Source of the DNA: a virus
IMG/VR virus record: IMGVR_UViG_3300005573_001166
Span: 32,001 to 96,000 of that record
Reading direction: 5' to 3' (one strand)
Length of the DNA stretch: 64,000 nucleotides
A model generated the notes under the pieces. The model was given only the letters and a program-made list of their open reading frames with translations, made no database searches and was not told the DNA's origin. The position numbers and the translations under genes were made by a program. This document shows, piece after piece, positions 1 through 64,000 of this stretch (position 1 is its first letter; each line of letters starts with the position of its first letter).

Positions 1-1
1 C

Positions 2-868
2 TCCTCTCTACCCACAAAACTTGCATCTACAGTGTTTCCAGCATACACCGCTTTAAAATTTAGGGGGGAATCTGTAAAAGAGTTCTCTCTTACAAAGGAT
101 CGACCTAAAAGTGTTCTAGTTTGCCTTAGTGGGGGGTTAGATTCTGCTGTTACTTTAAGATTGTATCAGGCTCTAGGATACGAAGTTGTTGCTTTGTTTT
201 TTGATTACGGCCAAGCAGCTAGATTGCTAGAGAACCACTGCACCAGGCAGCTTTGTAGGGCTATGAAAGTGGTAAGGTATACGCAGAAGCTTAATATGGA
301 TGCTTTCACATCTCCTCTACTTGAGGATACATCTGCGTCTACAGATAGTTTAACGGATGCAGAAACCACTTTTTCTTACGTACCTCAGCGGAATTTGATA
401 ATGGCTGCATATGCGTTAGGATATGCAGAGCAGTTAGGTTTGGGGGGAATAGCTTTAGGTATGAATTTGTCAGATGCATCTGCATATCCAGACAACGGAG
501 TTCCTTTCTTAGAGGGTTTAAATAACATTACTCCGTATTCCTCTAATTGGGGAAGTAATTTAAAAGTGTCAGCCCCCTTAGTAAACATGATGAAATCTGA
601 GATTGTAAAGCTGGGACTTTATTTAGGTGTTCCTTTTCCTTATGTATGTTCTTGTTATTATCCCAAGTTAGAGGGTGATTTGCCTGTATATTGCGGGAAG
701 TGCGGCTCCGACCTTTTATATAAGGCTGCTTGGAATAAGCTGGGATATGATCCCCCTAATTTAGGTTTGGAGCCCACTTTATATAAATCTCCACCTACAG
801 TAGAGATGAAAGACTCTTATAAGGTGTCGGATTTACCTTTCTACTCTGTGTTTAAACTTAACTTGTAA
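2..868 (+). CDS. queC: 7-cyano-7-deazaguanine synthase QueC (frame open to window edge; possibly the C-terminal part of a Gat-QueC fusion)
   Basis: SGGLDS PP-loop, FDYGQ, YVPQRN, AYPDN and a C-terminal CSCY...CGKCGSD Zn site; no stop codon in this frame from position 2. Confidence 0.9.
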   Translation, partial: SSLPTKLASTVFPAYTALKFRGESVKEFSLTKDRPKSVLVCLSGGLDSAVTLRLYQALGYEVVALFFDYGQAARLLENHCTRQLCRAMKVVRYTQKLNMDAFTSPLLEDTSASTDSLTDAETTFSYVPQRNLIMAAYALGYAEQLGLGGIALGMNLSDASAYPDNGVPFLEGLNNITPYSSNWGSNLKVSAPLVNMMKSEIVKLGLYLGVPFPYVCSCYYPKLEGDLPVYCGKCGSDLLYKAAWNKLGYDPPNLGLEPTLYKSPPTVEMKDSYKVSDLPFYSVFKLNL

Positions 869-878
869 AAAAGGATGT

Positions 879-1952
879 GTGATTATGGAAGAATTAGAAC
901 GGGGCGATCTTGAGTCTAAAAAGAAGGATCTCGCTCTTATAGCCGACAAAATCAGGAAGGCTCAAAAAGATAGTGCTGTTGTCCTCATGCATGGAGATAA
1001 AGCTTTACTAGAATCTGTTGATTTTATATCGACAGGGTCTTGGGTATTAGATGATATACTAGGAGGCGGGATGCCTAGGGGTAGGATAGTAGAACTTTAC
1101 GGCTTAGAAGGAGGGGGCAAAACAAGTATTGCATTAAGTGTCATATCTCAGGCGCAAAAGAAGGGGTATTATTGTCATTATATAGATGCAGAAAATTCTT
1201 TTGTAGCTGAGTGGGCAAAAAATTTAGGAGTGAATCTTGATTTTTTACTTTTAAGCCAGCTTAACTGTACTCAGGATGTTTTTAACTTAATAGAGAATAG
1301 TATAGACTCTGGAGTCAATGTTGTTGTAGTAGACTCTTTAGCCGCATTGTCTCCTAGGGAAGAGTTGGAAGGTGAAGTAGGGGATTGGCATGTAGGTTTG
1401 CAAGCGCGTTTGGTAGGTCAGGGGCTGAGGAAGCTCTCTGATAAAGCGGGTAAAGCAGGTGCATTGATTATATTTATTAATCAAATAAGGCAGCAGGTAG
1501 GTGTAATGTTTGGTAATCCTGAAACGACTCCGGGGGGGAGGGCTCTTAAGTTTTTTTCCTCTGTTAGGTTGGATGTAAGGTCTAGAGGTCATTTAAAGGC
1601 AGAGAACGGTGCTGTGGTAGGTATTGTAGTTCATGCTACCGTTATCAAAAACAAGATTGCGATTCCTTTTAGGAAGGCTGAAATTGATTTCTACTTTAAT
1701 AGGGGTTTTGACAACGAGTCCAGTATGTTCGATTTAGCCCTAAGTAAGGGCGTCATAACGAGGCGAGGGAGCTATTACGTATTTCCTCTATTCGATAATG
1801 AAAATAGGCGCAAACAGGATTGGGTTCAACTGTTTAAAACAAATGCTGCAGCCCTTAAGTTACTTTACGATGAGATGGCTAAAAAGAAGGACGCAGGTGC
1901 TGTAGAGGTAAGCGGTGAGGTGGTTGAAGATGAAATTTCCGACGTACAGTGA
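879..1952 (+). CDS. recA: RecA recombinase
   Basis: GGMPRGRIVELYG, Walker A GLEGGGKTS, VVVDSLAAL, FINQIR, GNPETTPGGRALKFFSSVRLDVR, KNKIAIPFR. Confidence 0.97.
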   Translation: MIMEELERGDLESKKKDLALIADKIRKAQKDSAVVLMHGDKALLESVDFISTGSWVLDDILGGGMPRGRIVELYGLEGGGKTSIALSVISQAQKKGYYCHYIDAENSFVAEWAKNLGVNLDFLLLSQLNCTQDVFNLIENSIDSGVNVVVVDSLAALSPREELEGEVGDWHVGLQARLVGQGLRKLSDKAGKAGALIIFINQIRQQVGVMFGNPETTPGGRALKFFSSVRLDVRSRGHLKAENGAVVGIVVHATVIKNKIAIPFRKAEIDFYFNRGFDNESSMFDLALSKGVITRRGSYYVFPLFDNENRRKQDWVQLFKTNAAALKLLYDEMAKKKDAGAVEVSGEVVEDEISDVQ

Positions 1953-2211
1953 AGTAAAGAAGTTTGATGAGGTACATGGAACAAAGTGGCTTGCAAGTAT
2001 AGAGGAAATGTGTCGTCTTCATACCCGTAAGGGAGAGCCGGGTCCATATTACCAGTTTAGAACTGATTGGATTAATAAGGGGCTCCTTTTCGCATTAGCT
2101 CAAACTCTTGAGTATGTGGGATATGGGTATGCGGATGCTATGGTGTTTAAGGATGTTGGAAGTGTTTTGGGTTTAATGTTGAAAGATTTCGAGAGTAAAG
2201 GAGTGTATTAA
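1915..2211 (+). CDS. hypothetical protein (start may be ATG 1930)
   Basis: ORF tightly coupled between recA and queD. Confidence 0.6.
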   Translation: MRWLKMKFPTYSEVKKFDEVHGTKWLASIEEMCRLHTRKGEPGPYYQFRTDWINKGLLFALAQTLEYVGYGYADAMVFKDVGSVLGLMLKDFESKGVY

Positions 2212-2637
2212 ATGTATTTTTTACATACGGAAGCGTCTTTTGATATGGCTCATAGGTTGTTGGGGTATGAGGGTAAATGCAGTAACTTGCATGGGCACAC
2301 TGTCAAGATAGAGGTTACTGTTTCTAATAGGACATTGCAGCCTATTGGCTTTGTAGTTGATTTTCAGATACTTGACCGCTTGATAAAGAAATGGATTAAC
2401 GATAATTGGGACCATGTTACTATTTTATCGGCATCCGATAAGTTGTGCGAGCAGCTTGTAGATACTAAGGTTTATAAAATGGAAAGCAATCCCACAGCAG
2501 AGAATTTAGCATATGAACTATATAATAAGTTGTCTGCCCTTTTCGAAGAACAGCAAGAAGGATACAAGATAGATAGTGTGACTGTCTGGGAGACTCCAAA
2601 ACACGCAGCCACTTATATTAGAGAGGAGATTGGATGA
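2212..2637 (+). CDS. queD: 6-carboxy-5,6,7,8-tetrahydropterin synthase QueD
   Basis: FDMAHRL, CSNLHGHT, VVDF, WDH, NPTAENLA, VWETP. Confidence 0.95.
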   Translation: MYFLHTEASFDMAHRLLGYEGKCSNLHGHTVKIEVTVSNRTLQPIGFVVDFQILDRLIKKWINDNWDHVTILSASDKLCEQLVDTKVYKMESNPTAENLAYELYNKLSALFEEQQEGYKIDSVTVWETPKHAATYIREEIG

Positions 2638-3428
2638 TGGCAGAAACTATCTGCCCCTGGGCGATATCAGAAAAAGAGCAATTAAAATGTATTATATCTT
2701 TGATGTCAGATTGTCCTTTTGCAGGAGATAATGTAAAATGTGATATCTTGCAGTTTGCTCCATATGACAAAGAAGCAGAAATGGATATAGTGGAGATATA
2801 CCCTGCTATTTCAGGTGAAGGGGCTTCTACAGGTAAGGTATGTGTTATAGTTCGAACAGCCGGGTGTAATTTAAGGTGTAGTTACTGCGATACAACATAT
2901 GCGTATGAGGGAGGCATTAAGAGGAAAACACAGGATGTTGTAGATGAAGTGCTTTCATATGGAATTAATACAGTGTTGTTTACAGGAGGAGAGCCCTTGT
3001 TAAACAGGCAAATAGCTTCCAACTTCTTGAGGGCTATGTTGGAGTATAATATAGATGTATATGTAGAGACTAATGGATCTGTTGATGTAAGAGGCGTTAA
3101 ATTATTAGCGCATATTGTTTTAGATGTCAAAACTCCCTCATCTGGTATGCATGAGTATATGTACTGGAGAAATCTCGGAGTGATAGGTAATCAAGATGAG
3201 GTTAAATTTGTACTCTCCGATAGAGCTGATTATGAGTATGCTAAAAAGATTATAGAAGAATACCGCTTACCGAATAAAACCCCTTATATATTTTTCTCCC
3301 CTGTATGGAAGGATGATATGTCTTTTGTAAAAGAGTTAGCAGGTTGGATGATAAATGATAAGGTTGTTGCAAGGTTGATGCTGCAGCAACACAAAGTAAT
3401 TTATGGTAAGGATATAAGGAGTGTCTAA
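2634..3428 (+). CDS. queE: 7-carboxy-7-deazaguanine synthase QueE (radical SAM)
   Basis: ISGEG, RTAGCNLRCSYCDT (CxxxCxxC), TGGEPL, ETNG, DVKTPSSG, QQHKVIY. Confidence 0.93.
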   Translation: MMAETICPWAISEKEQLKCIISLMSDCPFAGDNVKCDILQFAPYDKEAEMDIVEIYPAISGEGASTGKVCVIVRTAGCNLRCSYCDTTYAYEGGIKRKTQDVVDEVLSYGINTVLFTGGEPLLNRQIASNFLRAMLEYNIDVYVETNGSVDVRGVKLLAHIVLDVKTPSSGMHEYMYWRNLGVIGNQDEVKFVLSDRADYEYAKKIIEEYRLPNKTPYIFFSPVWKDDMSFVKELAGWMINDKVVARLMLQQHKVIYGKDIRSV

Positions 3429-3545
3429 AACCCCTTTTAAAAACCTTTTTTAAAGAGTTTTTTGAGAAAGGGTATGTATTATTCCGACTTTCCTTTCAAC
3501 GGGGGTTTTAGGCCGGTTTTTGGCCGGTTATGGGGGGATTATTTA

Positions 3546-4694
3546 GTGATCACTAAACTTGCTATTACTAATTTTCAAAGCTATGAGAAGGCTGTTATAT
3601 ATCCGGGCAGCATAAATATAATTATAGGTAGGAACAATTCGGGTAAAACGGCTATCTTAAGGGCGTTAAGGCTTTTGTTCTTTAACGAGCCTGAGGGATC
3701 AGACTTTGTTAGGTACGGTGCGAAAGATGCTATTGTAGAGGTAGTATATGACGGGCATGTTATTAAAAGGGTAAAGGGGGCCCAGAATATATACGAGTTA
3801 GATGGCAGTGTCTTTAGCAACTTCGGCAGAGATATACCCCAGGAGATAGTATCTGTTTTAGGTTTTTCTGCTGTAAAGGTTGATAGAAAAGTTTACGAGT
3901 TAAACTATGAATCCGCCCACGAAGCTCCTTTCTTTGTTTCCGAGACGCAGGTAACAGCAGGCAAGATATTCAGTAAGTTGGGAGAAAAAGTGATTGGTGA
4001 TTTGGTTGTTCTAGATTTAGCTATTAATGCAGCTAACAGCGAGCTTAGGAAGTTAAATACAGAGTTAGCTGTTCTGTCTAAGCAGAAGGAGAATGTTTTA
4101 AATGAGGTCTCTAAATACAGTAAGTTGGATGAAATTGATTTACAGGTATGTAGAGATCAACTAATCTTTTATGAGAAGTTGTCCTATCACCTTGAAACAG
4201 TTAAGAATATAAAACAAGAGCTAGATTTATGTGATAAAGACATATTGCTATACGAGCAGTTAATTGATGTAGATGTTGCAAAATTAGAAGAGGATTTTTA
4301 CCTTATGTCTCGTTTGCAGGAGCAGTTAGATATGCTGATGAATGTAGAAGATGAGTTGAACTATATAGAGCGTAATATGAAAAGTGTAAATGAGCTGGTA
4401 AATGTAGATATGTCGGTTTTAGAGTCCCAAATTTTTGAGTTGCAAGGGTTGCAGGAAAGTTTGGCTTCGTTGTCTAAACTACAGCAAGATTTAAGTACTG
4501 TAGACTTTGAAATGTCTAGGGTAGAGAGCCTTATCTCCTCTAACTTGAAGGAATATGAGGCCTCTTTAGAGGATTACAAAAAGTGGCTGGTATTTCAGCA
4601 AAAATGCCCTGTTTGTTACAGAGATATTTCGGAAAGGGATATATATTATATTTTGGAGGAGCTTAGAAATGACAAAAGATCAATTGCTCCATAA
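3546..4694 (+). CDS. SbcC/Rad50-like ATPase, N-terminal half (Walker A, coiled coil, Zn hook)
   Basis: GTG at 3546 after a GGGGGG SD gives MITKLAITNFQSY; Walker A GRNNSGKTAILRAL; heptad coiled coil; CPVC near the C-terminus. Confidence 0.85.
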   Translation: MITKLAITNFQSYEKAVIYPGSINIIIGRNNSGKTAILRALRLLFFNEPEGSDFVRYGAKDAIVEVVYDGHVIKRVKGAQNIYELDGSVFSNFGRDIPQEIVSVLGFSAVKVDRKVYELNYESAHEAPFFVSETQVTAGKIFSKLGEKVIGDLVVLDLAINAANSELRKLNTELAVLSKQKENVLNEVSKYSKLDEIDLQVCRDQLIFYEKLSYHLETVKNIKQELDLCDKDILLYEQLIDVDVAKLEEDFYLMSRLQEQLDMLMNVEDELNYIERNMKSVNELVNVDMSVLESQIFELQGLQESLASLSKLQQDLSTVDFEMSRVESLISSNLKEYEASLEDYKKWLVFQQKCPVCYRDISERDIYYILEELRNDKRSIAP

Positions 4695-4950
4695 GTTGTT
4701 AGAACTGAAAGAAAAGTATGAGCAGTCTGTAGGCAAGGTAACAGATATTTGGCTGCCTTTTGAGTTATTGCAGGTGATCGATGATAGAGATTTTCTTGAC
4801 CGACTTATTTCTCCCGTTTTATTAGGAGAAACTTATATTACAGCGTTTTACCCAGACGAGCCTAATCAGATTAGGATAGCTTTTTTAACTAAATTAGAGG
4901 TAGATGATGAAACTACTAGCACTGACGGACTTACACCTGACATCGAATAA
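4669..4950 (+). CDS. hypothetical protein
   Basis: 93-aa ORF with GGAG SD, overlapping both neighbours. Confidence 0.6.
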   Translation: MTKDQLLHKLLELKEKYEQSVGKVTDIWLPFELLQVIDDRDFLDRLISPVLLGETYITAFYPDEPNQIRIAFLTKLEVDDETTSTDGLTPDIE

Positions 4951-5779
4951 ACCTGTAAGCAGGATAGGCGACTTTATAGCGGATGTAGATGCTAAGTTGT
5001 CTGAAGTAACTAAGATTGCAAAGGAATATAATGTTTCTGCCGTTCTGTGCGCAGGGGACGTTTTCCATAGCCCTAACGTTACATATATTACAGTTGTTCG
5101 GTTTCTTTCCTTTCTAGAGAAATTGGGGGTCAGGTTTATAACTATTACAGGCTCTCATGATTTGTTTGGTAGAAACATGGATGCGCTATATCGAACAGCT
5201 TTAGGTTTATTAGAGAGATTGAGAGTAATAGAATTGTTATATGAGGGGGTGCGACCTACCACTAGAGTAGGCAGTATTACTATAGGTATACCAGGTACTA
5301 TTACAGACATAGAGATGGTACATGGTTCTGTGCTGCCCTTTAAAGATGTAGGGGAATATACGCTTCTACAGGATTATAAAACCAATGCTAAACTAGTGAT
5401 AGTAGGGCATTATCATAACGGTTATCCTATAAGCACTGTAAATGGAACTACGTTTATATGCCCCGGTTCATTAGTTCGAGTTTCTGCTGCAGAGTCAGAA
5501 CTTACCAGAATCCCTAGAGTAGCTATAATAGACGACGATTTTAGTGTAGAGTGGGTTTATCTTAAATCAGCTAAAGCGGGAAAATCTGTACTTTCTGCTC
5601 CTATGGTATACAAGCAACCCGATTTTAAGGGGTTGGTATCTGATTGGAGGGTAAGTAGTATAGAAAACATAGATGCTGCGTCTCTTCTTAAAGAGATAGC
5701 TGCAAAGGAAGGTGTATCGGATCAGGTTCTTGCTTTTGCATTGAACTTTTTGGCTAAACAAGGAGGCGCACATGGGTGA
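4904..5779 (+). CDS. SbcD/Mre11-like metallophosphoesterase nuclease
   Basis: DLH, AGDVFH, GSHD, HG, GHYH and PGSLVR motifs. Confidence 0.9.
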   Translation: MMKLLALTDLHLTSNKPVSRIGDFIADVDAKLSEVTKIAKEYNVSAVLCAGDVFHSPNVTYITVVRFLSFLEKLGVRFITITGSHDLFGRNMDALYRTALGLLERLRVIELLYEGVRPTTRVGSITIGIPGTITDIEMVHGSVLPFKDVGEYTLLQDYKTNAKLVIVGHYHNGYPISTVNGTTFICPGSLVRVSAAESELTRIPRVAIIDDDFSVEWVYLKSAKAGKSVLSAPMVYKQPDFKGLVSDWRVSSIENIDAASLLKEIAAKEGVSDQVLAFALNFLAKQGGAHG

Positions 5780-6035
5780 TATATCGGTTATATCCAAAAA
5801 GATAAACAACTTGAAAGCGCAGATTGCAAAGGAGCAGGGGCAGTTAGAGGCATTTAAACAGCGAAGAGAGGTATTAATAAATCAGTTAAGGGCTTTAGGT
5901 ATTACTCCTAATTCTCTGCCTGAACATATTGCTAATATAGAGAGTCAGTTAGAAGATTTGGAGAGCAGGTTAGAGAGGCAGCTTGCAGAGATAGAAGCTA
6001 AAAGGAGAAGTATAGTAGATGAACTTAAGAGATAG
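5772..6035 (+). CDS. short coiled-coil protein, probably the middle piece of the split SbcC
   Basis: 87-aa heptad-rich ORF coupled to the next gene. Confidence 0.6.
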   Translation: MGDISVISKKINNLKAQIAKEQGQLEAFKQRREVLINQLRALGITPNSLPEHIANIESQLEDLESRLERQLAEIEAKRRSIVDELKR

Positions 6036-6645
6036 GTTGGAGGATTTATCGCAATCTTTAGCTGTATTGCAGGGAAAGAGGGAACAGTTAAAAGCTACAT
6101 ATGAGGATTATACCTACAGGGAAGCTGCCATTAAGGAAGAGATAGAGTTGCTTTCCAAAGCGAGAGAGTTATACCAGAAAGGATCTACTGCTTTAAGGTT
6201 GAAGTTATCGGAAAAGTTTGCTGATCTAGCAACTAGAGCACTTAGGTATATTTTTCAGAGAGAAGATATTACCTTTGTTGTGGATTTAGATGTTCGTACA
6301 AATTTACCGGCTGCAACTTTTTGGGTAGAGATTGGAGGCTGTAAGAGGGATCCTAAAGAGGCATTAGGAGGATCTGTATATGAGATCATAGGTTTGTGTT
6401 TGAGGTTGGTGTGTTTAGAGGTTTTTGATCTTAAAGGACCTCTTATGTTAGACGAGCCTTTAAGATCTGTAGACGGCACAAACCTCTCAAATGCTTTAGA
6501 GTTTTTATATGAATACTGCCGTGCTTCTGGAAGACAGCTGTTTATTGTAACGCACAACGATCAGATAGTCAAATCTGGAGATAAGGTTTTTACAGTGACC
6601 CAGAGAGACGGAGTTAGTTTCATAGAGGAGGAAAAATATGTCTGA
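6019..6645 (+). CDS. SbcC/Rad50-like ATPase, C-terminal half
   Basis: coiled coil, then LGGS signature-like motif, Walker B LMLDEP and H-loop IVTHN. Confidence 0.85.
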   Translation: MNLRDRLEDLSQSLAVLQGKREQLKATYEDYTYREAAIKEEIELLSKARELYQKGSTALRLKLSEKFADLATRALRYIFQREDITFVVDLDVRTNLPAATFWVEIGGCKRDPKEALGGSVYEIIGLCLRLVCLEVFDLKGPLMLDEPLRSVDGTNLSNALEFLYEYCRASGRQLFIVTHNDQIVKSGDKVFTVTQRDGVSFIEEEKYV

Positions 6646-7075
6646 TTATGATTTAGATAGTCAATCTGCAGTATTGTTAGGGATGTCTTATCCAAATTGG
6701 TATAAGATTGTTATACCTGATATTGATAATGTTTTTGGGGCTTTATTGTCTGCGGATATTACTCTAGCTCCCTTTATATACGCTAAGCTGCCTCAAGGGT
6801 TTGACATTTTATCTACTGCTCCTTATTTAGAGGCAAAAGATCCGGTATTAGCGATACAACCGGCAGCAGGAGGGAGGGCTTTACAAGTTATTGCTTTAAC
6901 TCAAATAGGGAAGGTATCTTTTTGTGGTGAGAACGAGCCTACATGTTATATAGCTAGAAACCAGATAACTGTTGTAATTCCTATAAATCCTAAATGCAGT
7001 ACGGCTTCTTTATTAGAGGATACTATAAGGGAAGTTTCTTTAATAGCTCCGGAGCCGTCGTTATTACAGGTATGA
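6638..7075 (+). CDS. hypothetical protein
   Basis: ORF with GAGG SD, coupled to neighbours. Confidence 0.6.
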   Translation: MSDYDLDSQSAVLLGMSYPNWYKIVIPDIDNVFGALLSADITLAPFIYAKLPQGFDILSTAPYLEAKDPVLAIQPAAGGRALQVIALTQIGKVSFCGENEPTCYIARNQITVVIPINPKCSTASLLEDTIREVSLIAPEPSLLQV

Positions 7076-7635
7076 AGGTGTTATCTCTTAAAGACATAGA
7101 GAATAGGTTGAATAAGCTGGTTGAAGGAGACTCGACTAGATTAAGAATAGAGGTAAAAGATTCTACATTAAAAGCCGAGTTATCTAGTAAAGTCTATACT
7201 TACTTCATATTTGCTAAAGAGTGGCATGGTTTAGAGGAAGAGAGTTTTACGTATTTAGGAGGTACGTGCCTTCGTAAGGATTTAGCTCCTGGAGAGGAGT
7301 GGCCTGAGGGAACAGATTTGCCGTCAGGCCCATGCGACGAGGAAACGTGGCAGGAAATAGTATACGCAATACTTTCCAACGAGTTAACGACTCCTTTGCA
7401 TACTGATAGCATTGCAGAGCATGTACTTGCAGCAGCTGTAAAAACGCTTACAGATTGTTTAAGAAGTATTTATGCAATTATAGGGAGGGAAACAACTGTA
7501 GAGGACATGAGATCGTTTGTAGTGGATAGTTTGTCCTCTTTTCTCTGCAAAATACCTAAATCTTATTATACTATTCTGTTAACACACGATGACATGTTTG
7601 TAAGGGAGGCAGCAAGAAAGGCGGTAAAGGTGTAA
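6994..7635 (+). CDS. hypothetical protein (start may be ATG 7072)
   Basis: ORF; ATG at 7072 overlaps the upstream stop (ATGA). Confidence 0.6.
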   Translation: MQYGFFIRGYYKGSFFNSSGAVVITGMKVLSLKDIENRLNKLVEGDSTRLRIEVKDSTLKAELSSKVYTYFIFAKEWHGLEEESFTYLGGTCLRKDLAPGEEWPEGTDLPSGPCDEETWQEIVYAILSNELTTPLHTDSIAEHVLAAAVKTLTDCLRSIYAIIGRETTVEDMRSFVVDSLSSFLCKIPKSYYTILLTHDDMFVREAARKAVKV

Positions 7636-7636
7636 C

Positions 7637-8155
7637 ATGAAACCAGGTAGAGGCAAAGCTAAAGGGCGTTCTTTTGAAAACGAAGTAGCTAAACTGCTTA
7701 CAGAGTGGTCTGGGGTAACTTGGAAAAGGGTTCCTATGTCTGGAGGTTGGCATAAAGACATAATAACGGGAGATATATTTTGCAGTGCTGAGTATGAGAA
7801 GGGGTCTACCATAAGAGTGCCTATCTCTATAGAGATAAAGAAACAAGAATCCTTTAACATAATACACCTATTCAAAGAGACTACCGGATTGGTAGACAGT
7901 TGGTGGGAGCAAGCAACGACAGATGCCAAAAAAGCATCTAAAGTACCTGTAGTGATATTCTCAAAAAACTATTGCCCTGTATTTATAATAGCACCGACTA
8001 AATTACTCAACAGGATTTCAAATCTTTATAAAAAGAGAGGTCTTTTTGATAATCTATGTCAAATTCGGTGCTTTTTAAGGGGGGAGGCTGTTACTATTTT
8101 GTTGTTAGATGATTTTCTAGAGAAGGTTGAGTTTAAGGTTTTGTTACAGGTTTGA
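7637..8155 (+). CDS. Holliday junction resolvase-like PD-(D/E)xK nuclease
   Basis: KGRSFENEVAK...SGG...GDI...IEIKKQE...WWEQA. Confidence 0.8.
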   Translation: MKPGRGKAKGRSFENEVAKLLTEWSGVTWKRVPMSGGWHKDIITGDIFCSAEYEKGSTIRVPISIEIKKQESFNIIHLFKETTGLVDSWWEQATTDAKKASKVPVVIFSKNYCPVFIIAPTKLLNRISNLYKKRGLFDNLCQIRCFLRGEAVTILLLDDFLEKVEFKVLLQV

Positions 8156-8705
8156 TAGGTTTTAGTTTTAGTTGTCTTGTATTTACGCAAGACCATCCGG
8201 GCAATTTATTTCTTTTCAACTTTGCATAGTCCAAATTATGTTTTCTACAAAAATCTGCTAAATTAGTTATATACCTTTCCACTCCTTTTCTTGTTACTAT
8301 CCACCTATTACTTACTTTTTTACACATTTGTTGTTTCTCGGGGGACGCGTAAAAACATCGCCAACCTTTGTAAGGTTTATAAGACAAAGCAGATTGTCTT
8401 ATATTTTGATAGGGAAGGTTGTTGCGTTTACAGAATTTGAGTAGGTTTAAAGTCAATATTTTTTTGCCTTCAGGTGTAAGTATTACCCATCCCCTTTTTT
8501 TCACATGCTCCCTCATTCTTTTAGCTGCTTCTTCCCTCCTAACAGGGTCGGCATATACGCATTTCCACCCTTTGTGATGCCTCGTCTTTCCGGTTGCTAC
8601 AGATCTCAGGCATTCGAAGTTTAAGCCATGCTCTATTGCAAATTTAGTTAAGCCTTTTACCTCATATTGGTTCCCCTTAGGATCCGTTACTATGAAATTA
8701 TACAT
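8133..8705 (-). CDS. protein of three repeats resembling homing-endonuclease DNA-binding (NUMOD/HTH-like) modules, with no nuclease domain
   Basis: three units of (F/W)I(V/L)T..G.....NL..FC....L....KGW.C; AAGGAG SD on the minus strand. Confidence 0.65.
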   Translation of the reverse strand: MYNFIVTDPKGNQYEVKGLTKFAIEHGLNFECLRSVATGKTRHHKGWKCVYADPVRREEAAKRMREHVKKRGWVILTPEGKKILTLNLLKFCKRNNLPYQNIRQSALSYKPYKGWRCFYASPEKQQMCKKVSNRWIVTRKGVERYITNLADFCRKHNLDYAKLKRNKLPGWSCVNTRQLKLKPIKPVTKP

Positions 8706-8731
8706 TGGCGTTTTTCTCCTTTCGTAATATT

Positions 8732-8780
8732 ATTATACACAAAAGCGTAGGTTGATCTAAGCAAGCTTTATGTGTATAAT
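8732..8780. promoter_or_regulatory. overlapping divergent promoters
   Basis: + strand TTGATC-N17-TATAAT (8752-8780); GTGTATAAT also on the minus strand (8732-8740) ahead of the reverse gene. Confidence 0.6.
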
Positions 8781-8836
8781 TAAGAGTAGTAGGAAGGCTG
8801 CGGGTCTTGTCAAAAATAGATTTTTAAGGAGGAAAT

Positions 8837-9463
8837 ATGGGGAATACACAAACACTTCCGTCTCATGTATTACCTACAGATTCTAGGAATCGTGTTGATT
8901 CTAGTCCTGTAAGGTATGAGGTAGTAAGGATGATATCGGATGGAATGTCTTACGAGCAGATTTCTGCAAACTTGAAAAGCTTTTTTGGCGTGGATTTTGG
9001 TGTTAGTACTATTGCAGAGTTTAAAAAGGGGTGGTATCCTTACTACGAAGAGCTTATCGATAAGTGGGATAAATCTAGGTATCCTTCTTTAATAGCTAAG
9101 TTATCTACTGCTGTTAAGGAGAGGGCCCAAAATTTGGCTCAAGAGGTTGTTGAATTGCAGAAAATGATTCAGCTAATAGACGATCGCATTAAGGAGATAC
9201 AAGACAATAAGGAAAGTAGTATAGGACATGAGAGGGTTTTAAATGATTATATTAAGACGAAGGCAGCCTTATTAGAAAGAGCTACAAAACTTGTAGGAGC
9301 ATCTGGGTTAGAAGGTAAGCTTAAGAACGTTGTAAAACAAACTGCATTAGCTGCTCAAAGGTCCCTAATTCCTTATCTGAAAGAAGAAGACAAAGCGAAG
9401 GCGTTTGCTTTATTTGAGCAGGAAATATCTTCTATACTAAATAATATAGAGGCAGGTTTTTAG
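8837..9463 (+). CDS. putative terminase small subunit
   Basis: N-terminal HTH-like region and coiled coil, directly upstream of the large terminase; AAGGAGG SD. Confidence 0.55.
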   Translation: MGNTQTLPSHVLPTDSRNRVDSSPVRYEVVRMISDGMSYEQISANLKSFFGVDFGVSTIAEFKKGWYPYYEELIDKWDKSRYPSLIAKLSTAVKERAQNLAQEVVELQKMIQLIDDRIKEIQDNKESSIGHERVLNDYIKTKAALLERATKLVGASGLEGKLKNVVKQTALAAQRSLIPYLKEEDKAKAFALFEQEISSILNNIEAGF

Positions 9464-9470
9464 GTAAGAT

Positions 9471-11450
9471 ATGGAACTAAACAGCGAAGATATTTTAGTA
9501 GAGTTAAGACAATTTAGGAATCAATTAGAAGATCCGGAAGATAGTATATGGAGAGAGCATCCTGTACTTCTGAGAGAATTTGTAGAGTCTCCTGAGTACT
9601 GTAACTTACCCTCTTTAACCCCTATACAGTACAGGGATGCTGTTGCTGTGTTAGGGGACGATCCCAAGAAAATGTTTGATGTTAAAGAGAATAACGGTAT
9701 CAATATAGCAGTACTACTTTGGGGGAAAGGATCTGGGAAGGACTACTTGACATCTATAATACAATTGTATTGTATTTATGTAATACTGTGCTTAAGAGAA
9801 CCCCAGATATACTTTAATCAGGCACCGGGAGAACCTCTAGATGTTATAAATGTTGCATATAGCGGAGAACAGGCAAGAAATGTATATTTCACTAAGTTTT
9901 TGGAAAGATTAAAGAGGTGTAAGTGGTTTAGTACTCATTTTAACATTTTCCAATCTGGTAGGTTAGTTGCTAAGCGCAATCCTAATGCTTTAGGTAACAT
10001 ACAGATTGGAGCCTCAATGGTAACTTTTCCGCATAACGTTAGAGCTATTTCCGAGTCTTCCGAAAATGAGAGTTATGAAGGTTATAATATTATAGTATGG
10101 ATCATGGATGAAGCTTCTGCATTTAAGTCATTGAAACGTATAGAGAATGCAGGAAGTATATATAACACCCTGAAAACGTCTGCTAATACCCGATTCGCGA
10201 ATAGGTGGAAAGGCTTCGTATTATCGTACCCCAGAGCAGAAGAAGATTGGGATTTTACTATAAAGCTGTTTAAAGAGTCTAAGCTGCCTACCTCTACCAA
10301 CATGTACAGCAGTAGACATGCATCTTGGGAGGTTGCTCCTAAGTCTCTATATCCTGGAGGCACTTTTAAATTTAGATATGAAGTCGGTGAGCAGGCAATA
10401 GAGCTAGATGTACCTACCTGTTTACGAGAGGAATTTGAGAAGTTTCCTGAGAAATCTTTAAGCACTTATTGTTGTATTCCAGTAAGAGCAGAGGGCGCGT
10501 TTATTGAGGCTCCCGGTATAATTTCAAAAGTTTTCAGCGACAGAGAACCTATTTTCCTTGTAGAGTCTATAATACTTGAGACTGACTCCTCCTCCGGAAC
10601 CCCTTTTAGAAGTTTAGGCTATAGAATCGTAAAGTGGAATCAACTTTTATTCGATAAAAGTAAAAGATATGTAGCTCATATAGATTGTGGATTAAGTCAA
10701 GATAGGGCAGCTTTAGTAGTAGCACACGGGGAATACTCTTTAGTTGAAATGTTATATAGTGACGGCCATACAGAAAAACATTGGGTTCAAAAGGTGGTAG
10801 AAGATGCACATGTTGTTTATGAACCTGATCCGAAGAGTAATTTAAGAGTCTCACTTAACAATATTGCAGATTTGTTGCTTGATATAGCTGCTGTTGTTCC
10901 TTTAGCTGCAGTTACGTTCGACCACTGGCAATCAGCTTCCTTAGTAGAGACTTTGACGTTTAAGGGTTTGAGTGTAAAAGAGCATAACATAAATAGAGAT
11001 GACTATGAGTTATTAAAAAGCCTTATATATACAGGTGATATAGATTTACTTAGATCTGATCTAACGGAGAAGGAATTGTATCAATTAAGAAGAGTGGGAG
11101 GTAATATAGACCATCCGCAGGGAGGGAGTAAGGACCTTGCAGACTGTTTAGCAGGTGTAGTTAGGCTGTTGGTAGGGAATACTAGAGTTACAGAACCCAA
11201 AGGGGAGATAAAATCAGTACCTGTAATCGCTCCTGCATATACACACAGCCCAACTGATTTTAAGGTAGGTCCGAGTACAGGTGTTGTAGGCAAACCTAAA
11301 ACAACTAATATTTCTCCCAAACTTCCAGAGATACCTTCTCTAGACAGTTTTAGAAGGCAAGATTATCCTTCTGCCCGTACATTTACAAACCAGTCCAGTT
11401 ACGCACGTAACGGAAAGATATATTCCCCTAGAATAAAGGAGTTAAGATAG
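9471..11450 (+). CDS. terminase large subunit
   Basis: Walker A GKGSGKD, Walker B WIMDEA, LSYP coupling motif, RNase H-like nuclease HIDCG...TFDHWQS...IDHPQGGSKDLADC. Confidence 0.92.
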   Translation: MELNSEDILVELRQFRNQLEDPEDSIWREHPVLLREFVESPEYCNLPSLTPIQYRDAVAVLGDDPKKMFDVKENNGINIAVLLWGKGSGKDYLTSIIQLYCIYVILCLREPQIYFNQAPGEPLDVINVAYSGEQARNVYFTKFLERLKRCKWFSTHFNIFQSGRLVAKRNPNALGNIQIGASMVTFPHNVRAISESSENESYEGYNIIVWIMDEASAFKSLKRIENAGSIYNTLKTSANTRFANRWKGFVLSYPRAEEDWDFTIKLFKESKLPTSTNMYSSRHASWEVAPKSLYPGGTFKFRYEVGEQAIELDVPTCLREEFEKFPEKSLSTYCCIPVRAEGAFIEAPGIISKVFSDREPIFLVESIILETDSSSGTPFRSLGYRIVKWNQLLFDKSKRYVAHIDCGLSQDRAALVVAHGEYSLVEMLYSDGHTEKHWVQKVVEDAHVVYEPDPKSNLRVSLNNIADLLLDIAAVVPLAAVTFDHWQSASLVETLTFKGLSVKEHNINRDDYELLKSLIYTGDIDLLRSDLTEKELYQLRRVGGNIDHPQGGSKDLADCLAGVVRLLVGNTRVTEPKGEIKSVPVIAPAYTHSPTDFKVGPSTGVVGKPKTTNISPKLPEIPSLDSFRRQDYPSARTFTNQSSYARNGKIYSPRIKELR

Positions 11451-11451
11451 A

Positions 11452-11694
11452 GTGACTATGATTAATATAGCATACTTTTTAAAAGACGTATCTGAAGAGC
11501 TGCAAAACTGTGAACAATACTTACGCAATTATGTGATAGATTTACAACTTCTTCGGAAAAGTATTGAAGACTTAGAGGCTTTTATATCAGAGTTAGAAAA
11601 ATCTTCTGAATACAAGTTAGAATACTATGAAAGTTACGGAATTCCAGAAGATGAGGATATCGAGGATATTGAAGGAGAGGATGAGAATGGCTAA
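11452..11694 (+). CDS. small acidic coiled-coil protein
   Basis: ORF coupled to the terminase gene. Confidence 0.55.
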   Translation: MTMINIAYFLKDVSEELQNCEQYLRNYVIDLQLLRKSIEDLEAFISELEKSSEYKLEYYESYGIPEDEDIEDIEGEDENG

Positions 11695-12247
11695 AGAGTT
11701 TGAAACCAGTACTGTAGTTAGTCATATTACAGCACCTATTAGAGAGGGAGGGGGCAGAACTCAACTAGTGTCAGGTGCTCCAGTTAAGATTGTTAAAGCG
11801 CGTCCGGGGTCTAGGGGACAGGATACAGAGGTTACTGTTGTAAACCCGCCCCCAGATGATTGGATACCTACTGATCTTTCTATACCAGAAAGAGGACGAG
11901 AGACTGGATTTGCAGAGTTTTATAGAATGTATAAGTCTGCATATGAGAGCGATACGGATACCTACCCTGTAGAAGGTATGTTAGATGAATCCGAGTATAA
12001 GAGGATCTTAGAGGCAGCTGAAAAACAAACAGATCGCTTTAGAGTCTCAAGAGATCCTGTAACTAAAGTACCAAATAATTGGGCTGCTATAGATAGGCAA
12101 CCTGACTCCGATAAGTTTTTCGGCGATAATAAGGAACCCGAGACTGATGCAGCTTTAAATCGTATACAGTTTATTGAACAACCCAAAGAAAAGGTGGATT
12201 ATAAGACATCTAAAGCAGTCCCTATTAAGTTTTTGGGAGGCAAGTGA
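11627..12247 (+). CDS. hypothetical protein (likely start 11681-11687 after a GGAG SD)
   Basis: ORF plus SD. Confidence 0.65.
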   Translation: MKVTEFQKMRISRILKERMRMAKEFETSTVVSHITAPIREGGGRTQLVSGAPVKIVKARPGSRGQDTEVTVVNPPPDDWIPTDLSIPERGRETGFAEFYRMYKSAYESDTDTYPVEGMLDESEYKRILEAAEKQTDRFRVSRDPVTKVPNNWAAIDRQPDSDKFFGDNKEPETDAALNRIQFIEQPKEKVDYKTSKAVPIKFLGGK

Positions 12248-12471
12248 TGAAGCTGCAAAATATGACAGGTAGTTATATAAAGATTACAGCTTTAGGGATA
12301 TCTGTTGCCCCAAAGGAAGTTATAGATTTAGGAGACATAAAGGAGAAGCAAGTTCTATACGAAATAAACAGGGCAATAGATAAGGGTTGGTTTAGTATAC
12401 AAAAAGATGCTTCTAATGTAACTACCCCCAAATTAACAGGCCTTCGTAGAGCTGTTTTCGTTTCCACCTAA
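12244..12471 (+). CDS. small protein, member of a five-copy paralog family
   Basis: MKLQNMTG...APKEVIDL...RAIDKGW. Confidence 0.6.
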   Translation: MMKLQNMTGSYIKITALGISVAPKEVIDLGDIKEKQVLYEINRAIDKGWFSIQKDASNVTTPKLTGLRRAVFVST

Positions 12472-12507
12472 AACCCACTTTTCTAGATAAAAAGGAGAAT
12501 TTTAATT

Positions 12508-13236
12508 ATGTTTATAGAAGATGACTTTCAAACTGCACCTGATTCTGACCTCCCTTCTATAGGTCGGGTATATGGTGCTGTAGATTTTAACGGTATTAAA
12601 GATGCCATACCAGATTGGATGTTATTGGAGGAAGTACCTGAAGATTGGACTCCGGGGGCTATAAAGCAAGAGGACGAGGATGATGTACCTGAGTTTATTA
12701 AAAATTTACCTGAAGACGCTTTTACTGACAAAGCTACTGTTAGGGTAATCCAACTTAATCCAGATAAGAATCCTACCAAAGTAGTAGATAGGGAGTATCT
12801 TTTGTCAGACAAATCTGATCTTATAAAAGATTCTGCAGAGCTTCTAAAGCACGTACTGCATTCTTTAATGCCTACCATTTTTGCTGCACAGCCTAATTTA
12901 ACTCGTATAGAGGTAGGAGATGTAGATGAAGATGGGCATGTAAATTCTGGAAGGGTAATATGGACAGTAGAGCTGTCAGCTTCAAATCAACCAGGTATCT
13001 ATAGAACACAGCAGTCCACCCCTTTAAGGAAGTCTAGGGTAGAAATTCCTATAGTTGTAAAGGATGGTTTGTTAGTAAGACCTATGGTAATGGTTACGGC
13101 TTCCAATAAGCTGTTCCCGCTTACTGTAGAAGGATGTCAATTGTTGTTAGGTTGGAAAAGTAAACCTGTTGTTAAAAAAGGACCGCCAAGGGTAGAATTA
13201 TCATGGCAGCCAGAAAGAGATTATAGAGCATTTTAA
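12508..13236 (+). CDS. hypothetical protein
   Basis: 242-aa ORF with AAGGAG SD. Confidence 0.7.
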   Translation: MFIEDDFQTAPDSDLPSIGRVYGAVDFNGIKDAIPDWMLLEEVPEDWTPGAIKQEDEDDVPEFIKNLPEDAFTDKATVRVIQLNPDKNPTKVVDREYLLSDKSDLIKDSAELLKHVLHSLMPTIFAAQPNLTRIEVGDVDEDGHVNSGRVIWTVELSASNQPGIYRTQQSTPLRKSRVEIPIVVKDGLLVRPMVMVTASNKLFPLTVEGCQLLLGWKSKPVVKKGPPRVELSWQPERDYRAF

Positions 13237-13258
13237 TTTTTAGGGAGGTCAGAATAAG

Positions 13259-16200
13259 ATGGCAGAGTCTTTGATTAAGGGAAATGTTCCTGATTGGTTT
13301 CAAGTAGAAGGTGACCTAGATGAGTCTACTACTCCTATTATTGTAAGGGAAGAGGAGAACGGTACTTGGTCTGTTGTCAGGGCACATCTAGGTAAGGATT
13401 TGGAAGTAGATGCTGGGTATCCTACAAAGGAGGCTGCATACCATGCTGCTTTGTTAGGAGATGAAGGAAGCGGTATTGTAATAGAGTCCCGCCGTCGGTC
13501 TTTAGTTAAACATGCAGATATAAGACCGGGTATGGTTGTAGAGTATGCAGAGGAGCCTGTTACTGTTATAGCTGTAGATGGCGATACTGTAGAGGTAATT
13601 ACTCAAGAGGGCAAGCGCTTCTTTGTAGATCGCAGCCAAATAGATGCTAAAGAATTACCTGCTTCCGAGACTACAGAAACATCTTGTGGGCTAGAGGAAG
13701 TCAAGGAAACATCTTGTGGTCCAAAAGAGTCAGAAGAGGAGAAAAGCGAAGAGGAAATGAAGGAAGGTCCTCCAGTTACTATTGTTACGATGCCCTCTTA
13801 TCCGGGAGAGCGTTTATATCCTACAGGCATTAAAGTGATACTTACTGCTCTTCGCATTCCTTATAAAGAGGCTGCAGGAACCATTTGGGTTAAAGTAGCA
13901 GATAAGTTGGAGTATAATCCACAGAATAGTACTTACAGAGTTTTCGACTCTGAGGGTAATCCTGTTTCCAATGTTATGAATAGAGACGAGGCGGAAAAAT
14001 GGTTGTTGGAGAATTACCCTATAGGCAGAGAAACTGTAAGCTCCTTACTCCATAAAGCAGCTTACCCTCCAGGAACGACTGTAGAACTACCTGCAAAACA
14101 GGAAACAAGTATAAGCCCTTCTACCAAGGTTATGCCTGCTGAAAATGTAGAGTTGTATCCTGAACAGGTTGCTTCTGTATCGCCTGCAGTATCGGCAATA
14201 CTTAAACAGAGGAAAGCATCTATTAACATAGTAAGGTTGGCAGAGGTATTAAAACAGTCTCAAGATGAACTAGTGCAAGATCAAGCTTTAGATGAGATGG
14301 CTGCTAAGTCACCTCCAGTTTGCAAAAAGTGTGGAAAACCCCACTGGCCTTTCCAAAAGTGCCCCACTGAGGAACCAACTACCGAAAAATCCGCTGCAGT
14401 GTATATAGGCAAGGGCAGTTTTGTTTATGTTCCTGCATACGACGAAGAGGCAGAGGTTGTAGGCAAAGAAGGGAACATGCTCCATATAAAAAGGCCTGGA
14501 GGAACTTACGATTACGTTCGTATGCAAGATGTAAAGTCAATAGACAGCCAGGAGCCTGTTAAATGGGCTGGCGGAGTACTTTCTGCCTCTCAAGTAGCAG
14601 CTTACTCTACCGCAGTAGCTGAAAAAATGCAGGAGTTGGGTATAAAGACTATAACTGCTGAAGAGCTTTCCGATATATTAGAAGCTGAAGAGCTTGAAGA
14701 GGAAGAGGCTGAAGACACAAACGAAACAGATGAAGAGACTGAAGACACAAACGAAACAGATGAAGAGGAACTCAAGCAAATAATAGAGGATATGGTTGAG
14801 GATATACAAGCAGAACTTGCTGAAAAAGAGGCTGTTAAGATAGGACAAACCGAGGAAGCACCTATAGACGAGGTAGGGCAATTTGGTACTAATGAAGAGG
14901 AACTTCAATCCTATGTAGATGAGGTAGGACGTAAAGTTGTATTTAAAGGAGATCATTGGGAATATGAGGATACAGGAGAAGAGGCTCCTGCTCCTCCAAG
15001 TAGCCCTCAATCTCCTCTATTCGGAACAGCAGGTAAGGTAACTATGAAATTCGACTGGGCAGAATTTTTCAACGACGTTTTGCCTCAGTTGTCTAACAAA
15101 GAGTTCCAAACCGTTTACGAGCATACCCTAAACAGCCCTCCTGAAGTAACTGCAAGCCAGGAGGAGCATGATTTGTATAAAGAGGAGATTCTTAAATTTA
15201 CTAAAGAGGCCAGCAGAAGAGGACTTCCCGATCCTACTGAGCTAGCTTTTGGTATACAGGACATAGTTCGCTCTAAAGTTTCGCCCATTGTAGAGGGAGT
15301 AGTAACAGAGTATAAAAAGGAAGGACGTAAGGTTAAATACTTAGTAGCTAGTGGACGAAACGAGCTTTGGTTTGAAGAGAAAGAGCTTTCTCCTGTATTA
15401 GCAGCACAAGGACCTCCCCCTCCTGGAGCTAGAGGAGTAGATGTTTGTGTGTGTCCCGTTTGTGGAAAGGAATATCCGCATCAAAGAGGAGTTCCTTGTA
15501 GCTTACAAGTTTGTACAGAACACCCAAATACTAGGCTAATGGGTAAACCATCTCAACCCCCTGAACCTCCTAAAAGTCCACAGCCTCCTAAAGGACCTCA
15601 ACCTCCTAGAGGCCTCCGGCCTGGAGGTCCAGGACCGGTTCCTAAAGCTGCATCAGCTGACGTAATATACGAACGTACTTCTGAGGTAGCAGGTCCAGAG
15701 AATAAGGAACAACAAAAGGAATTTAACAAAGAGTTGGAACAGAAGACGGGTTCGAGTACGGAAGACGAAAGCGAGCAGCAGGGGAGGAAGCAGCCTTCTG
15801 CTTCCTCCCTGCAAGTAGAAGCAGACATAATCAAGGAATGTACTATTCGTAAATGTAAGCCGGGAGATAAAAAAAGCTCTAAAGACGTTTGGTGTTTATA
15901 TACAAAACATAAGCCGGAAAGGTTGCTAGGGAGGCATTCCACTTATGAGGAAGCATTAGCGCAAGAAAGGGCGATAAAGGCGCAGGGTATGAAGATTGCA
16001 GAGACTGTGAATACAGAGGAAGTTATATCACCTGCTTCTCCTAAAACTCCCATATCTCCTACAGTACCTAAAGTTCCAAGGACTCCTATACCAGTTCCTG
16101 TTCCTAGAGAGGCTCCGAAAAAGTTTGTATGTCCTATAGATGGAAGGGAGTATACCGAAGCACAGGTAGGGGAAGATAGAGAATGCCCTGATCATCCAGA

Positions 16201-17482
16201 TGTAAAAGTTATAGAGAGAAAAGTAGTTGCTCCTAAACCTACTAAATCTCCCAAACAAACTGCAGCATCTTGGGAGGCAGTCTGTTTTGTAGATAAGGCG
16301 TTTAAGGACATACAAGAGGGTTGCCAACTCTCTGAAGTGTTGGCTAGTCTGCATAAATCCTCCTATACTGAAGAGGATATAGCCTTTATAAAGAGTGCTT
16401 TGTTGGAGAGGACAGCTAATGATTATTTAGAGGGAACTGTTCCTGAAGATATAAGGGAGCAAGTAACTGCTGTATATTTGAGGGAGAGCCCTGCAGATGC
16501 TTTAGTATATCTTAAACAGATGATCCCTGAATATCAAGGGGATTACAAGGAGTTATTGCAACAGATTGTAAATGAAGTTGGGTATAAACCTGAACTGATA
16601 ACTGAACAAGTCCCTTCTGAGGCAACTGCAGAGACTTATAAAGAGTCGGAATTTCTTAAAACATCTGATCATACAAAAGAAATAGCTTTATGTTTTAAGG
16701 GTGATAGATACCACATATATGATTTAGATTTCGGTGACATTACTCCGGAGGGTGCAAAAGAAAAAGATATAAGGGAAAAGTTAAAGTCGTTGGGTGTTTC
16801 AGAAGATAAAATAGACGAAGCTTTGAAGCAGGTTAGGGAGTTGCAGGTAACTCTACGAGTAAAAGTGGCAGAAACAGAACCCGGAGTGTATATAAGAGAT
16901 ATAGATATTGCAGTTTCGACGGCTTTAACGGAACTTGGGCCTCAAGCACCTAGGGCGTCTTTGATGATGAGGGCAATGGAAAAGTTTGCAGAACTTAACT
17001 CGGAGGAGTTAGCAAGGGCATATCAATCCGAGATAAAGGAGCGACTTAATAAAGAGTTAGAGTTGTATGAGGGAGCTAGAGCAGAAATTCCTGGTACTCA
17101 TAAGGAAATAGGTACCCAGCAGGGTATGAATCCTATAGCTGCAAAACAAGCAAAAACACCGGATCCGAAAAAGAAGAAGGAATTAGTGGACAAGTTTAAA
17201 GAACAAGGAGTGCCTTTAGAACAGGAAGTCAAAAAGAAGCCTAAACCGTGGGAAGTATCTGAAGACAGGCAACTTACTACAGTTGGTTTTAAGTTATACG
17301 ATAGGGTACGTGATCAGGCTAATCCCAACTTGACGGGAACTGTTATAGGTTTTGAGGGTGATAACGTAGTTGTGGCTATGGACAAGTCTATTTACTGCGA
17401 GGCAGGAGCCGAGGGTTTATATCTACCAGACGCCCTTTTGAAGATAGAAGAGACTGATGCTGAGGATCTTAACTTGTGGTAG
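13259..17482 (+). CDS. 1407-aa mosaic virion-associated protein (SH3/KOW-like barrels, Zn ribbons, acidic and Pro-rich linkers)
   Basis: IRPGMVVEY, IGKGSFVYV, FGIQDIVRS and FKLYDRVRD barrel-like starts; CKKCGKPH, CVCPVCGKEYPH, CPIDG..CPDHP; lies between terminase and portal. Confidence 0.7.
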   Translation: MAESLIKGNVPDWFQVEGDLDESTTPIIVREEENGTWSVVRAHLGKDLEVDAGYPTKEAAYHAALLGDEGSGIVIESRRRSLVKHADIRPGMVVEYAEEPVTVIAVDGDTVEVITQEGKRFFVDRSQIDAKELPASETTETSCGLEEVKETSCGPKESEEEKSEEEMKEGPPVTIVTMPSYPGERLYPTGIKVILTALRIPYKEAAGTIWVKVADKLEYNPQNSTYRVFDSEGNPVSNVMNRDEAEKWLLENYPIGRETVSSLLHKAAYPPGTTVELPAKQETSISPSTKVMPAENVELYPEQVASVSPAVSAILKQRKASINIVRLAEVLKQSQDELVQDQALDEMAAKSPPVCKKCGKPHWPFQKCPTEEPTTEKSAAVYIGKGSFVYVPAYDEEAEVVGKEGNMLHIKRPGGTYDYVRMQDVKSIDSQEPVKWAGGVLSASQVAAYSTAVAEKMQELGIKTITAEELSDILEAEELEEEEAEDTNETDEETEDTNETDEEELKQIIEDMVEDIQAELAEKEAVKIGQTEEAPIDEVGQFGTNEEELQSYVDEVGRKVVFKGDHWEYEDTGEEAPAPPSSPQSPLFGTAGKVTMKFDWAEFFNDVLPQLSNKEFQTVYEHTLNSPPEVTASQEEHDLYKEEILKFTKEASRRGLPDPTELAFGIQDIVRSKVSPIVEGVVTEYKKEGRKVKYLVASGRNELWFEEKELSPVLAAQGPPPPGARGVDVCVCPVCGKEYPHQRGVPCSLQVCTEHPNTRLMGKPSQPPEPPKSPQPPKGPQPPRGLRPGGPGPVPKAASADVIYERTSEVAGPENKEQQKEFNKELEQKTGSSTEDESEQQGRKQPSASSLQVEADIIKECTIRKCKPGDKKSSKDVWCLYTKHKPERLLGRHSTYEEALAQERAIKAQGMKIAETVNTEEVISPASPKTPISPTVPKVPRTPIPVPVPREAPKKFVCPIDGREYTEAQVGEDRECPDHPDVKVIERKVVAPKPTKSPKQTAASWEAVCFVDKAFKDIQEGCQLSEVLASLHKSSYTEEDIAFIKSALLERTANDYLEGTVPEDIREQVTAVYLRESPADALVYLKQMIPEYQGDYKELLQQIVNEVGYKPELITEQVPSEATAETYKESEFLKTSDHTKEIALCFKGDRYHIYDLDFGDITPEGAKEKDIREKLKSLGVSEDKIDEALKQVRELQVTLRVKVAETEPGVYIRDIDIAVSTALTELGPQAPRASLMMRAMEKFAELNSEELARAYQSEIKERLNKELELYEGARAEIPGTHKEIGTQQGMNPIAAKQAKTPDPKKKKELVDKFKEQGVPLEQEVKKKPKPWEVSEDRQLTTVGFKLYDRVRDQANPNLTGTVIGFEGDNVVVAMDKSIYCEAGAEGLYLPDALLKIEETDAEDLNLW
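14709..14767 (+). repeat. 30-bp tandem duplication (EDTNETDEE)
   Basis: ctgaagacacaaacgaaacagatgaagag x2. Confidence 0.9.
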
Positions 17483-17494
17483 GAGGGACATACC

Positions 17495-17803
17495 ATGTAC
17501 AAATATGCAGAGAAGGAGTTCGGTTTTACAGACGTAGCTCCCGATACAGGAGTTCCTCTTAATTTATTTGAGGAGCATACTTTTCCTAAATACAGTACAG
17601 ATGAAACCAGAGAGCAGTCGCTTTTAGAGCTAATTCCCCATTTAGTAGATGTTGTAAAGTCTGCAGTAGATGATTACGGTGTATTACCTCAGGATGCTTT
17701 CGATTCTATAATAAACGAGTACGAGTTAGACCAGTTTCCTGAAGTTATACACTACTTTTGGAGGCAACTGCCTAAGGAGCTTCAGATTGATATCTCTTAC
17801 TAA
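17495..17803 (+). CDS. hypothetical protein
   Basis: 102-aa ORF with GGAGG SD. Confidence 0.65.
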   Translation: MYKYAEKEFGFTDVAPDTGVPLNLFEEHTFPKYSTDETREQSLLELIPHLVDVVKSAVDDYGVLPQDAFDSIINEYELDQFPEVIHYFWRQLPKELQIDISY

Positions 17804-18599
17804 ACTACCTGATTTGTCCAATCCACCTTTGTGTGCTTGCGGTTGTGGAAAGAAGGTAAAGTGGGACTATCATAGAAGAAGATGGTCCAGATTTGTACTA
17901 GGGCACGGATCGAAAAGAGTGCCTTTTAACTTCTTACATGGGAAACCTCCAAAATGTGCTTGTGGCTGCGGCAAACCTGTAAAATGGGATGATAGCAGAG
18001 CTCAATGGTCTAAATATTTAAAAGGACACAGACCTAAAATCCCTTCCAGAAGAAGGGTATACCCCAAACCGAAAAACGCCCCTCCAAAATGCGTCTGTGG
18101 TTGTGGTAGAAGAGTACCTTGGAACTATTATACAGGTCGGTGGCGCAGATTTGCAACAACGAATTGCTTTATTAAGGTACTTGTACAAAGCAGGTTTAAT
18201 CTCTCTATTCTCTTAGGTAGACTTTCTGGAGAGCCCCCAAAATGTGCTTGCGGTTGCGGTAGGAGGGTAAGGTGGAACTTTCTTGAGAACAGGTGGAATA
18301 CATATGCTCGGAATCATGGGCCCATACCTGTAGATGCAGGAGAGGCTCCTTTATGTGCTTGCGGTTGTGGACAGCCTGCAAGATGGAACCATGGGGAGAA
18401 AAGATGGAATAAATACTTGCAAGGGCATTTTTCTGTAGAGAGGGCTTTAAAGCTTTTGACAAAAGCAAAAACTGCAAGGTCTTTTAATCTCTTTTTCCAT
18501 TTATTTAGAACTGTTGCAAACAAAGCGGGTATTCCTATTACACATCAAAATGAGTTGTTAAGAAGTATAGGTGTTATCCCTATAGATATGTTAAGATAA
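17787..18599 (+). CDS. basic protein with five CxCGCG...W...H putative Zn-binding repeats
   Basis: PP(L/K)C(A/V)CGCG..V.W...RW..(F/Y)..GH x5; TTG start after AAGGAG. Confidence 0.75.
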   Translation: MISLTKLPDLSNPPLCACGCGKKVKWDYHRRRWSRFVLGHGSKRVPFNFLHGKPPKCACGCGKPVKWDDSRAQWSKYLKGHRPKIPSRRRVYPKPKNAPPKCVCGCGRRVPWNYYTGRWRRFATTNCFIKVLVQSRFNLSILLGRLSGEPPKCACGCGRRVRWNFLENRWNTYARNHGPIPVDAGEAPLCACGCGQPARWNHGEKRWNKYLQGHFSVERALKLLTKAKTARSFNLFFHLFRTVANKAGIPITHQNELLRSIGVIPIDMLR

Positions 18600-18618
18600 A
18601 AAAGGCGGTGAGTATCTT

Positions 18619-20619
18619 TTGAGTGATACAATTATAGTTAGGAACTTAGAGGAAGAGTTCAGAAAGAGTAGGCGGTTTCATCAAATAAAAACTGCTGCCT
18701 CTCAAGAAGGGTCTGGGGGGGTAAACTATTCTTATCTTGCTCCAGGTTTGTTTAGGGAGCCCCCTACAGTAGACGCTCCTTATTCTAGACGGGTAGGTGT
18801 AGTATCTGGTATAGGTAGTAGATCTGTAGAGTCAGACAATCTTACAAATGTAGAAAAACGGGCTATTATGAAGAGTGCTAGTCATATACTGTATACAGAT
18901 CCTGAAATGTATGGGCCCCTCTTTGATCCTATTAACTGGTATCTGCCTTATACATATAAAGTATTGAATAGATGGATTAGGTATTGGGATAGGTTTGATC
19001 CTTGGATAGGCAATGCCATTGATATGCACAGTGAAATCCCCTTATCGCGGTTTACGTTAACCGGGGTAGAGGATGAGGCTATTCAGAGGGAATATGAGGA
19101 TATAGTAGATCAATTAGAGTTATATCAAAGATTATTAGAGATTACAAGAGAGTATTGGCTTTTAGGGGAGGCATTTCCTTTTGCTCATTGGAATGAGGGA
19201 TGGTTAGCTTATGATCAGTTGTCTTTACTTAATCCTGATTATGTACATGTACGCTCTTCCCCGTTAGTGCATGGGAATATGATACAGTTTGAATTAGAAC
19301 CTGACGACGCCACCCTTTCACTTGTTAAGAGTAGCGATCCTGCCGACTTAGAGGTAAGGGAGCTATTAGATCCTGTTGTAATACAAGCAGTAGAAACAGG
19401 AACAAATATACCTCTATCTAGTTTCAACGTTTCCCATATAGCTCGTAAAGCGTCTCCTTATGATTTGAGAGGTACAAGTATTGTATTAAGATGTTTGAAA
19501 GATATGCTTTATATGGATAAGGTAAGAGAGGCGCAGATGGCAATCGCAGATAGACTTATCGTTCCTTTGCAGATATTTAAGTTGGGAGACCCGAAGGGAG
19601 AGTGGTTGCCGTCTCAAGCTCAGCTGGATGAGTTTGCAGAACTGTTAGCATCAGGAAGAGATGACCCTAATTTTGCTATTGTAAGTCATTATGGGTTACA
19701 GGTAGAATATGTAGGTGCTACAGGCAAAATTATACCTACAACACCCGAATTTGATTTTGTCCGCGATAGAATTTTAGCTGCTCTGTTTACCAACAGAGCT
19801 ATGATGGACGGTTCCGGACCTACATATGCAAATGCATCTGTTGCTTTTGAAGTACTGCAGCTGAGGTATATGTCGCTTAGAGGCCTATTAGAGATGTGGG
19901 TCAAACAGAAAATATTTAAACCTATTGCACAAGCGAGAGGTTACTACACCAAATCCTCTAAATCCCGTACTAAGCAGCTAGTAGTTCCGGACATTAAGTG
20001 GCTGGAGAAGATAAGATTGTTAGATGATGTGCAAATGAAGAGATTCCTACTACAGCTTCGTATGAGAATGGAAGTGCCTTTAAGTACCATATGTGACATT
20101 TTTGACCTTGACTATGAAACTCTTAAAAAAGACTTAGCTAACGAGCTTGGAACTGTAGCAGACCCTGTTTGGAGGCAAGCTATGAGCAAGGAAATAGCAT
20201 TAAGTGCTTCCGCTCCAACTCCTCAACCCTCCTTCGCTATGCCCGGTATTGCTCCAGGTATGGGTATGCCTTTTGGGGAGATGTTTCCCGGTGCTACAGG
20301 GCCTAGTGCCAGAGAGGTTGCCCCTGAGGGAGGTGTTTCTCCTGGAGGTCCAGAGCTTCCAGGTTTACAGCCCGAGATGATAGGGCCTGGTGCAGGAGTG
20401 GAGGCTAGTAAAAAACCTTCTAATTCGGAGGAATTAGCTAATCTTATAGCATATAGGGAGGCTTTAGAGAGAAAACATGTAGAAGCTGTAAAGAAGATAG
20501 AAGAAGAGGTCAAGTCAAATGGGAAAATGTACCGTAGGGTGTTTGGTGTAGCTAGAAACGATAATAAACACGGAGTCAAAAGAATGGGGGATTCTTTTTA
20601 TGTAGTAGATAGAGGTTAA
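18619..20619 (+). CDS. portal protein
   Basis: typical size and position; EYWLLGEAF, LLNPDYV, HIARKASPYDLRGTSIVLR, QLRYMSLR; Pro/Gly-rich C-terminal tail. Confidence 0.85.
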   Translation: MSDTIIVRNLEEEFRKSRRFHQIKTAASQEGSGGVNYSYLAPGLFREPPTVDAPYSRRVGVVSGIGSRSVESDNLTNVEKRAIMKSASHILYTDPEMYGPLFDPINWYLPYTYKVLNRWIRYWDRFDPWIGNAIDMHSEIPLSRFTLTGVEDEAIQREYEDIVDQLELYQRLLEITREYWLLGEAFPFAHWNEGWLAYDQLSLLNPDYVHVRSSPLVHGNMIQFELEPDDATLSLVKSSDPADLEVRELLDPVVIQAVETGTNIPLSSFNVSHIARKASPYDLRGTSIVLRCLKDMLYMDKVREAQMAIADRLIVPLQIFKLGDPKGEWLPSQAQLDEFAELLASGRDDPNFAIVSHYGLQVEYVGATGKIIPTTPEFDFVRDRILAALFTNRAMMDGSGPTYANASVAFEVLQLRYMSLRGLLEMWVKQKIFKPIAQARGYYTKSSKSRTKQLVVPDIKWLEKIRLLDDVQMKRFLLQLRMRMEVPLSTICDIFDLDYETLKKDLANELGTVADPVWRQAMSKEIALSASAPTPQPSFAMPGIAPGMGMPFGEMFPGATGPSAREVAPEGGVSPGGPELPGLQPEMIGPGAGVEASKKPSNSEELANLIAYREALERKHVEAVKKIEEEVKSNGKMYRRVFGVARNDNKHGVKRMGDSFYVVDRG

Positions 20620-20696
20620 AGCAGTACCTTCTACTTTTTGCCCAATCTTAAAAATACTTCAAATGTACTTTTTTAAGCAGCTGGATCAGCACACCT

Positions 20697-20903
20697 TTGT
20701 GGTTTTTAAAAATGAAGAGAGCAGAATTTTTCGAGCGCTTAAAGTCTTGGAAGAGAGCTGATGTTATACATCTTGTAATAGCTTTATTGTTTAACCCTAA
20801 CGTGGATAAAGGTAAAATAATTTCTTTTATAGAGAGTACGTTTCAGGATTACGAAATCAATAAAGCATTAAAGGATATAGGGAGAGAGGAAAGACTTGTA
20901 TAA
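20697..20903 (+). CDS. hypothetical small protein
   Basis: short ORF in the operon direction. Confidence 0.45.
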   Translation: MWFLKMKRAEFFERLKSWKRADVIHLVIALLFNPNVDKGKIISFIESTFQDYEINKALKDIGREERLV

Positions 20904-20916
20904 GGAGGTAGGAAGG

Positions 20917-21027
20917 ATGAAAAAGAAAAAGATAAAAAAGGTAGTAGTTGGAAAAATCAAATCTTCTTTCGAGGTAAAACCCAAGCCTAAAGAAGAGGCT
21001 AATCCTAAACCGGATAAGGAGGAATGA
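20917..21027 (+). CDS. 36-aa lysine-rich micro-protein (not in ORF track)
   Basis: AAGGAGG SD then MKKKKIKKVVVGKIKSSFEVKPKPKEEANPKPDKEE*. Confidence 0.6.
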   Translation: MKKKKIKKVVVGKIKSSFEVKPKPKEEANPKPDKEE

Positions 21028-21030
21028 CAA

Positions 21031-24000
21031 ATGCTGTCCAATCCTGTGAAAATGCAGTGGGATTATAATGAATGGATGCAGCTTGTTAATTTTCTCAGGC
21101 CTCTTAGAAAGGCGGGAATAAGCCAGGTTTTTGATAAAGAGGATCCTTTAGTTAGCCTACTGCAAGAATATAAAAGAACTAATAAAATGAAAACTGCAGG
21201 TTCTTATGAGGACTTACTAGCTGCTGTAGAAGGAAAACTACTTATTGCGTCCATTAAAATAGACGGTGTATTGACTTGTATAGGTTACAAAGATGGAAAG
21301 GCTAAATTAGTAACATTGGAAGGTAGGATTATTACTGATTTGCCTGTTACAGATGAAATAGAACATATTTTAGAAGGAAAAGAAGAAACTATTTTTATAG
21401 GCGAGTTGTATGGGGTTGATTTGGCAGGTAAAGAACTTCCTTTTAACAAAACACTTTCGCTTGTACGAAAACCTGAGAGTGAAGCAGATGAAAAAAGAAT
21501 AAGGGTGGCTGTTTTTGATGTTCTTAAATACGATGGTAAGGATGTATCCCAACTTCCCTACGCACAAAGGTGTCCTATTATAGAAGATGTGTTTGGTTCA
21601 GGTGCGTATATTACTCCTGTTTATACTAAAGAAGGGGACGAGAGTACGGTTGCAGCGTTGTGGAAGCAAAAAGTACTTAAAGAAGGAAGAGAAGGGATTG
21701 TTGTCAGAACGGACGGAACTTATAAACTTAAACCTGTACAAACAGCCGATTTAGCTGTAATAGGGATGGAAATATCAGATAGGCACCCGAATTGGGCAGG
21801 AGCTTTGTTATTAGCAGCTGTAGATAACGATGGTATCTTTTTAGATGCAGGTAAAGTAGGAACCGGCTTAACTCTAAAAGACAGAAGAGACTGGTTTAAA
21901 AAGATAATGGATAAAAAGGTAGTACAAATAGGTAACAAGGTTTTTGTAGACCCCTATGCTTTTGATACCGTAGTCGAGGTAAAATATAAAGGGGTTAACT
22001 TGGAAGGAAGGAATGCTTGGGAGTTTACAGCAGGTAAGCTTGTACCTATAGGTAAAAGGCGTTTTACGGCTTTAAGGCATCCAAGCCTGGTAAGGGTTAG
22101 AGAAGATAAGCATGTAGAGCATTCAGACGTATCCGATGAGCAGATACCTGAAGTGCGTAAGGGATCCCTTACAAGAAAAGCATACGTACCTACCAAAAAA
22201 GAGAGATTGCGTAATAGAGTATACGAGGGCTCTATAGTAGCAGAAGATTATGGCAAGCAGCTTGCTGATTTTACATTAAAGAGGATAGCTTTAGAAGAGG
22301 CGCAGTTAAATGAGGGAACTTTAGATATAATATGGAGTAAATATAACGTACCTCTTAATTATTACGTAACTACAAAGACAAGGGACAAAAACTACTTTCC
22401 TTCTACCTTAGACCAAAATACGTTCTCAGAACTTGCTCCAATAGCCAGAGACGCTTATGCAAGATATCTAAGATTCGGAACAAAGTTAACAGACTATGAT
22501 AAAAAGTTAGCTAAGGAGTTAAGTAAGTATGTTAATATACCCCACCAAGACGATGTCGATGAGTCATATTATTTTGCAGTGCTCAATGCTTGGAACAAAA
22601 AGTATATAAATCCTTTAATGAGTTATACTATTTGGGAGTACTGGGATGAAGCATCCTCTATACCTGTTTCCACTTCACCTCAAGAGTATATAGAGCAAAT
22701 GAAAAATAATTTGGCACTTTCAGAGAAACTAGATGATATAAATAATTCGCAGGCTTTATGGGAACAGCAATTTGCTACTGTTAAAAAAGTAGAGGATGAC
22801 CGAGGGGAGTTAGTGTATGAAACTACAACTCCTAATAACGTGTCTACTGTATATGGATATCTAGCTCCTCAAAGAAGATTCAGGATTCTGTTGTACTACC
22901 TAACTAATACCCAGAGGCCAAACGCTGTCGTTATGGCGGGGTACCTACATACGTTAAAAAGTATGGGTGTTCTTATACCCGAGAACACAGAGTTGCCTGT
23001 TCCTGTAGAAGTAGCAGACAAAGAAGTAAAAACTTTTGAGGAATTAGTAGACGTGGTAGTGGATAGAGGCATACTTTCCAATCAAGAAAGAACAGATCTC
23101 CTAGCTCTATATCAAAGTTTAGACAAAAGAGAAGAAGATGCATTAGACTTTGAAAAAGCGCTTGTACCTTATGTTAGAACGGTTATTACGGAAGAAGATG
23201 AGATAGAGACTGAAATGGCATCTGTAGAACCTGTAGAAGTTACTCCTGAAACAGAAGCAAGAGATCTAGTAAGAACGTACTGGCAAATGAGTGAATTTGG
23301 TAGTCCTCTTCTTATTACTATTGGCTCGGAGTCTCCTATATTAGAATTGGATACTCCAGTTGTTTTTAATAGAAAGAAAAGAGGAAATTTTGCAGAGTTA
23401 GCTAATGCCCTCGTTTTTACAGATAGGTTGCATAGAAACATGGGCAACATTATACTTATAAACCCTCTACTAGGCAGCGATTTCAAAATAGAACCGATCA
23501 CAGAGGAGGGGTTGAGGCAACTTAGCCATGTATATGAAGGAATGTGGTGGGAAACTGAAGGAAAGGAGTTAAAGGGGGTAGGGGATGTTGGAGAGTTTGC
23601 TCGTTATTATTTTGAAGAGGATTTAGGTGCTGTTAAGAACGCGTCGGATATGTTAAAGAGTATAGAGGAATATATACAAAACTCTCCTGGAACTGTATTG
23701 GTCTATTATAAGGAGTCAGGTGTGTTAGATAGGGTTGACACTTTTACAGGTGCTTTAAGTGTACTAGCTGCCGACTACCCAGGAGTTTATTTTGCAAGGA
23801 CGCCTGAGTTAACTACAGAGTATGTTGTGTATGCCAATTTACCTTCTCCAATAGAAGAACAAATACTTGAAGGAAGGGGCGTTCCCAACCTTTCCGAAGT
23901 ACAACAAGCTTTGAGCATTGCAACCCCTTTACAGATAGAAGAGGTACCTGAAGAGCCTGAACAACCTACTCCTGAACAACCTACTCCTGAACAACCTACT

Positions 24001-26421
24001 CCTGAACAACCTACTTCTGAACAACCTACTCCTGAAGAGCCTGAAGAAAAGTTGGGTATGAGGCTACCAGACAACGAGTCAGATTTTCTTAAACTTCTCT
24101 ATGCTTTAGATATACCAAAGTTGTACGAAGAAGAGGAAGGCATACCCCCAGAGGAAAAACAGTTGGAAGATGTACCTGAACCTGAAATACATGAACAACC
24201 TGCTCCTGAGGTGCCTACACAACCTGAACTTGAGCCTCAGATGTTCGAGCCTAACGAATTTCCTGAAGGGGCGATACATATACCGGACTCTTTAGATAGA
24301 GAAAAGGTATTGGCGGATGAGGAGGTAGAAAATTTGGAAGGTAGTCTTCCAGGTTACCTAGATGCTTTATTCGCTCATCCGGAATACAGGTTTGAAGTTG
24401 AAGGTAAAAGGGTATGGGATCTTACTATAAAGCTCAGATCTTATAATGTAAGTAGAAAAGAATATATAAAGAGTGTAGTATACTCTATTTTAGAGGAGAG
24501 GGCTCCAGGTCAGGACTTTAATATTCGCATATTACCAAAAGACATAGACGATCAGTTAGCTTCTGATGAGAAAGCTGTTACACCTGTTTTTGTAGCAACG
24601 GTGCCTCCAAAGAAAGAAAAAGAGGAAGCGGAACCTCCTGTTTTTCCTTCAGTATCAGAATCAGAGTTTCTCAGTAATGTAACTGCCTCTACACTTACAG
24701 AGGTATTAAGTAGTATACTTACTGCTTTAAATATACCTGTAACTATTTCTCCCACTATAATTGCTCCACCAGACGAAATTGTAAGCAACCGTTTTACGGC
24801 TATTTCAAATATAATGAGAGATCTATTTGAAAAAGAGCCTGATTTGTATAGCATAGTAGTCGACCTAACTGCAGAAAAGTTTGGGTTGACAGGCGAGGAG
24901 GTAGACGAGTACATTCGCAACCTCCTTAACATAAAGGTACTTACACTAGTACCCAGAGATCTTGTACCTGAAGATGCAGATCATACAGGGGAAGAAGGTA
25001 CTTTTCTTCCAAAAGTTTACCTTTCAGATACAGCCTCAGAGTTGTTAGCAACCAGGCGTAGAATAGATAATATGAAAGATGCTTTAAATGATGCGATAGG
25101 GAAGGCAGAGGGGCAGAAAATAACTATATCTTTACCTTATTACGATAGAGATATATACGAAGCAGCGCTCAAAGAGGTTCAGATACCGAAGGGCGTAACT
25201 ATAGTACCTCAATGGACTAATACAGAAAATGATTGGCATTTTGAAGTGTCTTATGCAATGCCTAGAGAATTAGGTACAGCTCCTAGAAACTCGATCCCAT
25301 CTCGCAGATTTTTCAAGATCATACCTGAAGTAGAGGAGGTAGAGTTTCCTATCGATGCTTTAGTAAAGACTATACAAAAAACCGACAAGCGGCCTTTACT
25401 TATTTATGTAAATCAAGCCGATTATGAAGCAGTTAGAGACATGTCGAATCAAGTAGGAGAGTTAGCGAACGATCCTGGCATATTTATAGCGATGGATAAT
25501 TCAATAGATCCTATAGACAATAATAGAAGGTTTGAGGTTAAAGTGCTTCCTAAGAGTACATCTTTATACTTTCCATATAAAAATGCATGGGAACCAACAG
25601 ACGTCTCTATACAGGATAAACTGGAAGAGCAATATGATCGTAATGTACAACGTTTACACGAAATAGAAGGACAGCAAACGCCCGCTCTTGTTAATATGCT
25701 GTCGACAGAAAAGGTAATGGATCTAAATAAGGCCGTAACAGGACCTATAGCGTCGTTTAAAGGTTATAGTAGACAGATTCCTTTAAACTTACAAATGACT
25801 TTTAATAACAACGGTATAGAAATCTCGCCTTTTGCTAAGCTATACCGTTTAGAGGAAAACGTTTACTATGTTACTGATCCAGCTTTAATAAGGGAAAAGG
25901 AAGGAGAGGCTTTTATAATTAAGGTAGATCCTAACTCTAAAACATCAGAAGTTTACAAAGCATCAGATGAATTTACCTCATTTACAGATGTATACAAATT
26001 TCGTCAGGGCATGCAGGAAGCATATAACTACTGTACATCTAGTACTCCATCTCCTGAACAAGTTGTACGTTATTGGTTGCAGGAAGAGGTACATAAAGCA
26101 TCATATCCGGAGCAACTCGGCTGGCTAAGAATGATGCATTTATTTGGCTTTCCTGTTAAATACAGAGTTAAGGGCATTCGTCCTTCTTCAACATCTTACA
26201 AAGCGTTAGGAATATCTGATGCGGTTTCTTTTATGTCTCGATATACTGCAGGTGTGCAACCTAATGCAGAAGAAATAAAAGCTCAAATTGCAACGTTACA
26301 AGAAGACATACCTGAAGAACTTCGCAGTGTATACGAGACAGGCTGGGTAGAGGGTTTAATGCAGTATGGTTATCCTGTAGATGATCTAGGTGTAAAAGGA
26401 TTCCCTATATTATCGCTTTAA
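21031..26421 (+). CDS. 1796-aa polyprotein-like protein with an N-terminal ATP-dependent DNA ligase module (~21199-22182)
   Basis: motif I SIKIDG, FIGELY, VAVFDVL, EGIVVR, KLKP, then OB-domain GKVGTG, EVKY, LRHP..REDK; remainder unrecognised. Confidence 0.9.
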   Translation: MLSNPVKMQWDYNEWMQLVNFLRPLRKAGISQVFDKEDPLVSLLQEYKRTNKMKTAGSYEDLLAAVEGKLLIASIKIDGVLTCIGYKDGKAKLVTLEGRIITDLPVTDEIEHILEGKEETIFIGELYGVDLAGKELPFNKTLSLVRKPESEADEKRIRVAVFDVLKYDGKDVSQLPYAQRCPIIEDVFGSGAYITPVYTKEGDESTVAALWKQKVLKEGREGIVVRTDGTYKLKPVQTADLAVIGMEISDRHPNWAGALLLAAVDNDGIFLDAGKVGTGLTLKDRRDWFKKIMDKKVVQIGNKVFVDPYAFDTVVEVKYKGVNLEGRNAWEFTAGKLVPIGKRRFTALRHPSLVRVREDKHVEHSDVSDEQIPEVRKGSLTRKAYVPTKKERLRNRVYEGSIVAEDYGKQLADFTLKRIALEEAQLNEGTLDIIWSKYNVPLNYYVTTKTRDKNYFPSTLDQNTFSELAPIARDAYARYLRFGTKLTDYDKKLAKELSKYVNIPHQDDVDESYYFAVLNAWNKKYINPLMSYTIWEYWDEASSIPVSTSPQEYIEQMKNNLALSEKLDDINNSQALWEQQFATVKKVEDDRGELVYETTTPNNVSTVYGYLAPQRRFRILLYYLTNTQRPNAVVMAGYLHTLKSMGVLIPENTELPVPVEVADKEVKTFEELVDVVVDRGILSNQERTDLLALYQSLDKREEDALDFEKALVPYVRTVITEEDEIETEMASVEPVEVTPETEARDLVRTYWQMSEFGSPLLITIGSESPILELDTPVVFNRKKRGNFAELANALVFTDRLHRNMGNIILINPLLGSDFKIEPITEEGLRQLSHVYEGMWWETEGKELKGVGDVGEFARYYFEEDLGAVKNASDMLKSIEEYIQNSPGTVLVYYKESGVLDRVDTFTGALSVLAADYPGVYFARTPELTTEYVVYANLPSPIEEQILEGRGVPNLSEVQQALSIATPLQIEEVPEEPEQPTPEQPTPEQPTPEQPTSEQPTPEEPEEKLGMRLPDNESDFLKLLYALDIPKLYEEEEGIPPEEKQLEDVPEPEIHEQPAPEVPTQPELEPQMFEPNEFPEGAIHIPDSLDREKVLADEEVENLEGSLPGYLDALFAHPEYRFEVEGKRVWDLTIKLRSYNVSRKEYIKSVVYSILEERAPGQDFNIRILPKDIDDQLASDEKAVTPVFVATVPPKKEKEEAEPPVFPSVSESEFLSNVTASTLTEVLSSILTALNIPVTISPTIIAPPDEIVSNRFTAISNIMRDLFEKEPDLYSIVVDLTAEKFGLTGEEVDEYIRNLLNIKVLTLVPRDLVPEDADHTGEEGTFLPKVYLSDTASELLATRRRIDNMKDALNDAIGKAEGQKITISLPYYDRDIYEAALKEVQIPKGVTIVPQWTNTENDWHFEVSYAMPRELGTAPRNSIPSRRFFKIIPEVEEVEFPIDALVKTIQKTDKRPLLIYVNQADYEAVRDMSNQVGELANDPGIFIAMDNSIDPIDNNRRFEVKVLPKSTSLYFPYKNAWEPTDVSIQDKLEEQYDRNVQRLHEIEGQQTPALVNMLSTEKVMDLNKAVTGPIASFKGYSRQIPLNLQMTFNNNGIEISPFAKLYRLEENVYYVTDPALIREKEGEAFIIKVDPNSKTSEVYKASDEFTSFTDVYKFRQGMQEAYNYCTSSTPSPEQVVRYWLQEEVHKASYPEQLGWLRMMHLFGFPVKYRVKGIRPSSTSYKALGISDAVSFMSRYTAGVQPNAEEIKAQIATLQEDIPEELRSVYETGWVEGLMQYGYPVDDLGVKGFPILSL
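23956..24030 (+). repeat. 15-bp tandem repeat x5 (PEQPT linker)
   Basis: cctgaacaacctact x5, one copy tctgaac. Confidence 0.95.
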
Positions 26422-26437
26422 AAAAGCCGGAAAGGAC

Positions 26438-29400
26438 TTGCAGAGTAAAATGACTACAGCTGATTTTATACAACTTTTAAGACAAGCAGACGAAAGCAAT
26501 CCTATACAACCCGACGAACCTAATGACGACATATGGGAGGCGATAACCGAGTTTGTTCCTCTGCCTCCTGATGTCATTGAAGGGGCAGGGGCAGACTTAG
26601 TACAGAAGGTTGTATCTGCATATAAACAATTACAAGAGTCAGATTCTCCGGAAAAAGAGAGCTATTTGCAAGAAATATTAAACGATTTCTTAAATCAATA
26701 CCAAGAGTTACCCCCCGATCAACAGCAAATTGCAGAAGATGTACTAAAAGAATATCAGGGTGACTATCCTGAGATCGTCCCTGCTTTCAATCAAGCTCTT
26801 ACTGATTTTATAAAGCAGATGCAGCCGATAGAGCAACCAGTACAGCCGGTGCAGCAAGTACAGCAAGTACAGCAAGAACAGCCTATACAACCTGAGATGC
26901 CTGCTGTAGTAAGAACTTACAGTACTAACATTTTAAATGCATTAAGTCAGTTAGAGGAGAAGAATCCTGAACAAATTAGAGACATTCTGGCTAACAAGCT
27001 CAACGATATCTTCAATCATGCTCTTAGAGAGGAAGAGAGGCAAGAGTACTTCCAAATCTATACAGACATAATGAACAATGTATTAGCCAACTTTCCTGAT
27101 TTACAGAATCAAGTGGACGTGGGTCAAATATGGAATGGGGAGTTGGAAGTCAGAGAGAAGGGCTTGCAATTAGCAGGAGATTTGGCCGCTTCTTTAAAAG
27201 AGGGATTGAAAGCAGGAGGCACAGCGTACGACTTACAATCTATTATACTAGATAAGCTGATGCCTTTAATAGAGGAGTACAGTAAAGGCGATGAAAAGCA
27301 AAAGCGTGAGATATTATCGGCATATAATGCACTACGTTATGCCTTTCCTTCTGTTTACGGCGATGCTGTAACAGCTAAAACACTCACATCTGTTATTGAA
27401 AACATTTGGAAAGAAGGGCAAGAATGGTTATCTCCTACCCCTTGGGTGAACATTATAAAATCGCAAATAGGGGCGGAGGATCTTGTAAACTATGATAGAA
27501 TAGTAAACATATTTGAACGAAATGCAACCAGATTCCTAAAAAGTAATTTACCCTTTCTACGTACCCCTGAACAGCGTAAAGCTTTTATAGACTCTTTTTT
27601 AAACAGTGTCAGTACTACTCCGTATATAAGAGATCTAGTTAAAGAGGAGTTATATGATTGGTTGGATGATTTAGAAAGAGAAAAACCTGAACCTGGAACA
27701 CCTGAATACGATGCTGCTGAAGGTTTAGGAGGATTAAAGCAAGATGCTTTAGGTAGGGCCTCAGAGTACACAGCCATACCTGCTAGATTCGATAAAGCAT
27801 TTATTTCATTTTTAAGTCAGTTGCCTAGGCAAGTTGATGTAGATACAGCAGCTAACGAGTACAAAGAAAGGTGGCTTTCTGCGTTAGAGGAGGCTATACC
27901 TACTGAAAACACGACAGCTGCTACCTACAATAAAGCAGTTTTGAATTGGTTACAGAAACAGATAGACAATGTTTATAATAAGCGCCTTTCAGAATACAAA
28001 CAGAGGCCTGAAACAGTAACTCCTGCTTGGTATGGTGCTTTAGCTGTAGGCAGTTTCGAGAAAGATGCTTTTGGAGACGTAACTACAAAACCTGAGGTTG
28101 TTGCAGATAGGTTTGAAAAAGGATTGACTGCTTATTGGAACGAGTTTACTAGAGAGCAAAGAGATGAATACTATAATGCTTTTGTAAATCAGTTGAAAAG
28201 TGAATTAGGAGAGGCAGCACAAGGTTACGTTAAAGAGGTAGACAAAAGGTATGAAGAGTTAAAACGGAGTAAAGGTACGGGAAAAGTTATAGGTCCTACC
28301 GATCCGACTATAAGAGCGATTGAGGGTTACATAGATAAGGGAAACTTTCCCGGATTAGCAAGTTTTTGGATCCGCTATGATGCTTCTAATGCATCTCCTC
28401 AAGAGAAACAACAAGTTTGGGATACTATTGTAGGGCACTCATTAGTAGATAGTATAAATACTAATATGGAGGCTCTAATGAATCAGTTAGATGCGGGAGA
28501 AGTCCCTGACGAGATAAAAGACATTATAAACACGAATGCAGTAAAAGTAGATGATGCACAGGTTGTTGGTAAAGAGGGCAACCAGTGGAAAGTATTAGTT
28601 AAATCAGGAGACAGTGAGTATCTTTTTAATATAAGGTTTGAGCTCTACAAAGGAAACGAGCAGATAGGAATACATTATAGTGATATAGATACTGCTGATT
28701 TTGTTAGAAGGGAATATTATAGAAATAAAGTTGTAAACAAAGTATTTAGTGAATTAGCAGATAAAGACCCCGAAACTTGGCAGGGGGAAGATTGGTATGC
28801 TTTTGGTGATCAGTTAGTAGGTTTAATTAAGAAAAGCTACGAAGGTTCTAAAAAGTCAGAAGACTTTATAAACAAACTAACTGCTCAACAACTGGTCGCA
28901 CTTACTAGAAACATGCCTAAAGATGCATATACAACTTTTGTAGGTTATCTACCTCCAGAGATAGCTGCTTATATGCCTTATAGATCTAGTACTTTAACAT
29001 CTTTACTTTTCGAGTGGTTGGATAGGAAAGGTACAGCCGCCTCTAGAGCAGAGATAGAGAAGAGAATGAGAGCAGGTACTACGCCAACTCCGCCTCCTTC
29101 CACACAACCTCCTCCTACAGCAGGTACTCCACCTTCTACACAACCTCCTGCAACAGGTACTCCACCTTCTACACAACCTCCTGCAACAGGTACTCCACCT
29201 TCTACACAACCTCCTGTAAAAGGTACTATAGAAGTTAAGTATGATGATGAAAAAGGGTACGTTCTTGATTTAAGCAAAAAGGACGAGCTTATACTGAAAG
29301 ACGGTAGGACGGTTACTCCTCTTTCTACTTATGTAGATCCTCTCGGGTTTTTATTGGTAGCAGATGAAAACGGTAATAGGGATGTTATAAATTTGAAAGA

Positions 29401-31669
29401 TATTGAACATGTCTTGAAAAAAGGGAAGAGGTACTACTCCTTAGAGATGCCACAGACTCTTCCTGACTACGTAACATCAGCTAAAAATGTACTAAGTAAT
29501 CCGGAGGAGTTCAGTAGGTTTGATCCTGACACTCAGAACCAAATAATAGATATATTAATTGATAATATCGCTTTAAAACTGTTTTCGAAGTTAAATGTTG
29601 ACGAATTAAAAGGATTAAGAGACATGTATAAAAACCGAAACTGGACGGGCTTTTATGATTTCTTTGATAGTAAAATAAACGAGGTTGTTAAAAGGGATCC
29701 TGAATATGCTGAATTAGATAAGTTGCTAAAGGGGTTGCCTATATTCCCTTCAGATATCGGCGATCGAGTAGTTGAGTATATAAAGAAGATGGGTATACCT
29801 AAGAAAGGGAGTATCGTTACAGCTCAAGAGTACTACTCGTCTTATCCTGAAGGCATGGGAGCAGAGCTTTCACCTAACATATTTACTTCTAGGTCTCCTG
29901 TGTTGTTTCCTTACAAAGCAGGGGAGGAATGTACGTTAGAGGAGTTGGACTTTCCGATTGTAGCTCATTACTTAAATCAAGTTGCTTCTGATAACTATGG
30001 TATAGAAAACTTTACTCAAAAAGTTTCTGAAGGGGAGAATCGTAAAACCATTTGCTTTGTATACAATTCAACCTTTCCGCACGCTAAATGGGTAGATGAT
30101 CAGCATTTACATGTTAACTTATATCGTGTTAAAGACTTAGCTGATTTATTAGGAGTATTGGTACACGAGTTTAGGCATGTACTTACTGTAATGACAAATG
30201 AACCCTCTTCCGACTTACAAGAAAGAGTAAATGCATCTCCTTCCGAGTATGTAAAGCTGCCTGAGGAAAATATTGCTTTTCCAGAGATGATATCTTTTAT
30301 GCTTTATACTTTAAGACTGCCAAAAGATGTGGTAAGGGATAAGATTATATCGATTATAGGAGAGGAGAACACGTATAAAGTAGATGAGTGGTTTAAGCAA
30401 TTAGGAATAGAGAAAAGTGCTGGATTTCCCAGTCACCCTAAGAATATCGTAATACCGAGAAATGAGTATTACCCTAAAGGTTTAACAGAGGAAGACGTTT
30501 GGAATTATTACAACAGTGTTAGAAATAAGATACTTCCTTATCTAAAGGGCCAGCCCGTAATGCTTGTACTAAATGCAGATGGAGAAGTTTACAAGAGGCA
30601 TGATAAAGATCCCGAGTCTTTTATAGATATAAATACTGAGAAGGAGTTCGACCGATTTAATAACGGTAGGGTTTTGGAGTTTCATAAGGTATTAGAGGAT
30701 ACTTCAAACTATGGTTTTGTAGATGTTGATCCTAGAGAAGACGTTCCTTTTGACAAAGTAAAAGAAGTAACAGGAATGCTTTACGACTTACTTTCGTCAC
30801 TACCTGAAGTCGAAGAGGTAGATTTAATATACTCAGGCGGTAGGGGTTTCCATCTGTACCCTAAATATAGGAGCTACAAAGACGTCGATGGGTTAAGGAG
30901 AGAGTTAAGAGACATACTTGAAGCTTTTGCAAACAGCGTGGACGCTAACTTAACTACCCACCGAACCACCAGTAGCGATCAAATAAGGTTGGATGTATCT
31001 ACTTTAAAGAGTACAGGCTCACTTAGGGCAGTATATTCGTTAAACGGGAGAACAGGTTTGAGGTGCATACCTGTCTCCAGAAGAGATTTAGATGACTTCG
31101 AGAAAGAGGATGCTAAAATAAAGACGGGTATAAAGACAGCCCAGGATACAGGTCAAGGGGTTTTTGTACCTACTACCTCTGAGAGTTTAGGAGAATATAC
31201 TTCCTCTATACAAGAGGTCTTACTTATGGCTATATCAGATGAGTGCCATGCTATAGCAACTTACAGTGCTATGATAGATGCATTACCTGAGGACGATACT
31301 AACAGGTCTATTTTAGAAGAGCTTAAGTTTGATGAACAAGTTCACGAACGAGTTCTATTAAGGATGTTAGGACGTGAGTTGCCGATAAAAGAGACTCCTA
31401 TAGCAGAAGAAACTTTGCCTCCTGTTCGGTTTAGACCTGACTACAATGATTTAGAGGAAAGAGGTAAGTTCTTTGCCAAGTTTATAGACCTTGTATCTGT
31501 AGCAATAGCAGACGAGAGGCATGCTATATCATTCTACGATACTATATTGGACGGTATGAATGTAACAGATCCGAATTATAGAGTCATAGAGAAGATAATG
31601 AGGGATGAACAGGATCATGAGAGAAAACTGCTTAACATGCTAGGAGAGGAAGTTCCCACCTTGGATTAA
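26438..31669 (+). CDS. 1743-aa polyprotein-like protein: helical N-terminal region, zincin HExxH module, LigD-type AEP polymerase module (~30422-31141), ferritin-like module
   Basis: VHEFRH..PEE; HPKNIVIP..EDVWNYY..ILPYLKGQP, EFH, FVDVDP, SGGRGFHLY, SLRAVYSL; DECHA..DEQVH and DERHA..DEQDH. Confidence 0.88.
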   Translation: MQSKMTTADFIQLLRQADESNPIQPDEPNDDIWEAITEFVPLPPDVIEGAGADLVQKVVSAYKQLQESDSPEKESYLQEILNDFLNQYQELPPDQQQIAEDVLKEYQGDYPEIVPAFNQALTDFIKQMQPIEQPVQPVQQVQQVQQEQPIQPEMPAVVRTYSTNILNALSQLEEKNPEQIRDILANKLNDIFNHALREEERQEYFQIYTDIMNNVLANFPDLQNQVDVGQIWNGELEVREKGLQLAGDLAASLKEGLKAGGTAYDLQSIILDKLMPLIEEYSKGDEKQKREILSAYNALRYAFPSVYGDAVTAKTLTSVIENIWKEGQEWLSPTPWVNIIKSQIGAEDLVNYDRIVNIFERNATRFLKSNLPFLRTPEQRKAFIDSFLNSVSTTPYIRDLVKEELYDWLDDLEREKPEPGTPEYDAAEGLGGLKQDALGRASEYTAIPARFDKAFISFLSQLPRQVDVDTAANEYKERWLSALEEAIPTENTTAATYNKAVLNWLQKQIDNVYNKRLSEYKQRPETVTPAWYGALAVGSFEKDAFGDVTTKPEVVADRFEKGLTAYWNEFTREQRDEYYNAFVNQLKSELGEAAQGYVKEVDKRYEELKRSKGTGKVIGPTDPTIRAIEGYIDKGNFPGLASFWIRYDASNASPQEKQQVWDTIVGHSLVDSINTNMEALMNQLDAGEVPDEIKDIINTNAVKVDDAQVVGKEGNQWKVLVKSGDSEYLFNIRFELYKGNEQIGIHYSDIDTADFVRREYYRNKVVNKVFSELADKDPETWQGEDWYAFGDQLVGLIKKSYEGSKKSEDFINKLTAQQLVALTRNMPKDAYTTFVGYLPPEIAAYMPYRSSTLTSLLFEWLDRKGTAASRAEIEKRMRAGTTPTPPPSTQPPPTAGTPPSTQPPATGTPPSTQPPATGTPPSTQPPVKGTIEVKYDDEKGYVLDLSKKDELILKDGRTVTPLSTYVDPLGFLLVADENGNRDVINLKDIEHVLKKGKRYYSLEMPQTLPDYVTSAKNVLSNPEEFSRFDPDTQNQIIDILIDNIALKLFSKLNVDELKGLRDMYKNRNWTGFYDFFDSKINEVVKRDPEYAELDKLLKGLPIFPSDIGDRVVEYIKKMGIPKKGSIVTAQEYYSSYPEGMGAELSPNIFTSRSPVLFPYKAGEECTLEELDFPIVAHYLNQVASDNYGIENFTQKVSEGENRKTICFVYNSTFPHAKWVDDQHLHVNLYRVKDLADLLGVLVHEFRHVLTVMTNEPSSDLQERVNASPSEYVKLPEENIAFPEMISFMLYTLRLPKDVVRDKIISIIGEENTYKVDEWFKQLGIEKSAGFPSHPKNIVIPRNEYYPKGLTEEDVWNYYNSVRNKILPYLKGQPVMLVLNADGEVYKRHDKDPESFIDINTEKEFDRFNNGRVLEFHKVLEDTSNYGFVDVDPREDVPFDKVKEVTGMLYDLLSSLPEVEEVDLIYSGGRGFHLYPKYRSYKDVDGLRRELRDILEAFANSVDANLTTHRTTSSDQIRLDVSTLKSTGSLRAVYSLNGRTGLRCIPVSRRDLDDFEKEDAKIKTGIKTAQDTGQGVFVPTTSESLGEYTSSIQEVLLMAISDECHAIATYSAMIDALPEDDTNRSILEELKFDEQVHERVLLRMLGRELPIKETPIAEETLPPVRFRPDYNDLEERGKFFAKFIDLVSVAIADERHAISFYDTILDGMNVTDPNYRVIEKIMRDEQDHERKLLNMLGEEVPTLD
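29093..29216 (+). repeat. 33-bp tandem repeat, about 4 copies (TPPSTQPPATG linker)
   Basis: actccaccttctacacaacctcctgcaacaggt units. Confidence 0.9.
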
Positions 31670-31770
31670 AACCCCCTTATTCCCCTTTTTACCCAATTGT
31701 TTGACTTTGGAATATGTAATTACATACCAGAGCCCATGAAAGTGGTTTATAGGGGGTTTTAGGCTGTTTT
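31667..31770 (+). promoter_or_regulatory. dispersed intergenic element (related copies at ~3425-3521 and ~60848-60902)
   Basis: GTAATTACATACC-N9-GAAAG-N3-TTTATAGGGGGTTTTAGGCYGTTTT; TAAAACCCCC/GGGGGTTTTA inverted repeat. Confidence 0.6.
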
Positions 31771-31785
31771 TCAAAGGAGGTTTTA

Positions 31786-31863
31786 ATGGCTGTAGCTAAA
31801 AAGAAGTCTAATCCGAAAAAAAGGAAACGCAAAATTCTTAAGCGTATGCAGAGAGGTTATTAG
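31786..31863 (+). CDS. 25-aa basic micro-protein (not in ORF track)
   Basis: AAAGGAGG SD then MAVAKKKSNPKKRKRKILKRMQRGY*. Confidence 0.55.
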   Translation: MAVAKKKSNPKKRKRKILKRMQRGY

Positions 31864-31867
31864 TATT

Positions 31868-33655
31868 ATGGAGGGCGGAGTAAAAATGACTGGTTTAGCG
31901 GTTAAGATGAAGGTAGCGGTAACTGATTTTAAGAAGCAGTACCTGTTTGACTTTTATGGCACAGCCTTCCTGCCTATTACTCAGCCTCCTGGAAGAATGG
32001 GAGATATATTAGGGTGGTTGTCTGATGATCTTGTATACGACATTTTATGTACTAAGGTAGCTTCTACAGTAAAACTAGCTAAAACGTATTTAGACATTAC
32101 TCCTAGTCTTATATATCAGGAGTATGAAAACAACATTGCAGCTGTGAAGCTTGAACCTCTGAAATATTTTGATAGGTTAGGAGTTAAAGGTATTACAAAT
32201 TTGGAGTTCTTGCAGAACATAAAGCAGTATAAGAAACAGGCAGAAGATTATTTAAACAACCTTATAGACAGCTTTAGACCTGAAATAAGTAGTTATTTAA
32301 AAGAATTGCAACGCGTACTTGAGGAACTTGAAGACCTTCCAGAACATTCTCCTGTATCTGATCAAGTGCTTGAGTTTCTATCCAATCCTCCCAAAGTTAC
32401 GTTTCCAGAGCTAGTCCGTCTGTTTAGGGAGTTTAAATGGGAACCTCTTTTTGGTGGCGAGTTATGGGCTCAGATTGCAGAAGCTACTATAAGGTTAGAA
32501 GACTATTATAAAAAGGTAGTACCTACTGACGATCCTATTGAGAGTATAGGACCGATAGTTGAGAGGTATGTTAGAGATCCTAAAGATTTGAATAACCTGG
32601 CAGTTGCCTTAGACTTATACAATTCTTTGGAGCATAATACTGGTAGTTTATTCAAGGATGTAACTCCTGAGATGCCTTACTGGTTAACGTTAGTTGCTTC
32701 TGGTACATATCAACCGGAAATCCTATCTAAAATGAGTCCGAAGGTAAGGCAAATAGTTAGTGCTTATTATAGGGAAGTAGGGCCTCCAGAGTCTAGGAAA
32801 CAGTTTATTGATAGTTTTGTAACACAGGTTCTTCGCAGGCGACTTCCCAAAGGTAAGCTTCCAGGTCCTGCTATACTGCTTCATATAGATGAAAGTTTGG
32901 CAGGAGACGTATATGAGCGTTTAAAATATGAGATACAAAAAAGTGATCCGGTAAAAGATTCGGAGAAGCTTCAGGATTATATGGTTCTATTAGAGGATTT
33001 AGTATCGTCTAGTGCTTGGCAAGATTATGAGGAGAAACAGTTAAAACAATTACAACCTACTCCAGATGGTATAAAACATTTTATGCAAGAGATGGGAGTA
33101 TTTTATACATTTAAACATGCGCTTCCTTCCTATTTGTTAGAAAGTGTTAATCGGGAAGTTATAGCAAAGTTCTTTCAGGGGGTTACAGAGCCTGAAATAT
33201 TTCAGGCAACTTGCAAGGCAATGCCTTTAGACTTTTTAGCTACATATTTTGATACGGCACAAGGAGATAGGTTTGACACGGCAACACAGATACTTTTTGA
33301 AAGAGCAATTGCAGAGGGGGAAATAAGTTACTTGTTAAATAATTTATATGCTGAGACTGCTCCTATTCTATTAAACTTACTAACGACGCCTAAAGGGGGA
33401 TTACTTATTTTAAAGTTAGAGACTACAGATGAACTCGACTCTCTTGTAGACACGATTGTAGAGAAATATAAGTCCGGTTTAATTCCGGAACAAACTGCAA
33501 TGCAATTACTACAGATATTAGGCAAATTTCCAGATTCAGAGCCGTCTCTAGAACCTGCGGAGCCTCCCTTAGAACCTACAGAACCGTCTTTAGAATCTGC
33601 AGAGATGGTAGAACAACCTTCTGAACAGGAGGAAAGGAATGAGCAAATTGTTTAA
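31868..33655 (+). CDS. protein of unknown function, paralog of the C-terminal module of 33639..35987
   Basis: LFDFYG.AFLPIT and GGELWAQIAE...LEHNTGSLF shared with the next gene. Confidence 0.8.
   Translation: MEGGVKMTGLAVKMKVAVTDFKKQYLFDFYGTAFLPITQPPGRMGDILGWLSDDLVYDILCTKVASTVKLAKTYLDITPSLIYQEYENNIAAVKLEPLKYFDRLGVKGITNLEFLQNIKQYKKQAEDYLNNLIDSFRPEISSYLKELQRVLEELEDLPEHSPVSDQVLEFLSNPPKVTFPELVRLFREFKWEPLFGGELWAQIAEATIRLEDYYKKVVPTDDPIESIGPIVERYVRDPKDLNNLAVALDLYNSLEHNTGSLFKDVTPEMPYWLTLVASGTYQPEILSKMSPKVRQIVSAYYREVGPPESRKQFIDSFVTQVLRRRLPKGKLPGPAILLHIDESLAGDVYERLKYEIQKSDPVKDSEKLQDYMVLLEDLVSSSAWQDYEEKQLKQLQPTPDGIKHFMQEMGVFYTFKHALPSYLLESVNREVIAKFFQGVTEPEIFQATCKAMPLDFLATYFDTAQGDRFDTATQILFERAIAEGEISYLLNNLYAETAPILLNLLTTPKGGLLILKLETTDELDSLVDTIVEKYKSGLIPEQTAMQLLQILGKFPDSEPSLEPAEPPLEPTEPSLESAEMVEQPSEQEERNEQIV
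32456..32806 (+). repeat. 351-bp near-identical direct repeat, copy 1 (copy 2 at 34833-35183)
   Basis: ungapped alignment at offset 2377 with scattered substitutions. Confidence 0.95.
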
Positions 33656-35987
33656 ATTTGATCCTAATTCTACTACAAACGAGGGAAGATGGAGGCTTAT
33701 AGATCCTAAAGTTTTCGCACCTAATTCTATGCGAAGTTGGTACTCTTGGCAGGGTATACAGGCACCCGGTATTAGGTTTATAGTAGGTATAGACAACAGG
33801 GACAAGAAGTGGAAACCCCAAGCAATTCGCTTTGACAAAAAGTTGTGGACGGAGGAGAAGGCAGCAGCTTGGTGGCAGAAGCATAAAGACAGGTTTGTTA
33901 AAGAGTGGCAACCTTCCGACTGGCAGACTAATATAAAAACAGCTAAAACAAGTAAATTCGTTATACAAGAACATGATGCAACTAGAGCAGGGAAGCATTT
34001 TGATTTAAGGTTTGAAAGAGGGAATGTAGCTAAATCTTTTGCTGTACCCAAGCACACGATGCCGAGTACAGGAGAAAAAGTACTTGCAATCCAAGTCCAA
34101 GATCACCCAGTTAGTTTTATGAAGTGGGAAGGTACCGTACCTGAAGGCACCTATGGAGCAGGAAATATACGTATATTTGACCAAGGAGAGTATCGTATCA
34201 ATAGGTGGACAGATGATGTAATAGACGTCACTTTTGAAGGGAACAAGATAAAAGGTAGGTATGTTTTTATACATACAGGGGATGCTAAATGGTTGATTAC
34301 TAAACCTAAGAAGCAGATTGTAACTGCAGCTTTTACAGATGTACGTACTAAATTATTTGATTTCTACGGAGTAGCTTTTCTACCCATCACAGAGCGGTCT
34401 GAAGGTGTGAGTATTAAAGACTGGTTATCAGATAGCCTTACTTACGATGCCGTGACTCTTAAAGTCTCTTCTGTAATAAAACTAGCTAAAACATATTTAG
34501 ATGAAGTTCCTACATTTATATACGACGAACTTCTCCACTGTACCGATGCCCTGGGTTGGAGGCCTGTGTTGTATTTACAGAAAGTTGGCTACGATCCTGA
34601 AAATCCTAAGCATAGGGAGAATGTTAACGAGTTTATGGAGAAAGCAGACTATATGATAAATCGTCTTGTAAATAGTTTTAGTCCTGAAACAAGAGATCTC
34701 TTAAAGGAATTAAGGGAGTACGTTCTGCGACTAGAAGGCTCTGCTTCTGCTTTTTACTCTAGAATACGCAGCATCCCGTTGCCTGAAGCAATACGTATAT
34801 TTAGGGAGTTTGTGTGGCGCCCGTACTATGGCGGCGAGTTGTGGGCTCAGATTGCAGAAGCTACTATAAGGTTAGGAGATTATTATAAAAAGGTAGTACC
34901 TACTGACGATCCTGTTGAGAGTATAGGACCGATAGTTGAGAGGTATGTTAGAGATCCTAAAGATTTGAATAACCTGGCAGTTGCCTTAGACTTATACGAT
35001 TCTTTGGAGCATAATACTGGTAGTTTATTCAGGTATTCAGCCCCAGAGATGCCTTACTGGTTAACATTAGTTGCTTCTGGTACATATCAACCGGAAATCT
35101 TATCTAAAATGAGTTCGAAGGTAAGGCAAATAGTTAGTGCTTATTATAGGGAAGTAGGGCCTCCAGAGTCTAGGAAACAGTTTGTCGATAATTTTATAGG
35201 TATTGCAGCTGAGAAAGCAACTGTACTAGGAAAAGTTACAGATGCCTCTTTAGCGGGAGATTTATACAAATATTTGAAAGATAATATAAAAGGGGCAGAT
35301 ACTATGAAAGCTATTGTGTTTTCTAAAGGATGGAGAGATTACGAGTTGCAATACTTCAAGCAATTGGAACCTAACTCTGAGGGCATTGAGGAATTTAGTC
35401 AGGAATTACATTTCCTTAAGAAGTTAGTACCAAATGATTTTACGTCTCTATTTTCTAACCTGTTGGGTGTAGCAGAAGTACCGGTAATTGAGGCTTTGTT
35501 TGAGGAAGAGTCTACAGATACTAATCTATTTGTAGAAACGTGTTATAAACTTCCACTGGATTGTTTATTCAATCATCTTGATAAGGTCACTGGAAGCAAG
35601 TTTTACAGAGGTGTATTCGTATTGTTTCAGAGGGCGATTTCTGAAGATTACTTAAACTATATACCAAGTTACTTGAATACTGAGACTGCTCCTGTACTGT
35701 CTACAGTCATTAATTTTGTTCCTGAGTTAGGCCCAGGCAAATTGAAGTTAATGGATATTGTTCTTAAAAAGTTTCAGCAACAGGATTTAACAGCAGAAGC
35801 AGCTAATGATCTACTGCAAAGTTTAGGATACGAGGAGACAGTAGAGCAAATGTTGTCTTCAGAACAACCAGATACAAATTCTGTACAAGAAGCTCCTTTA
35901 GCTACAGATTCTGTTCAGACTGAAGAACCAATAGAAAACGAAACTAAGGTGTCTGAAGAAACGGAACTTCAGATGGAGGAGTATTAA
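33639..35987 (+). CDS. 782-aa polyprotein-like protein with a LigD 3'-phosphoesterase (PE) module (~33945-34328)
   Basis: FVIQEHDATRAGKHFDLRFE, SFAVPK, LAIQVQDHP, WEGTVPEGTYGAG, IFDQG, GNKIKGRY, WLI. Confidence 0.9.
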   Translation: MSKLFKFDPNSTTNEGRWRLIDPKVFAPNSMRSWYSWQGIQAPGIRFIVGIDNRDKKWKPQAIRFDKKLWTEEKAAAWWQKHKDRFVKEWQPSDWQTNIKTAKTSKFVIQEHDATRAGKHFDLRFERGNVAKSFAVPKHTMPSTGEKVLAIQVQDHPVSFMKWEGTVPEGTYGAGNIRIFDQGEYRINRWTDDVIDVTFEGNKIKGRYVFIHTGDAKWLITKPKKQIVTAAFTDVRTKLFDFYGVAFLPITERSEGVSIKDWLSDSLTYDAVTLKVSSVIKLAKTYLDEVPTFIYDELLHCTDALGWRPVLYLQKVGYDPENPKHRENVNEFMEKADYMINRLVNSFSPETRDLLKELREYVLRLEGSASAFYSRIRSIPLPEAIRIFREFVWRPYYGGELWAQIAEATIRLGDYYKKVVPTDDPVESIGPIVERYVRDPKDLNNLAVALDLYDSLEHNTGSLFRYSAPEMPYWLTLVASGTYQPEILSKMSSKVRQIVSAYYREVGPPESRKQFVDNFIGIAAEKATVLGKVTDASLAGDLYKYLKDNIKGADTMKAIVFSKGWRDYELQYFKQLEPNSEGIEEFSQELHFLKKLVPNDFTSLFSNLLGVAEVPVIEALFEEESTDTNLFVETCYKLPLDCLFNHLDKVTGSKFYRGVFVLFQRAISEDYLNYIPSYLNTETAPVLSTVINFVPELGPGKLKLMDIVLKKFQQQDLTAEAANDLLQSLGYEETVEQMLSSEQPDTNSVQEAPLATDSVQTEEPIENETKVSEETELQMEEY
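34833..35183 (+). repeat. 351-bp near-identical direct repeat, copy 2
   Basis: see copy 1. Confidence 0.95.
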
Positions 35988-35990
35988 GAA

Positions 35991-36245
35991 ATGAGACTAC
36001 CTGAGACAGAAGAAGATTTTCTTAAATATTTAAAGTTTATATACTTACCTTACAGAAAAGCAGAACTTGACGAATCGGAGCTTCCAATTACCTATGATAT
36101 AACACAATGTGCTTGGTGTAAAAGGTATGTAGATAAACAGACCCGACAATATGTAGACAAACCGGAAGGAGTACAAGTAGTATCCCACGGCATATGCCCT
36201 GAATGCAAAAAGAAGTTATTAGAAGAAGCTTCTAAGCTTTTTTGA
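35991..36245 (+). CDS. small Zn-finger protein
   Basis: CAWC...SHGICPEC; GGAGG SD. Confidence 0.75.
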   Translation: MRLPETEEDFLKYLKFIYLPYRKAELDESELPITYDITQCAWCKRYVDKQTRQYVDKPEGVQVVSHGICPECKKKLLEEASKLF

Positions 36246-36303
36246 AAAAATCAAAAAAACTTTATAATGAATTAATAACCAGCTGTAAAAATTCTTTTTT
36301 AGC

Positions 36304-36332
36304 TTGACATTTGATATGTGTTTTATTATAAT
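36304..36332 (+). promoter_or_regulatory. consensus sigma70/sigmaA promoter
   Basis: TTGACA-N17-TATAAT exact match with AT-rich sequence upstream. Confidence 0.85.
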
Positions 36333-36424
36333 AGAATTTTGAACAAAGGAGTCTTTACTTTTAACATTTTATAGACTTATGCCCTGTGAATAGTGTATAA
36401 TTATATCGTATTATTAACCAACAC

Positions 36425-36468
36425 CGCTCCGACTTCCTTTGTATTAGGTGGAAGTTGGAGCGTTTTTT
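36425..36468 (+). terminator. intrinsic terminator
   Basis: cgctccgacttcc / ggaagttggagcg 13-bp stem (one G-U pair) followed by T6. Confidence 0.8.
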
Positions 36469-36538
36469 AAGTTTATAGGACTAGCCTTAAGAAACCTGCT
36501 TAGAAATACTACTCTTTTTTTAAAACACCAAAAAGAAC

Positions 36539-37186
36539 ATGAAAACTAATACTCTAAAATATACAACTCCCGACAGGTGGTTGTTGATAACGGGAGTAGT
36601 CGAGCGTCTTACTAGCGACCAACCCTCTATACCTATTCAAAAGTTAATAGAGGCTATAGATAAGAGAGTACATCCTCCTTTAACTCAAACGGAAAAGGGT
36701 AGAATATATAAATTATATAACAAGTTTCAAGCTTCAGAGAGGCAGGAGAAAGTTATGGATGAGACGAATCAGGGGTTAAGCGTACCCCTCTTTGCCCAAC
36801 CAGGTTTATACATGTTTGGAAGTAGTTTACTTCAGAAGTATCCTGAGTTGAGGGGCGCTGATTATTGGAGGGCCTTTCAGCAAGCTCTCCAGCTACTTCG
36901 TAGTAATGTAGATGAGGACCGTATACTCGAGGTTATAGAATCGGAGTATCCTACAGTGGATAACTCGTTAGTTATGAAGGCAGCTAAAAGCTTTTTAAGG
37001 GAGGGGTCTATGTATATAGAAGGAAGGTTATATGGAGAAACCTTCAAGGACGATACTATACCTAAAATTGCAGCTATTTATTCGGATCTGATATGGCAAG
37101 GAGCGTCAGAGGAGTTTGTATTTGGCTTTAAAGACGGTTTGCCCAGAAAGGCAAGCCTGTTTATTTCTAATATGAGGAGTAACTAA
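36539..37186 (+). CDS. hypothetical protein
   Basis: 215-aa ORF. Confidence 0.65.
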   Translation: MKTNTLKYTTPDRWLLITGVVERLTSDQPSIPIQKLIEAIDKRVHPPLTQTEKGRIYKLYNKFQASERQEKVMDETNQGLSVPLFAQPGLYMFGSSLLQKYPELRGADYWRAFQQALQLLRSNVDEDRILEVIESEYPTVDNSLVMKAAKSFLREGSMYIEGRLYGETFKDDTIPKIAAIYSDLIWQGASEEFVFGFKDGLPRKASLFISNMRSN

Positions 37187-37187
37187 A

Positions 37188-37448
37188 ATGATTATACACA
37201 ACTTAACTTCACAGGATCTTTCTTTTAATATAGACTCAGGTATAGGTGTAGACTTAAAAGGACAGCAGTTCAGAACAGTTATTGCTGCCGGTAGTAGTGC
37301 TACTATATCAAATGCAATGATGTTCCTTTTAATGTTGAACCCGGAATTTCAATCGGCATATGCCAACGGCAACATATCTGTAACATATGACACTGGTGAT
37401 GCTACTTTCTTCGGTAGGATACAAAGCTTACTAGGCGGAACTTTATAA
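37188..37448 (+). CDS. small protein, divergent member of the paralog family
   Basis: MIIHNLTSQD...SAYANGNISV; GAGGAG SD. Confidence 0.65.
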   Translation: MIIHNLTSQDLSFNIDSGIGVDLKGQQFRTVIAAGSSATISNAMMFLLMLNPEFQSAYANGNISVTYDTGDATFFGRIQSLLGGTL

Positions 37449-37459
37449 GGAGAGTATGA

Positions 37460-38128
37460 GTGTTTATCTTGCCGGAAGATATGTCTATAAAGCAGTTCCA
37501 GTCTTTCTGGACTAGAACACCTAGCAAAATAAAGAAGGTATTGCTGGACAATATAACAGAGATCTCCTATACAGATGATCAGGATTCTAGACTTCAGGGT
37601 AAAAGGGCAATTTTGGAAGGAACTAACCTTTTTTTAGTAAAGGGTTGCGACTTAGAAGAGATATGGCATGAAGCGGCCCATTTACTTTTAGATGCACTAC
37701 CTCAAAAGCAGGAGATATTGGACTCTTACAAAAAGGATGAGGAAGCTTTAGCCGATGAGCTTTACTTTTTGCTATACAAGGGCATCCCTTCTGATTTCTG
37801 GATTAAATACTTAACCGCTTCAATAAAGACTGCAAGTGTATCATCTATAGATATAATAGATGCTGCTTTAGATACATTAGCAACCTTAGTTTTATCCAGT
37901 GACGACGAGTCATATATCTGGGCATTAGAGATTGCTAAAGAGGCCGTAAAGGACTTACGGAAGGAGGATATGCTTTCTTATGAAAGTAGGGAAGCACCTA
38001 GACAATATTATTATCGTGAAGATTTAGCTTTATCTCCTCTTAAAACACATCAAAACAATCCTTTAGAAGTTAGTAGGGTAGATGTTACTCCTCGAGGCAA
38101 TAGTGCAGACGGTCTAGGTTTAGTATAA
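37460..38128 (+). CDS. zincin-like (HExxH) protein
   Basis: IWHEAAHLL...EEALAD followed by IKTAS. Confidence 0.6.
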   Translation: MFILPEDMSIKQFQSFWTRTPSKIKKVLLDNITEISYTDDQDSRLQGKRAILEGTNLFLVKGCDLEEIWHEAAHLLLDALPQKQEILDSYKKDEEALADELYFLLYKGIPSDFWIKYLTASIKTASVSSIDIIDAALDTLATLVLSSDDESYIWALEIAKEAVKDLRKEDMLSYESREAPRQYYYREDLALSPLKTHQNNPLEVSRVDVTPRGNSADGLGLV

Positions 38129-38140
38129 GGAGTATAGAAA

Positions 38141-41100
38141 GTGGGCAGAATTATAAGATACGGTACTAGTGTTTCTATTGTAGAAACGTACGAGAAAATA
38201 TCGGATGTCAAGTTAGGCCCTAAAACTTTGGAGCGAGTTGCTGCAGTAACTCCTGTAGCCCAGTACTCCGATAAGTACTTGTATGTTGTAGCTAGGGCGG
38301 TATCTGGCTATGAAAAGTGGGGTCCTAACGATAACGGGGATTCCTTTGAGTGGGAGGAGCTTTTAAAAGCATACCCTACATTTATACGAGGGGGAGTGTA
38401 TAGAGATCATAACAATCAGGATAGAAAGCAAGCGATAGGTATTATCTTGGATGCATGGCCTGATATGGAAGGTCAATACATAGATGTTTTGATGGCAATT
38501 AATAAGAAAAAGGCCCCCAGGGAAGTTGCATGGATAAAAGAAGGTACATTAGACTCTGTAAGTATGGGATGCGTGGTAGATGAGGCTATTTGTTCTATTT
38601 GCGGCAATGTTGCAAGAGATGAGTCAGAGTATTGCGAGCATGTAAGAAATGGTATGAAGGGAAGGATTATCGGGGGCAAATTATGCCACGAGTTCAATAG
38701 AGGAGTTAGATTTTTTGAGGTTAGTTTAATTAGTCCTTACTCAGAAGCTGCTGATCCTGAAGCTAAAATCAAGCAAACCTTGGCTTCGAAAGATACAGAT
38801 GAGTTCGAGGAATGGATTGTAGAAACCAGTTTTTCTGATGTAAAAGAATCTGATTTGCTGGATAGTTTTTCTTATCAGATTGGGGATCAGGTATATACCC
38901 AAGATGGGTCTAAAGGTGTTATAGTGGGGACTGAGGGTATGTATCCGAAAGTGGCGATAGGTAAGTCACGAGTTCAACTGTTTGATCCCAAAACTTTAAC
39001 TATTGTTAAGGGGGTTAATGAAATGGCTTCTGATGTTATCAAACAAGCTCAGGGTACTGAGAAAGAAGAATTTGGTAGGGATCATCCTAATAAGGCTAAC
39101 CCTACTACAGGTAGATGGGGAGGGGACTATGGGTCTCCTGCAGAGAAATACGAACAGGACTTTAATCGCACAGAGGTTGAATCTGAAAGTGTAGATTTAA
39201 GAGGTTCTCAGGTTTCTAGTCAAATAGAAAGGCCTGATTATCTGCATAAAGGTAAAACGTCTGGAGAAGTAGAAGGTCCTATGCCTAAGAAGGCGTCGGT
39301 AGATGAATTAGAGAAACAATTGGAAGAGCATTTAAAGAGTACTGCAGAAAAAGTACTTGAATTAGAGCAGGTTAAGAAGGGAGAGGCTGTTAAAAAGAGC
39401 TTTATGTCTAGACTTAGACAGGCATTAGGTATAGAAAGAGAAGCAGCTGAAGATTATGGACGCGATGCTCCTGCTAGAGGCAATCCTAGTACCATGAGGG
39501 ATGCGGGGGATTATCAAGAATCTGAAAAATACTATGCAGCTCAAAAGGAAGAAGGAGATACTAAAGCTGTCGAAACTAAAAAAGATATAGATGCTCAAAG
39601 GCCTTATACCTATTCTAATACTCTAGAAAACATCTATACCAAGCTTCCTAAGGTAGCTATGTCGGTTAAAGAGATAACCGATAAACTGAAAGAGATATTT
39701 GGAGATGAACAAAAAGCTGCTACTTTTGCAAAAACTTTATCAGAGTTAAACGATAAAGAAGTAGAAGATGTTTTAAAAATGATTGCAGAATTGGAAGCAG
39801 AAGAAAAAGAGGAGACTGAAGGCAAACCGGCTCCTTTGGGTATGCCAAGCGGTTCTAAAGTTGCAGCTATCTACCACATCAGGTTGGCTTTGGCACATAA
39901 AAAATTAGCTGCATTAGGTGACTGGGGTAATGAGGATCCTGTTGCGCATGCTAAGAGGATGATTTTGCAGCAGATAACTAGAGATCCTACTACAAATATA
40001 CAGTCTATGTTTATGCTTGCTTCCAGCATAAGGAACCTAAATGAAGAGCAAAAAGCAAAATTGTCTAAAGAATTGGGCCTTGCAAAGGAGGCTGCGTTGG
40101 ATTACAAAAATATGACTAAGGAAGAATTAATCGGTGCCCTCAAATACGCTAAAGCAATGGGTGATCTTAAAGCAGAGAATAGTATACTTAATGCTTTATT
40201 GTCCAAGAAGGAAGACGCTCCTGTAAGGAAAACAGCTGCATCTTGGGATGAGATAATTCCTTATATAGTAGAGCAGATGAAAAAAGGTAGAAGCTATCAA
40301 GATATAAAGGCCGAAATAGATGAGAAGTTTGATATTACACCCGGTTCAAAGAAAGGCCCCGAACCTAAGAAAGCTCCTTCTAAGGAACCTGCTATGGGGC
40401 CAGGCGGCAGTTTTATGCCTGAACCAGGAAATGCATCTGAGCTAACTAAAAGTCCAAGTGAGGGAGGATACCTAAGCTCAGGTTCGCCTTCTCAAACAGG
40501 TCTGTGGGGAGGAGAAACTCCCGGTGCTATGAATGAAAGAGAAATTGGAAGAAGCTCTTCTGTGAAAACGGCAGGTAGATCCCTTAAAGAGTGGGTAGCT
40601 GAGTTGGAGAAAAAAGGCGCCCCTGCTAAAGTTATAAGACAGTTTCAACATATATGGAATTCTGCTATAGAAGATGGTAAAAGTGAGGAATACGCTGCTA
40701 GAGCTGCTATAGATAAGCTTCCTAAAGAATACCTAGAAGAACCTACAGAAGCACATGGTCCAGGTAAGAGCGGTTCTAAGAAAACAGCTGCAGAGCTTTT
40801 AAATGACTACGACATTACTAAAGGAACTGGTGCTAGATGGAATGCTACTACTAAAGAGTTAGCAGATGAGTCTAATCAGGAGCAAAAAAAGGACTTTATT
40901 GCAGAGCTTAAAGAGGCTAGAAAGAAAGAGCTTCTTGCAAGACAGCTGGAAGTAACAGCCGGTAGATCCCTCAAAGAGTGGGTAGCTGAGTTGAAGAAAA
41001 AGGGCGCTCCTGCTAAAGTTATAAGGCAGTTTCAACATATATGGAATTCTGCTATAGAGGATGGTAAAAGTGAGGCATATGCTGCTAGAGCTGCTATAGA

Positions 41101-42715
41101 CAAGCTTCCTAAAGAATATCTAGAAAAGCCTACAAAAGTACATGGTCCAGGTAAGAGCGGTCCTAAGAAGACAGCTGCAGCAGATGAGCACTTTTATGAT
41201 ATCTCTACTAGCTCTGAACCAAAAGCTCCTAGCTCTGAGTTGGCTGCTGAAGAGAATAAAAAGCAGGATGCGGACTTTAAGAATGAGCTAAAACAGGCTA
41301 CCGGTGTTAGGATAGGCCAACCTATCAAAGTAGTAGTAGGTACAGGTGAAGAGCATCTCGGGAATGTAGCCGAAGTATATACGGATGAAAATGTTATAGT
41401 AGTTGATTATGACGATATACGTAATAGAGACGCTATAAACTTAACAGCAGGTAAATCTAAAGTTTACGGAGAGGCACATGTATTTACTAGACCTGAAATA
41501 GTTACCGTAAAGAAGGGTAATTGGATAGCCTATGGCGATGGAAAGTCTTGGAACTTGTATAACTTCAAGAGATCGGCTTCTAAGTTAGCAGAAGTTAAGT
41601 TAGCAGATGTGGATATTGAAGAGGTAGCAAATACTTTCAATTTAAAGGATAAGTCTCAAGTACCCGCTTTCTTTGCAGGCAAAGAGTATGGAGAAGCAGT
41701 ATTAGACAAGACAATAGAAGCGGAGGCTCAAGGAGCGTTTAATACTGAAGCAGGAACTGGTTTGAGTGTAGATTCTACAGAATCGGATATAAATGTAGGA
41801 GATGAGGTAGTTATTGCTCCAGATTGGCTGCCCACAGGCGAGGAAACAGAAGAGTTAGTAAATGATGTAGTCAATCTAAAGAACGAAAACGTTCCAGGGA
41901 TAGTAGAGCAGATTACTGCAGAGGGTTCATATGTAGTTGACTTTGGTGGAGAGGTGCCTATTGTACTTACTGCAGCTGAGATCAGAAAGGCAAAAGATGA
42001 TAGTTTAACATATGGAACTGATGTAAGGTGGTCGGAAGAAACTAAGGAACTTGCAGATGAAGCAAATAGTGAACAAGAGAAAGAATACCAAAAGGAACAA
42101 GTGTTATCTTCCTTCGGACCTGATTCCAGGCACCATACTGTTATGGCAGCAGTTAATGTTTCGGAAGCAATTCAGTTTATGAAAAAACTAGTAGAAGATG
42201 CTGGACTGAAAATTAAGGATGCTTTGACAGCTGCTGCAGAAGCGTTTGAGATGACAGAAGAAGAGGTAAATAAGTTGGTAAACAGTGATGAGTATATAAA
42301 GGAGTTTGAGACGCCCAAGCCGGAAGAATCCGAAAAACAAGAGCCTGAAAAACAAGAATCAGAGAAACTAGAACAGTTGAAAGCTAAAATGGCAGGGCTG
42401 AAAAAGAGACTTTGCATCCGAATTGCGGAAGATATGGCAGATAAAGGACTAATAGAAGGACTGGACATAAATGCCGATCCTACTACTAGGGAACAAGCTA
42501 TTGAGCGTCAAGTATCTCTTCTAATGAGACTAGATCAAGATGGTTTGTATGAGTTTGAGAAAGCAGTCAAATCTGCTTCAGATCCTAGTGGAGTAGAAGC
42601 GATGAAACAGATAAAGGTAGGTCCTGAGGAAGGAACTTTAAAGCAAGCACTTGCAATGAGAGGCGTACCAGGAATACGTAAAGACGGACTAGACGATCCT
42701 AACTTCTTTATGTAA
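38141..42715 (+). CDS. prohead protease fused to a long multi-module scaffold/cargo region (1524 aa)
   Basis: NDNGDSF, YRDHNN (His), AIGIILDA, VSMGC (Ser), CSICGN..CEH, FFEVSLI..ADPEA; C-terminal scaffold-like helices. Confidence 0.8.
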   Translation: MGRIIRYGTSVSIVETYEKISDVKLGPKTLERVAAVTPVAQYSDKYLYVVARAVSGYEKWGPNDNGDSFEWEELLKAYPTFIRGGVYRDHNNQDRKQAIGIILDAWPDMEGQYIDVLMAINKKKAPREVAWIKEGTLDSVSMGCVVDEAICSICGNVARDESEYCEHVRNGMKGRIIGGKLCHEFNRGVRFFEVSLISPYSEAADPEAKIKQTLASKDTDEFEEWIVETSFSDVKESDLLDSFSYQIGDQVYTQDGSKGVIVGTEGMYPKVAIGKSRVQLFDPKTLTIVKGVNEMASDVIKQAQGTEKEEFGRDHPNKANPTTGRWGGDYGSPAEKYEQDFNRTEVESESVDLRGSQVSSQIERPDYLHKGKTSGEVEGPMPKKASVDELEKQLEEHLKSTAEKVLELEQVKKGEAVKKSFMSRLRQALGIEREAAEDYGRDAPARGNPSTMRDAGDYQESEKYYAAQKEEGDTKAVETKKDIDAQRPYTYSNTLENIYTKLPKVAMSVKEITDKLKEIFGDEQKAATFAKTLSELNDKEVEDVLKMIAELEAEEKEETEGKPAPLGMPSGSKVAAIYHIRLALAHKKLAALGDWGNEDPVAHAKRMILQQITRDPTTNIQSMFMLASSIRNLNEEQKAKLSKELGLAKEAALDYKNMTKEELIGALKYAKAMGDLKAENSILNALLSKKEDAPVRKTAASWDEIIPYIVEQMKKGRSYQDIKAEIDEKFDITPGSKKGPEPKKAPSKEPAMGPGGSFMPEPGNASELTKSPSEGGYLSSGSPSQTGLWGGETPGAMNEREIGRSSSVKTAGRSLKEWVAELEKKGAPAKVIRQFQHIWNSAIEDGKSEEYAARAAIDKLPKEYLEEPTEAHGPGKSGSKKTAAELLNDYDITKGTGARWNATTKELADESNQEQKKDFIAELKEARKKELLARQLEVTAGRSLKEWVAELKKKGAPAKVIRQFQHIWNSAIEDGKSEAYAARAAIDKLPKEYLEKPTKVHGPGKSGPKKTAAADEHFYDISTSSEPKAPSSELAAEENKKQDADFKNELKQATGVRIGQPIKVVVGTGEEHLGNVAEVYTDENVIVVDYDDIRNRDAINLTAGKSKVYGEAHVFTRPEIVTVKKGNWIAYGDGKSWNLYNFKRSASKLAEVKLADVDIEEVANTFNLKDKSQVPAFFAGKEYGEAVLDKTIEAEAQGAFNTEAGTGLSVDSTESDINVGDEVVIAPDWLPTGEETEELVNDVVNLKNENVPGIVEQITAEGSYVVDFGGEVPIVLTAAEIRKAKDDSLTYGTDVRWSEETKELADEANSEQEKEYQKEQVLSSFGPDSRHHTVMAAVNVSEAIQFMKKLVEDAGLKIKDALTAAAEAFEMTEEEVNKLVNSDEYIKEFETPKPEESEKQEPEKQESEKLEQLKAKMAGLKKRLCIRIAEDMADKGLIEGLDINADPTTREQAIERQVSLLMRLDQDGLYEFEKAVKSASDPSGVEAMKQIKVGPEEGTLKQALAMRGVPGIRKDGLDDPNFFM
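40574..41180 (+). repeat. 220-bp duplicated module (40574-40793 and 40961-41180), ChaB-like
   Basis: GRSLKEWVAEL.KKGAPAKVIRQFQHIWNSAIEDGKSE.YAARAAIDKLPKEYLE.PT..HGPGKSG.KKTAA x2. Confidence 0.9.
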
Positions 42716-42733
42716 TATGGAGGTTCCTATAAA

Positions 42734-45700
42734 ATGGAGTTGTCTGAGTTAGCTAGACAATTATCTCAGGATATTATATACAATACCCACATAGAACGAA
42801 CAGGTATCGGGAAGTATGTAGTGTCCGGCGTACCTACTAACTACTTAGAGTACGTACTATCTGAGTTTCCTGAGATCTCTGAAAAGGCTGCTGTAGCAAT
42901 AGCTGCAGCCGTTGAAAGAGATGTAGAAGCTTACATTGATGGTTTTCTGAGAGTAGGCGCCAAACCTATACGGTTTGGGCAATCTGTACAAGATATATAC
43001 AATCTTGCTTTACAGTTAAAAAATACAGCCGCTTCTCCGGATGACCTTTTTGATAAAGTAAGCGATCAAATGGGTACGACTTTAGACCAAACGTACCTAC
43101 CTTTGATAACAGCTGTCTTCAATTGGCAGCCCGGACAGGATGATACGGATATATCTAACGCACTGCAAGCTATTGGAATACCTCCCGGTACTTTTGCTCC
43201 GGCTTCTACAGCTACTGCCCCTGAGCTAGGTACTCCGACTCCTGAATTGGGTACAATACCTGCTATGCCCGGATATACATATGGGCCTGAAGGAGGAGGA
43301 CCTGGAGTACCTAGCGTAACTGCTTTATTGAAAAAGGCACAAGATGATTTTGACGATGAAGATTTTGAAGATTCAGATGAGACTGAGGTACCTACAGAAA
43401 TTCCGGGATACTGGGAAGAGTACCACGAACCTTCACCTGAAATATTTGAAGAAGTTAGAAAGCAGTTTCCTGAAGAGAAAAAGGTAGAGGAAGGGGAAGG
43501 GGAGGACGAGTTACTTGAACTACAAGAACAGTCTCTAGAAGATATAGAGACTACAACACGTCCTCTTTTAGGTTTAGACGATGTAGATATAGTTCTTAGA
43601 GGTATAGAACGTACACTTGCAGGTTCATATAGACACTTAATGTTTGAAGCTGTTGATTACATTAACAAGTTAATGAATGTTACACCTTCAGAAGAATATA
43701 CTAGTAGGTATGTTCAAGCAAGTTCTGTCTTATATACAGCATTACTTTATGGAGATGAAGCACCTGATATCCTCTTAGAATATTTCCCAGCAGCTTTTAC
43801 AAAAGCATCCGATATAATAGATTATGTGCAAAAGCTTGCCCCTTATAAGGAAGGGCTAAAGAAGGGGTTGCTAGATTATATATATAACGAGTTTACCGGT
43901 GAGAATCGACTTTACTACACTCCAGAAGATATTGAGGAAAGACTAAATGAATATAAAAATCGATTAGAGTTGTCTATATATGAGGCCCCTGAAAGTATAG
44001 ACGAGAAGGTAGCAAATTTACGAGAGCGTTTAGAGAGGACAAACGAACGTACTTTAGACTTTGTAGATAAGAAGGTAAATCAGTTTTTAGAGAACCGTAT
44101 AGTTTTACCTTCTAGTAGGGAAGAAGAGTTACTTTCAGCTGCCCCATTACATATACCCGATGTCTCTTTCTCAGAAGACTTGCCTTTATGGCTTACATCC
44201 ATAAAACGACTATTGGGTTATATGCCTCTTAATAGTATAAACGATTTAATACACTTACTAGGAGAGGATGCGTTTGAAAACTTAGAAAAAGAGTTAGAAG
44301 CTCTGCCTAGTAATGTGAAAACAGTAGAACAAACTCCTTTGGGAGAGAAAGAAAAAATCGAGGATTTATACAGAGAAGTAGAGGAAAGAAAACAAGAGTG
44401 GTTAAAAGCTACCGGGACTGCAAAGCAAATAGCAGAAGCTGCTTATGATGCGGCTCGTGAAAAACTACGTACATACCTTATAGGCATATACGAAGACTTT
44501 TACCATAATGTAGTTTTAACCGTAGCAGGTCTTCCAGGTATGCCCGACGTACATCGACATTTTAGGAATTGGGTAAACTATTTTAGGGGGGCAGAGTCTT
44601 TCACTAGTTGGGGACCGGCATTTGATTTACTTTGGCAGTGGGCTTCTTACGGCAAAAAAAGCAACAACAATATAGACATACTTCCTGAAGAGCTGCAAGA
44701 GATAGATTTACAGATACGGAAGCATTTAGCTGAGCACCCTTCAAAACCTTTTGATGTAAGTCTTATTTCTAAATACATCGAAGTGCATATACCTGAGGGA
44801 GAAGAGTACAGAAAGATCAAGATGTATAACCCCCTCTACGTTAAATACGTAATGACTCCTTATAAGGAGGAAGATATAAATGCTCCTTTAGAAGGAACTA
44901 CAAGGTATTATGACGTATGGGGACAGTATATAGAGGGAGTTGTACCTAATGTCTCTCTAAATGTAAAAGAGACCCCTAGTATTATAGAAGTTACCCCCGA
45001 GATGTTAAAAGGGGAACCTACTGAAAGGGCTACTACAGAAGTAGAGCATGTGCCTGCAATAGCCGAATTTCAGGAGGTCAAAGAAGATATTAGGCGGAAG
45101 TTATCAGAAATCAAGAGAGCACTTACATACGAGTATTCCGACCCGACAGCTAGTCCTTACGGCGAGATATCTCCTTTAGAATTTTATAGGAATTCATTAG
45201 AAACTGTAATAGATTTACAGGATGACCTTAATTCAGCTTGGAAGGAATTGGCTGTAGATAACATAGAACAACTTCCGGGATTTGAGTATTTAGCTAAATC
45301 TTTACAAGAGGCTTACGACAAAACATCTACTGAATTACAATCTTTAATTACTGCACTTCAAGGAACTGATGTAGGTGAAGGGGAAGACAGAAGACATATT
45401 CCAGGATTAATTGATAAAGCGCAAGAAGCGCAGCAACCTAGAGAGGAGCAGCCTGGAATCGAAATATCTATAGAGGATCTAGTATCTGTAATAGAAGAAG
45501 GGAGAAAAGTTTATCAGGAGCTTGTACAAAGGGCGGATGATTTAACAGATGATTCTGATGCCAGAGAATTACTCTCTATGATAGAAAGTGAGCTTTCTTC
45601 TTTTACAGGTAAGGCCAATGCCTTAGCCCCCCAATTGTTTGGTATGTTCTCTGATAGAGCTCAGGAGATAAAAGATGCTGTTTCTCAGGCTCGTGTTTTA

Positions 45701-46642
45701 CGAGAGAGTTATCAATTTTTAGAGGATAAGGTAAGAAGTTATATTTCAGAAGGTTCAGATGAGTTAGTTGCAAAACGGTTTGAAGGCGTTTTTTCTGATC
45801 TCTACAACCTAGTAGAGAAGTACAAAGACTATGCAAACGATGTAAACGCCAATCTAGACTCCTTATTGGAAGAGAGGCCCGTGGAGTTATTATCTGAAAT
45901 AGAGTCTCGAATGAAAGAGTTAGGTGCTGCAATGCAGGCAGCAAAAGAGCAAAATGTCGACCCTGTAAAAGTAGAAGACAACAACAGGCTATTAGCAGAC
46001 GCTATTAATACATACTATAGATTAAGGGGTTTAAGAGAGGAAGTTATAAATGCAACAACACCTACATCCCTTTTAGACAGATTTGAAAGTGTAGCAGCTG
46101 GTTTAGAGAGATATGTAGATAGGACACAGGAAGAGATCACTGCAGATCTTAACAGGCAGCAGGTAAGGAATCTGATAAAAGGCATACAAGCTACTACAAA
46201 CTCCTATGCATCTAGCGTAAACTCTTTAATAGAGCAGTTGAAAGATGTTTCTGGTACTGAGAAGGACAAAGTTCTAAGTATATACCACAGAGCTAAGGAA
46301 GCCTACAATCGGTTGAATGGTATACGCAAAGAGCTATCCGAGCGTTTAGTAGGAAGTCCTCTGAGTAATTTAGAGCAAGAGGTGGACAAATTAGATAGCT
46401 TTTTAAACGATATCAAGGAGAAGGCGAGAGAGGCTGAAACCAGAGAGGATAAAGTTTCTTTAATAAAAGAGATAAACGATCGCATGCCTGAATTCGTGAT
46501 TGCCTTAAACAATCTAAAGAATCAATTACTTCCTATACTTAAAGGGGAAGACTTAATATACTGTAAAGATCTTTATGGTGATGCTAGGACGCTTGTTGTA
46601 GCAATCTCTTCAATAGGTAGAGATTTAAAGGGGCAGCTTTAA
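42734..46642 (+). CDS. 1302-aa acidic, helical protein, probably an internal head protein
   Basis: position between protease and capsid genes; long coiled-coil C-terminus. Confidence 0.7.
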   Translation: MELSELARQLSQDIIYNTHIERTGIGKYVVSGVPTNYLEYVLSEFPEISEKAAVAIAAAVERDVEAYIDGFLRVGAKPIRFGQSVQDIYNLALQLKNTAASPDDLFDKVSDQMGTTLDQTYLPLITAVFNWQPGQDDTDISNALQAIGIPPGTFAPASTATAPELGTPTPELGTIPAMPGYTYGPEGGGPGVPSVTALLKKAQDDFDDEDFEDSDETEVPTEIPGYWEEYHEPSPEIFEEVRKQFPEEKKVEEGEGEDELLELQEQSLEDIETTTRPLLGLDDVDIVLRGIERTLAGSYRHLMFEAVDYINKLMNVTPSEEYTSRYVQASSVLYTALLYGDEAPDILLEYFPAAFTKASDIIDYVQKLAPYKEGLKKGLLDYIYNEFTGENRLYYTPEDIEERLNEYKNRLELSIYEAPESIDEKVANLRERLERTNERTLDFVDKKVNQFLENRIVLPSSREEELLSAAPLHIPDVSFSEDLPLWLTSIKRLLGYMPLNSINDLIHLLGEDAFENLEKELEALPSNVKTVEQTPLGEKEKIEDLYREVEERKQEWLKATGTAKQIAEAAYDAAREKLRTYLIGIYEDFYHNVVLTVAGLPGMPDVHRHFRNWVNYFRGAESFTSWGPAFDLLWQWASYGKKSNNNIDILPEELQEIDLQIRKHLAEHPSKPFDVSLISKYIEVHIPEGEEYRKIKMYNPLYVKYVMTPYKEEDINAPLEGTTRYYDVWGQYIEGVVPNVSLNVKETPSIIEVTPEMLKGEPTERATTEVEHVPAIAEFQEVKEDIRRKLSEIKRALTYEYSDPTASPYGEISPLEFYRNSLETVIDLQDDLNSAWKELAVDNIEQLPGFEYLAKSLQEAYDKTSTELQSLITALQGTDVGEGEDRRHIPGLIDKAQEAQQPREEQPGIEISIEDLVSVIEEGRKVYQELVQRADDLTDDSDARELLSMIESELSSFTGKANALAPQLFGMFSDRAQEIKDAVSQARVLRESYQFLEDKVRSYISEGSDELVAKRFEGVFSDLYNLVEKYKDYANDVNANLDSLLEERPVELLSEIESRMKELGAAMQAAKEQNVDPVKVEDNNRLLADAINTYYRLRGLREEVINATTPTSLLDRFESVAAGLERYVDRTQEEITADLNRQQVRNLIKGIQATTNSYASSVNSLIEQLKDVSGTEKDKVLSIYHRAKEAYNRLNGIRKELSERLVGSPLSNLEQEVDKLDSFLNDIKEKAREAETREDKVSLIKEINDRMPEFVIALNNLKNQLLPILKGEDLIYCKDLYGDARTLVVAISSIGRDLKGQL

Positions 46643-46920
46643 TGGACACTAGGGAATGGGTACAGCAATACAAGAAAAATCTAAAATGTGAAGAGTGTGG
46701 AGAATCCGATCCCATATGCCTTGTATTTCATCATCCTATTAGAGATCTTAAAGTTGCTTCTATACACAAATTAGTAGAACGAAAAGCTAGTATAGAAGAA
46801 ATAAAAAAAGAGATAGAAAAATGTATAGTTTTGTGCTTCAATTGTCATTTGAAGCATCATAGAGACCTCAGAGAACAATCTAAACTTAATCAATTCTTTG
46901 AGGAATATGTTTTTGAGTAG
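46642..46920 (+). CDS. HNH endonuclease
   Basis: CEECG...LVFHH...KCIVLCFNCHLKHH. Confidence 0.85.
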   Translation: MDTREWVQQYKKNLKCEECGESDPICLVFHHPIRDLKVASIHKLVERKASIEEIKKEIEKCIVLCFNCHLKHHRDLREQSKLNQFFEEYVFE

Positions 46921-47067
46921 CTTTTTAGTTTTGGCTGTTTTTCATAGAAAAGCTGCTTTTCAATTGAGGTAAAAAACAGCTGCTCTACCGGTCTTAGGGC
47001 GCAAGCTGACTATGTACAAGGGGGGATCGGTTGGAGCTAAAGATAACCTTGTAGGAGGATTTATATA

Positions 47068-47580
47068 ATGGGTGTTCAAGTTAGGTTTTTAGGTGGTTAT
47101 CAGGATGGTACATTAGATGTCAATCCTTTGACTGCTGCTTATGTAGCAGGTCAACCATTAAAAGTCAATACTAGCGGTCAATTGGAGTTGTGTACATGTT
47201 ACAGGCAAGGATACGACGATGGATATGTAGGTCTTGCTAAAGGATATTCAGGTTCTACAACGGATAAGAACTCTGATATTTATAACGGCAAGGCGACATA
47301 TTTTGCAGGATTCAATCAGCTTAAACTGGATAATCAAGGCACAGCAAGAAATGCAAACGATGATTATCCTTTCGACACATCATTAACTTACAATGAGGGC
47401 GATGATATATACATCGACGAGAACGGTAAACTAACCAACAACGGCCCAGGTGCACATCCGGGTTACGCAACAGTGTGTAGCAATGCAACTCCAATAGCAT
47501 ACGTGGTAGAGGTAGGTACTGGGGTGGCAGCTGACGGGACGAGTACTTACAGCTATCTAGTAATAAACCAAGTAAGATAA
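47068..47580 (+). CDS. putative head decoration/cement protein
   Basis: Gly/Asn/Thr-rich beta-type protein directly upstream of the capsid gene; AGGAGG SD. Confidence 0.6.
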   Translation: MGVQVRFLGGYQDGTLDVNPLTAAYVAGQPLKVNTSGQLELCTCYRQGYDDGYVGLAKGYSGSTTDKNSDIYNGKATYFAGFNQLKLDNQGTARNANDDYPFDTSLTYNEGDDIYIDENGKLTNNGPGAHPGYATVCSNATPIAYVVEVGTGVAADGTSTYSYLVINQVR

Positions 47581-47748
47581 TTTTTCACCTTTCTCCTTCT
47601 AACATCACCCCTATTTACTAACCAAAAACTCCCCTGTTAGAAGGAGATTTTAACAACACTGCCGAGGCTTTTTTTAGCAATCATACTTATATTTTATAAA
47701 GTTCTAGCTTTCGGCAGTTAACTAGAACTAAGACAGGAGGTTAATAAA

Positions 47749-48738
47749 ATGGCTACATATGGAGAACAAACACAGGGAGGTCTTTCACAGGCAGCTGTTA
47801 ACCAAATTAGCACTGCTATTGCTAATGCACTTAAATTGTCCCAAAGAAATACACCTGTAAACTCAAGTGAGAAAAGGAGACAGGAGTATTTATCCGGCAT
47901 TCAAAAAGAGGCCACATTAGCGAGGGCGTTAACAACAGAAGCAGGTCTTAGAAAGATAGCTGCTAATATGGCAAACCCAGTTCGTTTCTATCTAGATTAC
48001 AAAGGCATATTCCGCAAATTTGCAGTAGTAGAACAAATTCCAGACGGTGTGCCGATGATCTACGACAGAGACCAACCGGATGTCCCAGCAGTAAAGGTAG
48101 CAGCTGGCGGTGCTGGTGCAATGATTGAAATGGTCGCTCAAAGAATAGAGCTAGAACCTTTCGAAATTGTTGCAAGGCCAAAAGTTCCTTATCGCGAACT
48201 ATTTAACCGCAGATTCAGAGCATTGGATCGTGCGAAAGACAAATTAATTTGGGGTATGGAACTACGTGAAGACCTTATAGGTTTCAGCTTACTAGCTTCT
48301 GCATGGGCAGCAGGTCCAAACGCAGGTGTAAATGTTGCAGGTGCTTTAACAAAAGCAGCATTAGCAGATGCATTTGCTCAAATTGAAAGATGGAGGTTAC
48401 CAGTAGCTGCTGTTCTAATGAGTGCATATGGAACAAGAGATATTCGTTCTTGGGAATGGACAGTATTAGACCAGTTAGCTTTGCAGGAAATCCGCGAAAC
48501 AGGTTACTTGGGTAATTTGTGGGGCGCCGACTTTTACGTCTCAGACCAAGTCTCTTACGGAACAATGTATATAATGACATCTCCTAAGTTCTTGGCCTGG
48601 ATGCCTTTCAGACGTGATACCCAAGTTATTCCAGCAGATGATCCCGACAACCTCTGGTTAGGCTTTGTAGGTTATGAACTCTTAGGAATGACTGTATTTA
48701 ACAGCCGAGGAGTAACCAGGTTAACATTTACCGTATAA
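47749..48738 (+). CDS. major capsid protein (HK97 fold)
   Basis: MANPVRFYLDYKGIFRK, PDGVPMIYDRD, GYLGNLWGADF, GFVGYELLGMTVFN; strong SD; followed by a terminator. Confidence 0.85.
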   Translation: MATYGEQTQGGLSQAAVNQISTAIANALKLSQRNTPVNSSEKRRQEYLSGIQKEATLARALTTEAGLRKIAANMANPVRFYLDYKGIFRKFAVVEQIPDGVPMIYDRDQPDVPAVKVAAGGAGAMIEMVAQRIELEPFEIVARPKVPYRELFNRRFRALDRAKDKLIWGMELREDLIGFSLLASAWAAGPNAGVNVAGALTKAALADAFAQIERWRLPVAAVLMSAYGTRDIRSWEWTVLDQLALQEIRETGYLGNLWGADFYVSDQVSYGTMYIMTSPKFLAWMPFRRDTQVIPADDPDNLWLGFVGYELLGMTVFNSRGVTRLTFTV

Positions 48739-48758
48739 CCCACTGCCTTCCCCCCAAG

Positions 48759-48788
48759 ATAGCCCTAGGAAACTAGGGCTATTTTTTT
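48759..48788 (+). terminator. intrinsic terminator after the capsid gene
   Basis: atagccctag-gaaa-ctagggctat plus T run. Confidence 0.92.
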
Positions 48789-48868
48789 GCCTATTTATAC
48801 GAGAAGGGATGAAATGTGTAAATTAAGAATAGAGGTAGATCTTTTTTACTTATTTTAAGGAGGAAATT

Positions 48869-49243
48869 ATGGAAACAAAAGAATCGTACATTTTTGGCAA
48901 CATAACAGATCAGGATATCGTTTTCCCAGATTTAATTGTAGGTACAGGGAATACAGGACCTGCATTTAAACTACAGCCGGGGGAGGTTGTAAATTTCGAG
49001 GAGTTCTTCTCACCTCAAAGGTTAAAGAGGGCACGCTCTATAGCTATAGCAAAGGAAAGGGGGCTTATAAAGGAATGCGCTCCTGGAGAAGTTATAGAGG
49101 TTAAAAAGCGAATATATACATCAGGACCTGCTCCTAAAAACGAGTTTGATATACTTTTAGAGGAAGAACTCAAAAAAGAGCAAGAGGAGCAGGAAAGATT
49201 AAGAGCCAGTTCTATAGATGTTCTAGGTTCGAGGAATAGGTAG
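48869..49243 (+). CDS. small protein (paralog family)
   Basis: GNITDQDIVFPDL...LQPGEVV...AKERGLI. Confidence 0.7.
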   Translation: METKESYIFGNITDQDIVFPDLIVGTGNTGPAFKLQPGEVVNFEEFFSPQRLKRARSIAIAKERGLIKECAPGEVIEVKKRIYTSGPAPKNEFDILLEEELKKEQEEQERLRASSIDVLGSRNR

Positions 49244-49245
49244 AA

Positions 49246-49566
49246 TTGCGTATTATAAATAATACATCAGGTCCTGTTTATATAACAGATCTAGCTTTGC
49301 GGGTAGGCAGCTCTCCTGTTTCAATAGACGCTACTAAAATTGCCTATTCCAGTAATTTGATAGAAGCGGTAGTTAAGGGTTTTGTTTCCTTAGAGATACT
49401 AGGCAGTGAGAAGGATGACTCGGCTGTTCGGCAATATTTGGAACGCTTGGATGATGCAACTGCTTTAAGTAAAGGGAAACAACTAGCTGAACAACTTATA
49501 GAGGATATGAAAAAGCGTACCAGTAACTGCCTATCTGTTAAACCCGCAAGATTGTTAGAGCAGTAA
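49246..49566 (+). CDS. small protein (paralog family)
   Basis: MRIINNTSGPVYITDL...EAVVKGFV. Confidence 0.65.
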   Translation: MRIINNTSGPVYITDLALRVGSSPVSIDATKIAYSSNLIEAVVKGFVSLEILGSEKDDSAVRQYLERLDDATALSKGKQLAEQLIEDMKKRTSNCLSVKPARLLEQ

Positions 49567-49586
49567 AACCTTCGGAGGTACCTTTA

Positions 49587-50795
49587 ATGAGATTAGGTAT
49601 TATCGCCCCCCTAATATTCGGCAGCTCTGGATACGCTAGAGCAGGTAGGCAGATAATGTTCGGATTATCTGATTTGGGGATAGATATTCAGTTATACGGT
49701 ATAAACCCTCGAGTATCAGATACCACTATATCAAAGGAAGAGCTAGATAGAGTGCGTTCTTTCACCTCCTTTACACAACCTCCCGATATATGGTTCAACT
49801 TAGCCCCCCAATGTTTATTTTCTTATACAAAAGAGCATACAGGATACAAAATAGGGATGTCTATGTTCGAAACCCTTCATAACCCTCCTTCTTTCACAGA
49901 AAAGTGTGCTATGTGCGATGAGATATGGGTACCTTCGCACTTTAATTTCTACACCTTTAACGAGTCAAGCAAAGTGCCGAAAGAGAAATTAGCTTATATG
50001 CCGTTGGGGGTAGATACCAATATTTACTCACCTAGGGAGTCCAAATATAAGATAACAGATAACCTAAATACCGAGTTTGACTTTGTATATGGTATTATTT
50101 GTGGATATTCTGCTAGAAAAGGGGTAGATTTAGTTCTTACGGCACACCATGAGCTTTTTAGTACAGACAGTAGGGTAGCTTTATTTGTTAAGGGAGACGG
50201 GTATGGGGCTAGGTTATTCCCTAAAGATATTGCATCTCTCTATGCAGGGCAAACTATTATAAGGGACAGCAATGTATGTGATAGAAGTAAAATACTAAAG
50301 AATAAGCCTCCTGTATTATACAGCTTTGAATCGTATCCTGATTCTGAGATAGTTGAGATTCTATTGTCTTTAGATGCTTTTGTTTTTCCTAGCAGGGGGG
50401 AGGGGTTTGGATTACCACCGTTAGAAGCTATGAGTTGTGCTTTACCTGTGATAGGAACTGCCGCTACGGGTATGAAGGAATTTATGCTGCCCAGTATTTC
50501 TTATCCTGTAAAATCTAACGGTTTCAAGCCTGAGCCTAGATGCGACTGGATAACTACTCAATACAAAGGCAACTTATTTGCAGATCCTGATTATATATCA
50601 TACAGAGATGCTGTTTGGGATGTATATACAAACCGAAAGAAAGCTAAAGCTAAGGGAGTTAAGGCTAGAGAGTTTGTAGTAAAGCATTATGATTATAAAA
50701 TAGTAACTACCAGAATGAAGAGAAGGTTAGAGGAGATTTTATCTGGTAAAACTAGTACAGAAGGTTTTTGGCCGGATGGAGGAGGTGGAATATGA
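49587..50795 (+). CDS. glycosyltransferase, GT-B/GT4-like
   Basis: SGYARA, FET, EIWVPS, PLGVD, RKG, FVFPSRGEGFGLPPLEAM. Confidence 0.92.
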   Translation: MRLGIIAPLIFGSSGYARAGRQIMFGLSDLGIDIQLYGINPRVSDTTISKEELDRVRSFTSFTQPPDIWFNLAPQCLFSYTKEHTGYKIGMSMFETLHNPPSFTEKCAMCDEIWVPSHFNFYTFNESSKVPKEKLAYMPLGVDTNIYSPRESKYKITDNLNTEFDFVYGIICGYSARKGVDLVLTAHHELFSTDSRVALFVKGDGYGARLFPKDIASLYAGQTIIRDSNVCDRSKILKNKPPVLYSFESYPDSEIVEILLSLDAFVFPSRGEGFGLPPLEAMSCALPVIGTAATGMKEFMLPSISYPVKSNGFKPEPRCDWITTQYKGNLFADPDYISYRDAVWDVYTNRKKAKAKGVKAREFVVKHYDYKIVTTRMKRRLEEILSGKTSTEGFWPDGGGGI

Positions 50796-51061
50796 AGATT
50801 TACAACATAACCCCTAGCGGCACAAAAGTTGTAATTCCGGACCTTAATATCACACTGTTGCCTGGGGATGCAGTAGAAATATCCCTTGAAGATCTTGGGT
50901 CACCTGCACTACAAAGAGCTATAAAAGCTAAAGTAGTAGCGGTAAAAGACTTTGGACTTAGTACTATTAAAACTGTCCCCAGTAACCGTATTACGTTACA
51001 AAGCATAGAACCTGTATTGTCTAACGTAAGAGCGGCTGTTTTAGTTAGGAGGGAAGTATGA
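50792..51061 (+). CDS. small protein (paralog family)
   Basis: ATG 50792 after GGAGG: MKIYNITPSG..VVIPDLNITLLPGD...LQRAIKAKVV. Confidence 0.65.
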   Translation: MKIYNITPSGTKVVIPDLNITLLPGDAVEISLEDLGSPALQRAIKAKVVAVKDFGLSTIKTVPSNRITLQSIEPVLSNVRAAVLVRREV

Positions 51062-52152
51062 AGATAGGTATATATTCACCTTATGTGTTTAGTCAAGTTA
51101 CAGGTAGAGCTAAAGTTAGTAGGTTACTAGCTTTAACTTTAGAGAAAGTGGGGATGGAGGTCAGGTTGCTAAATGCAAAACCCTCTACTTCTGACAATAC
51201 TTTAAGTGGGGAGGATTATAACCTTTTAGTGGACTTTACTAAAAGAGATTTCACTCCGGATGTTATTATAAGTTTTGTGCCTCTGGAGGAGGAGTATACT
51301 TGTAAAAAGGTAGGTATCTTATGCGATTTGTTCAATTCTGTTCCCCCTTCTTTTAATGCAGATCTGTGGGATGAGATATGGATACCTTCTAAAGCAACGT
51401 ATACAATGTTAACCAAGTCTAAAAAGCAATTAGCTGATAAAGCCCACTGGGTACCTTTTGGAATAGATACTGATGTTTTCAAACCGGGTGAAAAGATTAT
51501 AAGTATTAGCGATGAACTGAGCACCAAATTTGACTTTATATATGGATTTATAGGGGAGTATAATCCGAGAAAAGGCATAGATGTTTTGCTTCAAGCTCAT
51601 TACGACATGTTTGACTCTAACAGCTCTGTAGCCCTCTTTATAAAAGGAGATATGCGAGGAGCGAAGTATTTGCTGAAAGATACCCAACTTATTGAAAGTA
51701 ACATGCAAAAGAAAGAGTTCCCAATTATAGTTTACAGCTTTAACGCTTTTAAAGATACAGAGCTTGCTGCTATTTACAGAGCTATAGACTTATTTGTTAC
51801 TCTTACTAGAGGGGAGTGGTTTGGGCTGTCTGTTTTAGAGGCTATGAGTTGTGGGGTGCCTGTTGTAGCTACTTTAACCTCTGCTTTAAAAGATTTCAAG
51901 GAGCACATTTTTCCTGTTAAAACTGTTACTAACAGCAAATTACTAGACTCCCTTGATGGTCGATATGAAGGCTCTTTATTCTCGGAGCCGGATATAGAAC
52001 ACTACAAAAGGCTGGTTTTAGACATATATAACAAGGAGATAGATACAAGTGGCAAGGTTCAGAGTGCTAGAGAGTTTGTAGTAGATAACTACAGCTTATC
52101 TGCTTTCTCTAAAAACATCGAAAATAGATTAGAAACTCTACTAGGGGCATAA
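51058..52152 (+). CDS. glycosyltransferase, GT-B/GT4-like (paralog of 49587)
   Basis: EIWIPS, PFGID, RKG, TRGEWFGLSVLEAM. Confidence 0.88.
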   Translation: MKIGIYSPYVFSQVTGRAKVSRLLALTLEKVGMEVRLLNAKPSTSDNTLSGEDYNLLVDFTKRDFTPDVIISFVPLEEEYTCKKVGILCDLFNSVPPSFNADLWDEIWIPSKATYTMLTKSKKQLADKAHWVPFGIDTDVFKPGEKIISISDELSTKFDFIYGFIGEYNPRKGIDVLLQAHYDMFDSNSSVALFIKGDMRGAKYLLKDTQLIESNMQKKEFPIIVYSFNAFKDTELAAIYRAIDLFVTLTRGEWFGLSVLEAMSCGVPVVATLTSALKDFKEHIFPVKTVTNSKLLDSLDGRYEGSLFSEPDIEHYKRLVLDIYNKEIDTSGKVQSAREFVVDNYSLSAFSKNIENRLETLLGA

Positions 52153-52153
52153 A

Positions 52154-53851
52154 ATGCACTTTCTATATATATCCGAGAGCCCCCATCCTTCTTTTGGGGG
52201 AGCATCTAAATGTATATACACTTTATTCTCCTACTTAACTAAATACAACCATCGTTGTACTACTATAGGCCCTGGAGGCGACAGTACCTTTGTATATAAA
52301 GACGTCAAAGTAATACACTCTTCTAATATTTACAATACCCTCTTATCTGTATTACAGGAAGACCCCCCAGATATAGTTATTACCCAACTTACAGGTGCTG
52401 ATACAGTACAAAGAACTTTACCTTCCCACATTCCCTTAATTTTAAGAATTCCTTCCTTTGAATTTATATGCAACGATCCTATCAAAATGGGAGACTGCTC
52501 CTTTCCCTGTTTACAGGGCAGTCCTTGTGCAGTTAAGGGAGCACATTTTGACCTATTCAAAAAGACTGCAGTAATAGGTTGCAGCGATTTCGTCAGTAAC
52601 ATAGTACAGAAAATATATAATGTTCCCTGTACTACTGTATATCCTTTCATAGACATACAGGAACATTTAGTAGAAAGTACAGGCAATTGCATAACAATGG
52701 TACAGGGGACTCCGTTAAAAGGGGTAGAACTGTTTTTAGATATTGCTACTAAATGCCCCGAATATCACTACTTGATAGTGGGTTTTACTAGTGTTTCTAA
52801 ATTTCCTACCAATGTAGAACATGTTCCTCCTACAGAGAACATGAAACAGGTATGGCAGAGAACAAAAGTACTACTGATTCCTTCTTTAGTTCAAGAGGCT
52901 TTTGGTAGGGTAGCTGTAGAGGCAGCTATTAACGGCATACCTGTAATAGCTTCAAATAAAGGCGGTTTGCCGGAAGCAGTTTCTCGTCCCTTCTGTTTAC
53001 CAGCTCGTCAATCTGAGTTATGGATATCAGAGTTGAAGCAATTGATGGAAAACGACGTATATTACGGTATAAGGTCTACTCAAGCTAAGGAATACGCTTC
53101 TAGATTTAGCCTTGTAAGTCAAGTCTCTAAATTTTTGCAAATAGCTTATACTTTTAAATATCCAGATTTACCTCCTACAAACACGAGCACTAAAGTAAGC
53201 ATCATAACATCTGTATATAAAGCTGGAGATTTTCTAGAGAAATATTTCAATTGGATATGCTCTCAAACATATAAAAATCTAGAGATCGTTTTAATATTGA
53301 ATGATCCTAGTGAACGAGAGTTATCTATTGTAGGTAAATATGTAGATAAATTAGAGATGCAGGTGGTTCAAGTGCCTTTAGAGCCTGTAACTGAGTCCTA
53401 CAATAGAGCATATAAGATAGCATCTGGAGATATACTGCTAGTAGCCAGCGTAGATGATACTTTGAGAGAAGATGCAATACATAGGTATGTCTATACTTTT
53501 GAAACTACAGCTGCAGATGTAGTATACTGCGATCATGTTAGGGTAACTAGTGAAGGTAGTATACCGGCCCCAAAAGTGGATTTTAACATAAACACTCTTA
53601 AGCAATTCTTTTATTTAGGCCCACATGTTGCAATACATCGCCGTATAGTAGAAAGTGGGGAATTTTTAAATACAGAATTTTTGTATGCTGCAGATTATGA
53701 ATACTATCTTAGGTTGGCTGTAAAAGGATATAAATTTGCAAGGATACCTATAGAGTTATCTACATATCTAGAACGGCCAGAGGCAATAACATATAGTTAC
53801 AGACAAGAACAAATAGATACTACTGAGAAAATAAAGAGGTTGTATGCTTAG
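52154..53851 (+). CDS. fused GT4 + GT2 glycosyltransferase
   Basis: EAFGRVAVEAAINGIPVIAS..GGLPE, then KVSIITSVY...VDD...ADYEYYLRL. Confidence 0.9.
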   Translation: MHFLYISESPHPSFGGASKCIYTLFSYLTKYNHRCTTIGPGGDSTFVYKDVKVIHSSNIYNTLLSVLQEDPPDIVITQLTGADTVQRTLPSHIPLILRIPSFEFICNDPIKMGDCSFPCLQGSPCAVKGAHFDLFKKTAVIGCSDFVSNIVQKIYNVPCTTVYPFIDIQEHLVESTGNCITMVQGTPLKGVELFLDIATKCPEYHYLIVGFTSVSKFPTNVEHVPPTENMKQVWQRTKVLLIPSLVQEAFGRVAVEAAINGIPVIASNKGGLPEAVSRPFCLPARQSELWISELKQLMENDVYYGIRSTQAKEYASRFSLVSQVSKFLQIAYTFKYPDLPPTNTSTKVSIITSVYKAGDFLEKYFNWICSQTYKNLEIVLILNDPSERELSIVGKYVDKLEMQVVQVPLEPVTESYNRAYKIASGDILLVASVDDTLREDAIHRYVYTFETTAADVVYCDHVRVTSEGSIPAPKVDFNINTLKQFFYLGPHVAIHRRIVESGEFLNTEFLYAADYEYYLRLAVKGYKFARIPIELSTYLERPEAITYSYRQEQIDTTEKIKRLYA

Positions 53852-54563
53852 CTGTATTATATTAGCAGGTGGTTTAGGTACTAGACTCTCTGCTCCTGTA
53901 CCTAAATGCGTAGTGCCTGTAAATAACAAACCTTTTCTTTTTTGGGTAATAAAAGGGTTACAGTACCAAGGAGTTGAAGATATTATTCTTTCTTTAGGGT
54001 ATAAGGCTGACTCTGTAATTTCTACAATGAAACCTATATTTGATGTAAGATATGTAGTAGAAAAAGAGCCTTTAGGTACTGGAGGAGCTATAAGGTATTG
54101 TTTAGAGTCTACTGCTACGGCAGATTCTGTCCTTATAGTAAACGGAGATTCCTTTGTCAGATTCAATTTAAAAGAACTGAAGAGAATATTCTCGGAGAAT
54201 ACAGGTGCTGTAGTAGCTTCTTATATGAATGATTGTAGTAGCTATGGGCGTATATCTATAGATGAGGATGGCCGTATTGTAGGCTTTATAGCAGGGGGAG
54301 GGAAAGAAGCGGGTATAATCAATGCAGGTATATGGCTGTTTGACAAACAGAAATTATTAGATTACATCCCTAAAGGTAAAGCATCTTTAGAATATGACGT
54401 ACTTCCCAATTTAATATCAAAAGAATCTTGTTTTGCATATACGGTAAAAGATCCTCTATTTGATATAGGCACTCCTGATAGGTTGAAAACGGCAGAATCT
54501 TTTTTTAAGAGTTTAGGAGGAGAGGATGGATTTCTCGAGTATATACGAGAAGTTATTTTATGA
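53844..54563 (+). CDS. sugar-phosphate nucleotidyltransferase (HddC-like)
   Basis: LAGGLGTRL..PK, EKEPLGTGGA, NGDS, INAG, FDIGTP. Confidence 0.88.
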   Translation: MLSCIILAGGLGTRLSAPVPKCVVPVNNKPFLFWVIKGLQYQGVEDIILSLGYKADSVISTMKPIFDVRYVVEKEPLGTGGAIRYCLESTATADSVLIVNGDSFVRFNLKELKRIFSENTGAVVASYMNDCSSYGRISIDEDGRIVGFIAGGGKEAGIINAGIWLFDKQKLLDYIPKGKASLEYDVLPNLISKESCFAYTVKDPLFDIGTPDRLKTAESFFKSLGGEDGFLEYIREVIL

Positions 54564-55455
54564 CGCATATAGGATAAGGTTGGTAGAGGAAGAGATAATA
54601 AAATTGTTTCCTTACGATAAAATACAAAGCCCTGTGCATCTATCTATAGGACAAGAGCCTATAGCTGTAGGCCTTTGTAACAATTTGCAAAAAGAGGATC
54701 TCCTATTCTGTACTTACAGGTCCCATGCTTATTACCTAGCTAAGGGAGGAGACCTCAAAGAAATGTTTGCAGAGTTGTATGGAAAAACTACGGGTACTTG
54801 TTGTGGAAAAGCGGGATCTATGCACCTAGCAGATCCTAAAGTAAATATAATGGGAACTTCTGCTTTGGTAGCAAGTACTATACCTCATGCAGTAGGAGCG
54901 GGTTTAGCAGCTAAACTACTAGGTAAGGAGCATATAATAGTTTCTGTATTTGGAGATGGAGCTACAGAGGAGGGAGTATATCATGAGTCTTTAAACTTTG
55001 CTAGTTTACATAAGGTTCCTGTTTTATTTGTTTGCGAGGACAATGGATTTGCATGTTACACTCCTAAAAAATACAGACAAAGTTATAGTATATCAGCTCA
55101 AGCAGGGTTATACGGTATAACAACCTGGGAGATATATGAAGGATACGACTTATCAAAAGTTTACTCAATTTTTAGATCTGCTGTTTCAAGTGTAAAAGAA
55201 AATAGGCAACCTTGTTTTGTATGGTGTCGTACATATAGGTACAAAGAGCATGTAGGTATAAACGAAGACCACCACTTGCCTCCCAGAGACCCAACTGAGT
55301 ACAATATTTGGAAAAGTAGAGATTTTACAAACGATACAGAGTTGTGTTCAAAGTACAAAAGCAGTATATTACGAGAGATAGAGGGAGCTGTTTCTTTTGC
55401 AGAGCAAAGCCCCTACCCTACAAAAGCTGATTTATTTATACATGTAGGTGTCTAA
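54526..55455 (+). CDS. TPP-dependent dehydrogenase E1 alpha-like subunit
   Basis: HLSIGQE, GSMH, FGDGATEEG...EDN, YRYKEHVG. Confidence 0.92.
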   Translation: MDFSSIYEKLFYDAYRIRLVEEEIIKLFPYDKIQSPVHLSIGQEPIAVGLCNNLQKEDLLFCTYRSHAYYLAKGGDLKEMFAELYGKTTGTCCGKAGSMHLADPKVNIMGTSALVASTIPHAVGAGLAAKLLGKEHIIVSVFGDGATEEGVYHESLNFASLHKVPVLFVCEDNGFACYTPKKYRQSYSISAQAGLYGITTWEIYEGYDLSKVYSIFRSAVSSVKENRQPCFVWCRTYRYKEHVGINEDHHLPPRDPTEYNIWKSRDFTNDTELCSKYKSSILREIEGAVSFAEQSPYPTKADLFIHVGV

Positions 55456-55457
55456 AA

Positions 55458-55604
55458 ATGAAAGTATTTACTGTAACATTAATAACAACATTACTTGTGG
55501 TATATATAGTAATATGTTTTATAACTGCTTTTATTGCGTTCCTGTTTATAATTATAAGTCTTATTGTAAAAGGTATCCGTTACTTAAGGAGACGATTGTG
55601 GTAG
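55458..55604 (+). CDS. 48-aa membrane micro-protein (not in ORF track)
   Basis: AGGTG SD; MKVFTVTLITTLLVVYIVICFITAFIAFLFIIISLIVKGIRYLRRRLW*. Confidence 0.6.
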   Translation: MKVFTVTLITTLLVVYIVICFITAFIAFLFIIISLIVKGIRYLRRRLW

Positions 55605-56626
55605 TTACATATAGAGATGCTTTGCTGCAGGTAATGAATGACAGCTTAGAGAGGCCTAATACTATTATAATAGGCCAAGGAGTTTCAGATCCCAAAGGTA
55701 TATTTGGAACTACTTTAGGTTTGGCAGATAAATATGGATACGATAGGGTTATAGATGTTCCTTTATCAGAGGAATGTATAACAGGCGTTTGTATTGGAGC
55801 AGCATTAAACGGTATCTATCCCATTAACACTCATATTAGAGCTGATTTTGCGTTAGTAACTTTCAATCAGATCGTTAATTTAGCTGCTAAATACAGAGAT
55901 ACTTATCATGGTAACTTTGAACTACCTATGATGATAAGGATGGTAGTAGGGAGAAGCTGGGGACAGGGGGCACAACATTCTCAAAGCCCCCAAGCTCTCT
56001 TTGCTCATATACCCGGTCTAACTGTTTTCATGCCCTCAAATGCTCAAGCAGTACTAGATTGGTATACTTGGGCATTAGATTACAGAGATCCCGTCATCTT
56101 TATAGAGCATAGGCTTTTATACGATATACGGTTTGAAGTAAACAAACAACGTACTTCAAAGACCATACTAATGAGAGAGGGCAGAGATGTTACTATAGTA
56201 GCTACAAGTATTATGGTTTTAGAGACTATAAGGGCAGCTAAATATTTAGAACAATTTGGCATACATTGTGAAGTAATAGACTTAAATTGTATTTCTCACC
56301 CTGATTGGGAGTGTATTATAAGTAGCGTAGAGAAGACAGGCAGGTTATTGATTGCAGATACTAGTTGGAGGCCTTTTGGGGTATCTGCTGAAGTAGCTAG
56401 GGTTATAGGGGAAACGGATCCCGGTATACTAAAAGCTCCTATCAAAAGTGTAGGAATGCAGTTTGTTACATGTCCTACTGCTAAAGTACTAGAAGACGTT
56501 TTCTATCCTAGCCAGCATACACTTATAGATGACATTGCAACTTTAGTAATGGGAAGACACTCTATTCCTTTACCCACTGAGAGTTCTATGTCAGATACTT
56601 ATAAAAAATTCAAAGGTCCTTTTTGA
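55598..56626 (+). CDS. TPP-dependent dehydrogenase E1 beta-like subunit
   Basis: GTG start after AAGGAG; RVIDVPLSE, GAQHSQ, DPVIFIEH, EVIDL, SVEKTGRL. Confidence 0.9.
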   Translation: MVVTYRDALLQVMNDSLERPNTIIIGQGVSDPKGIFGTTLGLADKYGYDRVIDVPLSEECITGVCIGAALNGIYPINTHIRADFALVTFNQIVNLAAKYRDTYHGNFELPMMIRMVVGRSWGQGAQHSQSPQALFAHIPGLTVFMPSNAQAVLDWYTWALDYRDPVIFIEHRLLYDIRFEVNKQRTSKTILMREGRDVTIVATSIMVLETIRAAKYLEQFGIHCEVIDLNCISHPDWECIISSVEKTGRLLIADTSWRPFGVSAEVARVIGETDPGILKAPIKSVGMQFVTCPTAKVLEDVFYPSQHTLIDDIATLVMGRHSIPLPTESSMSDTYKKFKGPF

Positions 56627-56638
56627 GGAGGCAAAATT

Positions 56639-57607
56639 ATGCGGGTTTTAATTACAGGTATTGCAGGTATGGTAGGATCCCATTTAGCGGATTATATACT
56701 AGAAAATCATCCAGATGTAGAGGTTCATGGTATAATAACATGGGGTTCGTCTATCGAGAATATTAAGCATATTGCAGATAAAGTGGTGCTACATATAGGG
56801 GATTTAACTGATTTAGGTTCTGCTATTTCTACCGTTAAAGCTTCATTGCCAGACAGGATATTCCACCTAGCAGCACAATCGTATGTAATGAGTAGTTTTC
56901 AGATGCCTGCTGCTACTATAACGGCAAACGTTATAGGTACTTCAAATCTGCTAGAAGCTGTTAGGGTTACAGGTATACGACCTCGAATACACGTCTGTTC
57001 TAGCTCTGAAGTTTACGGGCAGGTTTCTATAAATGAGGTGCCTATAAAGGAAACTGCTCCTTTTAGACCTGCTTCTCCGTATGCGGTCTCTAAAGCAGCT
57101 GCAGATATGCTTGCATATCAATACTTTTTATCTTATAACATGGATATAATTAGGACGAGGATGTTTACGCATACAGGACCTAGAAGAGGAGATGTATTTG
57201 CGGAATCTGCCTTTGCCAAACAAATTGCGCTTGTAGAAGCAGGGAAACAGCCTAACCCGGTAAAAGTAGGCAATCTTAACAGCGTCAGAACTTTTCAGGA
57301 TGTAAGGGACGCGGTTAAAGCATACTGGATTTTACTAGAGAAATGTCCTGCAGGAGAGGTCTATAACATCGGAGGAAATACTACTGTTACTATAGGAGAG
57401 ATGTTAGAAATGTTAAAGTCTATGGCAAGATGTCCTATAGAGCATACAGTAGATCCTTCCTTACTTAGGCCTTCTGATGTTACAATGCAAATACCGGATT
57501 CTAGTAAATTCAAACAGGCTACCGGGTGGGAGCCTGAAATTCCTCTAGAGGTTACTTTAAGGGATCTTTTAAATTACCATAGAGATAAAGTTGCTAGACA
57601 GTTATAG
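56639..57607 (+). CDS. GDP-sugar 4,6-dehydratase (Gmd-like extended SDR)
   Basis: ITGIAGMVGSHLA, HLAAQSYV, SSSEVYG, SPYAVSK, HTGPRRG, LRPSDV. Confidence 0.9.
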   Translation: MRVLITGIAGMVGSHLADYILENHPDVEVHGIITWGSSIENIKHIADKVVLHIGDLTDLGSAISTVKASLPDRIFHLAAQSYVMSSFQMPAATITANVIGTSNLLEAVRVTGIRPRIHVCSSSEVYGQVSINEVPIKETAPFRPASPYAVSKAAADMLAYQYFLSYNMDIIRTRMFTHTGPRRGDVFAESAFAKQIALVEAGKQPNPVKVGNLNSVRTFQDVRDAVKAYWILLEKCPAGEVYNIGGNTTVTIGEMLEMLKSMARCPIEHTVDPSLLRPSDVTMQIPDSSKFKQATGWEPEIPLEVTLRDLLNYHRDKVARQL

Positions 57608-57618
57608 GAGAATAGGCG

Positions 57619-58626
57619 ATGATTATATCTAAAACTCCTTACAGAGTATCATTTATAGGCGGAGGAACAGACTACCCTACATGGTATAGGGAGCATAAAG
57701 GCGCAGTGATATCTACTACAATAGATAAGTATTGTTATGTTATTTGCAGGTATTTACCCTGTACTTTTCACAGCAGGCATGTAGTTGTTTGGTCTTATAT
57801 AGAGGCAGTGCAATCGATATCTGAAATTTTACATCCTGCAGTGAGGGCAGCCTTACAATATCTAGATTTTGACGATAGTAAGAGCATATCCATATATTAC
57901 CAAGGGGATCTACCAGCTAGGGCAGGAATGGGATCAAGTTCTACTTTTACGGTAGGTTTACTACATGCATTAACTAGACTAAAAGGGCAGTTCTTATCAA
58001 AAAGGGACCTAGCGCAAAAAGCAATATTTTTGGAACAAGATATTTTAAAAGAGAGTGTAGGATCCCAAGATCAGATAGCTGCTGCCTATGGGGGACTAAA
58101 TTTAATAGAACTTGCAGGCAACGATTTCTCTGTAATACCTCTAAACCTACCTTCTGATATCTACATTCAATTACAGAAAAATCTACTACTTTTTTATATA
58201 GGTTCGGGGCGTTTTGCTAATGTTATTGCTGCAGACATTGTAGCTAACATACCTAAGTCGTCGGACTTCTTACAAGAGCTTTATGGTTTAGTATATCAGG
58301 GAATAGACTTGTTAGAACAAGGTAACTTGGACGATTTTGGATACCTGTTACACCGAGGTTGGGAACTTAAAAAGGAGTTAAGTAAAAAAACCAGTAGTAG
58401 TTATATAGATAACATATACGAAACTGCTATAGGGGCAGGGGCATTGGGAGGCAAGTTGTTGGGTGCAGGAGGTACAGGGTTTATGCTTTTCTATGTTCCT
58501 GAGAAAAAGCAATCTAATGTTTTAAACGCTTTGCATTATTTTAACCATGTAAACTTCTCATTTGAGAAAGCGGGTACTCAGGTTATATTAGATACCTACA
58601 ACAATCCGCTATATGTTGATATGTAG
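57619..58626 (+). CDS. GHMP kinase, HddA-like heptose-7-phosphate kinase
   Basis: [39 protein letters not shown]. Confidence 0.9.
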
Positions 58627-58634
58627 GTGAAAGG

Positions 58635-59135
58635 ATGAATATACTATTTAAAACTGATTGGTTTACTATAGAGTCCGTTCCAATGCCTGACGGTCAACCT
58701 TTCTTCTGCCTTAAATGTAAGGATGCCGTAATAGTTCTTGCAATTACTACAGATGATAAAATAGTTATGGTAAAGCAATACAGGCCTACCTTAAACAGAT
58801 ATGCGCTGGAGTTACCTGCCGGAAGTATAGAGGAGGGGGAATCTCCTTTAGCAGCAGCTAAGAGGGAATTATATGAGGAAACAGGATTTATATGTAACCG
58901 ATATACCCTCTTGTATAAGGGTCTTACCTGGCAAAGTAGAACAAATATGACTTTCTCCTTATATTTAGGATTAGATACCCAGTTCGATCACAATTACAAA
59001 GCATCTGAAGATATACAAGTTGTACTAATAGATGTTACTGATGCCAAAAGATTGTTTTATGAAGGTATAGTAGATAACTTTATCTACTACACAGCTTTAA
59101 AACTAGCAGAAGAAAAATGTGGGATACGTTTTTAG
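58635..59135 (+). CDS. Nudix hydrolase
   Basis: QYR, ELPAG, Nudix box [22 protein letters not shown]. Confidence 0.92.
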
Positions 59136-59150
59136 AAAGGAGGGATTGTT

Positions 59151-60848
59151 TTGAGGGTAGCAGATTATATAACAGATTTTATCTATAAGTTAGGAGTAGA
59201 TACCGTCTTTACATTGGTCGGCGGCGGGTCTATATACCTAGACGATAGTTTAGAGTTGCATCCTAACATGAAATATATATGTGTTTGCAATGAGGCTACC
59301 GCTCCTATGATGGCAGAAGCCTATGCTAGGATAAAGGGGGGAATGGGAGCAACATATGTTACAACAGGTCCTGGAGGTACTAATGCTGTAACTGGGTTAG
59401 CAGAAGCCTATGTAGATTCTGCACCTATAATAATCATATCGGGTCAAGTTCCTCTTAAACATACTACGCATTTACTAAACAAATCGGGGGAAAGGCTTAG
59501 GACGTTCGGTACGCAGGAATTAGACATTATCAGTGTAGTTAAGCCTTTAACAAAGTATGCAGAAATGATAACAGATCCTAAAAGTATAAGGTATCACTTA
59601 GAGAAAGCTGCTTATTTAGCGGCTAAAGACAGAAAGGGGCCTGTTTGGTTAGATATTCCTTTAGATATACAAGCTGCAGAAATAACTCCCTCTGCATTAG
59701 AAGGCTTCACTCCAGAGGATGAAAAGGAAGAGATACTGTATGCGGATTTATGTAAAGTAATAGACTATTTACAGAGAGCAGAGAGGCCTCTAATAATAGC
59801 GGGTCAAGGTATAAGGGCTTCTAAATCGATACCTATATTCAGGAAGCTAGTACAGATGTTAAACATACCTATAGTATTCTCTAGATTGGGACAGGATCTA
59901 TTGCCCCACAATCATCCTAATGTTATAGGACATGGGGGTACAAAAGGTATTAGAGCAGCTGCTACTATTATGAGAGAGGCGGATGTGATTTTATGCCTAG
60001 GTTCTCGACTCTCTATACCTTTCGTCGGTGATAATTTAGAAATGATATCTGAGGATGCAGAAATAATAGTGGTAGATATAGACTTTGCAGAGCTTAGAAA
60101 ACCCGGAGTACTTATATCTTTAGCAATACAAGCAGATGTAAGTGATTTCATAAAGCAGCTTATTAACCTTTTATCTGAGATAGGTATAAAGGATCACAGC
60201 AACTGGATGTCTTACTGTAGAGATGTTAAGGAAAGGGAGGCTGTTAAACTTACGCAATTTACTGGTAATCCTATAAACCTATACTGGTTTTTATACAAAC
60301 TAGATCTATTCTCAGAAGACTATCATATCTTTATAAGTGATGCAGGCTCTAGTTACTTTGTATCCGGCCAGATGCTAAAATTTGAGAGAGGGCAGAGAGA
60401 GATTACATCAGGAGCATTTGCATCTATGGGACTTACAATCCCGCTAGCTATAGGAACTGCTGTTGCTTGTCCTAATAAACAAATATTAGCTGTAACAGGA
60501 GACGGCTCTCTAGAACTTAATATGCAAGAGTTAAAAACGATGGCGTGTAATAGACTTAACATAAAGCTTTTTGTTATTAATAACGGAGGATATGCATCTA
60601 TTAGAAATACGCAAGATGCTTTACTTGACAGCAGATATGTAGGATCTAATCAATACGAAGCAGGTACCTTAAATCTAAAGGCACTAGCTGATACTTTCGG
60701 ATTAGATTACTATAAAATAGACGATTGGAAGACCATTGACAAACAATTAAACGTAATTACCAAAGAAGACACCCCTGCCTTTATAGAAGTAATCTGTACC
60801 CCAAAACAAATCATACTAGAAAAAAAGAATAATTGGGGAGAGGTATAG
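59151..60848 (+). CDS. acetolactate-synthase-like TPP enzyme (YerE-like candidate)
   Basis: NEATAPMMAEAYAR, TTGPGGTN, GPVWLDIP, ASMG, GDGS..N..EL, NNGGY. Confidence 0.9.
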   Translation: MRVADYITDFIYKLGVDTVFTLVGGGSIYLDDSLELHPNMKYICVCNEATAPMMAEAYARIKGGMGATYVTTGPGGTNAVTGLAEAYVDSAPIIIISGQVPLKHTTHLLNKSGERLRTFGTQELDIISVVKPLTKYAEMITDPKSIRYHLEKAAYLAAKDRKGPVWLDIPLDIQAAEITPSALEGFTPEDEKEEILYADLCKVIDYLQRAERPLIIAGQGIRASKSIPIFRKLVQMLNIPIVFSRLGQDLLPHNHPNVIGHGGTKGIRAAATIMREADVILCLGSRLSIPFVGDNLEMISEDAEIIVVDIDFAELRKPGVLISLAIQADVSDFIKQLINLLSEIGIKDHSNWMSYCRDVKEREAVKLTQFTGNPINLYWFLYKLDLFSEDYHIFISDAGSSYFVSGQMLKFERGQREITSGAFASMGLTIPLAIGTAVACPNKQILAVTGDGSLELNMQELKTMACNRLNIKLFVINNGGYASIRNTQDALLDSRYVGSNQYEAGTLNLKALADTFGLDYYKIDDWKTIDKQLNVITKEDTPAFIEVICTPKQIILEKKNNWGEV

Positions 60849-60929
60849 TAATTACATACCCCTACAACAGAAAGGCCTTTATAGGGGGTTTTAGGCCGTT
60901 TTAGCCGTATTTTAAGGAGAGATTTAAAT

Positions 60930-61727
60930 TTGAAAGATATATCGTTTTTAAAGCGCAAGGCTAATCAATTTAGGGTAGATGTTTTAAGGAAAACGTATGA
61001 GACAAAAAAAGGTCACATAGGAGGAACTTTCTCCTGTATAGATATTTTAGTATATCTATATTACAATCTACTGCATATCCCATCGCCCACAGATAGTAAT
61101 AGGGATAGGGTTGTAATAGGTAAGGGACATATATGTTATGCTTTATATTGTATATTTGCAGATTTGGGTTGGATAGATAATGAGTTACTAGATGAGTGGG
61201 GTAAAAACGGTAGCTTTTTAGGGGGACAATTACACATAGATACTCCTGGGGTAGAGTATAGTTCTGGTTCTTTAGGGCATGCAGTAGGAGTTGGGGCGGG
61301 AATGGCTTGGGTAGCAAAGCATGATGGTAGAAAGTTTAAGGTATATGCTTTAATAGGAGATGGGGAGTGTGCTGAGGGGTCTATATGGGAGGCAATATCT
61401 TTTGCTGTAGCTGCTAAATTAGACAATCTAATAGTGATTGTAGATAGTAATAAGTTATCTGCTACAGATGTATCAGATGACCCTTTGCTTCCTAAAAAGT
61501 TTGAGTCTTTTGGTTGTACTGTTTATAGGGTAGACGGTCATGATTTTCAGGCATTAGATAACTGTTTTTCCAATATCTCTGGTCTGGGCCCCTCTGTTGT
61601 TATAGCCGATACTATAAAAGGCAAAGGTATATCTTTTGCAGAGCATGTTGCTAGGTGGCATAATGGTATCCCGAGTGAGCAGGAGTACTTTTCAGCTTTA
61701 ACAGAGTTAAGCGCCTTGGGAGTATAA
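60930..61727 (+). CDS. transketolase N-terminal subunit
   Basis: GHIGG, DRVVIGKGH, SGSLGH, GDGECAEGSIWEA, VDGHD, TIKGKG. Confidence 0.92.
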   Translation: MKDISFLKRKANQFRVDVLRKTYETKKGHIGGTFSCIDILVYLYYNLLHIPSPTDSNRDRVVIGKGHICYALYCIFADLGWIDNELLDEWGKNGSFLGGQLHIDTPGVEYSSGSLGHAVGVGAGMAWVAKHDGRKFKVYALIGDGECAEGSIWEAISFAVAAKLDNLIVIVDSNKLSATDVSDDPLLPKKFESFGCTVYRVDGHDFQALDNCFSNISGLGPSVVIADTIKGKGISFAEHVARWHNGIPSEQEYFSALTELSALGV

Positions 61728-61728
61728 A

Positions 61729-62595
61729 ATGGATATAAGAGATGTATTATTTGATACCGTATACGAGTTAGCAGCTGCGGATGACAGATTAATCTTTATA
61801 ACTGCAGATGCCGACGCATTTAGTTTGCATAAGTTTAAGAAAGATTTCCCGGATAGATTTATAAATATAGGGGTTGCCGAGCAGGCTTTAATAGATGTAG
61901 CTGCTGGTATAGCATTGACAGGTAAGAAGGTTTTTGTATATGCTATTACTCCTTTTATTACGATGAGGGTGTTTGAGCATATCAAAACTACCATGTGCGC
62001 TATGAATTTACCTGTAGTTATTATAGGGTTAGGTGTAGGCTTATCTTTTGGAAATGACGGCCCTACTCATCATGCTACCCAAGACATCTCAATAATGAGA
62101 GCATTGCCTGAATTGTCTATATACAATCCCTTTGACGCTTTTACCGCTAAAGAAAGTATAATAGAAGCGTATGAGGGGGGTGCTCCTAGCTACATACGGC
62201 TGGATAAAGGGGAGTATCCTAACAGGGAATATGAGTATAAGAGTGGAGTAGCCGTTAGAAGGGTTTTTACTGCAGACAGATTGATAATAAGTACGGGTAC
62301 TATAGTACATACTATATTAGAGGTAGACTCTTACAGCGATGTATGGAGCATAGTTAAATTGAAGCCTCTTTGCATAAAGGAACCTTTTGGATATAAAGAG
62401 GTATTTGTAATTGAGGAGCATTCGAAGACTGGAGGGTTGGGATCTGCTTTGAAGGAAAGTTTTCCTAGTTTAGAGTTCAGGCATTACTGTCTACCTGATG
62501 AGCAGATATTTAAATATGGAAGTAGAGAGTATTTATTAGAGCTTTTCGGTTTAGGTAAAAAATCTTTATCAAAAATTTTAGGAGGAAAGATGTGA
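61729..62595 (+). CDS. transketolase C-terminal subunit
   Basis: RFINIGVAEQ, DGPTHH, YIRL, EEH..GGLGS. Confidence 0.92.
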   Translation: MDIRDVLFDTVYELAAADDRLIFITADADAFSLHKFKKDFPDRFINIGVAEQALIDVAAGIALTGKKVFVYAITPFITMRVFEHIKTTMCAMNLPVVIIGLGVGLSFGNDGPTHHATQDISIMRALPELSIYNPFDAFTAKESIIEAYEGGAPSYIRLDKGEYPNREYEYKSGVAVRRVFTADRLIISTGTIVHTILEVDSYSDVWSIVKLKPLCIKEPFGYKEVFVIEEHSKTGGLGSALKESFPSLEFRHYCLPDEQIFKYGSREYLLELFGLGKKSLSKILGGKM

Positions 62596-63509
62596 GGATA
62601 ACTATAGAGGATCTAGTTGAATCTTTTGGGGCAACGGCGGAAGATATACCGACAGAAGTAAAAGACTTACTTATCTCAAATCCTTTAGAGTACGAGATAT
62701 TAGAAGGAAAGGATAAGGAGGAGGTTATACTAAAAGTACTTAAAAAGATTTATTCCGATCAACAAAAGGTAGGAACAGAGGAGCGTAAGGAGGTTTGGTT
62801 TAGGGGGTGGAAGGAGAATTTGGACGCTTATAGAGAGAGCAGAGACTTAAAAGACCTAACTCCTAAATTTATAAGGCCCAACTCCCCTATTAGATTTAAA
62901 GGCAACTTTATACAGCCCACAGTGCATAATTTTGAGTTAGACTTTTTCCACTTATTTAGAATTTACCTGTTTAAGAAGTATTTTAAGGGCTTTAAGTATA
63001 TATACGACTTCGGGTGCGGCTCTTGTTTTAACACAGTAATCCTTGCTGCTTTATTTCCGGACTCAACCATTACAGCATTAGACTTCGTTTCTAGTTCTAT
63101 GGAAATAGTAGACGAATTGAAAAAAGACTTCAGCAATATACAAGGCCATTTATTCGACTTAACCCTTCCCAATTATAACGTAAAACTGGAAGAAGAGAGT
63201 CTAGTATTTACGTCAGGTACTATAGAACAAGTAGCTTCCAAGTTTTACCCTTTCTTAAATTACCTACTATATTATAAACCTAAACTCTGTGTCCACATAG
63301 AACCTGTTATAGAGCTATATGACGAGAACAATTTGTTAGATTACTTGGCTATCTTGTTTCATAGAAAAAGAGGCTATAGTACCGGATTTCTACCAGCGTT
63401 ATATGCACTGGTAGAGCTGCGTAAAGTGGAAATATTAAAGGTAAAAAGGCTTCATTTTGGAAGCATGATGATGGAAGGTTTTACTAATATAATCTGGAGG
63501 CCGCTATGA
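62592..63509 (+). CDS. class I SAM-dependent methyltransferase-like protein
   Basis: IYDFGCGS motif I, ALD, FDL, IEQ, HIEP. Confidence 0.75.
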   Translation: MRITIEDLVESFGATAEDIPTEVKDLLISNPLEYEILEGKDKEEVILKVLKKIYSDQQKVGTEERKEVWFRGWKENLDAYRESRDLKDLTPKFIRPNSPIRFKGNFIQPTVHNFELDFFHLFRIYLFKKYFKGFKYIYDFGCGSCFNTVILAALFPDSTITALDFVSSSMEIVDELKKDFSNIQGHLFDLTLPNYNVKLEEESLVFTSGTIEQVASKFYPFLNYLLYYKPKLCVHIEPVIELYDENNLLDYLAILFHRKRGYSTGFLPALYALVELRKVEILKVKRLHFGSMMMEGFTNIIWRPL

Positions 63510-64000
63510 ATCTAGGTTTAAAAGATAAGGTTGCTATAGTAACTGGGGGCAGTCATGGTATAGGTCTAGCTATTGCCCAAGCACTTGCAACAGAAGGCTG
63601 TAAAGTGGTAGTATGTTCTAGAGATCCTATCAAACTTAAGGCTGCTTACGAAGCTGCAAGTAAGGCAATTCTTACTATACAAGCAGACATGACGAAGGAT
63701 GAGGATATACACAAGTTAGTAGATACTACTATAACTAGTTTTGGAACAGTACATATACTTGTAAACAATGTAGGAGGAGGGGGAAGATGGGGCAAGGAGG
63801 ATGTATTAGAGACTCCTTTGCAGGTTTGGCAAGAAGTATACGATAAGAATGTAGGTGCTGCGGTTAAATGTACTTTAGCTGTATTACCTTATATGGTAAA
63901 ACAGAAATGGGGTAGGGTAGTAACTGTAACATCTACATTAGGTAAGGAAGGTGGGGGGAGGCCTTGGTTTAATGTAGCTAAGACGGCAGAAACCGCCTTG
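63506..64000 (+). CDS. SDR oxidoreductase, runs off the window end
   Basis: MNLGLKDKVAIVTGGSHGIG, LVNNVGG, WGRVV; ATGA overlap with the previous stop. Confidence 0.85.
   Translation, partial: MNLGLKDKVAIVTGGSHGIGLAIAQALATEGCKVVVCSRDPIKLKAAYEAASKAILTIQADMTKDEDIHKLVDTTITSFGTVHILVNNVGGGGRWGKEDVLETPLQVWQEVYDKNVGAAVKCTLAVLPYMVKQKWGRVVTVTSTLGKEGGGRPWFNVAKTAETAL

Follow-up and report, generated by a model that had tools for sequence, protein, structure and literature searches.

IMGVR_UViG_3300005573_001166 comes from an uncultured virus related to the giant Bacillus phage G. In the head proteins encoded in the analysed window, a 64,000-nt stretch of this record, a short tag joins the modules, and the sequence patterns described here make it most likely that the capsid protease of the phage itself uses this tag as its cleavage signal. 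The tag, which is located in linkers between folded domains, consists of a hydrophobic residue, Lys (sometimes Arg, His, or Val), any residue (Thr is favoured here), and Ala; the next residue is in most cases Ser, Ala, Gly, or Gln. Relatives of many different architectures retain it at module joints while the modules themselves get swapped, fused, or split. It is fairly probable that the head proteins are made as precursors of tag-joined modules, which the protease encoded by ORF 38141 would cut after the Ala, releasing the enzyme modules in the capsid. All features described below lie on the plus strand and are given in window coordinates.

The 1524-aa product of ORF 38141 (38141..42715) is a protease-scaffold polyprotein. 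A prohead serine protease forms its N-terminal part and is accompanied by two ChaB-like repeats and a scaffold-like remainder; the C-terminal tail, which ends in FF, is conserved. The polyprotein matches phrog_18299 ("head maturation protease", 1e-16) and phrog_2774, and its fold matches T4 gp21 and the assemblins. An earlier note had proposed that ORF 38141 encodes a head protease of the HK97/assemblin type, and the proposal was borne out by the structural matches and by the invariant residues H90 and S141. The protease domain, at about aa 40-215 (38258..38785), was delimited by alignment, an AF2 model, and homology to phage G gp19, with which it shares 38% identity. The AF2 model (pLDDT 74) is well folded over residues 45-215; in VIA-align it matched T4 gp21 with a Z of 10.5 (129 aa, rmsd 2.8) and herpesvirus proteases with Z values of 7-9, compared with about Z 5 for unrelated MCE-domain rows. 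H90 and S141, the latter being the serine of VSMG, are invariant in 12 sequences with identity down to 30% and are kept in phage G gp19, and E193 is invariant as well; H90 and S141 presumably correspond to the catalytic residues of gp21. A Zn-ribbon (C151, C154, C165, and H167) is inserted in the domain. In Pfam searches, one member of the family of 12 matched Peptidase_S78 (PF04586) at 2.6e-5 and another matched PF14550 at 0.005, and the ORF 38141 protein itself gave no match. The gene order of portal (18619), protease (38141), and capsid protein (47749) is the same in relatives. The fold does not predict an Ala specificity, because the best structural match is T4 gp21, whose cuts follow Glu.

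In this polyprotein, QTLA215|S (38774..38788), at the end of the protease domain, is a candidate self-release site, the counterpart of the R site in herpesviruses; over residues 216-220, directly past the domain, pLDDT is lower than 50, all relatives retain T-[LIV]-A|[SA]-K, and phage G gp19 has EKVA|SK at the place aligned to A215. VKSA1479|S (42566..42580), 45 aa before the C-terminus, is the candidate analogue of the herpesvirus M site, and AVKSA|SDP is invariant there in five sequences 47-62% identical to the window protein. Internal candidates (39038..41179) include IKQA303|Q, PKKA385|S, PKVA506|M, AKEA651|A, and RKTA699|A, whose P1 Ala is kept in at least three of four to five relatives, as well as the less conserved VKTA811|G, KKTA883|A, EVTA940|G, and KKTA1012|A. 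Once co-assembled into the prohead, the protease would cut after the tag Ala, freeing itself at A215, taking apart its scaffold-like tail at some ten positions, and cutting a C-terminal capsid-binding tail at A1479.

Other head proteins carry the tag as well. At the portal N-terminus, IKTA26|A (18685..18699) is a candidate for the removal of a 26-residue peptide, which the same protease would trim off. Several of the 10 metagenomic relatives reaching this stretch have a comparable basic-x-Ala|(A/M), for example LRSA|A, FRSA|M, and LRKA|A, while the surrounding stretch is variable, and the phage G portal has AKQA20|AS at its N-terminus. The giant head protein of ORF 13259 (1407 aa, 13259..17482) contains seven candidate sites, VKHA86|D, EKSA379|A, VKWA437|G, MKIA914|E, KQTA1002|A, VKVA1204|E, and AKQA1298|K. 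The Ala is retained at 86, 1204, and 1298 in L030, and sites 379 and 437 flank an insert present only in the window protein; a formal indel-boundary test on this ORF was not significant. The 222-aa head protein of ORF 37460 has IKTA125|S (37823..37837), among the four IKTA copies and weakly kept in L004 and L005, and ORF 42734 has KNTA99|AS (43019..43033), among the five TAAS copies, with the Ala kept in one of two relatives. The major capsid protein (47749..48738, phrog_2522), the last of the head module, is 85-90% identical in L004 and L005 and has no convincing site. For the whole head module, roughly 20-30 cuts are estimated, mostly in ORFs 38141 and 13259 and few in the LigD giants. The expectation that the giant genes would yield dozens of small proteins is unsupported for the LigD giants 21031 and 26438, which have no K-x-A excess (5 observed against 7.0 expected and 4 against 6.8, respectively) and few conserved sites.

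The enzyme modules embedded in the giant ORFs are a ligase, a zincin-like module, a primase-polymerase (PrimPol), a ferritin-like module, and a phosphoesterase (PE). Eight boundaries of such modules had been placed at the motif; seven are supported by homology or structure, and MKTA|G at the ligase fails because six homologues have Leu or Ile there. The ATP-dependent DNA ligase module occupies aa 29-384 of ORF 21031 (21115..22182; Pfam DNA_ligase_A_M and DNA_ligase_A_C, phrog_114). At MKTA56|G (21187..21201), judged a non-site, all six homologues read MKT(L/I)|G within a conserved ligase segment, and the alignment of the stand-alone ligase of L016 runs across it. A better N-terminal boundary is the conserved candidate LRKA28|G (21103..21117), whose position is occupied by FKQA|Q, KRTA|R (three times), or GRVA|R in 5/5 homologues, and right after which the homologue P0185 begins. 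At the C-terminal candidate TRKA384|Y (22171..22185), the Ala is the sole residue common to all seven sequences in a variable linker, with R, H, or K at P3 in six of them. None of the candidate sites of ORF 21031 past residue 384 is kept in the full-length homologue, and the six ligase-giant homologues likewise show no K-x-A excess.

Three further modules follow one another in ORF 26438. IVTA1129|Q (29813..29827), which reads TREA|QEY in the L005 alignment and falls within model segment 22-54 with pLDDT below 50, precedes a zincin-like module (aa 1130-1328, 29825..30421) whose HEFRH motif is kept as HExxH in L005. This module has a 165-aa stand-alone homologue (P0069) and is modelled with pLDDT above 90; its lone Pfam match is weak (DUF6782, E 0.32), and a PDB sequence search with it gave no match. 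EKSA1328|G (30410..30424), at the zincin/PrimPol joint, is the strongest peak in the alignment profile: [KR].A occurs at most six residues from the joint in 43 of 90 representative PrimPol proteins, against 10.7 expected (p 5e-17). L005 has IKVTA|DYP at this position, pLDDT dips to 67, and the homologue P0060 starts there with M-GFPEHP. The LigD-type PrimPol module itself (aa 1329-1568, 30422..31141; Pfam LigD_Prim-Pol) matched LigD polymerase domains in Foldseek with an E of 4e-11 and target TM-scores of 0.67-0.69. The strong K-x-A peak ahead of the PrimPol core could belong to that domain. At the next joint, IKTA1568|Q (31130..31144) forms the first residues of model segment 466-489 (pLDDT below 50) and is replaced by GKTA|S in L004, IRVA|QE in L005, and KMA|ADTG, KVEA|ADTG, or VLTA|ADT in stand-alone homologues; [KR].A was found here in 26 of 89 representatives against 10.6 expected (p 1e-5). 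It is followed by a rubrerythrin/ferritin-like module (aa 1569-1743, 31142..31666; Pfam Rubrerythrin), which Foldseek matched to ferritin-like 1vjx and a mini-bacterioferritin. In the two AlphaFold models, all four tested sites (residue 215 and query residues 30, 229, and 469) lie where confidence drops between domains.

ORF 33639 begins, as L016 does, with an "FDPNST" module (aa 1-102, 33639..33944) that was found in nine other architectures. In seven of seven embedded copies, an Ala stands 4-6 residues upstream of it, and a (K/R)-x-Ala follows it in six of nine copies, being absent in P0193, P0194, and L025. The candidate IKTA102|K (33933..33947), ahead of the PE module, has the counterparts TKEA|Q, VKVA|Q, YKTA|A, IKQA|F, ERIA|F, and KKVA|Y in relatives. 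The LigD 3'-phosphoesterase module (aa 103-230, 33945..34328; Pfam LigD_N over residues 110-211, E 1e-26) is replaced in P0190 by a Zn-ribbon cassette between the same flanking sites. Behind it, IVTA230|A (34317..34331), ahead of a "DFYG" module, corresponds to STTA|S in P0190, MKVA17|V in the paralogue 31868, and SKIA|S in L004. The protease of ORF 38141 would release a limited set of modules, namely the ligase (29-384), zincin-like, PrimPol, ferritin-like, FDPNST, and phosphoesterase modules, which would remain in the capsid and probably enter the host along with the DNA.

It is also conceivable, though unlikely, that the tag is not cut and serves as a conserved linker or docking element, such as a joint that favours recombination, a hinge, or a capsid-interior or scaffold-binding peptide; the giants would then be packaged whole, as happens with the N4 virion RNA polymerase. 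Packaging without processing is described for some polyvalent proteins (PMC5512222), and the lack of a K-x-A excess in the LigD giants, the possible inclusion of K-x-A in the PrimPol domain, and the (K/R)-x-A that several stand-alone homologues retain a few residues from their start are all compatible with such a role. However, the tag stands exactly at the end of the protease domain and in disordered linkers, it recurs at portal N-termini, its spacing is specific with small residues preferred at P1', and stand-alone homologues begin at P1', all of which argue for a cut.

A less likely alternative is that the tag is a real cleavage signal but that its reader is the zincin-like (HEFRH) module of ORF 26438 or an enzyme of the host. 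Either would act within the capsid or following ejection, in the way that has been proposed for the MPTase domains of polyvalent proteins. The conserved HExxH module does lie inside the polyprotein, MPTase domains have been argued to process polyvalent proteins (Iyer et al. 2017, PMC5512222), and phage G annotates a zinc peptidase, gp2, adjoining its terminase. However, sequence searches gave the zincin-like module one weak Pfam match and no PDB match, and the tag is found at the C-terminal boundary of the serine protease and near the C-terminus of the scaffold, like the R and M sites of assemblin. Moreover, phage G and G002 yielded no homologue of this zincin, yet both possess the serine protease and show the K-x-A signature in their head genes. 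In the head genes of phage G, K two residues before Ala is the one outlier (58 against 31.6, z 4.7; other genes, 13 against 12.2). The head genes of G002 (z 3.3) and L004 (z 3.6) likewise have it as their sole outlier, and it is weaker in those of L005 (z 2.0).

The motif had been described in the earlier note as (K/R/V)-x-A|(A/G/S/Q/D/E), and each instance listed there was found in place, including IKTA26|A, KSA87|S, and VEA596|S in the portal, TLA215|S, KQA303|Q, KKA385|S, KEA651|A, three copies of KTA|A, KTA811|G, and VTA940|G in ORF 38141, and KKA202|Q in ORF 42734. This definition is far too loose, V or R at P3 and D or E at P1' adding noise; most of its matches are due to chance, and some lie within folded domains. 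In the head proteins it was observed 75 times against 59.3 +/- 7.2 in shuffles (1.27-fold), and its ratio between the head and the other 122 ORFs of the 159-kb genome is 1.28 (p 0.051). The predicted enrichment, barely detectable for the loose motif, was found for sharper core forms. The core read from these sequences is hydrophobic-(K/R)-x-Ala followed by S/A/G/Q, with Thr preferred at P2 in this phage. The sharper patterns, picked post hoc from data already inspected, are 2-4.5 times as frequent in head proteins as in the remaining genome, as in [ILVMF]K.A (2.38 vs. 1.22, p 0.003), K.A[SAGQ] (2.26 vs. 1.15, p 0.006), [KRV]TA[SAGQ] (5.9 vs. 1.3, p 0.001), and TA[SAGQ] (2.9 vs. 1.3, p 0.0007); plain K.A gave p 0.056. 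Around every head-protein Ala, the only outliers were K at -2 (z 3.8), T at -1 (z 4.0), and S at +1 (z 2.6), and the K(x)nA spacing was enriched only for n=1. Tandem repeats and paralogues aside, the top dispersed 4-mers were TAAS, in five different proteins against 0.19 expected, and IKTA, in four against 0.165; in a scan of 8000 3-mers, KTA reached 10 against 3.0 expected. K.A was in excess in ORF 38141 (27 against 14.9 expected) and ORF 13259 (15 against 9.0). Unbiased scans within this genome (3-mers, residue pairs, and head-versus-rest pairs) did not single out K.A, which ranked 10th of 1726 in the residue-pair scan and 23rd of 255 in the head-versus-rest scan, and K.A and TA were also in excess (1.22-fold) in non-head genes. 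The statistics from this genome by itself are modest. Glu-P1 motifs of the T4/phiKZ type, (L/I/V)-x-E and (S/A/G)-x-E, were not enriched, with head/rest ratios of 0.96 and 1.00. That there is no signal, only a side effect of Lys/Ala/Glu-rich composition, common descent, and selective listing, would fit the low loose-motif ratio, the scans, the genome-wide bias, the failed MKTA|G boundary, and the indel test, but is very improbable given an enrichment confined to n=1, its replication in phage G, G002, L004, and more weakly L005, the ligase-end Ala in 7/7 sequences, the PrimPol joint, and the four of four structurally tested sites in low-confidence linkers.

If the tag is where the protease cuts, sequence would be enough to predict which mature head and cargo proteins are made by phage G-like viruses, most of which are known from metagenomes only, and an HK97/assemblin-fold protease of a prokaryotic virus would share the Ala-P1 preference of assemblin and not the Glu-P1 rule of T4 and phiKZ. 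It would also suggest that the virion packages its LigD-type ligase, polymerase, and phosphoesterase modules and delivers them as enzymes separate from one another. More tentatively, hydrophobic-(K/R)-x-Ala could be a general capsid-cargo grammar in a large, mostly uncultured phage assemblage that extends beyond the relatives of phage G, with tag-bounded cassettes freed by the head protease; PrimPol, ligase, PE, ferritin-like, and FDPNST modules may travel as such cassettes whatever giant ORF hosts them. Were this so, mature virion cargo would be readable from sequence alone, and here that cargo would amount to a complete LigD end-joining kit, lacking Ku, that is delivered together with the DNA. 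The cut-site question is directly testable, because phage G is in culture.

The closest cultured relative is Bacillus phage G (Donellivirus gee), whose region from the gp14 portal to the gp27 capsid protein shares with the window the K-x-A signature and the portal and protease sites; its portal, like its protease, is 38% identical. In contrast to the window with its giant fused ORFs, phage G divides this region among many small head genes, and no LigD modules occur there. The herpesvirus assemblin (pUL26, MEROPS S21) cuts at release (R) and maturation (M) sites of the form (V/L/I)-x-Ala|Ser. It resembles the ORF 38141 product in its fold, in the fusion of protease and scaffold, and in having one Ala|Ser site where the protease domain ends and another close to the C-terminus of the scaffold; in the window these sites are sequence occurrences. 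However, the P3 residue of assemblin is Val or Leu, whereas that of the window sites is Lys or Arg; the window further differs in its many more candidate sites, its tagged portal and enzyme cargo modules, its Zn-ribbon in the protease, its prokaryotic host, and in a cleavage deduced from sequence. In T4 (gp21), phiKZ (gp175), and SPN3US (gp245), a single prohead protease processes itself, the scaffold, and packaged cargo, including internal and ejection proteins, by recognising a short motif (PMC10052503). The same fold, with gp21 as the best structural match, and the same one-protease logic apply here, but there the residue before the cut is Glu, in (L/I)-x-E or (S/A/G)-x-E, and the last residue of the tag is Ala. 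Polyvalent proteins (Iyer et al. 2017, PMC5512222) are likewise giant late-gene proteins with unrelated enzyme modules, a zincin-like module, and heavy shuffling; their embedded MPTase was proposed as the processing enzyme, with no cut-site motif defined, whereas a tag and a head serine protease are proposed here. PrimPol modules among polyvalent proteins were reported only in conjugative elements (PMC5512222). Shuffled architectures among the relatives of the window genes occur in L004, L005, L016, P0035, P0037, P0051, P0066, and P0184-P0194.

Nearly all genes of the window (bases 32001–96000 of the 159-kb IMG/VR virus record) lie on the + strand, with a terminase-like gene (9471) upstream of a head module that includes the portal (18619–20619; phrog_16240) and the major capsid protein (47749–48738; phrog_2522). 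The portal shares an identity of 38% with gp14 of Bacillus phage G, the nearest cultured relative of the virus. The giant ORFs of the module, named by their start coordinates, are 13259 (1407 aa), 21031 (1796 aa, carrying an ATP-dependent DNA ligase), 26438 (1743 aa, LigD PrimPol and rubrerythrin domains), and 42734 (1302 aa), together with 33639 (782 aa, LigD phosphoesterase) and 38141 (1524 aa, with an N-terminal match to a head maturation protease). Two nearer uncultured relatives, loci L004 and L005, have the gene order of the window and capsid proteins 85–90% identical, and a scan with the portal added another 22 metagenomic loci. In a more distant relative, genome G002, the protease is a stand-alone gene of 274 aa.

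The earlier note proposed (K/R/V)-x-A↓(A/G/S/Q/D/E), where the arrow marks the candidate cut, as a polyprotein cleavage code of the head module. All instances that it listed are present in the sequence, but the definition proved too loose, giving 75 matches in head proteins against 59 expected from shuffles and a head ratio of 1.28 (p 0.051) relative to the remaining 122 ORFs of the genome. Unbiased scans of 3-mers and of residue pairs in the window genome alone did not single out the motif: KTA was unremarkable among 3-mers, and K.A came 10th among 1726 residue pairs when judged by composition and 23rd among 255 in the head-versus-rest scan. Around all alanines of the head proteins, just three residues stood out, namely Lys at position −2 (82 vs 54), Thr at position −1 (69 vs 43), and Ser at position +1, and Lys-(x)n-Ala was in excess at n = 1 only; the non-head genes of the window showed nothing comparable. 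With tandem repeats and paralogues set aside, the most over-represented dispersed 4-mers were TAAS (five different proteins) and IKTA (four). Hydrophobic-K-x-A and K-x-A-[SAGQ] each had a head-versus-genome ratio of 2.0, KTA one of 3.7, and [KRV]TA[SAGQ] one of 4.5 (p 0.001–0.01). The residue scan around Ala and these ratios led us to reject Val at P3 and Asp/Glu at P1' as defining positions, leaving a tag of hydrophobic-(K/R)-x-Ala followed by S/A/G/Q. No enrichment of T4- or phiKZ-type Glu motifs was detected in the head proteins, and a disorder proxy (FoldIndex) gave no separation between sites and non-sites. In the rest of the genome, K.A and TA were each in 1.22-fold excess, and genes outside the head module show a mild K-x-A and T-A excess over composition of about 1.2–1.5 fold in 0–50 kb.

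Since the sharper patterns were picked after the data were seen, replication was sought in other genomes by scanning 20 residues at 10 positions around Ala in other head modules. Three of these modules had Lys at −2 as their single outlier: phage G gp4–gp27 (58 vs 31.6, z 4.7; other genes of the locus 13 vs 12.2), G002 (z 3.3), and L004 (z 3.6). In L005 it reached z 2.0, under the outlier threshold. The Thr preference at P2 is peculiar to the window virus. Individual sites recur as well. The portal site IKTA26↓AS corresponds to AKQA20↓AS in phage G, and several of the 10 relatives reaching this N-terminal stretch have a comparable basic-x-Ala↓(A/M) site within variable surroundings.

Residues 45–215 of the protease-scaffold ORF 38141 are predicted to form a confident fold, with confidence collapsing at 216–220, right after A215, and the alignment with the 38% identical phage G protease gp19 stops at EKVA↓SK, facing QTLA215↓SK of the window. 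Comparison of the modelled structure gave matches to T4 gp21 (Z 10.5, 129 residues, rmsd 2.8) and to herpesvirus proteases (Z 7–9). H90, S141 (VSMG), and E193 are invariant in the family, as are four Zn-ribbon ligands; a Pfam Peptidase_S78 match was reached by one family member, and sequence searches of the protease and zincin-like modules against PDB and Pfam returned nothing useful. Across five aligned sequences, Ala is retained amid variable stretches at the (K/R)-x-Ala sites 303, 385, 506, 651, and 699, and AVKSA1479↓SDP, 45 residues before the C-terminus, is invariant. The candidate sites A215 and A1479 match the placement of the release (R) and maturation (M) sites of herpesvirus assemblin, respectively. 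Modelled as a complex, the protease domain and the last 70 residues of ORF 38141 scored 0.30 at best (mark 0.32), which speaks neither for their binding nor against it. The ORF also holds an internal duplication of ~75 aa (40574–41185), a ChaB-like unit GRSLKEW...KKTA↓A present twice, each copy ending in KKTA↓A, and single-copy in relatives. An invariant feature of 12 family members, also present in phage G gp19, is a zinc-ribbon insert, Cys-x2-Cys ... Cys-x-His (38591–38644), of a kind not known to us from gp21 or assemblin.

Whether the tag coincides with domain boundaries was assessed in ORF 26438 (aa 1100–1743), where an exhaustive search set the module limits independently of the motif at query residues 54–223, 225–468, and 465–641. 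The P1 residues of three candidate sites are query residues 30, 229, and 469, and in the AlphaFold model (mean pLDDT 85) these sites fall in the three low-confidence stretches (22–54, a dip at 221–230, and 466–489), whereas the other three loose matches lie within high-confidence domain spans. The aligned places in relatives read TREA↓QEY, IKVTA↓DYP, GKTA↓S, and IRVA↓QE. The PrimPol hits number 474. Among PrimPol representatives mutually ≤50% identical, [KR]-x-A occurs at most 6 residues from the N-joint in 43 of 90 (10.7 expected) and at the C-joint in 26 of 89 (10.6 expected). The N-joint is the top [KR]-x-A peak of the entire alignment profile, but internal peaks are present too, so part of the signal at this joint may come from the domain itself. 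Stand-alone homologues start at P1' (M-GFPEHP), and ferritin-like homologues show KMA↓ADTG, KVEA↓ADTG, or VLTA↓ADT after leaders of varied length.

The FDPNST module, which opens ORF 33639 (aa 1–102), was found in nine further architectures. In locus L016 the gene begins at the module, as in the window; Ala lies 4–6 residues upstream in 7/7 embedded copies, and (K/R)-x-Ala follows the module in 6/9. One homologous protein, P0190, has a Zn-ribbon cassette in place of the LigD 3'-phosphoesterase module and retains the flanking YKTA↓A and STTA↓S sites; scanning viral contigs with the phosphoesterase protein as query returned no relatives. In ORF 21031, MKTA56↓G had been taken as the N-boundary of the ligase, but the six giant homologues all read MKT(L/I)G at this place, within a conserved segment, and the stand-alone ligase of L016 also aligns across it, and the site was rejected. 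Upstream, LRKA28↓G faces FKQA↓Q, KRTA↓R (three times), and GRVA↓R in homologues, and a further homologue begins just past the site; at the C-end, 7/7 sequences keep a single residue in common in a variable linker, the Ala of TRKA384↓Y.

The idea that the giant products are cut into dozens of small proteins was not borne out for the LigD giants. The K-x-A excess is located in ORFs 38141 (27 vs 14.9) and 13259 (15 vs 9.0), counts in 21031 and 26438 are below expectation, six ligase-giant homologues (13,187 aa in total) show no Lys/Arg excess at −2 of Ala, and none of the 21031 candidate sites past residue 384 is kept in a full-length homologue of 36% identity. The LigD giants are therefore probably cut at a handful of places, and from the excess counts we estimate that the whole module may hold about 20–30 real sites. 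An indel-boundary test of 13259 against its L030 homologue was not significant (7/20 matches, 4.85 expected, p 0.2). Three stop codons (L030 6555–6755) divide that homologue into genes of 969 and 735 aa, near the position of window LQVEA855↓D.

As for the enzyme that reads the tag, we lean towards the prohead protease, because the tag marks the end of its own domain and the C-terminal region of its scaffold, and because the protease is found wherever the signature is seen. T4 gp21 cleaves after Glu, so the fold alone gives no prediction of specificity. The zincin-like module of ORF 26438 could be the reader instead, as zincin-like MPTase domains have been proposed to process polyvalent proteins (Iyer et al., PMC5512222); however, no homologue of it was found in phage G or G002, which also favours the serine protease. 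The earlier observation is thus partly confirmed and its interpretation partly supported. That prohead proteases process head proteins is well established, and a system read by this protease would resemble assemblin or gp21 maturation with polyvalent cargo proteins added. The searchable literature yielded no description of a code with Ala at P1 and Lys at P3 in phage G-like viruses, and no N-terminal data for phage G.

Several further features were observed. All three LigD activities (ligase, PrimPol, and phosphoesterase) are divided among three giant ORFs of the head module (21031–35987), and are fused differently in relatives, L005 joining ligase and PrimPol in a single 2434-aa ORF; a search of the 159-kb genome found no Ku homologue. 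Tandem proline-rich repeats at 23956–24030 (ORF 21031, EQPTP five times at aa 976–1000) and 29093–29212 (ORF 26438, a PPSTQP-like unit four times at aa 886–925) are probably flexible spacers. In P0006, a relative of ORF 38141, about 355 aa (residues about 138–494) are inserted in the protease domain, immediately behind the VSMG catalytic-serine motif and ahead of the Cys, a location and length that suggest an active-site intein. The L014 portal gene (G002 contig 45552–48287, − strand) has an in-frame insert of ~350 aa that looks intein-like; its first residue is a Cys that follows a conserved LR, and it lies between the counterparts of window portal residues 291 and 293. Immediately 5' of the portal, a 270-aa ORF (17787–18599) matches DUF6527 and carries five C-A-C-G-C-G zinc-knuckle-like repeats. 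Directly 3' of the capsid gene, glycosyltransferase and sugar-nucleotide genes form a large block (49587–64000), which is kept in L004 and L005.

Follow-up and report, generated by a model that had tools for sequence, protein, structure and literature searches.

Ligase, LigD-type polymerase and LigD phosphoesterase domains in giant proteins encoded between the portal and capsid genes of an uncultured phage

The 64,000-nt stretch of DNA analysed here (the window) covers positions 32,001 to 96,000 of IMG/VR record IMGVR_UViG_3300005573_001166, a 159-kb, ~90% complete record of an uncultured virus that is a distant relative of Bacillus phage G. Three very large proteins, encoded between its portal and its head-maturation protease, contain, respectively, a DNA ligase, a LigD-type polymerase and a LigD 3'-phosphoesterase (PE). 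The order of genes, established by PHROG matches and identity to phage G proteins, is portal, P0001, P0002, P0003, P0004, small conserved genes, a protease fusion and the major capsid protein, in agreement with the location given in a preliminary description of this DNA. The features are as follows:

18619..20619, + strand: portal protein, 666 aa; phrog_16240, E 1e-63; 38% identity with Bacillus phage G gp14 portal; Cys 0.30%
21031..26421, + strand: P0001, 1796 aa; conserved N-terminal leader of ~50 aa, ligase core, then ~1400 aa of further sequence; Cys 0.17%
21196..22110, + strand: ligase nucleotidyltransferase domain (aa 56-232, PF01068) and OB domain (aa 254-360, PF04679) of P0001
26438..31669, + strand: P0002, 1743 aa; ~1100 aa, HExxH zincin-like domain, LigD-type polymerase, tandem ferritin-like domain; Cys 0.23%
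29903..30415, + strand: HExxH zincin-like metallopeptidase-type domain of P0002, aa ~1156-1326; HEFRH at 1243-1247
30491..31144, + strand: LigD-type archaeo-eukaryotic primase-polymerase domain of P0002, aa 1352-1569; LigD_Prim-Pol PF21686, E 5e-15
31214..31639, + strand: rubrerythrin/ferritin-like domain of P0002, two repeats, aa 1593-1734; PF02915, E 5e-9
31868..33655, + strand: P0003, 595 aa; paralogous to the last 550 aa of P0004; Cys 0.34%
33639..35987, + strand: P0004, 782 aa; BRX-like domain, LigD 3'-phosphoesterase, P0003-like C-terminal region; Cys 0.38%
33651..33926, + strand: BRX-like domain of P0004, aa 5-96; AF2 pLDDT 92
33966..34271, + strand: PE domain of P0004, aa 110-211; LigD_N PF13298, E 1e-26
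35991..36245, + strand: P0026, 84 aa, CxxC...CxxC; the equivalent module in relatives lies inside the BRX-domain protein
36539..38128, + strand: P0024 (215 aa), an 86-aa ORF and P0025 (222 aa, HEAAH motif); conserved head-block genes, syntenic with L004 and L007
38141..42715, + strand: 1524-aa protein, head maturation protease at the N-terminus and a long extension after it; phrog_18299, E 1e-16
42734..46642, + strand: 1302-aa head-block protein; weak PHROG minor-head/tail matches; Cys 0.08%
47749..48738, + strand: major capsid protein, 329 aa; phrog_2522, E 7e-45; 35% identity with phage G gp27

In phage G, the portal, protease and capsid genes follow the same order, but the intervening genes are small, unlike those seen here. 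The protease occupies aa 34-217 (nt 38240-38791) of the 1524-aa protein and is 38% identical to phage G gp19. Family searches gave no match for P0024, the 86-aa ORF or P0025, and the HExxH of P0025 is retained in the L004 ortholog as HEVGH. The non-enzymatic 70% of the giant proteins has no match among GenBank phages.

All three enzyme modules had been proposed at these places in the preliminary description, and each is recovered by Pfam matches above the gathering cut-offs and by alignment to solved structures. The ligase of P0001 matches DNA_ligase_A_M (aa 56-232, E 6e-16), DNA_ligase_A_C (aa 254-360, E 8e-9) and phrog_114 (E 5e-29). Alignments to the archaeal ligases 4eq5 and 2cfm reveal motifs I (KIDG, K76), III, IIIa, IV, V (KLK 232-234) and VI (R..DK 355-360). 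The enzyme is a generic ATP-dependent ligase core that stands no nearer to the LigD ligase than to archaeal ligases; the polymerase and PE belong to LigD families. P0001 is the sole ligase found in the 159-kb, ~90% complete record, and a role in replication is therefore possible. The giant proteins might thus be unpackaged and cytoplasmic, with tasks such as Okazaki-fragment sealing, gap filling and end repair during replication, recombination or the processing of concatemers, and with their late or head-region location being incidental; we regard this as unlikely. Also in its favour, the polymerase of P0002 is the single LigD-type copy found in the record, the MuF domain was not found in the genome of the source phage, and the non-enzymatic parts resemble none of the virion proteins known from cultured phages. 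Against it, the enzymes are joined to more than 1000 aa of additional sequence, and further evidence of this kind is given below.

The polymerase match of P0002 also scores above the Pfam cut-off, and its DVD (1429-1431), SGGRGFH (1466-1472) and D1519 align with M. tuberculosis LigD-Pol (2iru). The domain that precedes it is modelled by AF2 with a core pLDDT of around 90, and its HEFxH is invariant in 7 orthologs. It has no Pfam match, MPTase included, and its Foldseek matches are weak and not significant; zincin metallopeptidases make up the majority among the VIA-align matches listed, with modest Z of 5-6.7, which gives modest support to a predicted zincin-like fold. For the ferritin-like domain, the top NCBIfam matches fall below cut-off and belong to ferritin-like cargo families of encapsulins; in L007 this domain is a gene of its own, 191 aa long.

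The PE domain of P0004, whose Pfam match is likewise above the gathering cut-off, has structure-sequence matches to PDB 3p4h (E 4e-27) and 3p43 (E 2e-25) and scores 110 bits against TIGR02777, where the cut-off is 144. Residues H112, H120, D122, R124 and H156 are kept, and F160 stands at the equivalent of Tyr88, which is essential in the Pseudomonas LigD PE (PMC8656161). The active sites are thus intact, as had been claimed, in the ligase and polymerase motifs and in the H/D/R residues of PE, with the exception of this Phe. P0003 and P0004 (aa 228-770) share 45% identity, and a 300-nt core is 89% identical as DNA.

The BRX-like domain at the N-terminus of P0004 has 180 cluster representatives at E<=1e-3. 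Its top PDB match is the BRX domain of plant RLD2 (6l0v, prob 0.99, E 0.05), a protein named prohead protease is among the top viral matches, and the Atlas structure matches are Peptidase_S78/capsid fusions. Its partners in 39 large relatives include LigD_Prim-Pol (6), ATP ligase (4) and Phage_Mu_F (2), as well as 2H phosphoesterases, InPase, SLT and NAD ligase; HNH, NUDIX, GNAT, poly(A)/CCA-type polymerases and HD domains are also found in BRX-domain relatives, and a LigD-type polymerase is present in ~14 of 148 representatives. The BRX-like domain is thus a promiscuous phage module, shared by MuF- and SLT-bearing polyvalent proteins and by prohead proteases.

Giant ligase and polymerase proteins directly after the portal are found in at least seven metagenomic relatives. 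Nine giant orthologs of P0001 (P0011-P0019), 1640-2500 aa long and with 36-57% identity in the ligase part, start with the ligase; in L003, L005/L006, L007/L008 and two further contigs, a portal-sized gene precedes that of the giant ligase (BLAST confirmed the portal in L005, L006 and L007), and the polymerase in these relatives is either fused to the ligase protein or encoded by the next gene. In L003, L005/L006 and L007/L008 the ligase and polymerase are thus linked to the head module, which was one of the tests named in the preliminary description, and the keeping of the post-portal position across several divergent relatives argues against a cytoplasmic role. PE, however, is absent from all of the at least seven relatives, where an HNH nuclease occupies its slot; the complete ligase/polymerase/PE set is, by sequence comparison, special to the source phage among the relatives compared, and the earlier proposal of a complete LigD set is not supported in the form given.

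The composition of the giant proteins is virion-like. Every protein of at least 200 aa from the portal through the capsid protein has less than 0.5% Cys, and P0001-P0004 have 12 Cys in 4916 aa versus 1.53% in the remaining proteome (Poisson p 2e-19), a roughly six-fold depletion, which is correlative, certain cellular LigD/PE proteins being likewise Cys-poor. In orthologs of the giant proteins, Cys is 0-0.3%. Terminase, a head-module protein that is not retained in mature virions, has 1.37%. The Cys level of P0001-P0004 thus matches that of portal and capsid proteins, in contrast to the 1-4% of replication and sugar enzymes and terminase, which again speaks against a cytoplasmic role. Of the K-T-A-[AGSQKDE] sites, 9 fall within the portal-to-capsid block and 3 lie outside it (p 2e-5, for a motif picked after viewing the data). 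Those in the block are at the portal N-terminus, immediately before the ligase, at the polymerase/ferritin-like junction (a gene boundary in L007), at the BRX/PE junction, in P0025, and four times, as K-T-A-[A/G], in the extension of the protease fusion. Orthologs have K-T-[L/I] in place of K-T-A before the ligase, and K-x-A flanks their BRX domain.

Packaging of the giant proteins into virions, which had been proposed earlier, is indirectly supported by the Cys depletion, the zincin-like HExxH domain and the BRX-like domain. If packaged, they may work within the assembling or filled head, sealing nicks, trimming or filling genome ends, or making up scaffold or inner-body mass with passenger enzymes. 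The grouping of the genes with protease and scaffold-type genes, the virion-like composition with large non-enzymatic regions, and the resemblance of the ferritin-like domain to encapsulin cargo, a hint of life in the capsid interior, all fit such a role; we nonetheless consider it quite improbable, as a sealed capsid probably lacks the ATP and the NTPs or dNTPs that the ligase and polymerase need, and the HNH, 2H, SLT and NUDIX partners in relatives are better suited to the host cell.

The closest parallel is provided by polyvalent proteins (Iyer, Burroughs, Anand, de Souza, Aravind 2017, PMC5512222), which are also very large and multi-enzyme, are encoded beside head-morphogenesis genes and have a zincin-like peptidase domain, the hallmark processing domain of this group. 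They are predicted to travel with DNA, as is known for P1 Dar/Ddr and N4 vRNAP (PMC5512222). MuF, InPase, 2H, SLT and GNAT, typical of polyvalent proteins, are carried by BRX-domain relatives; such company of BRX-like, zincin-like, MuF, SLT and InPase domains (PMC5512222) is at odds with a cytoplasmic role. On the other hand, MuF and Pfam MPTase-PolyVal were not found here, and the cargo is spread over three proteins. The survey of polyvalent proteins has Primpol in conjugative-element proteins only and leaves DNA ligase, LigD and PE unmentioned (PMC5512222); our literature search found no account of a ligase, LigD polymerase or PE carried in a phage particle and entering the host.

We lean, with somewhat better than even confidence, towards P0001, P0002 and P0004 being polyvalent-type, head-delivered phage cargo that forms a Ku-less kit to heal, fill and seal incoming DNA. 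We infer packaging, processing, ejection and substrate along these lines: the giant proteins would be incorporated into the procapsid, the head protease or the HExxH domain would probably cleave them into modules at boundaries marked by a K-x-A type motif, and the modules would exit the capsid together with the genome. The kit would comprise the ATP-dependent DNA ligase and the LigD-type primase-polymerase, joined in the source phage only by the LigD 3'-phosphoesterase. Acting on incoming phage DNA, it might seal nicks or gaps, clean 3'-blocked ends, and join ends or circularise the genome, ends made by host nucleases included. As first proposed, it might do so ahead of transcription and might reseal cuts made by restriction enzymes or CRISPR. 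From experience with bacterial LigD, it is doubtful that the kit joins double-strand ends efficiently, because neither Ku nor Mu Gam was found in the 159-kb, ~90% complete record, to which the earlier observation of no Ku in the window now extends.

The same enzymes might instead repair RNA, such as tRNAs cleaved by host anticodon nucleases, or act as an offensive or priming device in which the polymerase is a primase on the incoming genome. LigD polymerase favours rNTPs and PE resects 3'-ribonucleotides (see PMC3300020), 2H phosphoesterases, poly(A)/CCA-type polymerases and HD domains are found in BRX-domain relatives, and conjugative polyvalent proteins include transferred primases (PMC5512222). 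Yet P0001 has a DNA-ligase NTase and OB core with motif VI, its top matches are DNA ligases, and ligase, LigD-type polymerase and PE together make a DNA end-joining set, which leaves us to rate this explanation as very improbable.

Bacterial LigD, for example from Pseudomonas and Mycobacterium, consists of POL, PE and LIG domains and is partnered by Ku in NHEJ (PMC8656161). The modules described here share with it the three predicted catalytic activities, PE and POL being Pfam-level members of the LigD families with conserved metal- and nucleotide-binding residues. LigD, however, is one 650-900-aa protein, whereas the modules here are distributed across three giant phage proteins encoded in the virion head module of a genome in which Ku and Gam were not found; every NCBIfam equivalog cut-off is missed, the ligase is no nearer to LigD than to archaeal enzymes, and PE has a Phe at the Tyr88 position. 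Mycobacteriophages Corndog and Omega are reported by Pitcher et al. (2006) to encode Ku and to circularise their genomes with host LigD, and we propose that the source phage likewise applies NHEJ-type chemistry to the linear genome that it brings in. Those phages bring Ku, which is not known to be a head-module giant protein, and borrow LigD, whereas the source phage brings the enzymes and Ku was not found in it.

Internal proteins IPI-III of T4 and inner-body proteins of phiKZ are capsid-internal or ejected and are processed by the head protease; T4 IPI* and P1 DarB protect entering DNA, a role like that proposed here. No homology was found between the T4 and phiKZ proteins and those described here, and the case for K-T-A as a cleavage motif is statistical. 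In both cases the genes are neighbours of those for portal, protease and capsid, and the boundary motif here may be the code of the protease. The cargo, however, differs: here it is a set of enzymes for repair, and not one of nuclease inhibitors or methylases.

The virus record is a linear genome of 159,386 bp, estimated to be about 90% complete, and the window represents its bases 32001-96000. The plus strand carries all large open reading frames of the window, including the following.

Head-module genes and terminase candidate of the window
9471-11450, plus strand: terminase-like protein (weak match)
18619-20619, plus strand: portal (phrog_16240, E 1e-63)
21031-35987, plus strand: filled together by P0001 (1796 aa, ligase), P0002 (1743 aa, polymerase), P0003 (595 aa, paralog of P0004) and P0004 (782 aa, BRX-like domain and 3'-phosphoesterase)
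38141-42715, plus strand: protease fusion of 1524 aa; PHROGs assigns its N-terminal part, which phage G gp19 also matches, to the head maturation proteases (phrog_18299, E 1e-16)
47749-48738, plus strand: major capsid protein (phrog_2522, E 7e-45; phage G gp27 matches)

Judged by the portal, the nearest cultured relative is Bacillus phage G (38% identity), and the matches of gp19, gp27 and the portal, together with the PHROGs protease call, establish that the core order of portal, protease and capsid is common to both phages. The phage G interval between portal and protease, however, contains small genes only, whereas the corresponding interval of the window spans about 17.5 kb. No close relative was found in IMG/VR scans queried with the portal and with P0004; among GenBank phages, tblastn with the phosphoesterase domain and with P0002 gave no match, and tblastn with P0001 matched ordinary phage ligases only.

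The preliminary description had recognized a ligase, a LigD-type polymerase and a LigD 3'-phosphoesterase (PE) in three of the large proteins. All three modules are indeed present, with scores above the Pfam gathering cut-offs and with motifs that align to solved structures. P0001 has an ATP-dependent ligase adenylation domain (aa 56-232, PF01068) and an OB domain (aa 254-360, PF04679), both above their cut-offs, with motifs I (KIDG, K76), III, IIIa, IV and V and the OB motif VI all evident in the alignments. In P0002, the LigD_Prim-Pol domain occupies aa 1352-1569 (PF21686, 56 bits against a cut-off of 27), and its DVD motif (1429-1431, with D1429 and D1431), SGGRGFH (H1472) and D1519 align to Mycobacterium tuberculosis LigD-Pol (PDB structure: 2iru). 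The PE domain of P0004 (aa 110-211) matches PF13298 with 93.5 bits against a cut-off of 31 (E 1e-26) and PDB 3p4h with E 4e-27. Alignment to archaeal PE structures places five of the six catalytic residues in this domain, namely H112, H120, D122, R124 and H156, while the sixth, equivalent of Pseudomonas LigD Tyr88, is Phe160. In the Pseudomonas enzyme the set consists of His42, His48, Asp50, Arg52, His84 and Tyr88, and mutation of Tyr88 is inactivating (PMC8656161), so that the activity of the phage domain may be altered. A region-limited homolog search with the PE domain retrieved only LigD and PE proteins of the cellular type.

Among NCBIfam models, PE and polymerase are nearest to the LigD domain models, yet both score under the equivalog cut-offs (the polymerase has 42 bits against TIGR02778, where the cut-off is 215). 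The ligase, on the other hand, scores 58 bits against TIGR02779 (NHEJ_ligase_lig, cut-off 228), no better than against archaeal ligase models, and is a generic ATP-ligase core whose similarity to LigD ligase does not exceed that to archaeal ligases. Bacterial LigD has its domains in one polypeptide or in adjacent small genes, and works with a Ku partner; here the domains are spread over three proteins of 1796, 1743 and 782 aa, and no candidate for Ku (PF02735) or Mu Gam (PF07352) is found in the 159-kb record (about 90% complete); for Ku, this extends to the record what had been noted for the window. Because there is no Ku, a role in classical NHEJ is argued against, and repair of nicks, gaps and dirty ends, or joining of ends that these proteins themselves hold together, is more plausible. 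A role of the same enzymes in RNA repair or in priming, rather than in DNA repair, is in our estimate highly improbable.

Protein searches identified nine giant proteins of 1639-2498 aa that start with a ligase orthologous to that of P0001 (39-57% identity across this part). In the readable contexts (metagenomic loci L003, L005/L006 and L007/L008, and two further contigs), the order runs from a portal-sized gene through a few small genes to the giant ligase and on to the polymerase; BLAST confirms the portal in L005, L006 and L007 (48-80% identity), and in L005 and L007 the polymerase belongs to the next giant protein. Ligase and polymerase are fused in one chain in P0014, P0015, P0018, P0019 and the compact, 698-aa P0008, and such fusion orthologs reach 2434-2498 aa. 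Downstream of the giants, homologs of P0024 and P0025 (small genes between P0004 and the protease fusion), of an 86-aa open reading frame and of the protease fusion are also syntenic. Linkage to the head module in relatives, which the preliminary description had set as a test, is thus demonstrated for ligase and polymerase, in an order that follows a portal-sized gene. PE was not detected among the examined stretches and proteins of relatives, which carry an HNH nuclease in the PE slot after the BRX-like domain; the complete LigD set seen in the head module of the window is therefore a feature of this phage. The portal ortholog of L007 (1-2883) has an insertion of about 460 aa, possibly an intein, at a point where the portal of the window is uninterrupted. 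In the more distant lineage of L013 (462-10436), a 2623-aa BRX-ligase-polymerase protein lies between genes for a trypsin-like protease and for a ClpP/crotonase-like protein, which may be another head-module placement.

The giants have additional domains. P0002 combines a zincin-like, a LigD-type polymerase and a ferritin-like domain, and P0004 a BRX-like domain and PE. The zincin-like region of P0002 (aa about 1156-1326, directly before the polymerase) has an HEFxH motif, which seven orthologs share without variation. Pfam assigns no family to this region in the seven orthologs, even at E 5, and Foldseek against PDB is not significant (E at least 0.1); the AF2 model built on the ortholog alignment has a core pLDDT of about 90, and its top matches among representative structures are nearly all zincins, with Z of only 5-6.7 (aminopeptidases, BepA, neprilysin, selecase, SprT/Wss1 and thermolysin). 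Feature-based search of the ESM Atlas, in which all scores were below 0.9 and provide leads only, has LPD23 and SprT-like as the nearest named clusters. The C-terminus of P0002 is a rubrerythrin-type, ferritin-like domain of two tandem repeats (aa 1593-1734, 31214-31639), above the Pfam gathering cut-off; fused in P0002, it is a separate 191-aa gene in L007. Its best NCBIfam matches, which stay below cut-off, belong to the ferritin-like cargo families of encapsulins (EncB_fam at E 1e-7), and EncFtn-like matches occur also in BRX-domain relatives; these similarities may link phage head cargo with encapsulin cargo.

The BRX-like domain of P0004 (aa 5-96, 33651-33926) scores 20 bits against Pfam BRX (PF08381), where the cut-off is 24.5 and relatives reach 29 bits. 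Its model has pLDDT 92, and the best PDB match is plant RLD2 BRX (6l0v; probability 0.99, TM 0.64 by target, but E 0.05), a structure crystallised with the bound CCL motif of LZY3. The best matches among viral models are phage proteins of roughly 470 aa, one of them named prohead protease, and the ESM Atlas lists Peptidase_S78 and protease-capsid fusions for this fold. Exhaustive profile search found the domain in 180 cluster representatives; some consist of it alone (90-125 aa), and others, up to 3043 aa long, contain it as one part. Among 39 large members surveyed with Pfam, LigD_Prim-Pol occurs in six, ATP ligase in four and Phage_Mu_F in two; other partners in the same proteins are 2H phosphoesterases, rubrerythrin/EncFtn-like domains, InPase, SLT, NAD ligase, Acb1, GNAT and NUDIX. 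By phmmer, about 14 of 148 members have a LigD-type polymerase, among them two-domain BRX-Pol proteins of 331-357 aa on contigs too short for placement. The domain is widespread among phages, yet we found no description of a phage role for it in the literature searched. Between P0003 and P0004, a 300-nt stretch (32400-32699 and 34777-35076, respectively) is 89% identical, while the proteins are otherwise 45% identical; gene conversion could account for this, or else strong constraint on that core.

Three indirect lines of evidence, i.e., domain company, composition and the K-T-A motif, agree in suggesting that P0001, P0002 and P0004 are packaged. The domain company, relatives included (MuF, InPase, 2H, SLT and a zincin-like peptidase), is that of polyvalent proteins. 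As for composition, every protein of at least 200 aa from portal to capsid has less than 0.5% cysteine (P0001, 0.17%; P0002, 0.23%; P0003, 0.34%; P0004, 0.38%; portal, 0.30%; capsid protein, 0%), compared with an average of 1.53% in the rest of the proteome and 1.37% in the terminase. Terminases in general do not remain in the virion. P0001-P0004 together contain 12 cysteines where about 75 are expected (Poisson p 2e-19), and the orthologous giants have 0-0.3%. Two cysteine-rich exceptions accompany the head-module genes, a 270-aa protein with 5.9% cysteine just before the portal (17787-18599) and, inside the block, P0026 (84 aa, 35991-36245), with a CxxC...CxxC pattern.

The motif K-T-A-[AGSQKDE], chosen post hoc after inspection of the data, occurs nine times in the portal-to-capsid block (18619-47580), against three occurrences in the remaining 82% of the proteome (p 2e-5). 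Within the block, one site is in the N-terminus of the portal, one immediately precedes the ligase, two fall at the polymerase/ferritin-like and BRX/PE junctions, one is in P0025, and the protease fusion has four; the polymerase/ferritin-like site of P0002 coincides with a gene boundary in L007, and K-x-A flanks the BRX domain in orthologs. Ahead of the ligase, orthologs have K-T-L or K-T-I; K-T-A was for this reason rejected as a strict cleavage signal there and kept as a statistical enrichment only. The motif is a candidate cleavage code of the head protease, and its enrichment is no more than suggestive of processing. The protease fusion contains the segment GPGKSG-x-KKTAA twice, at aa 881 and 1010. 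P0025 (222 aa, 37460-38128), just upstream of this fusion, has an HEAAH motif (HEVGH in the L004 ortholog) and is a possible second metallopeptidase of the head block.

Polyvalent proteins combine several unrelated enzyme domains in a large chain, a description that P0002, P0004 and the fused orthologs fit, and are linked to head morphogenesis; the window's gene directly follows the portal, as in relatives, and MuF is not found in the window's genome. That such proteins travel with the DNA is a prediction in general and is established for P1 and N4 (Iyer et al. 2017, PMC5512222). The 2017 survey of this class has Primpol in conjugative elements only, and no DNA ligase, LigD or PE module (PMC5512222). 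A 2021 jumbo-phage survey, an AEP survey and further searches likewise gave no description of such a head-module repair set, and giants with such repair enzymes seem to form a class that recurs and has not been described, instead of an isolated curiosity.

On balance, we favor the view that these giants are a new cargo variant of polyvalent or internal-head proteins, released with the DNA to repair the incoming genome. During assembly they would be placed in the procapsid beside the portal, perhaps to be cleaved into modules, and they would leave with the DNA. Ligase, polymerase and (in this phage) PE would then mend breaks of the incoming genome by healing, filling and sealing, or would link its ends. 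P0001 is the sole ligase in the 159-kb record (about 90% complete), where no NAD ligase was found, and P0002 has its sole LigD-type polymerase; the former is the main argument for an unpackaged, cytoplasmic role of the giants in replication or repair, which, next to the composition and domain company of these proteins, we consider unlikely. The same signs of packaging would also fit enzymes that act inside the phage head, a still less probable option.

A more specific and distinctly more tentative version of the cargo interpretation supposes that large uncultured phages of one clade, distantly related to phage G, load their capsids with giant polyproteins. The BRX-like domain would serve as an adaptor for capsid targeting or docking, and cleavage of the polyproteins by the head protease at K-x-A sites would set the enzymes free; from ligase, LigD-type polymerase and PE (or HNH), a Ku-independent machine for end-joining and repair would then arise. 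Entering with the genome, this machine would close it into a circle or mend nuclease cuts ahead of any phage gene expression, as a pre-made, protein-level counter-defence against restriction, CRISPR and attack of the RecBCD type.

The proteins that phages are known to inject for protection of their DNA include nuclease inhibitors, methylases, RNA polymerases and end-binding proteins. To our knowledge, no injected set of DNA repair enzymes with ligase, fill-in polymerase and end cleaner has been reported, and none was found in the literature searched. If true, the proposed scheme would be a new principle of counter-defence, in which a cut is repaired rather than prevented, and could explain circularisation without host NHEJ in some large phages with unusual genome ends. 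It would also offer a source of compact, Ku-independent end-joining enzymes naturally suited to survival outside the cell, and the recurrent BRX-like module with its K-x-A boundary motif could yield testable rules for directing foreign cargo into capsids.

A scan for promoters and terminators gave counts no better than chance and no further evidence on operons, with the exception of one perfect sigma-70 consensus promoter (TTGACA, 17 nt, TATAAT) on the plus strand at 36304-36332, in the gap between P0026 and P0024, which suggests a bacterial host as well as a transcription start of its own within the head block. A free-standing HNH endonuclease of 92 aa (46642-46920; phrog_2255, E 5e-20) is located between the gene for a 1302-aa protein and the capsid genes.
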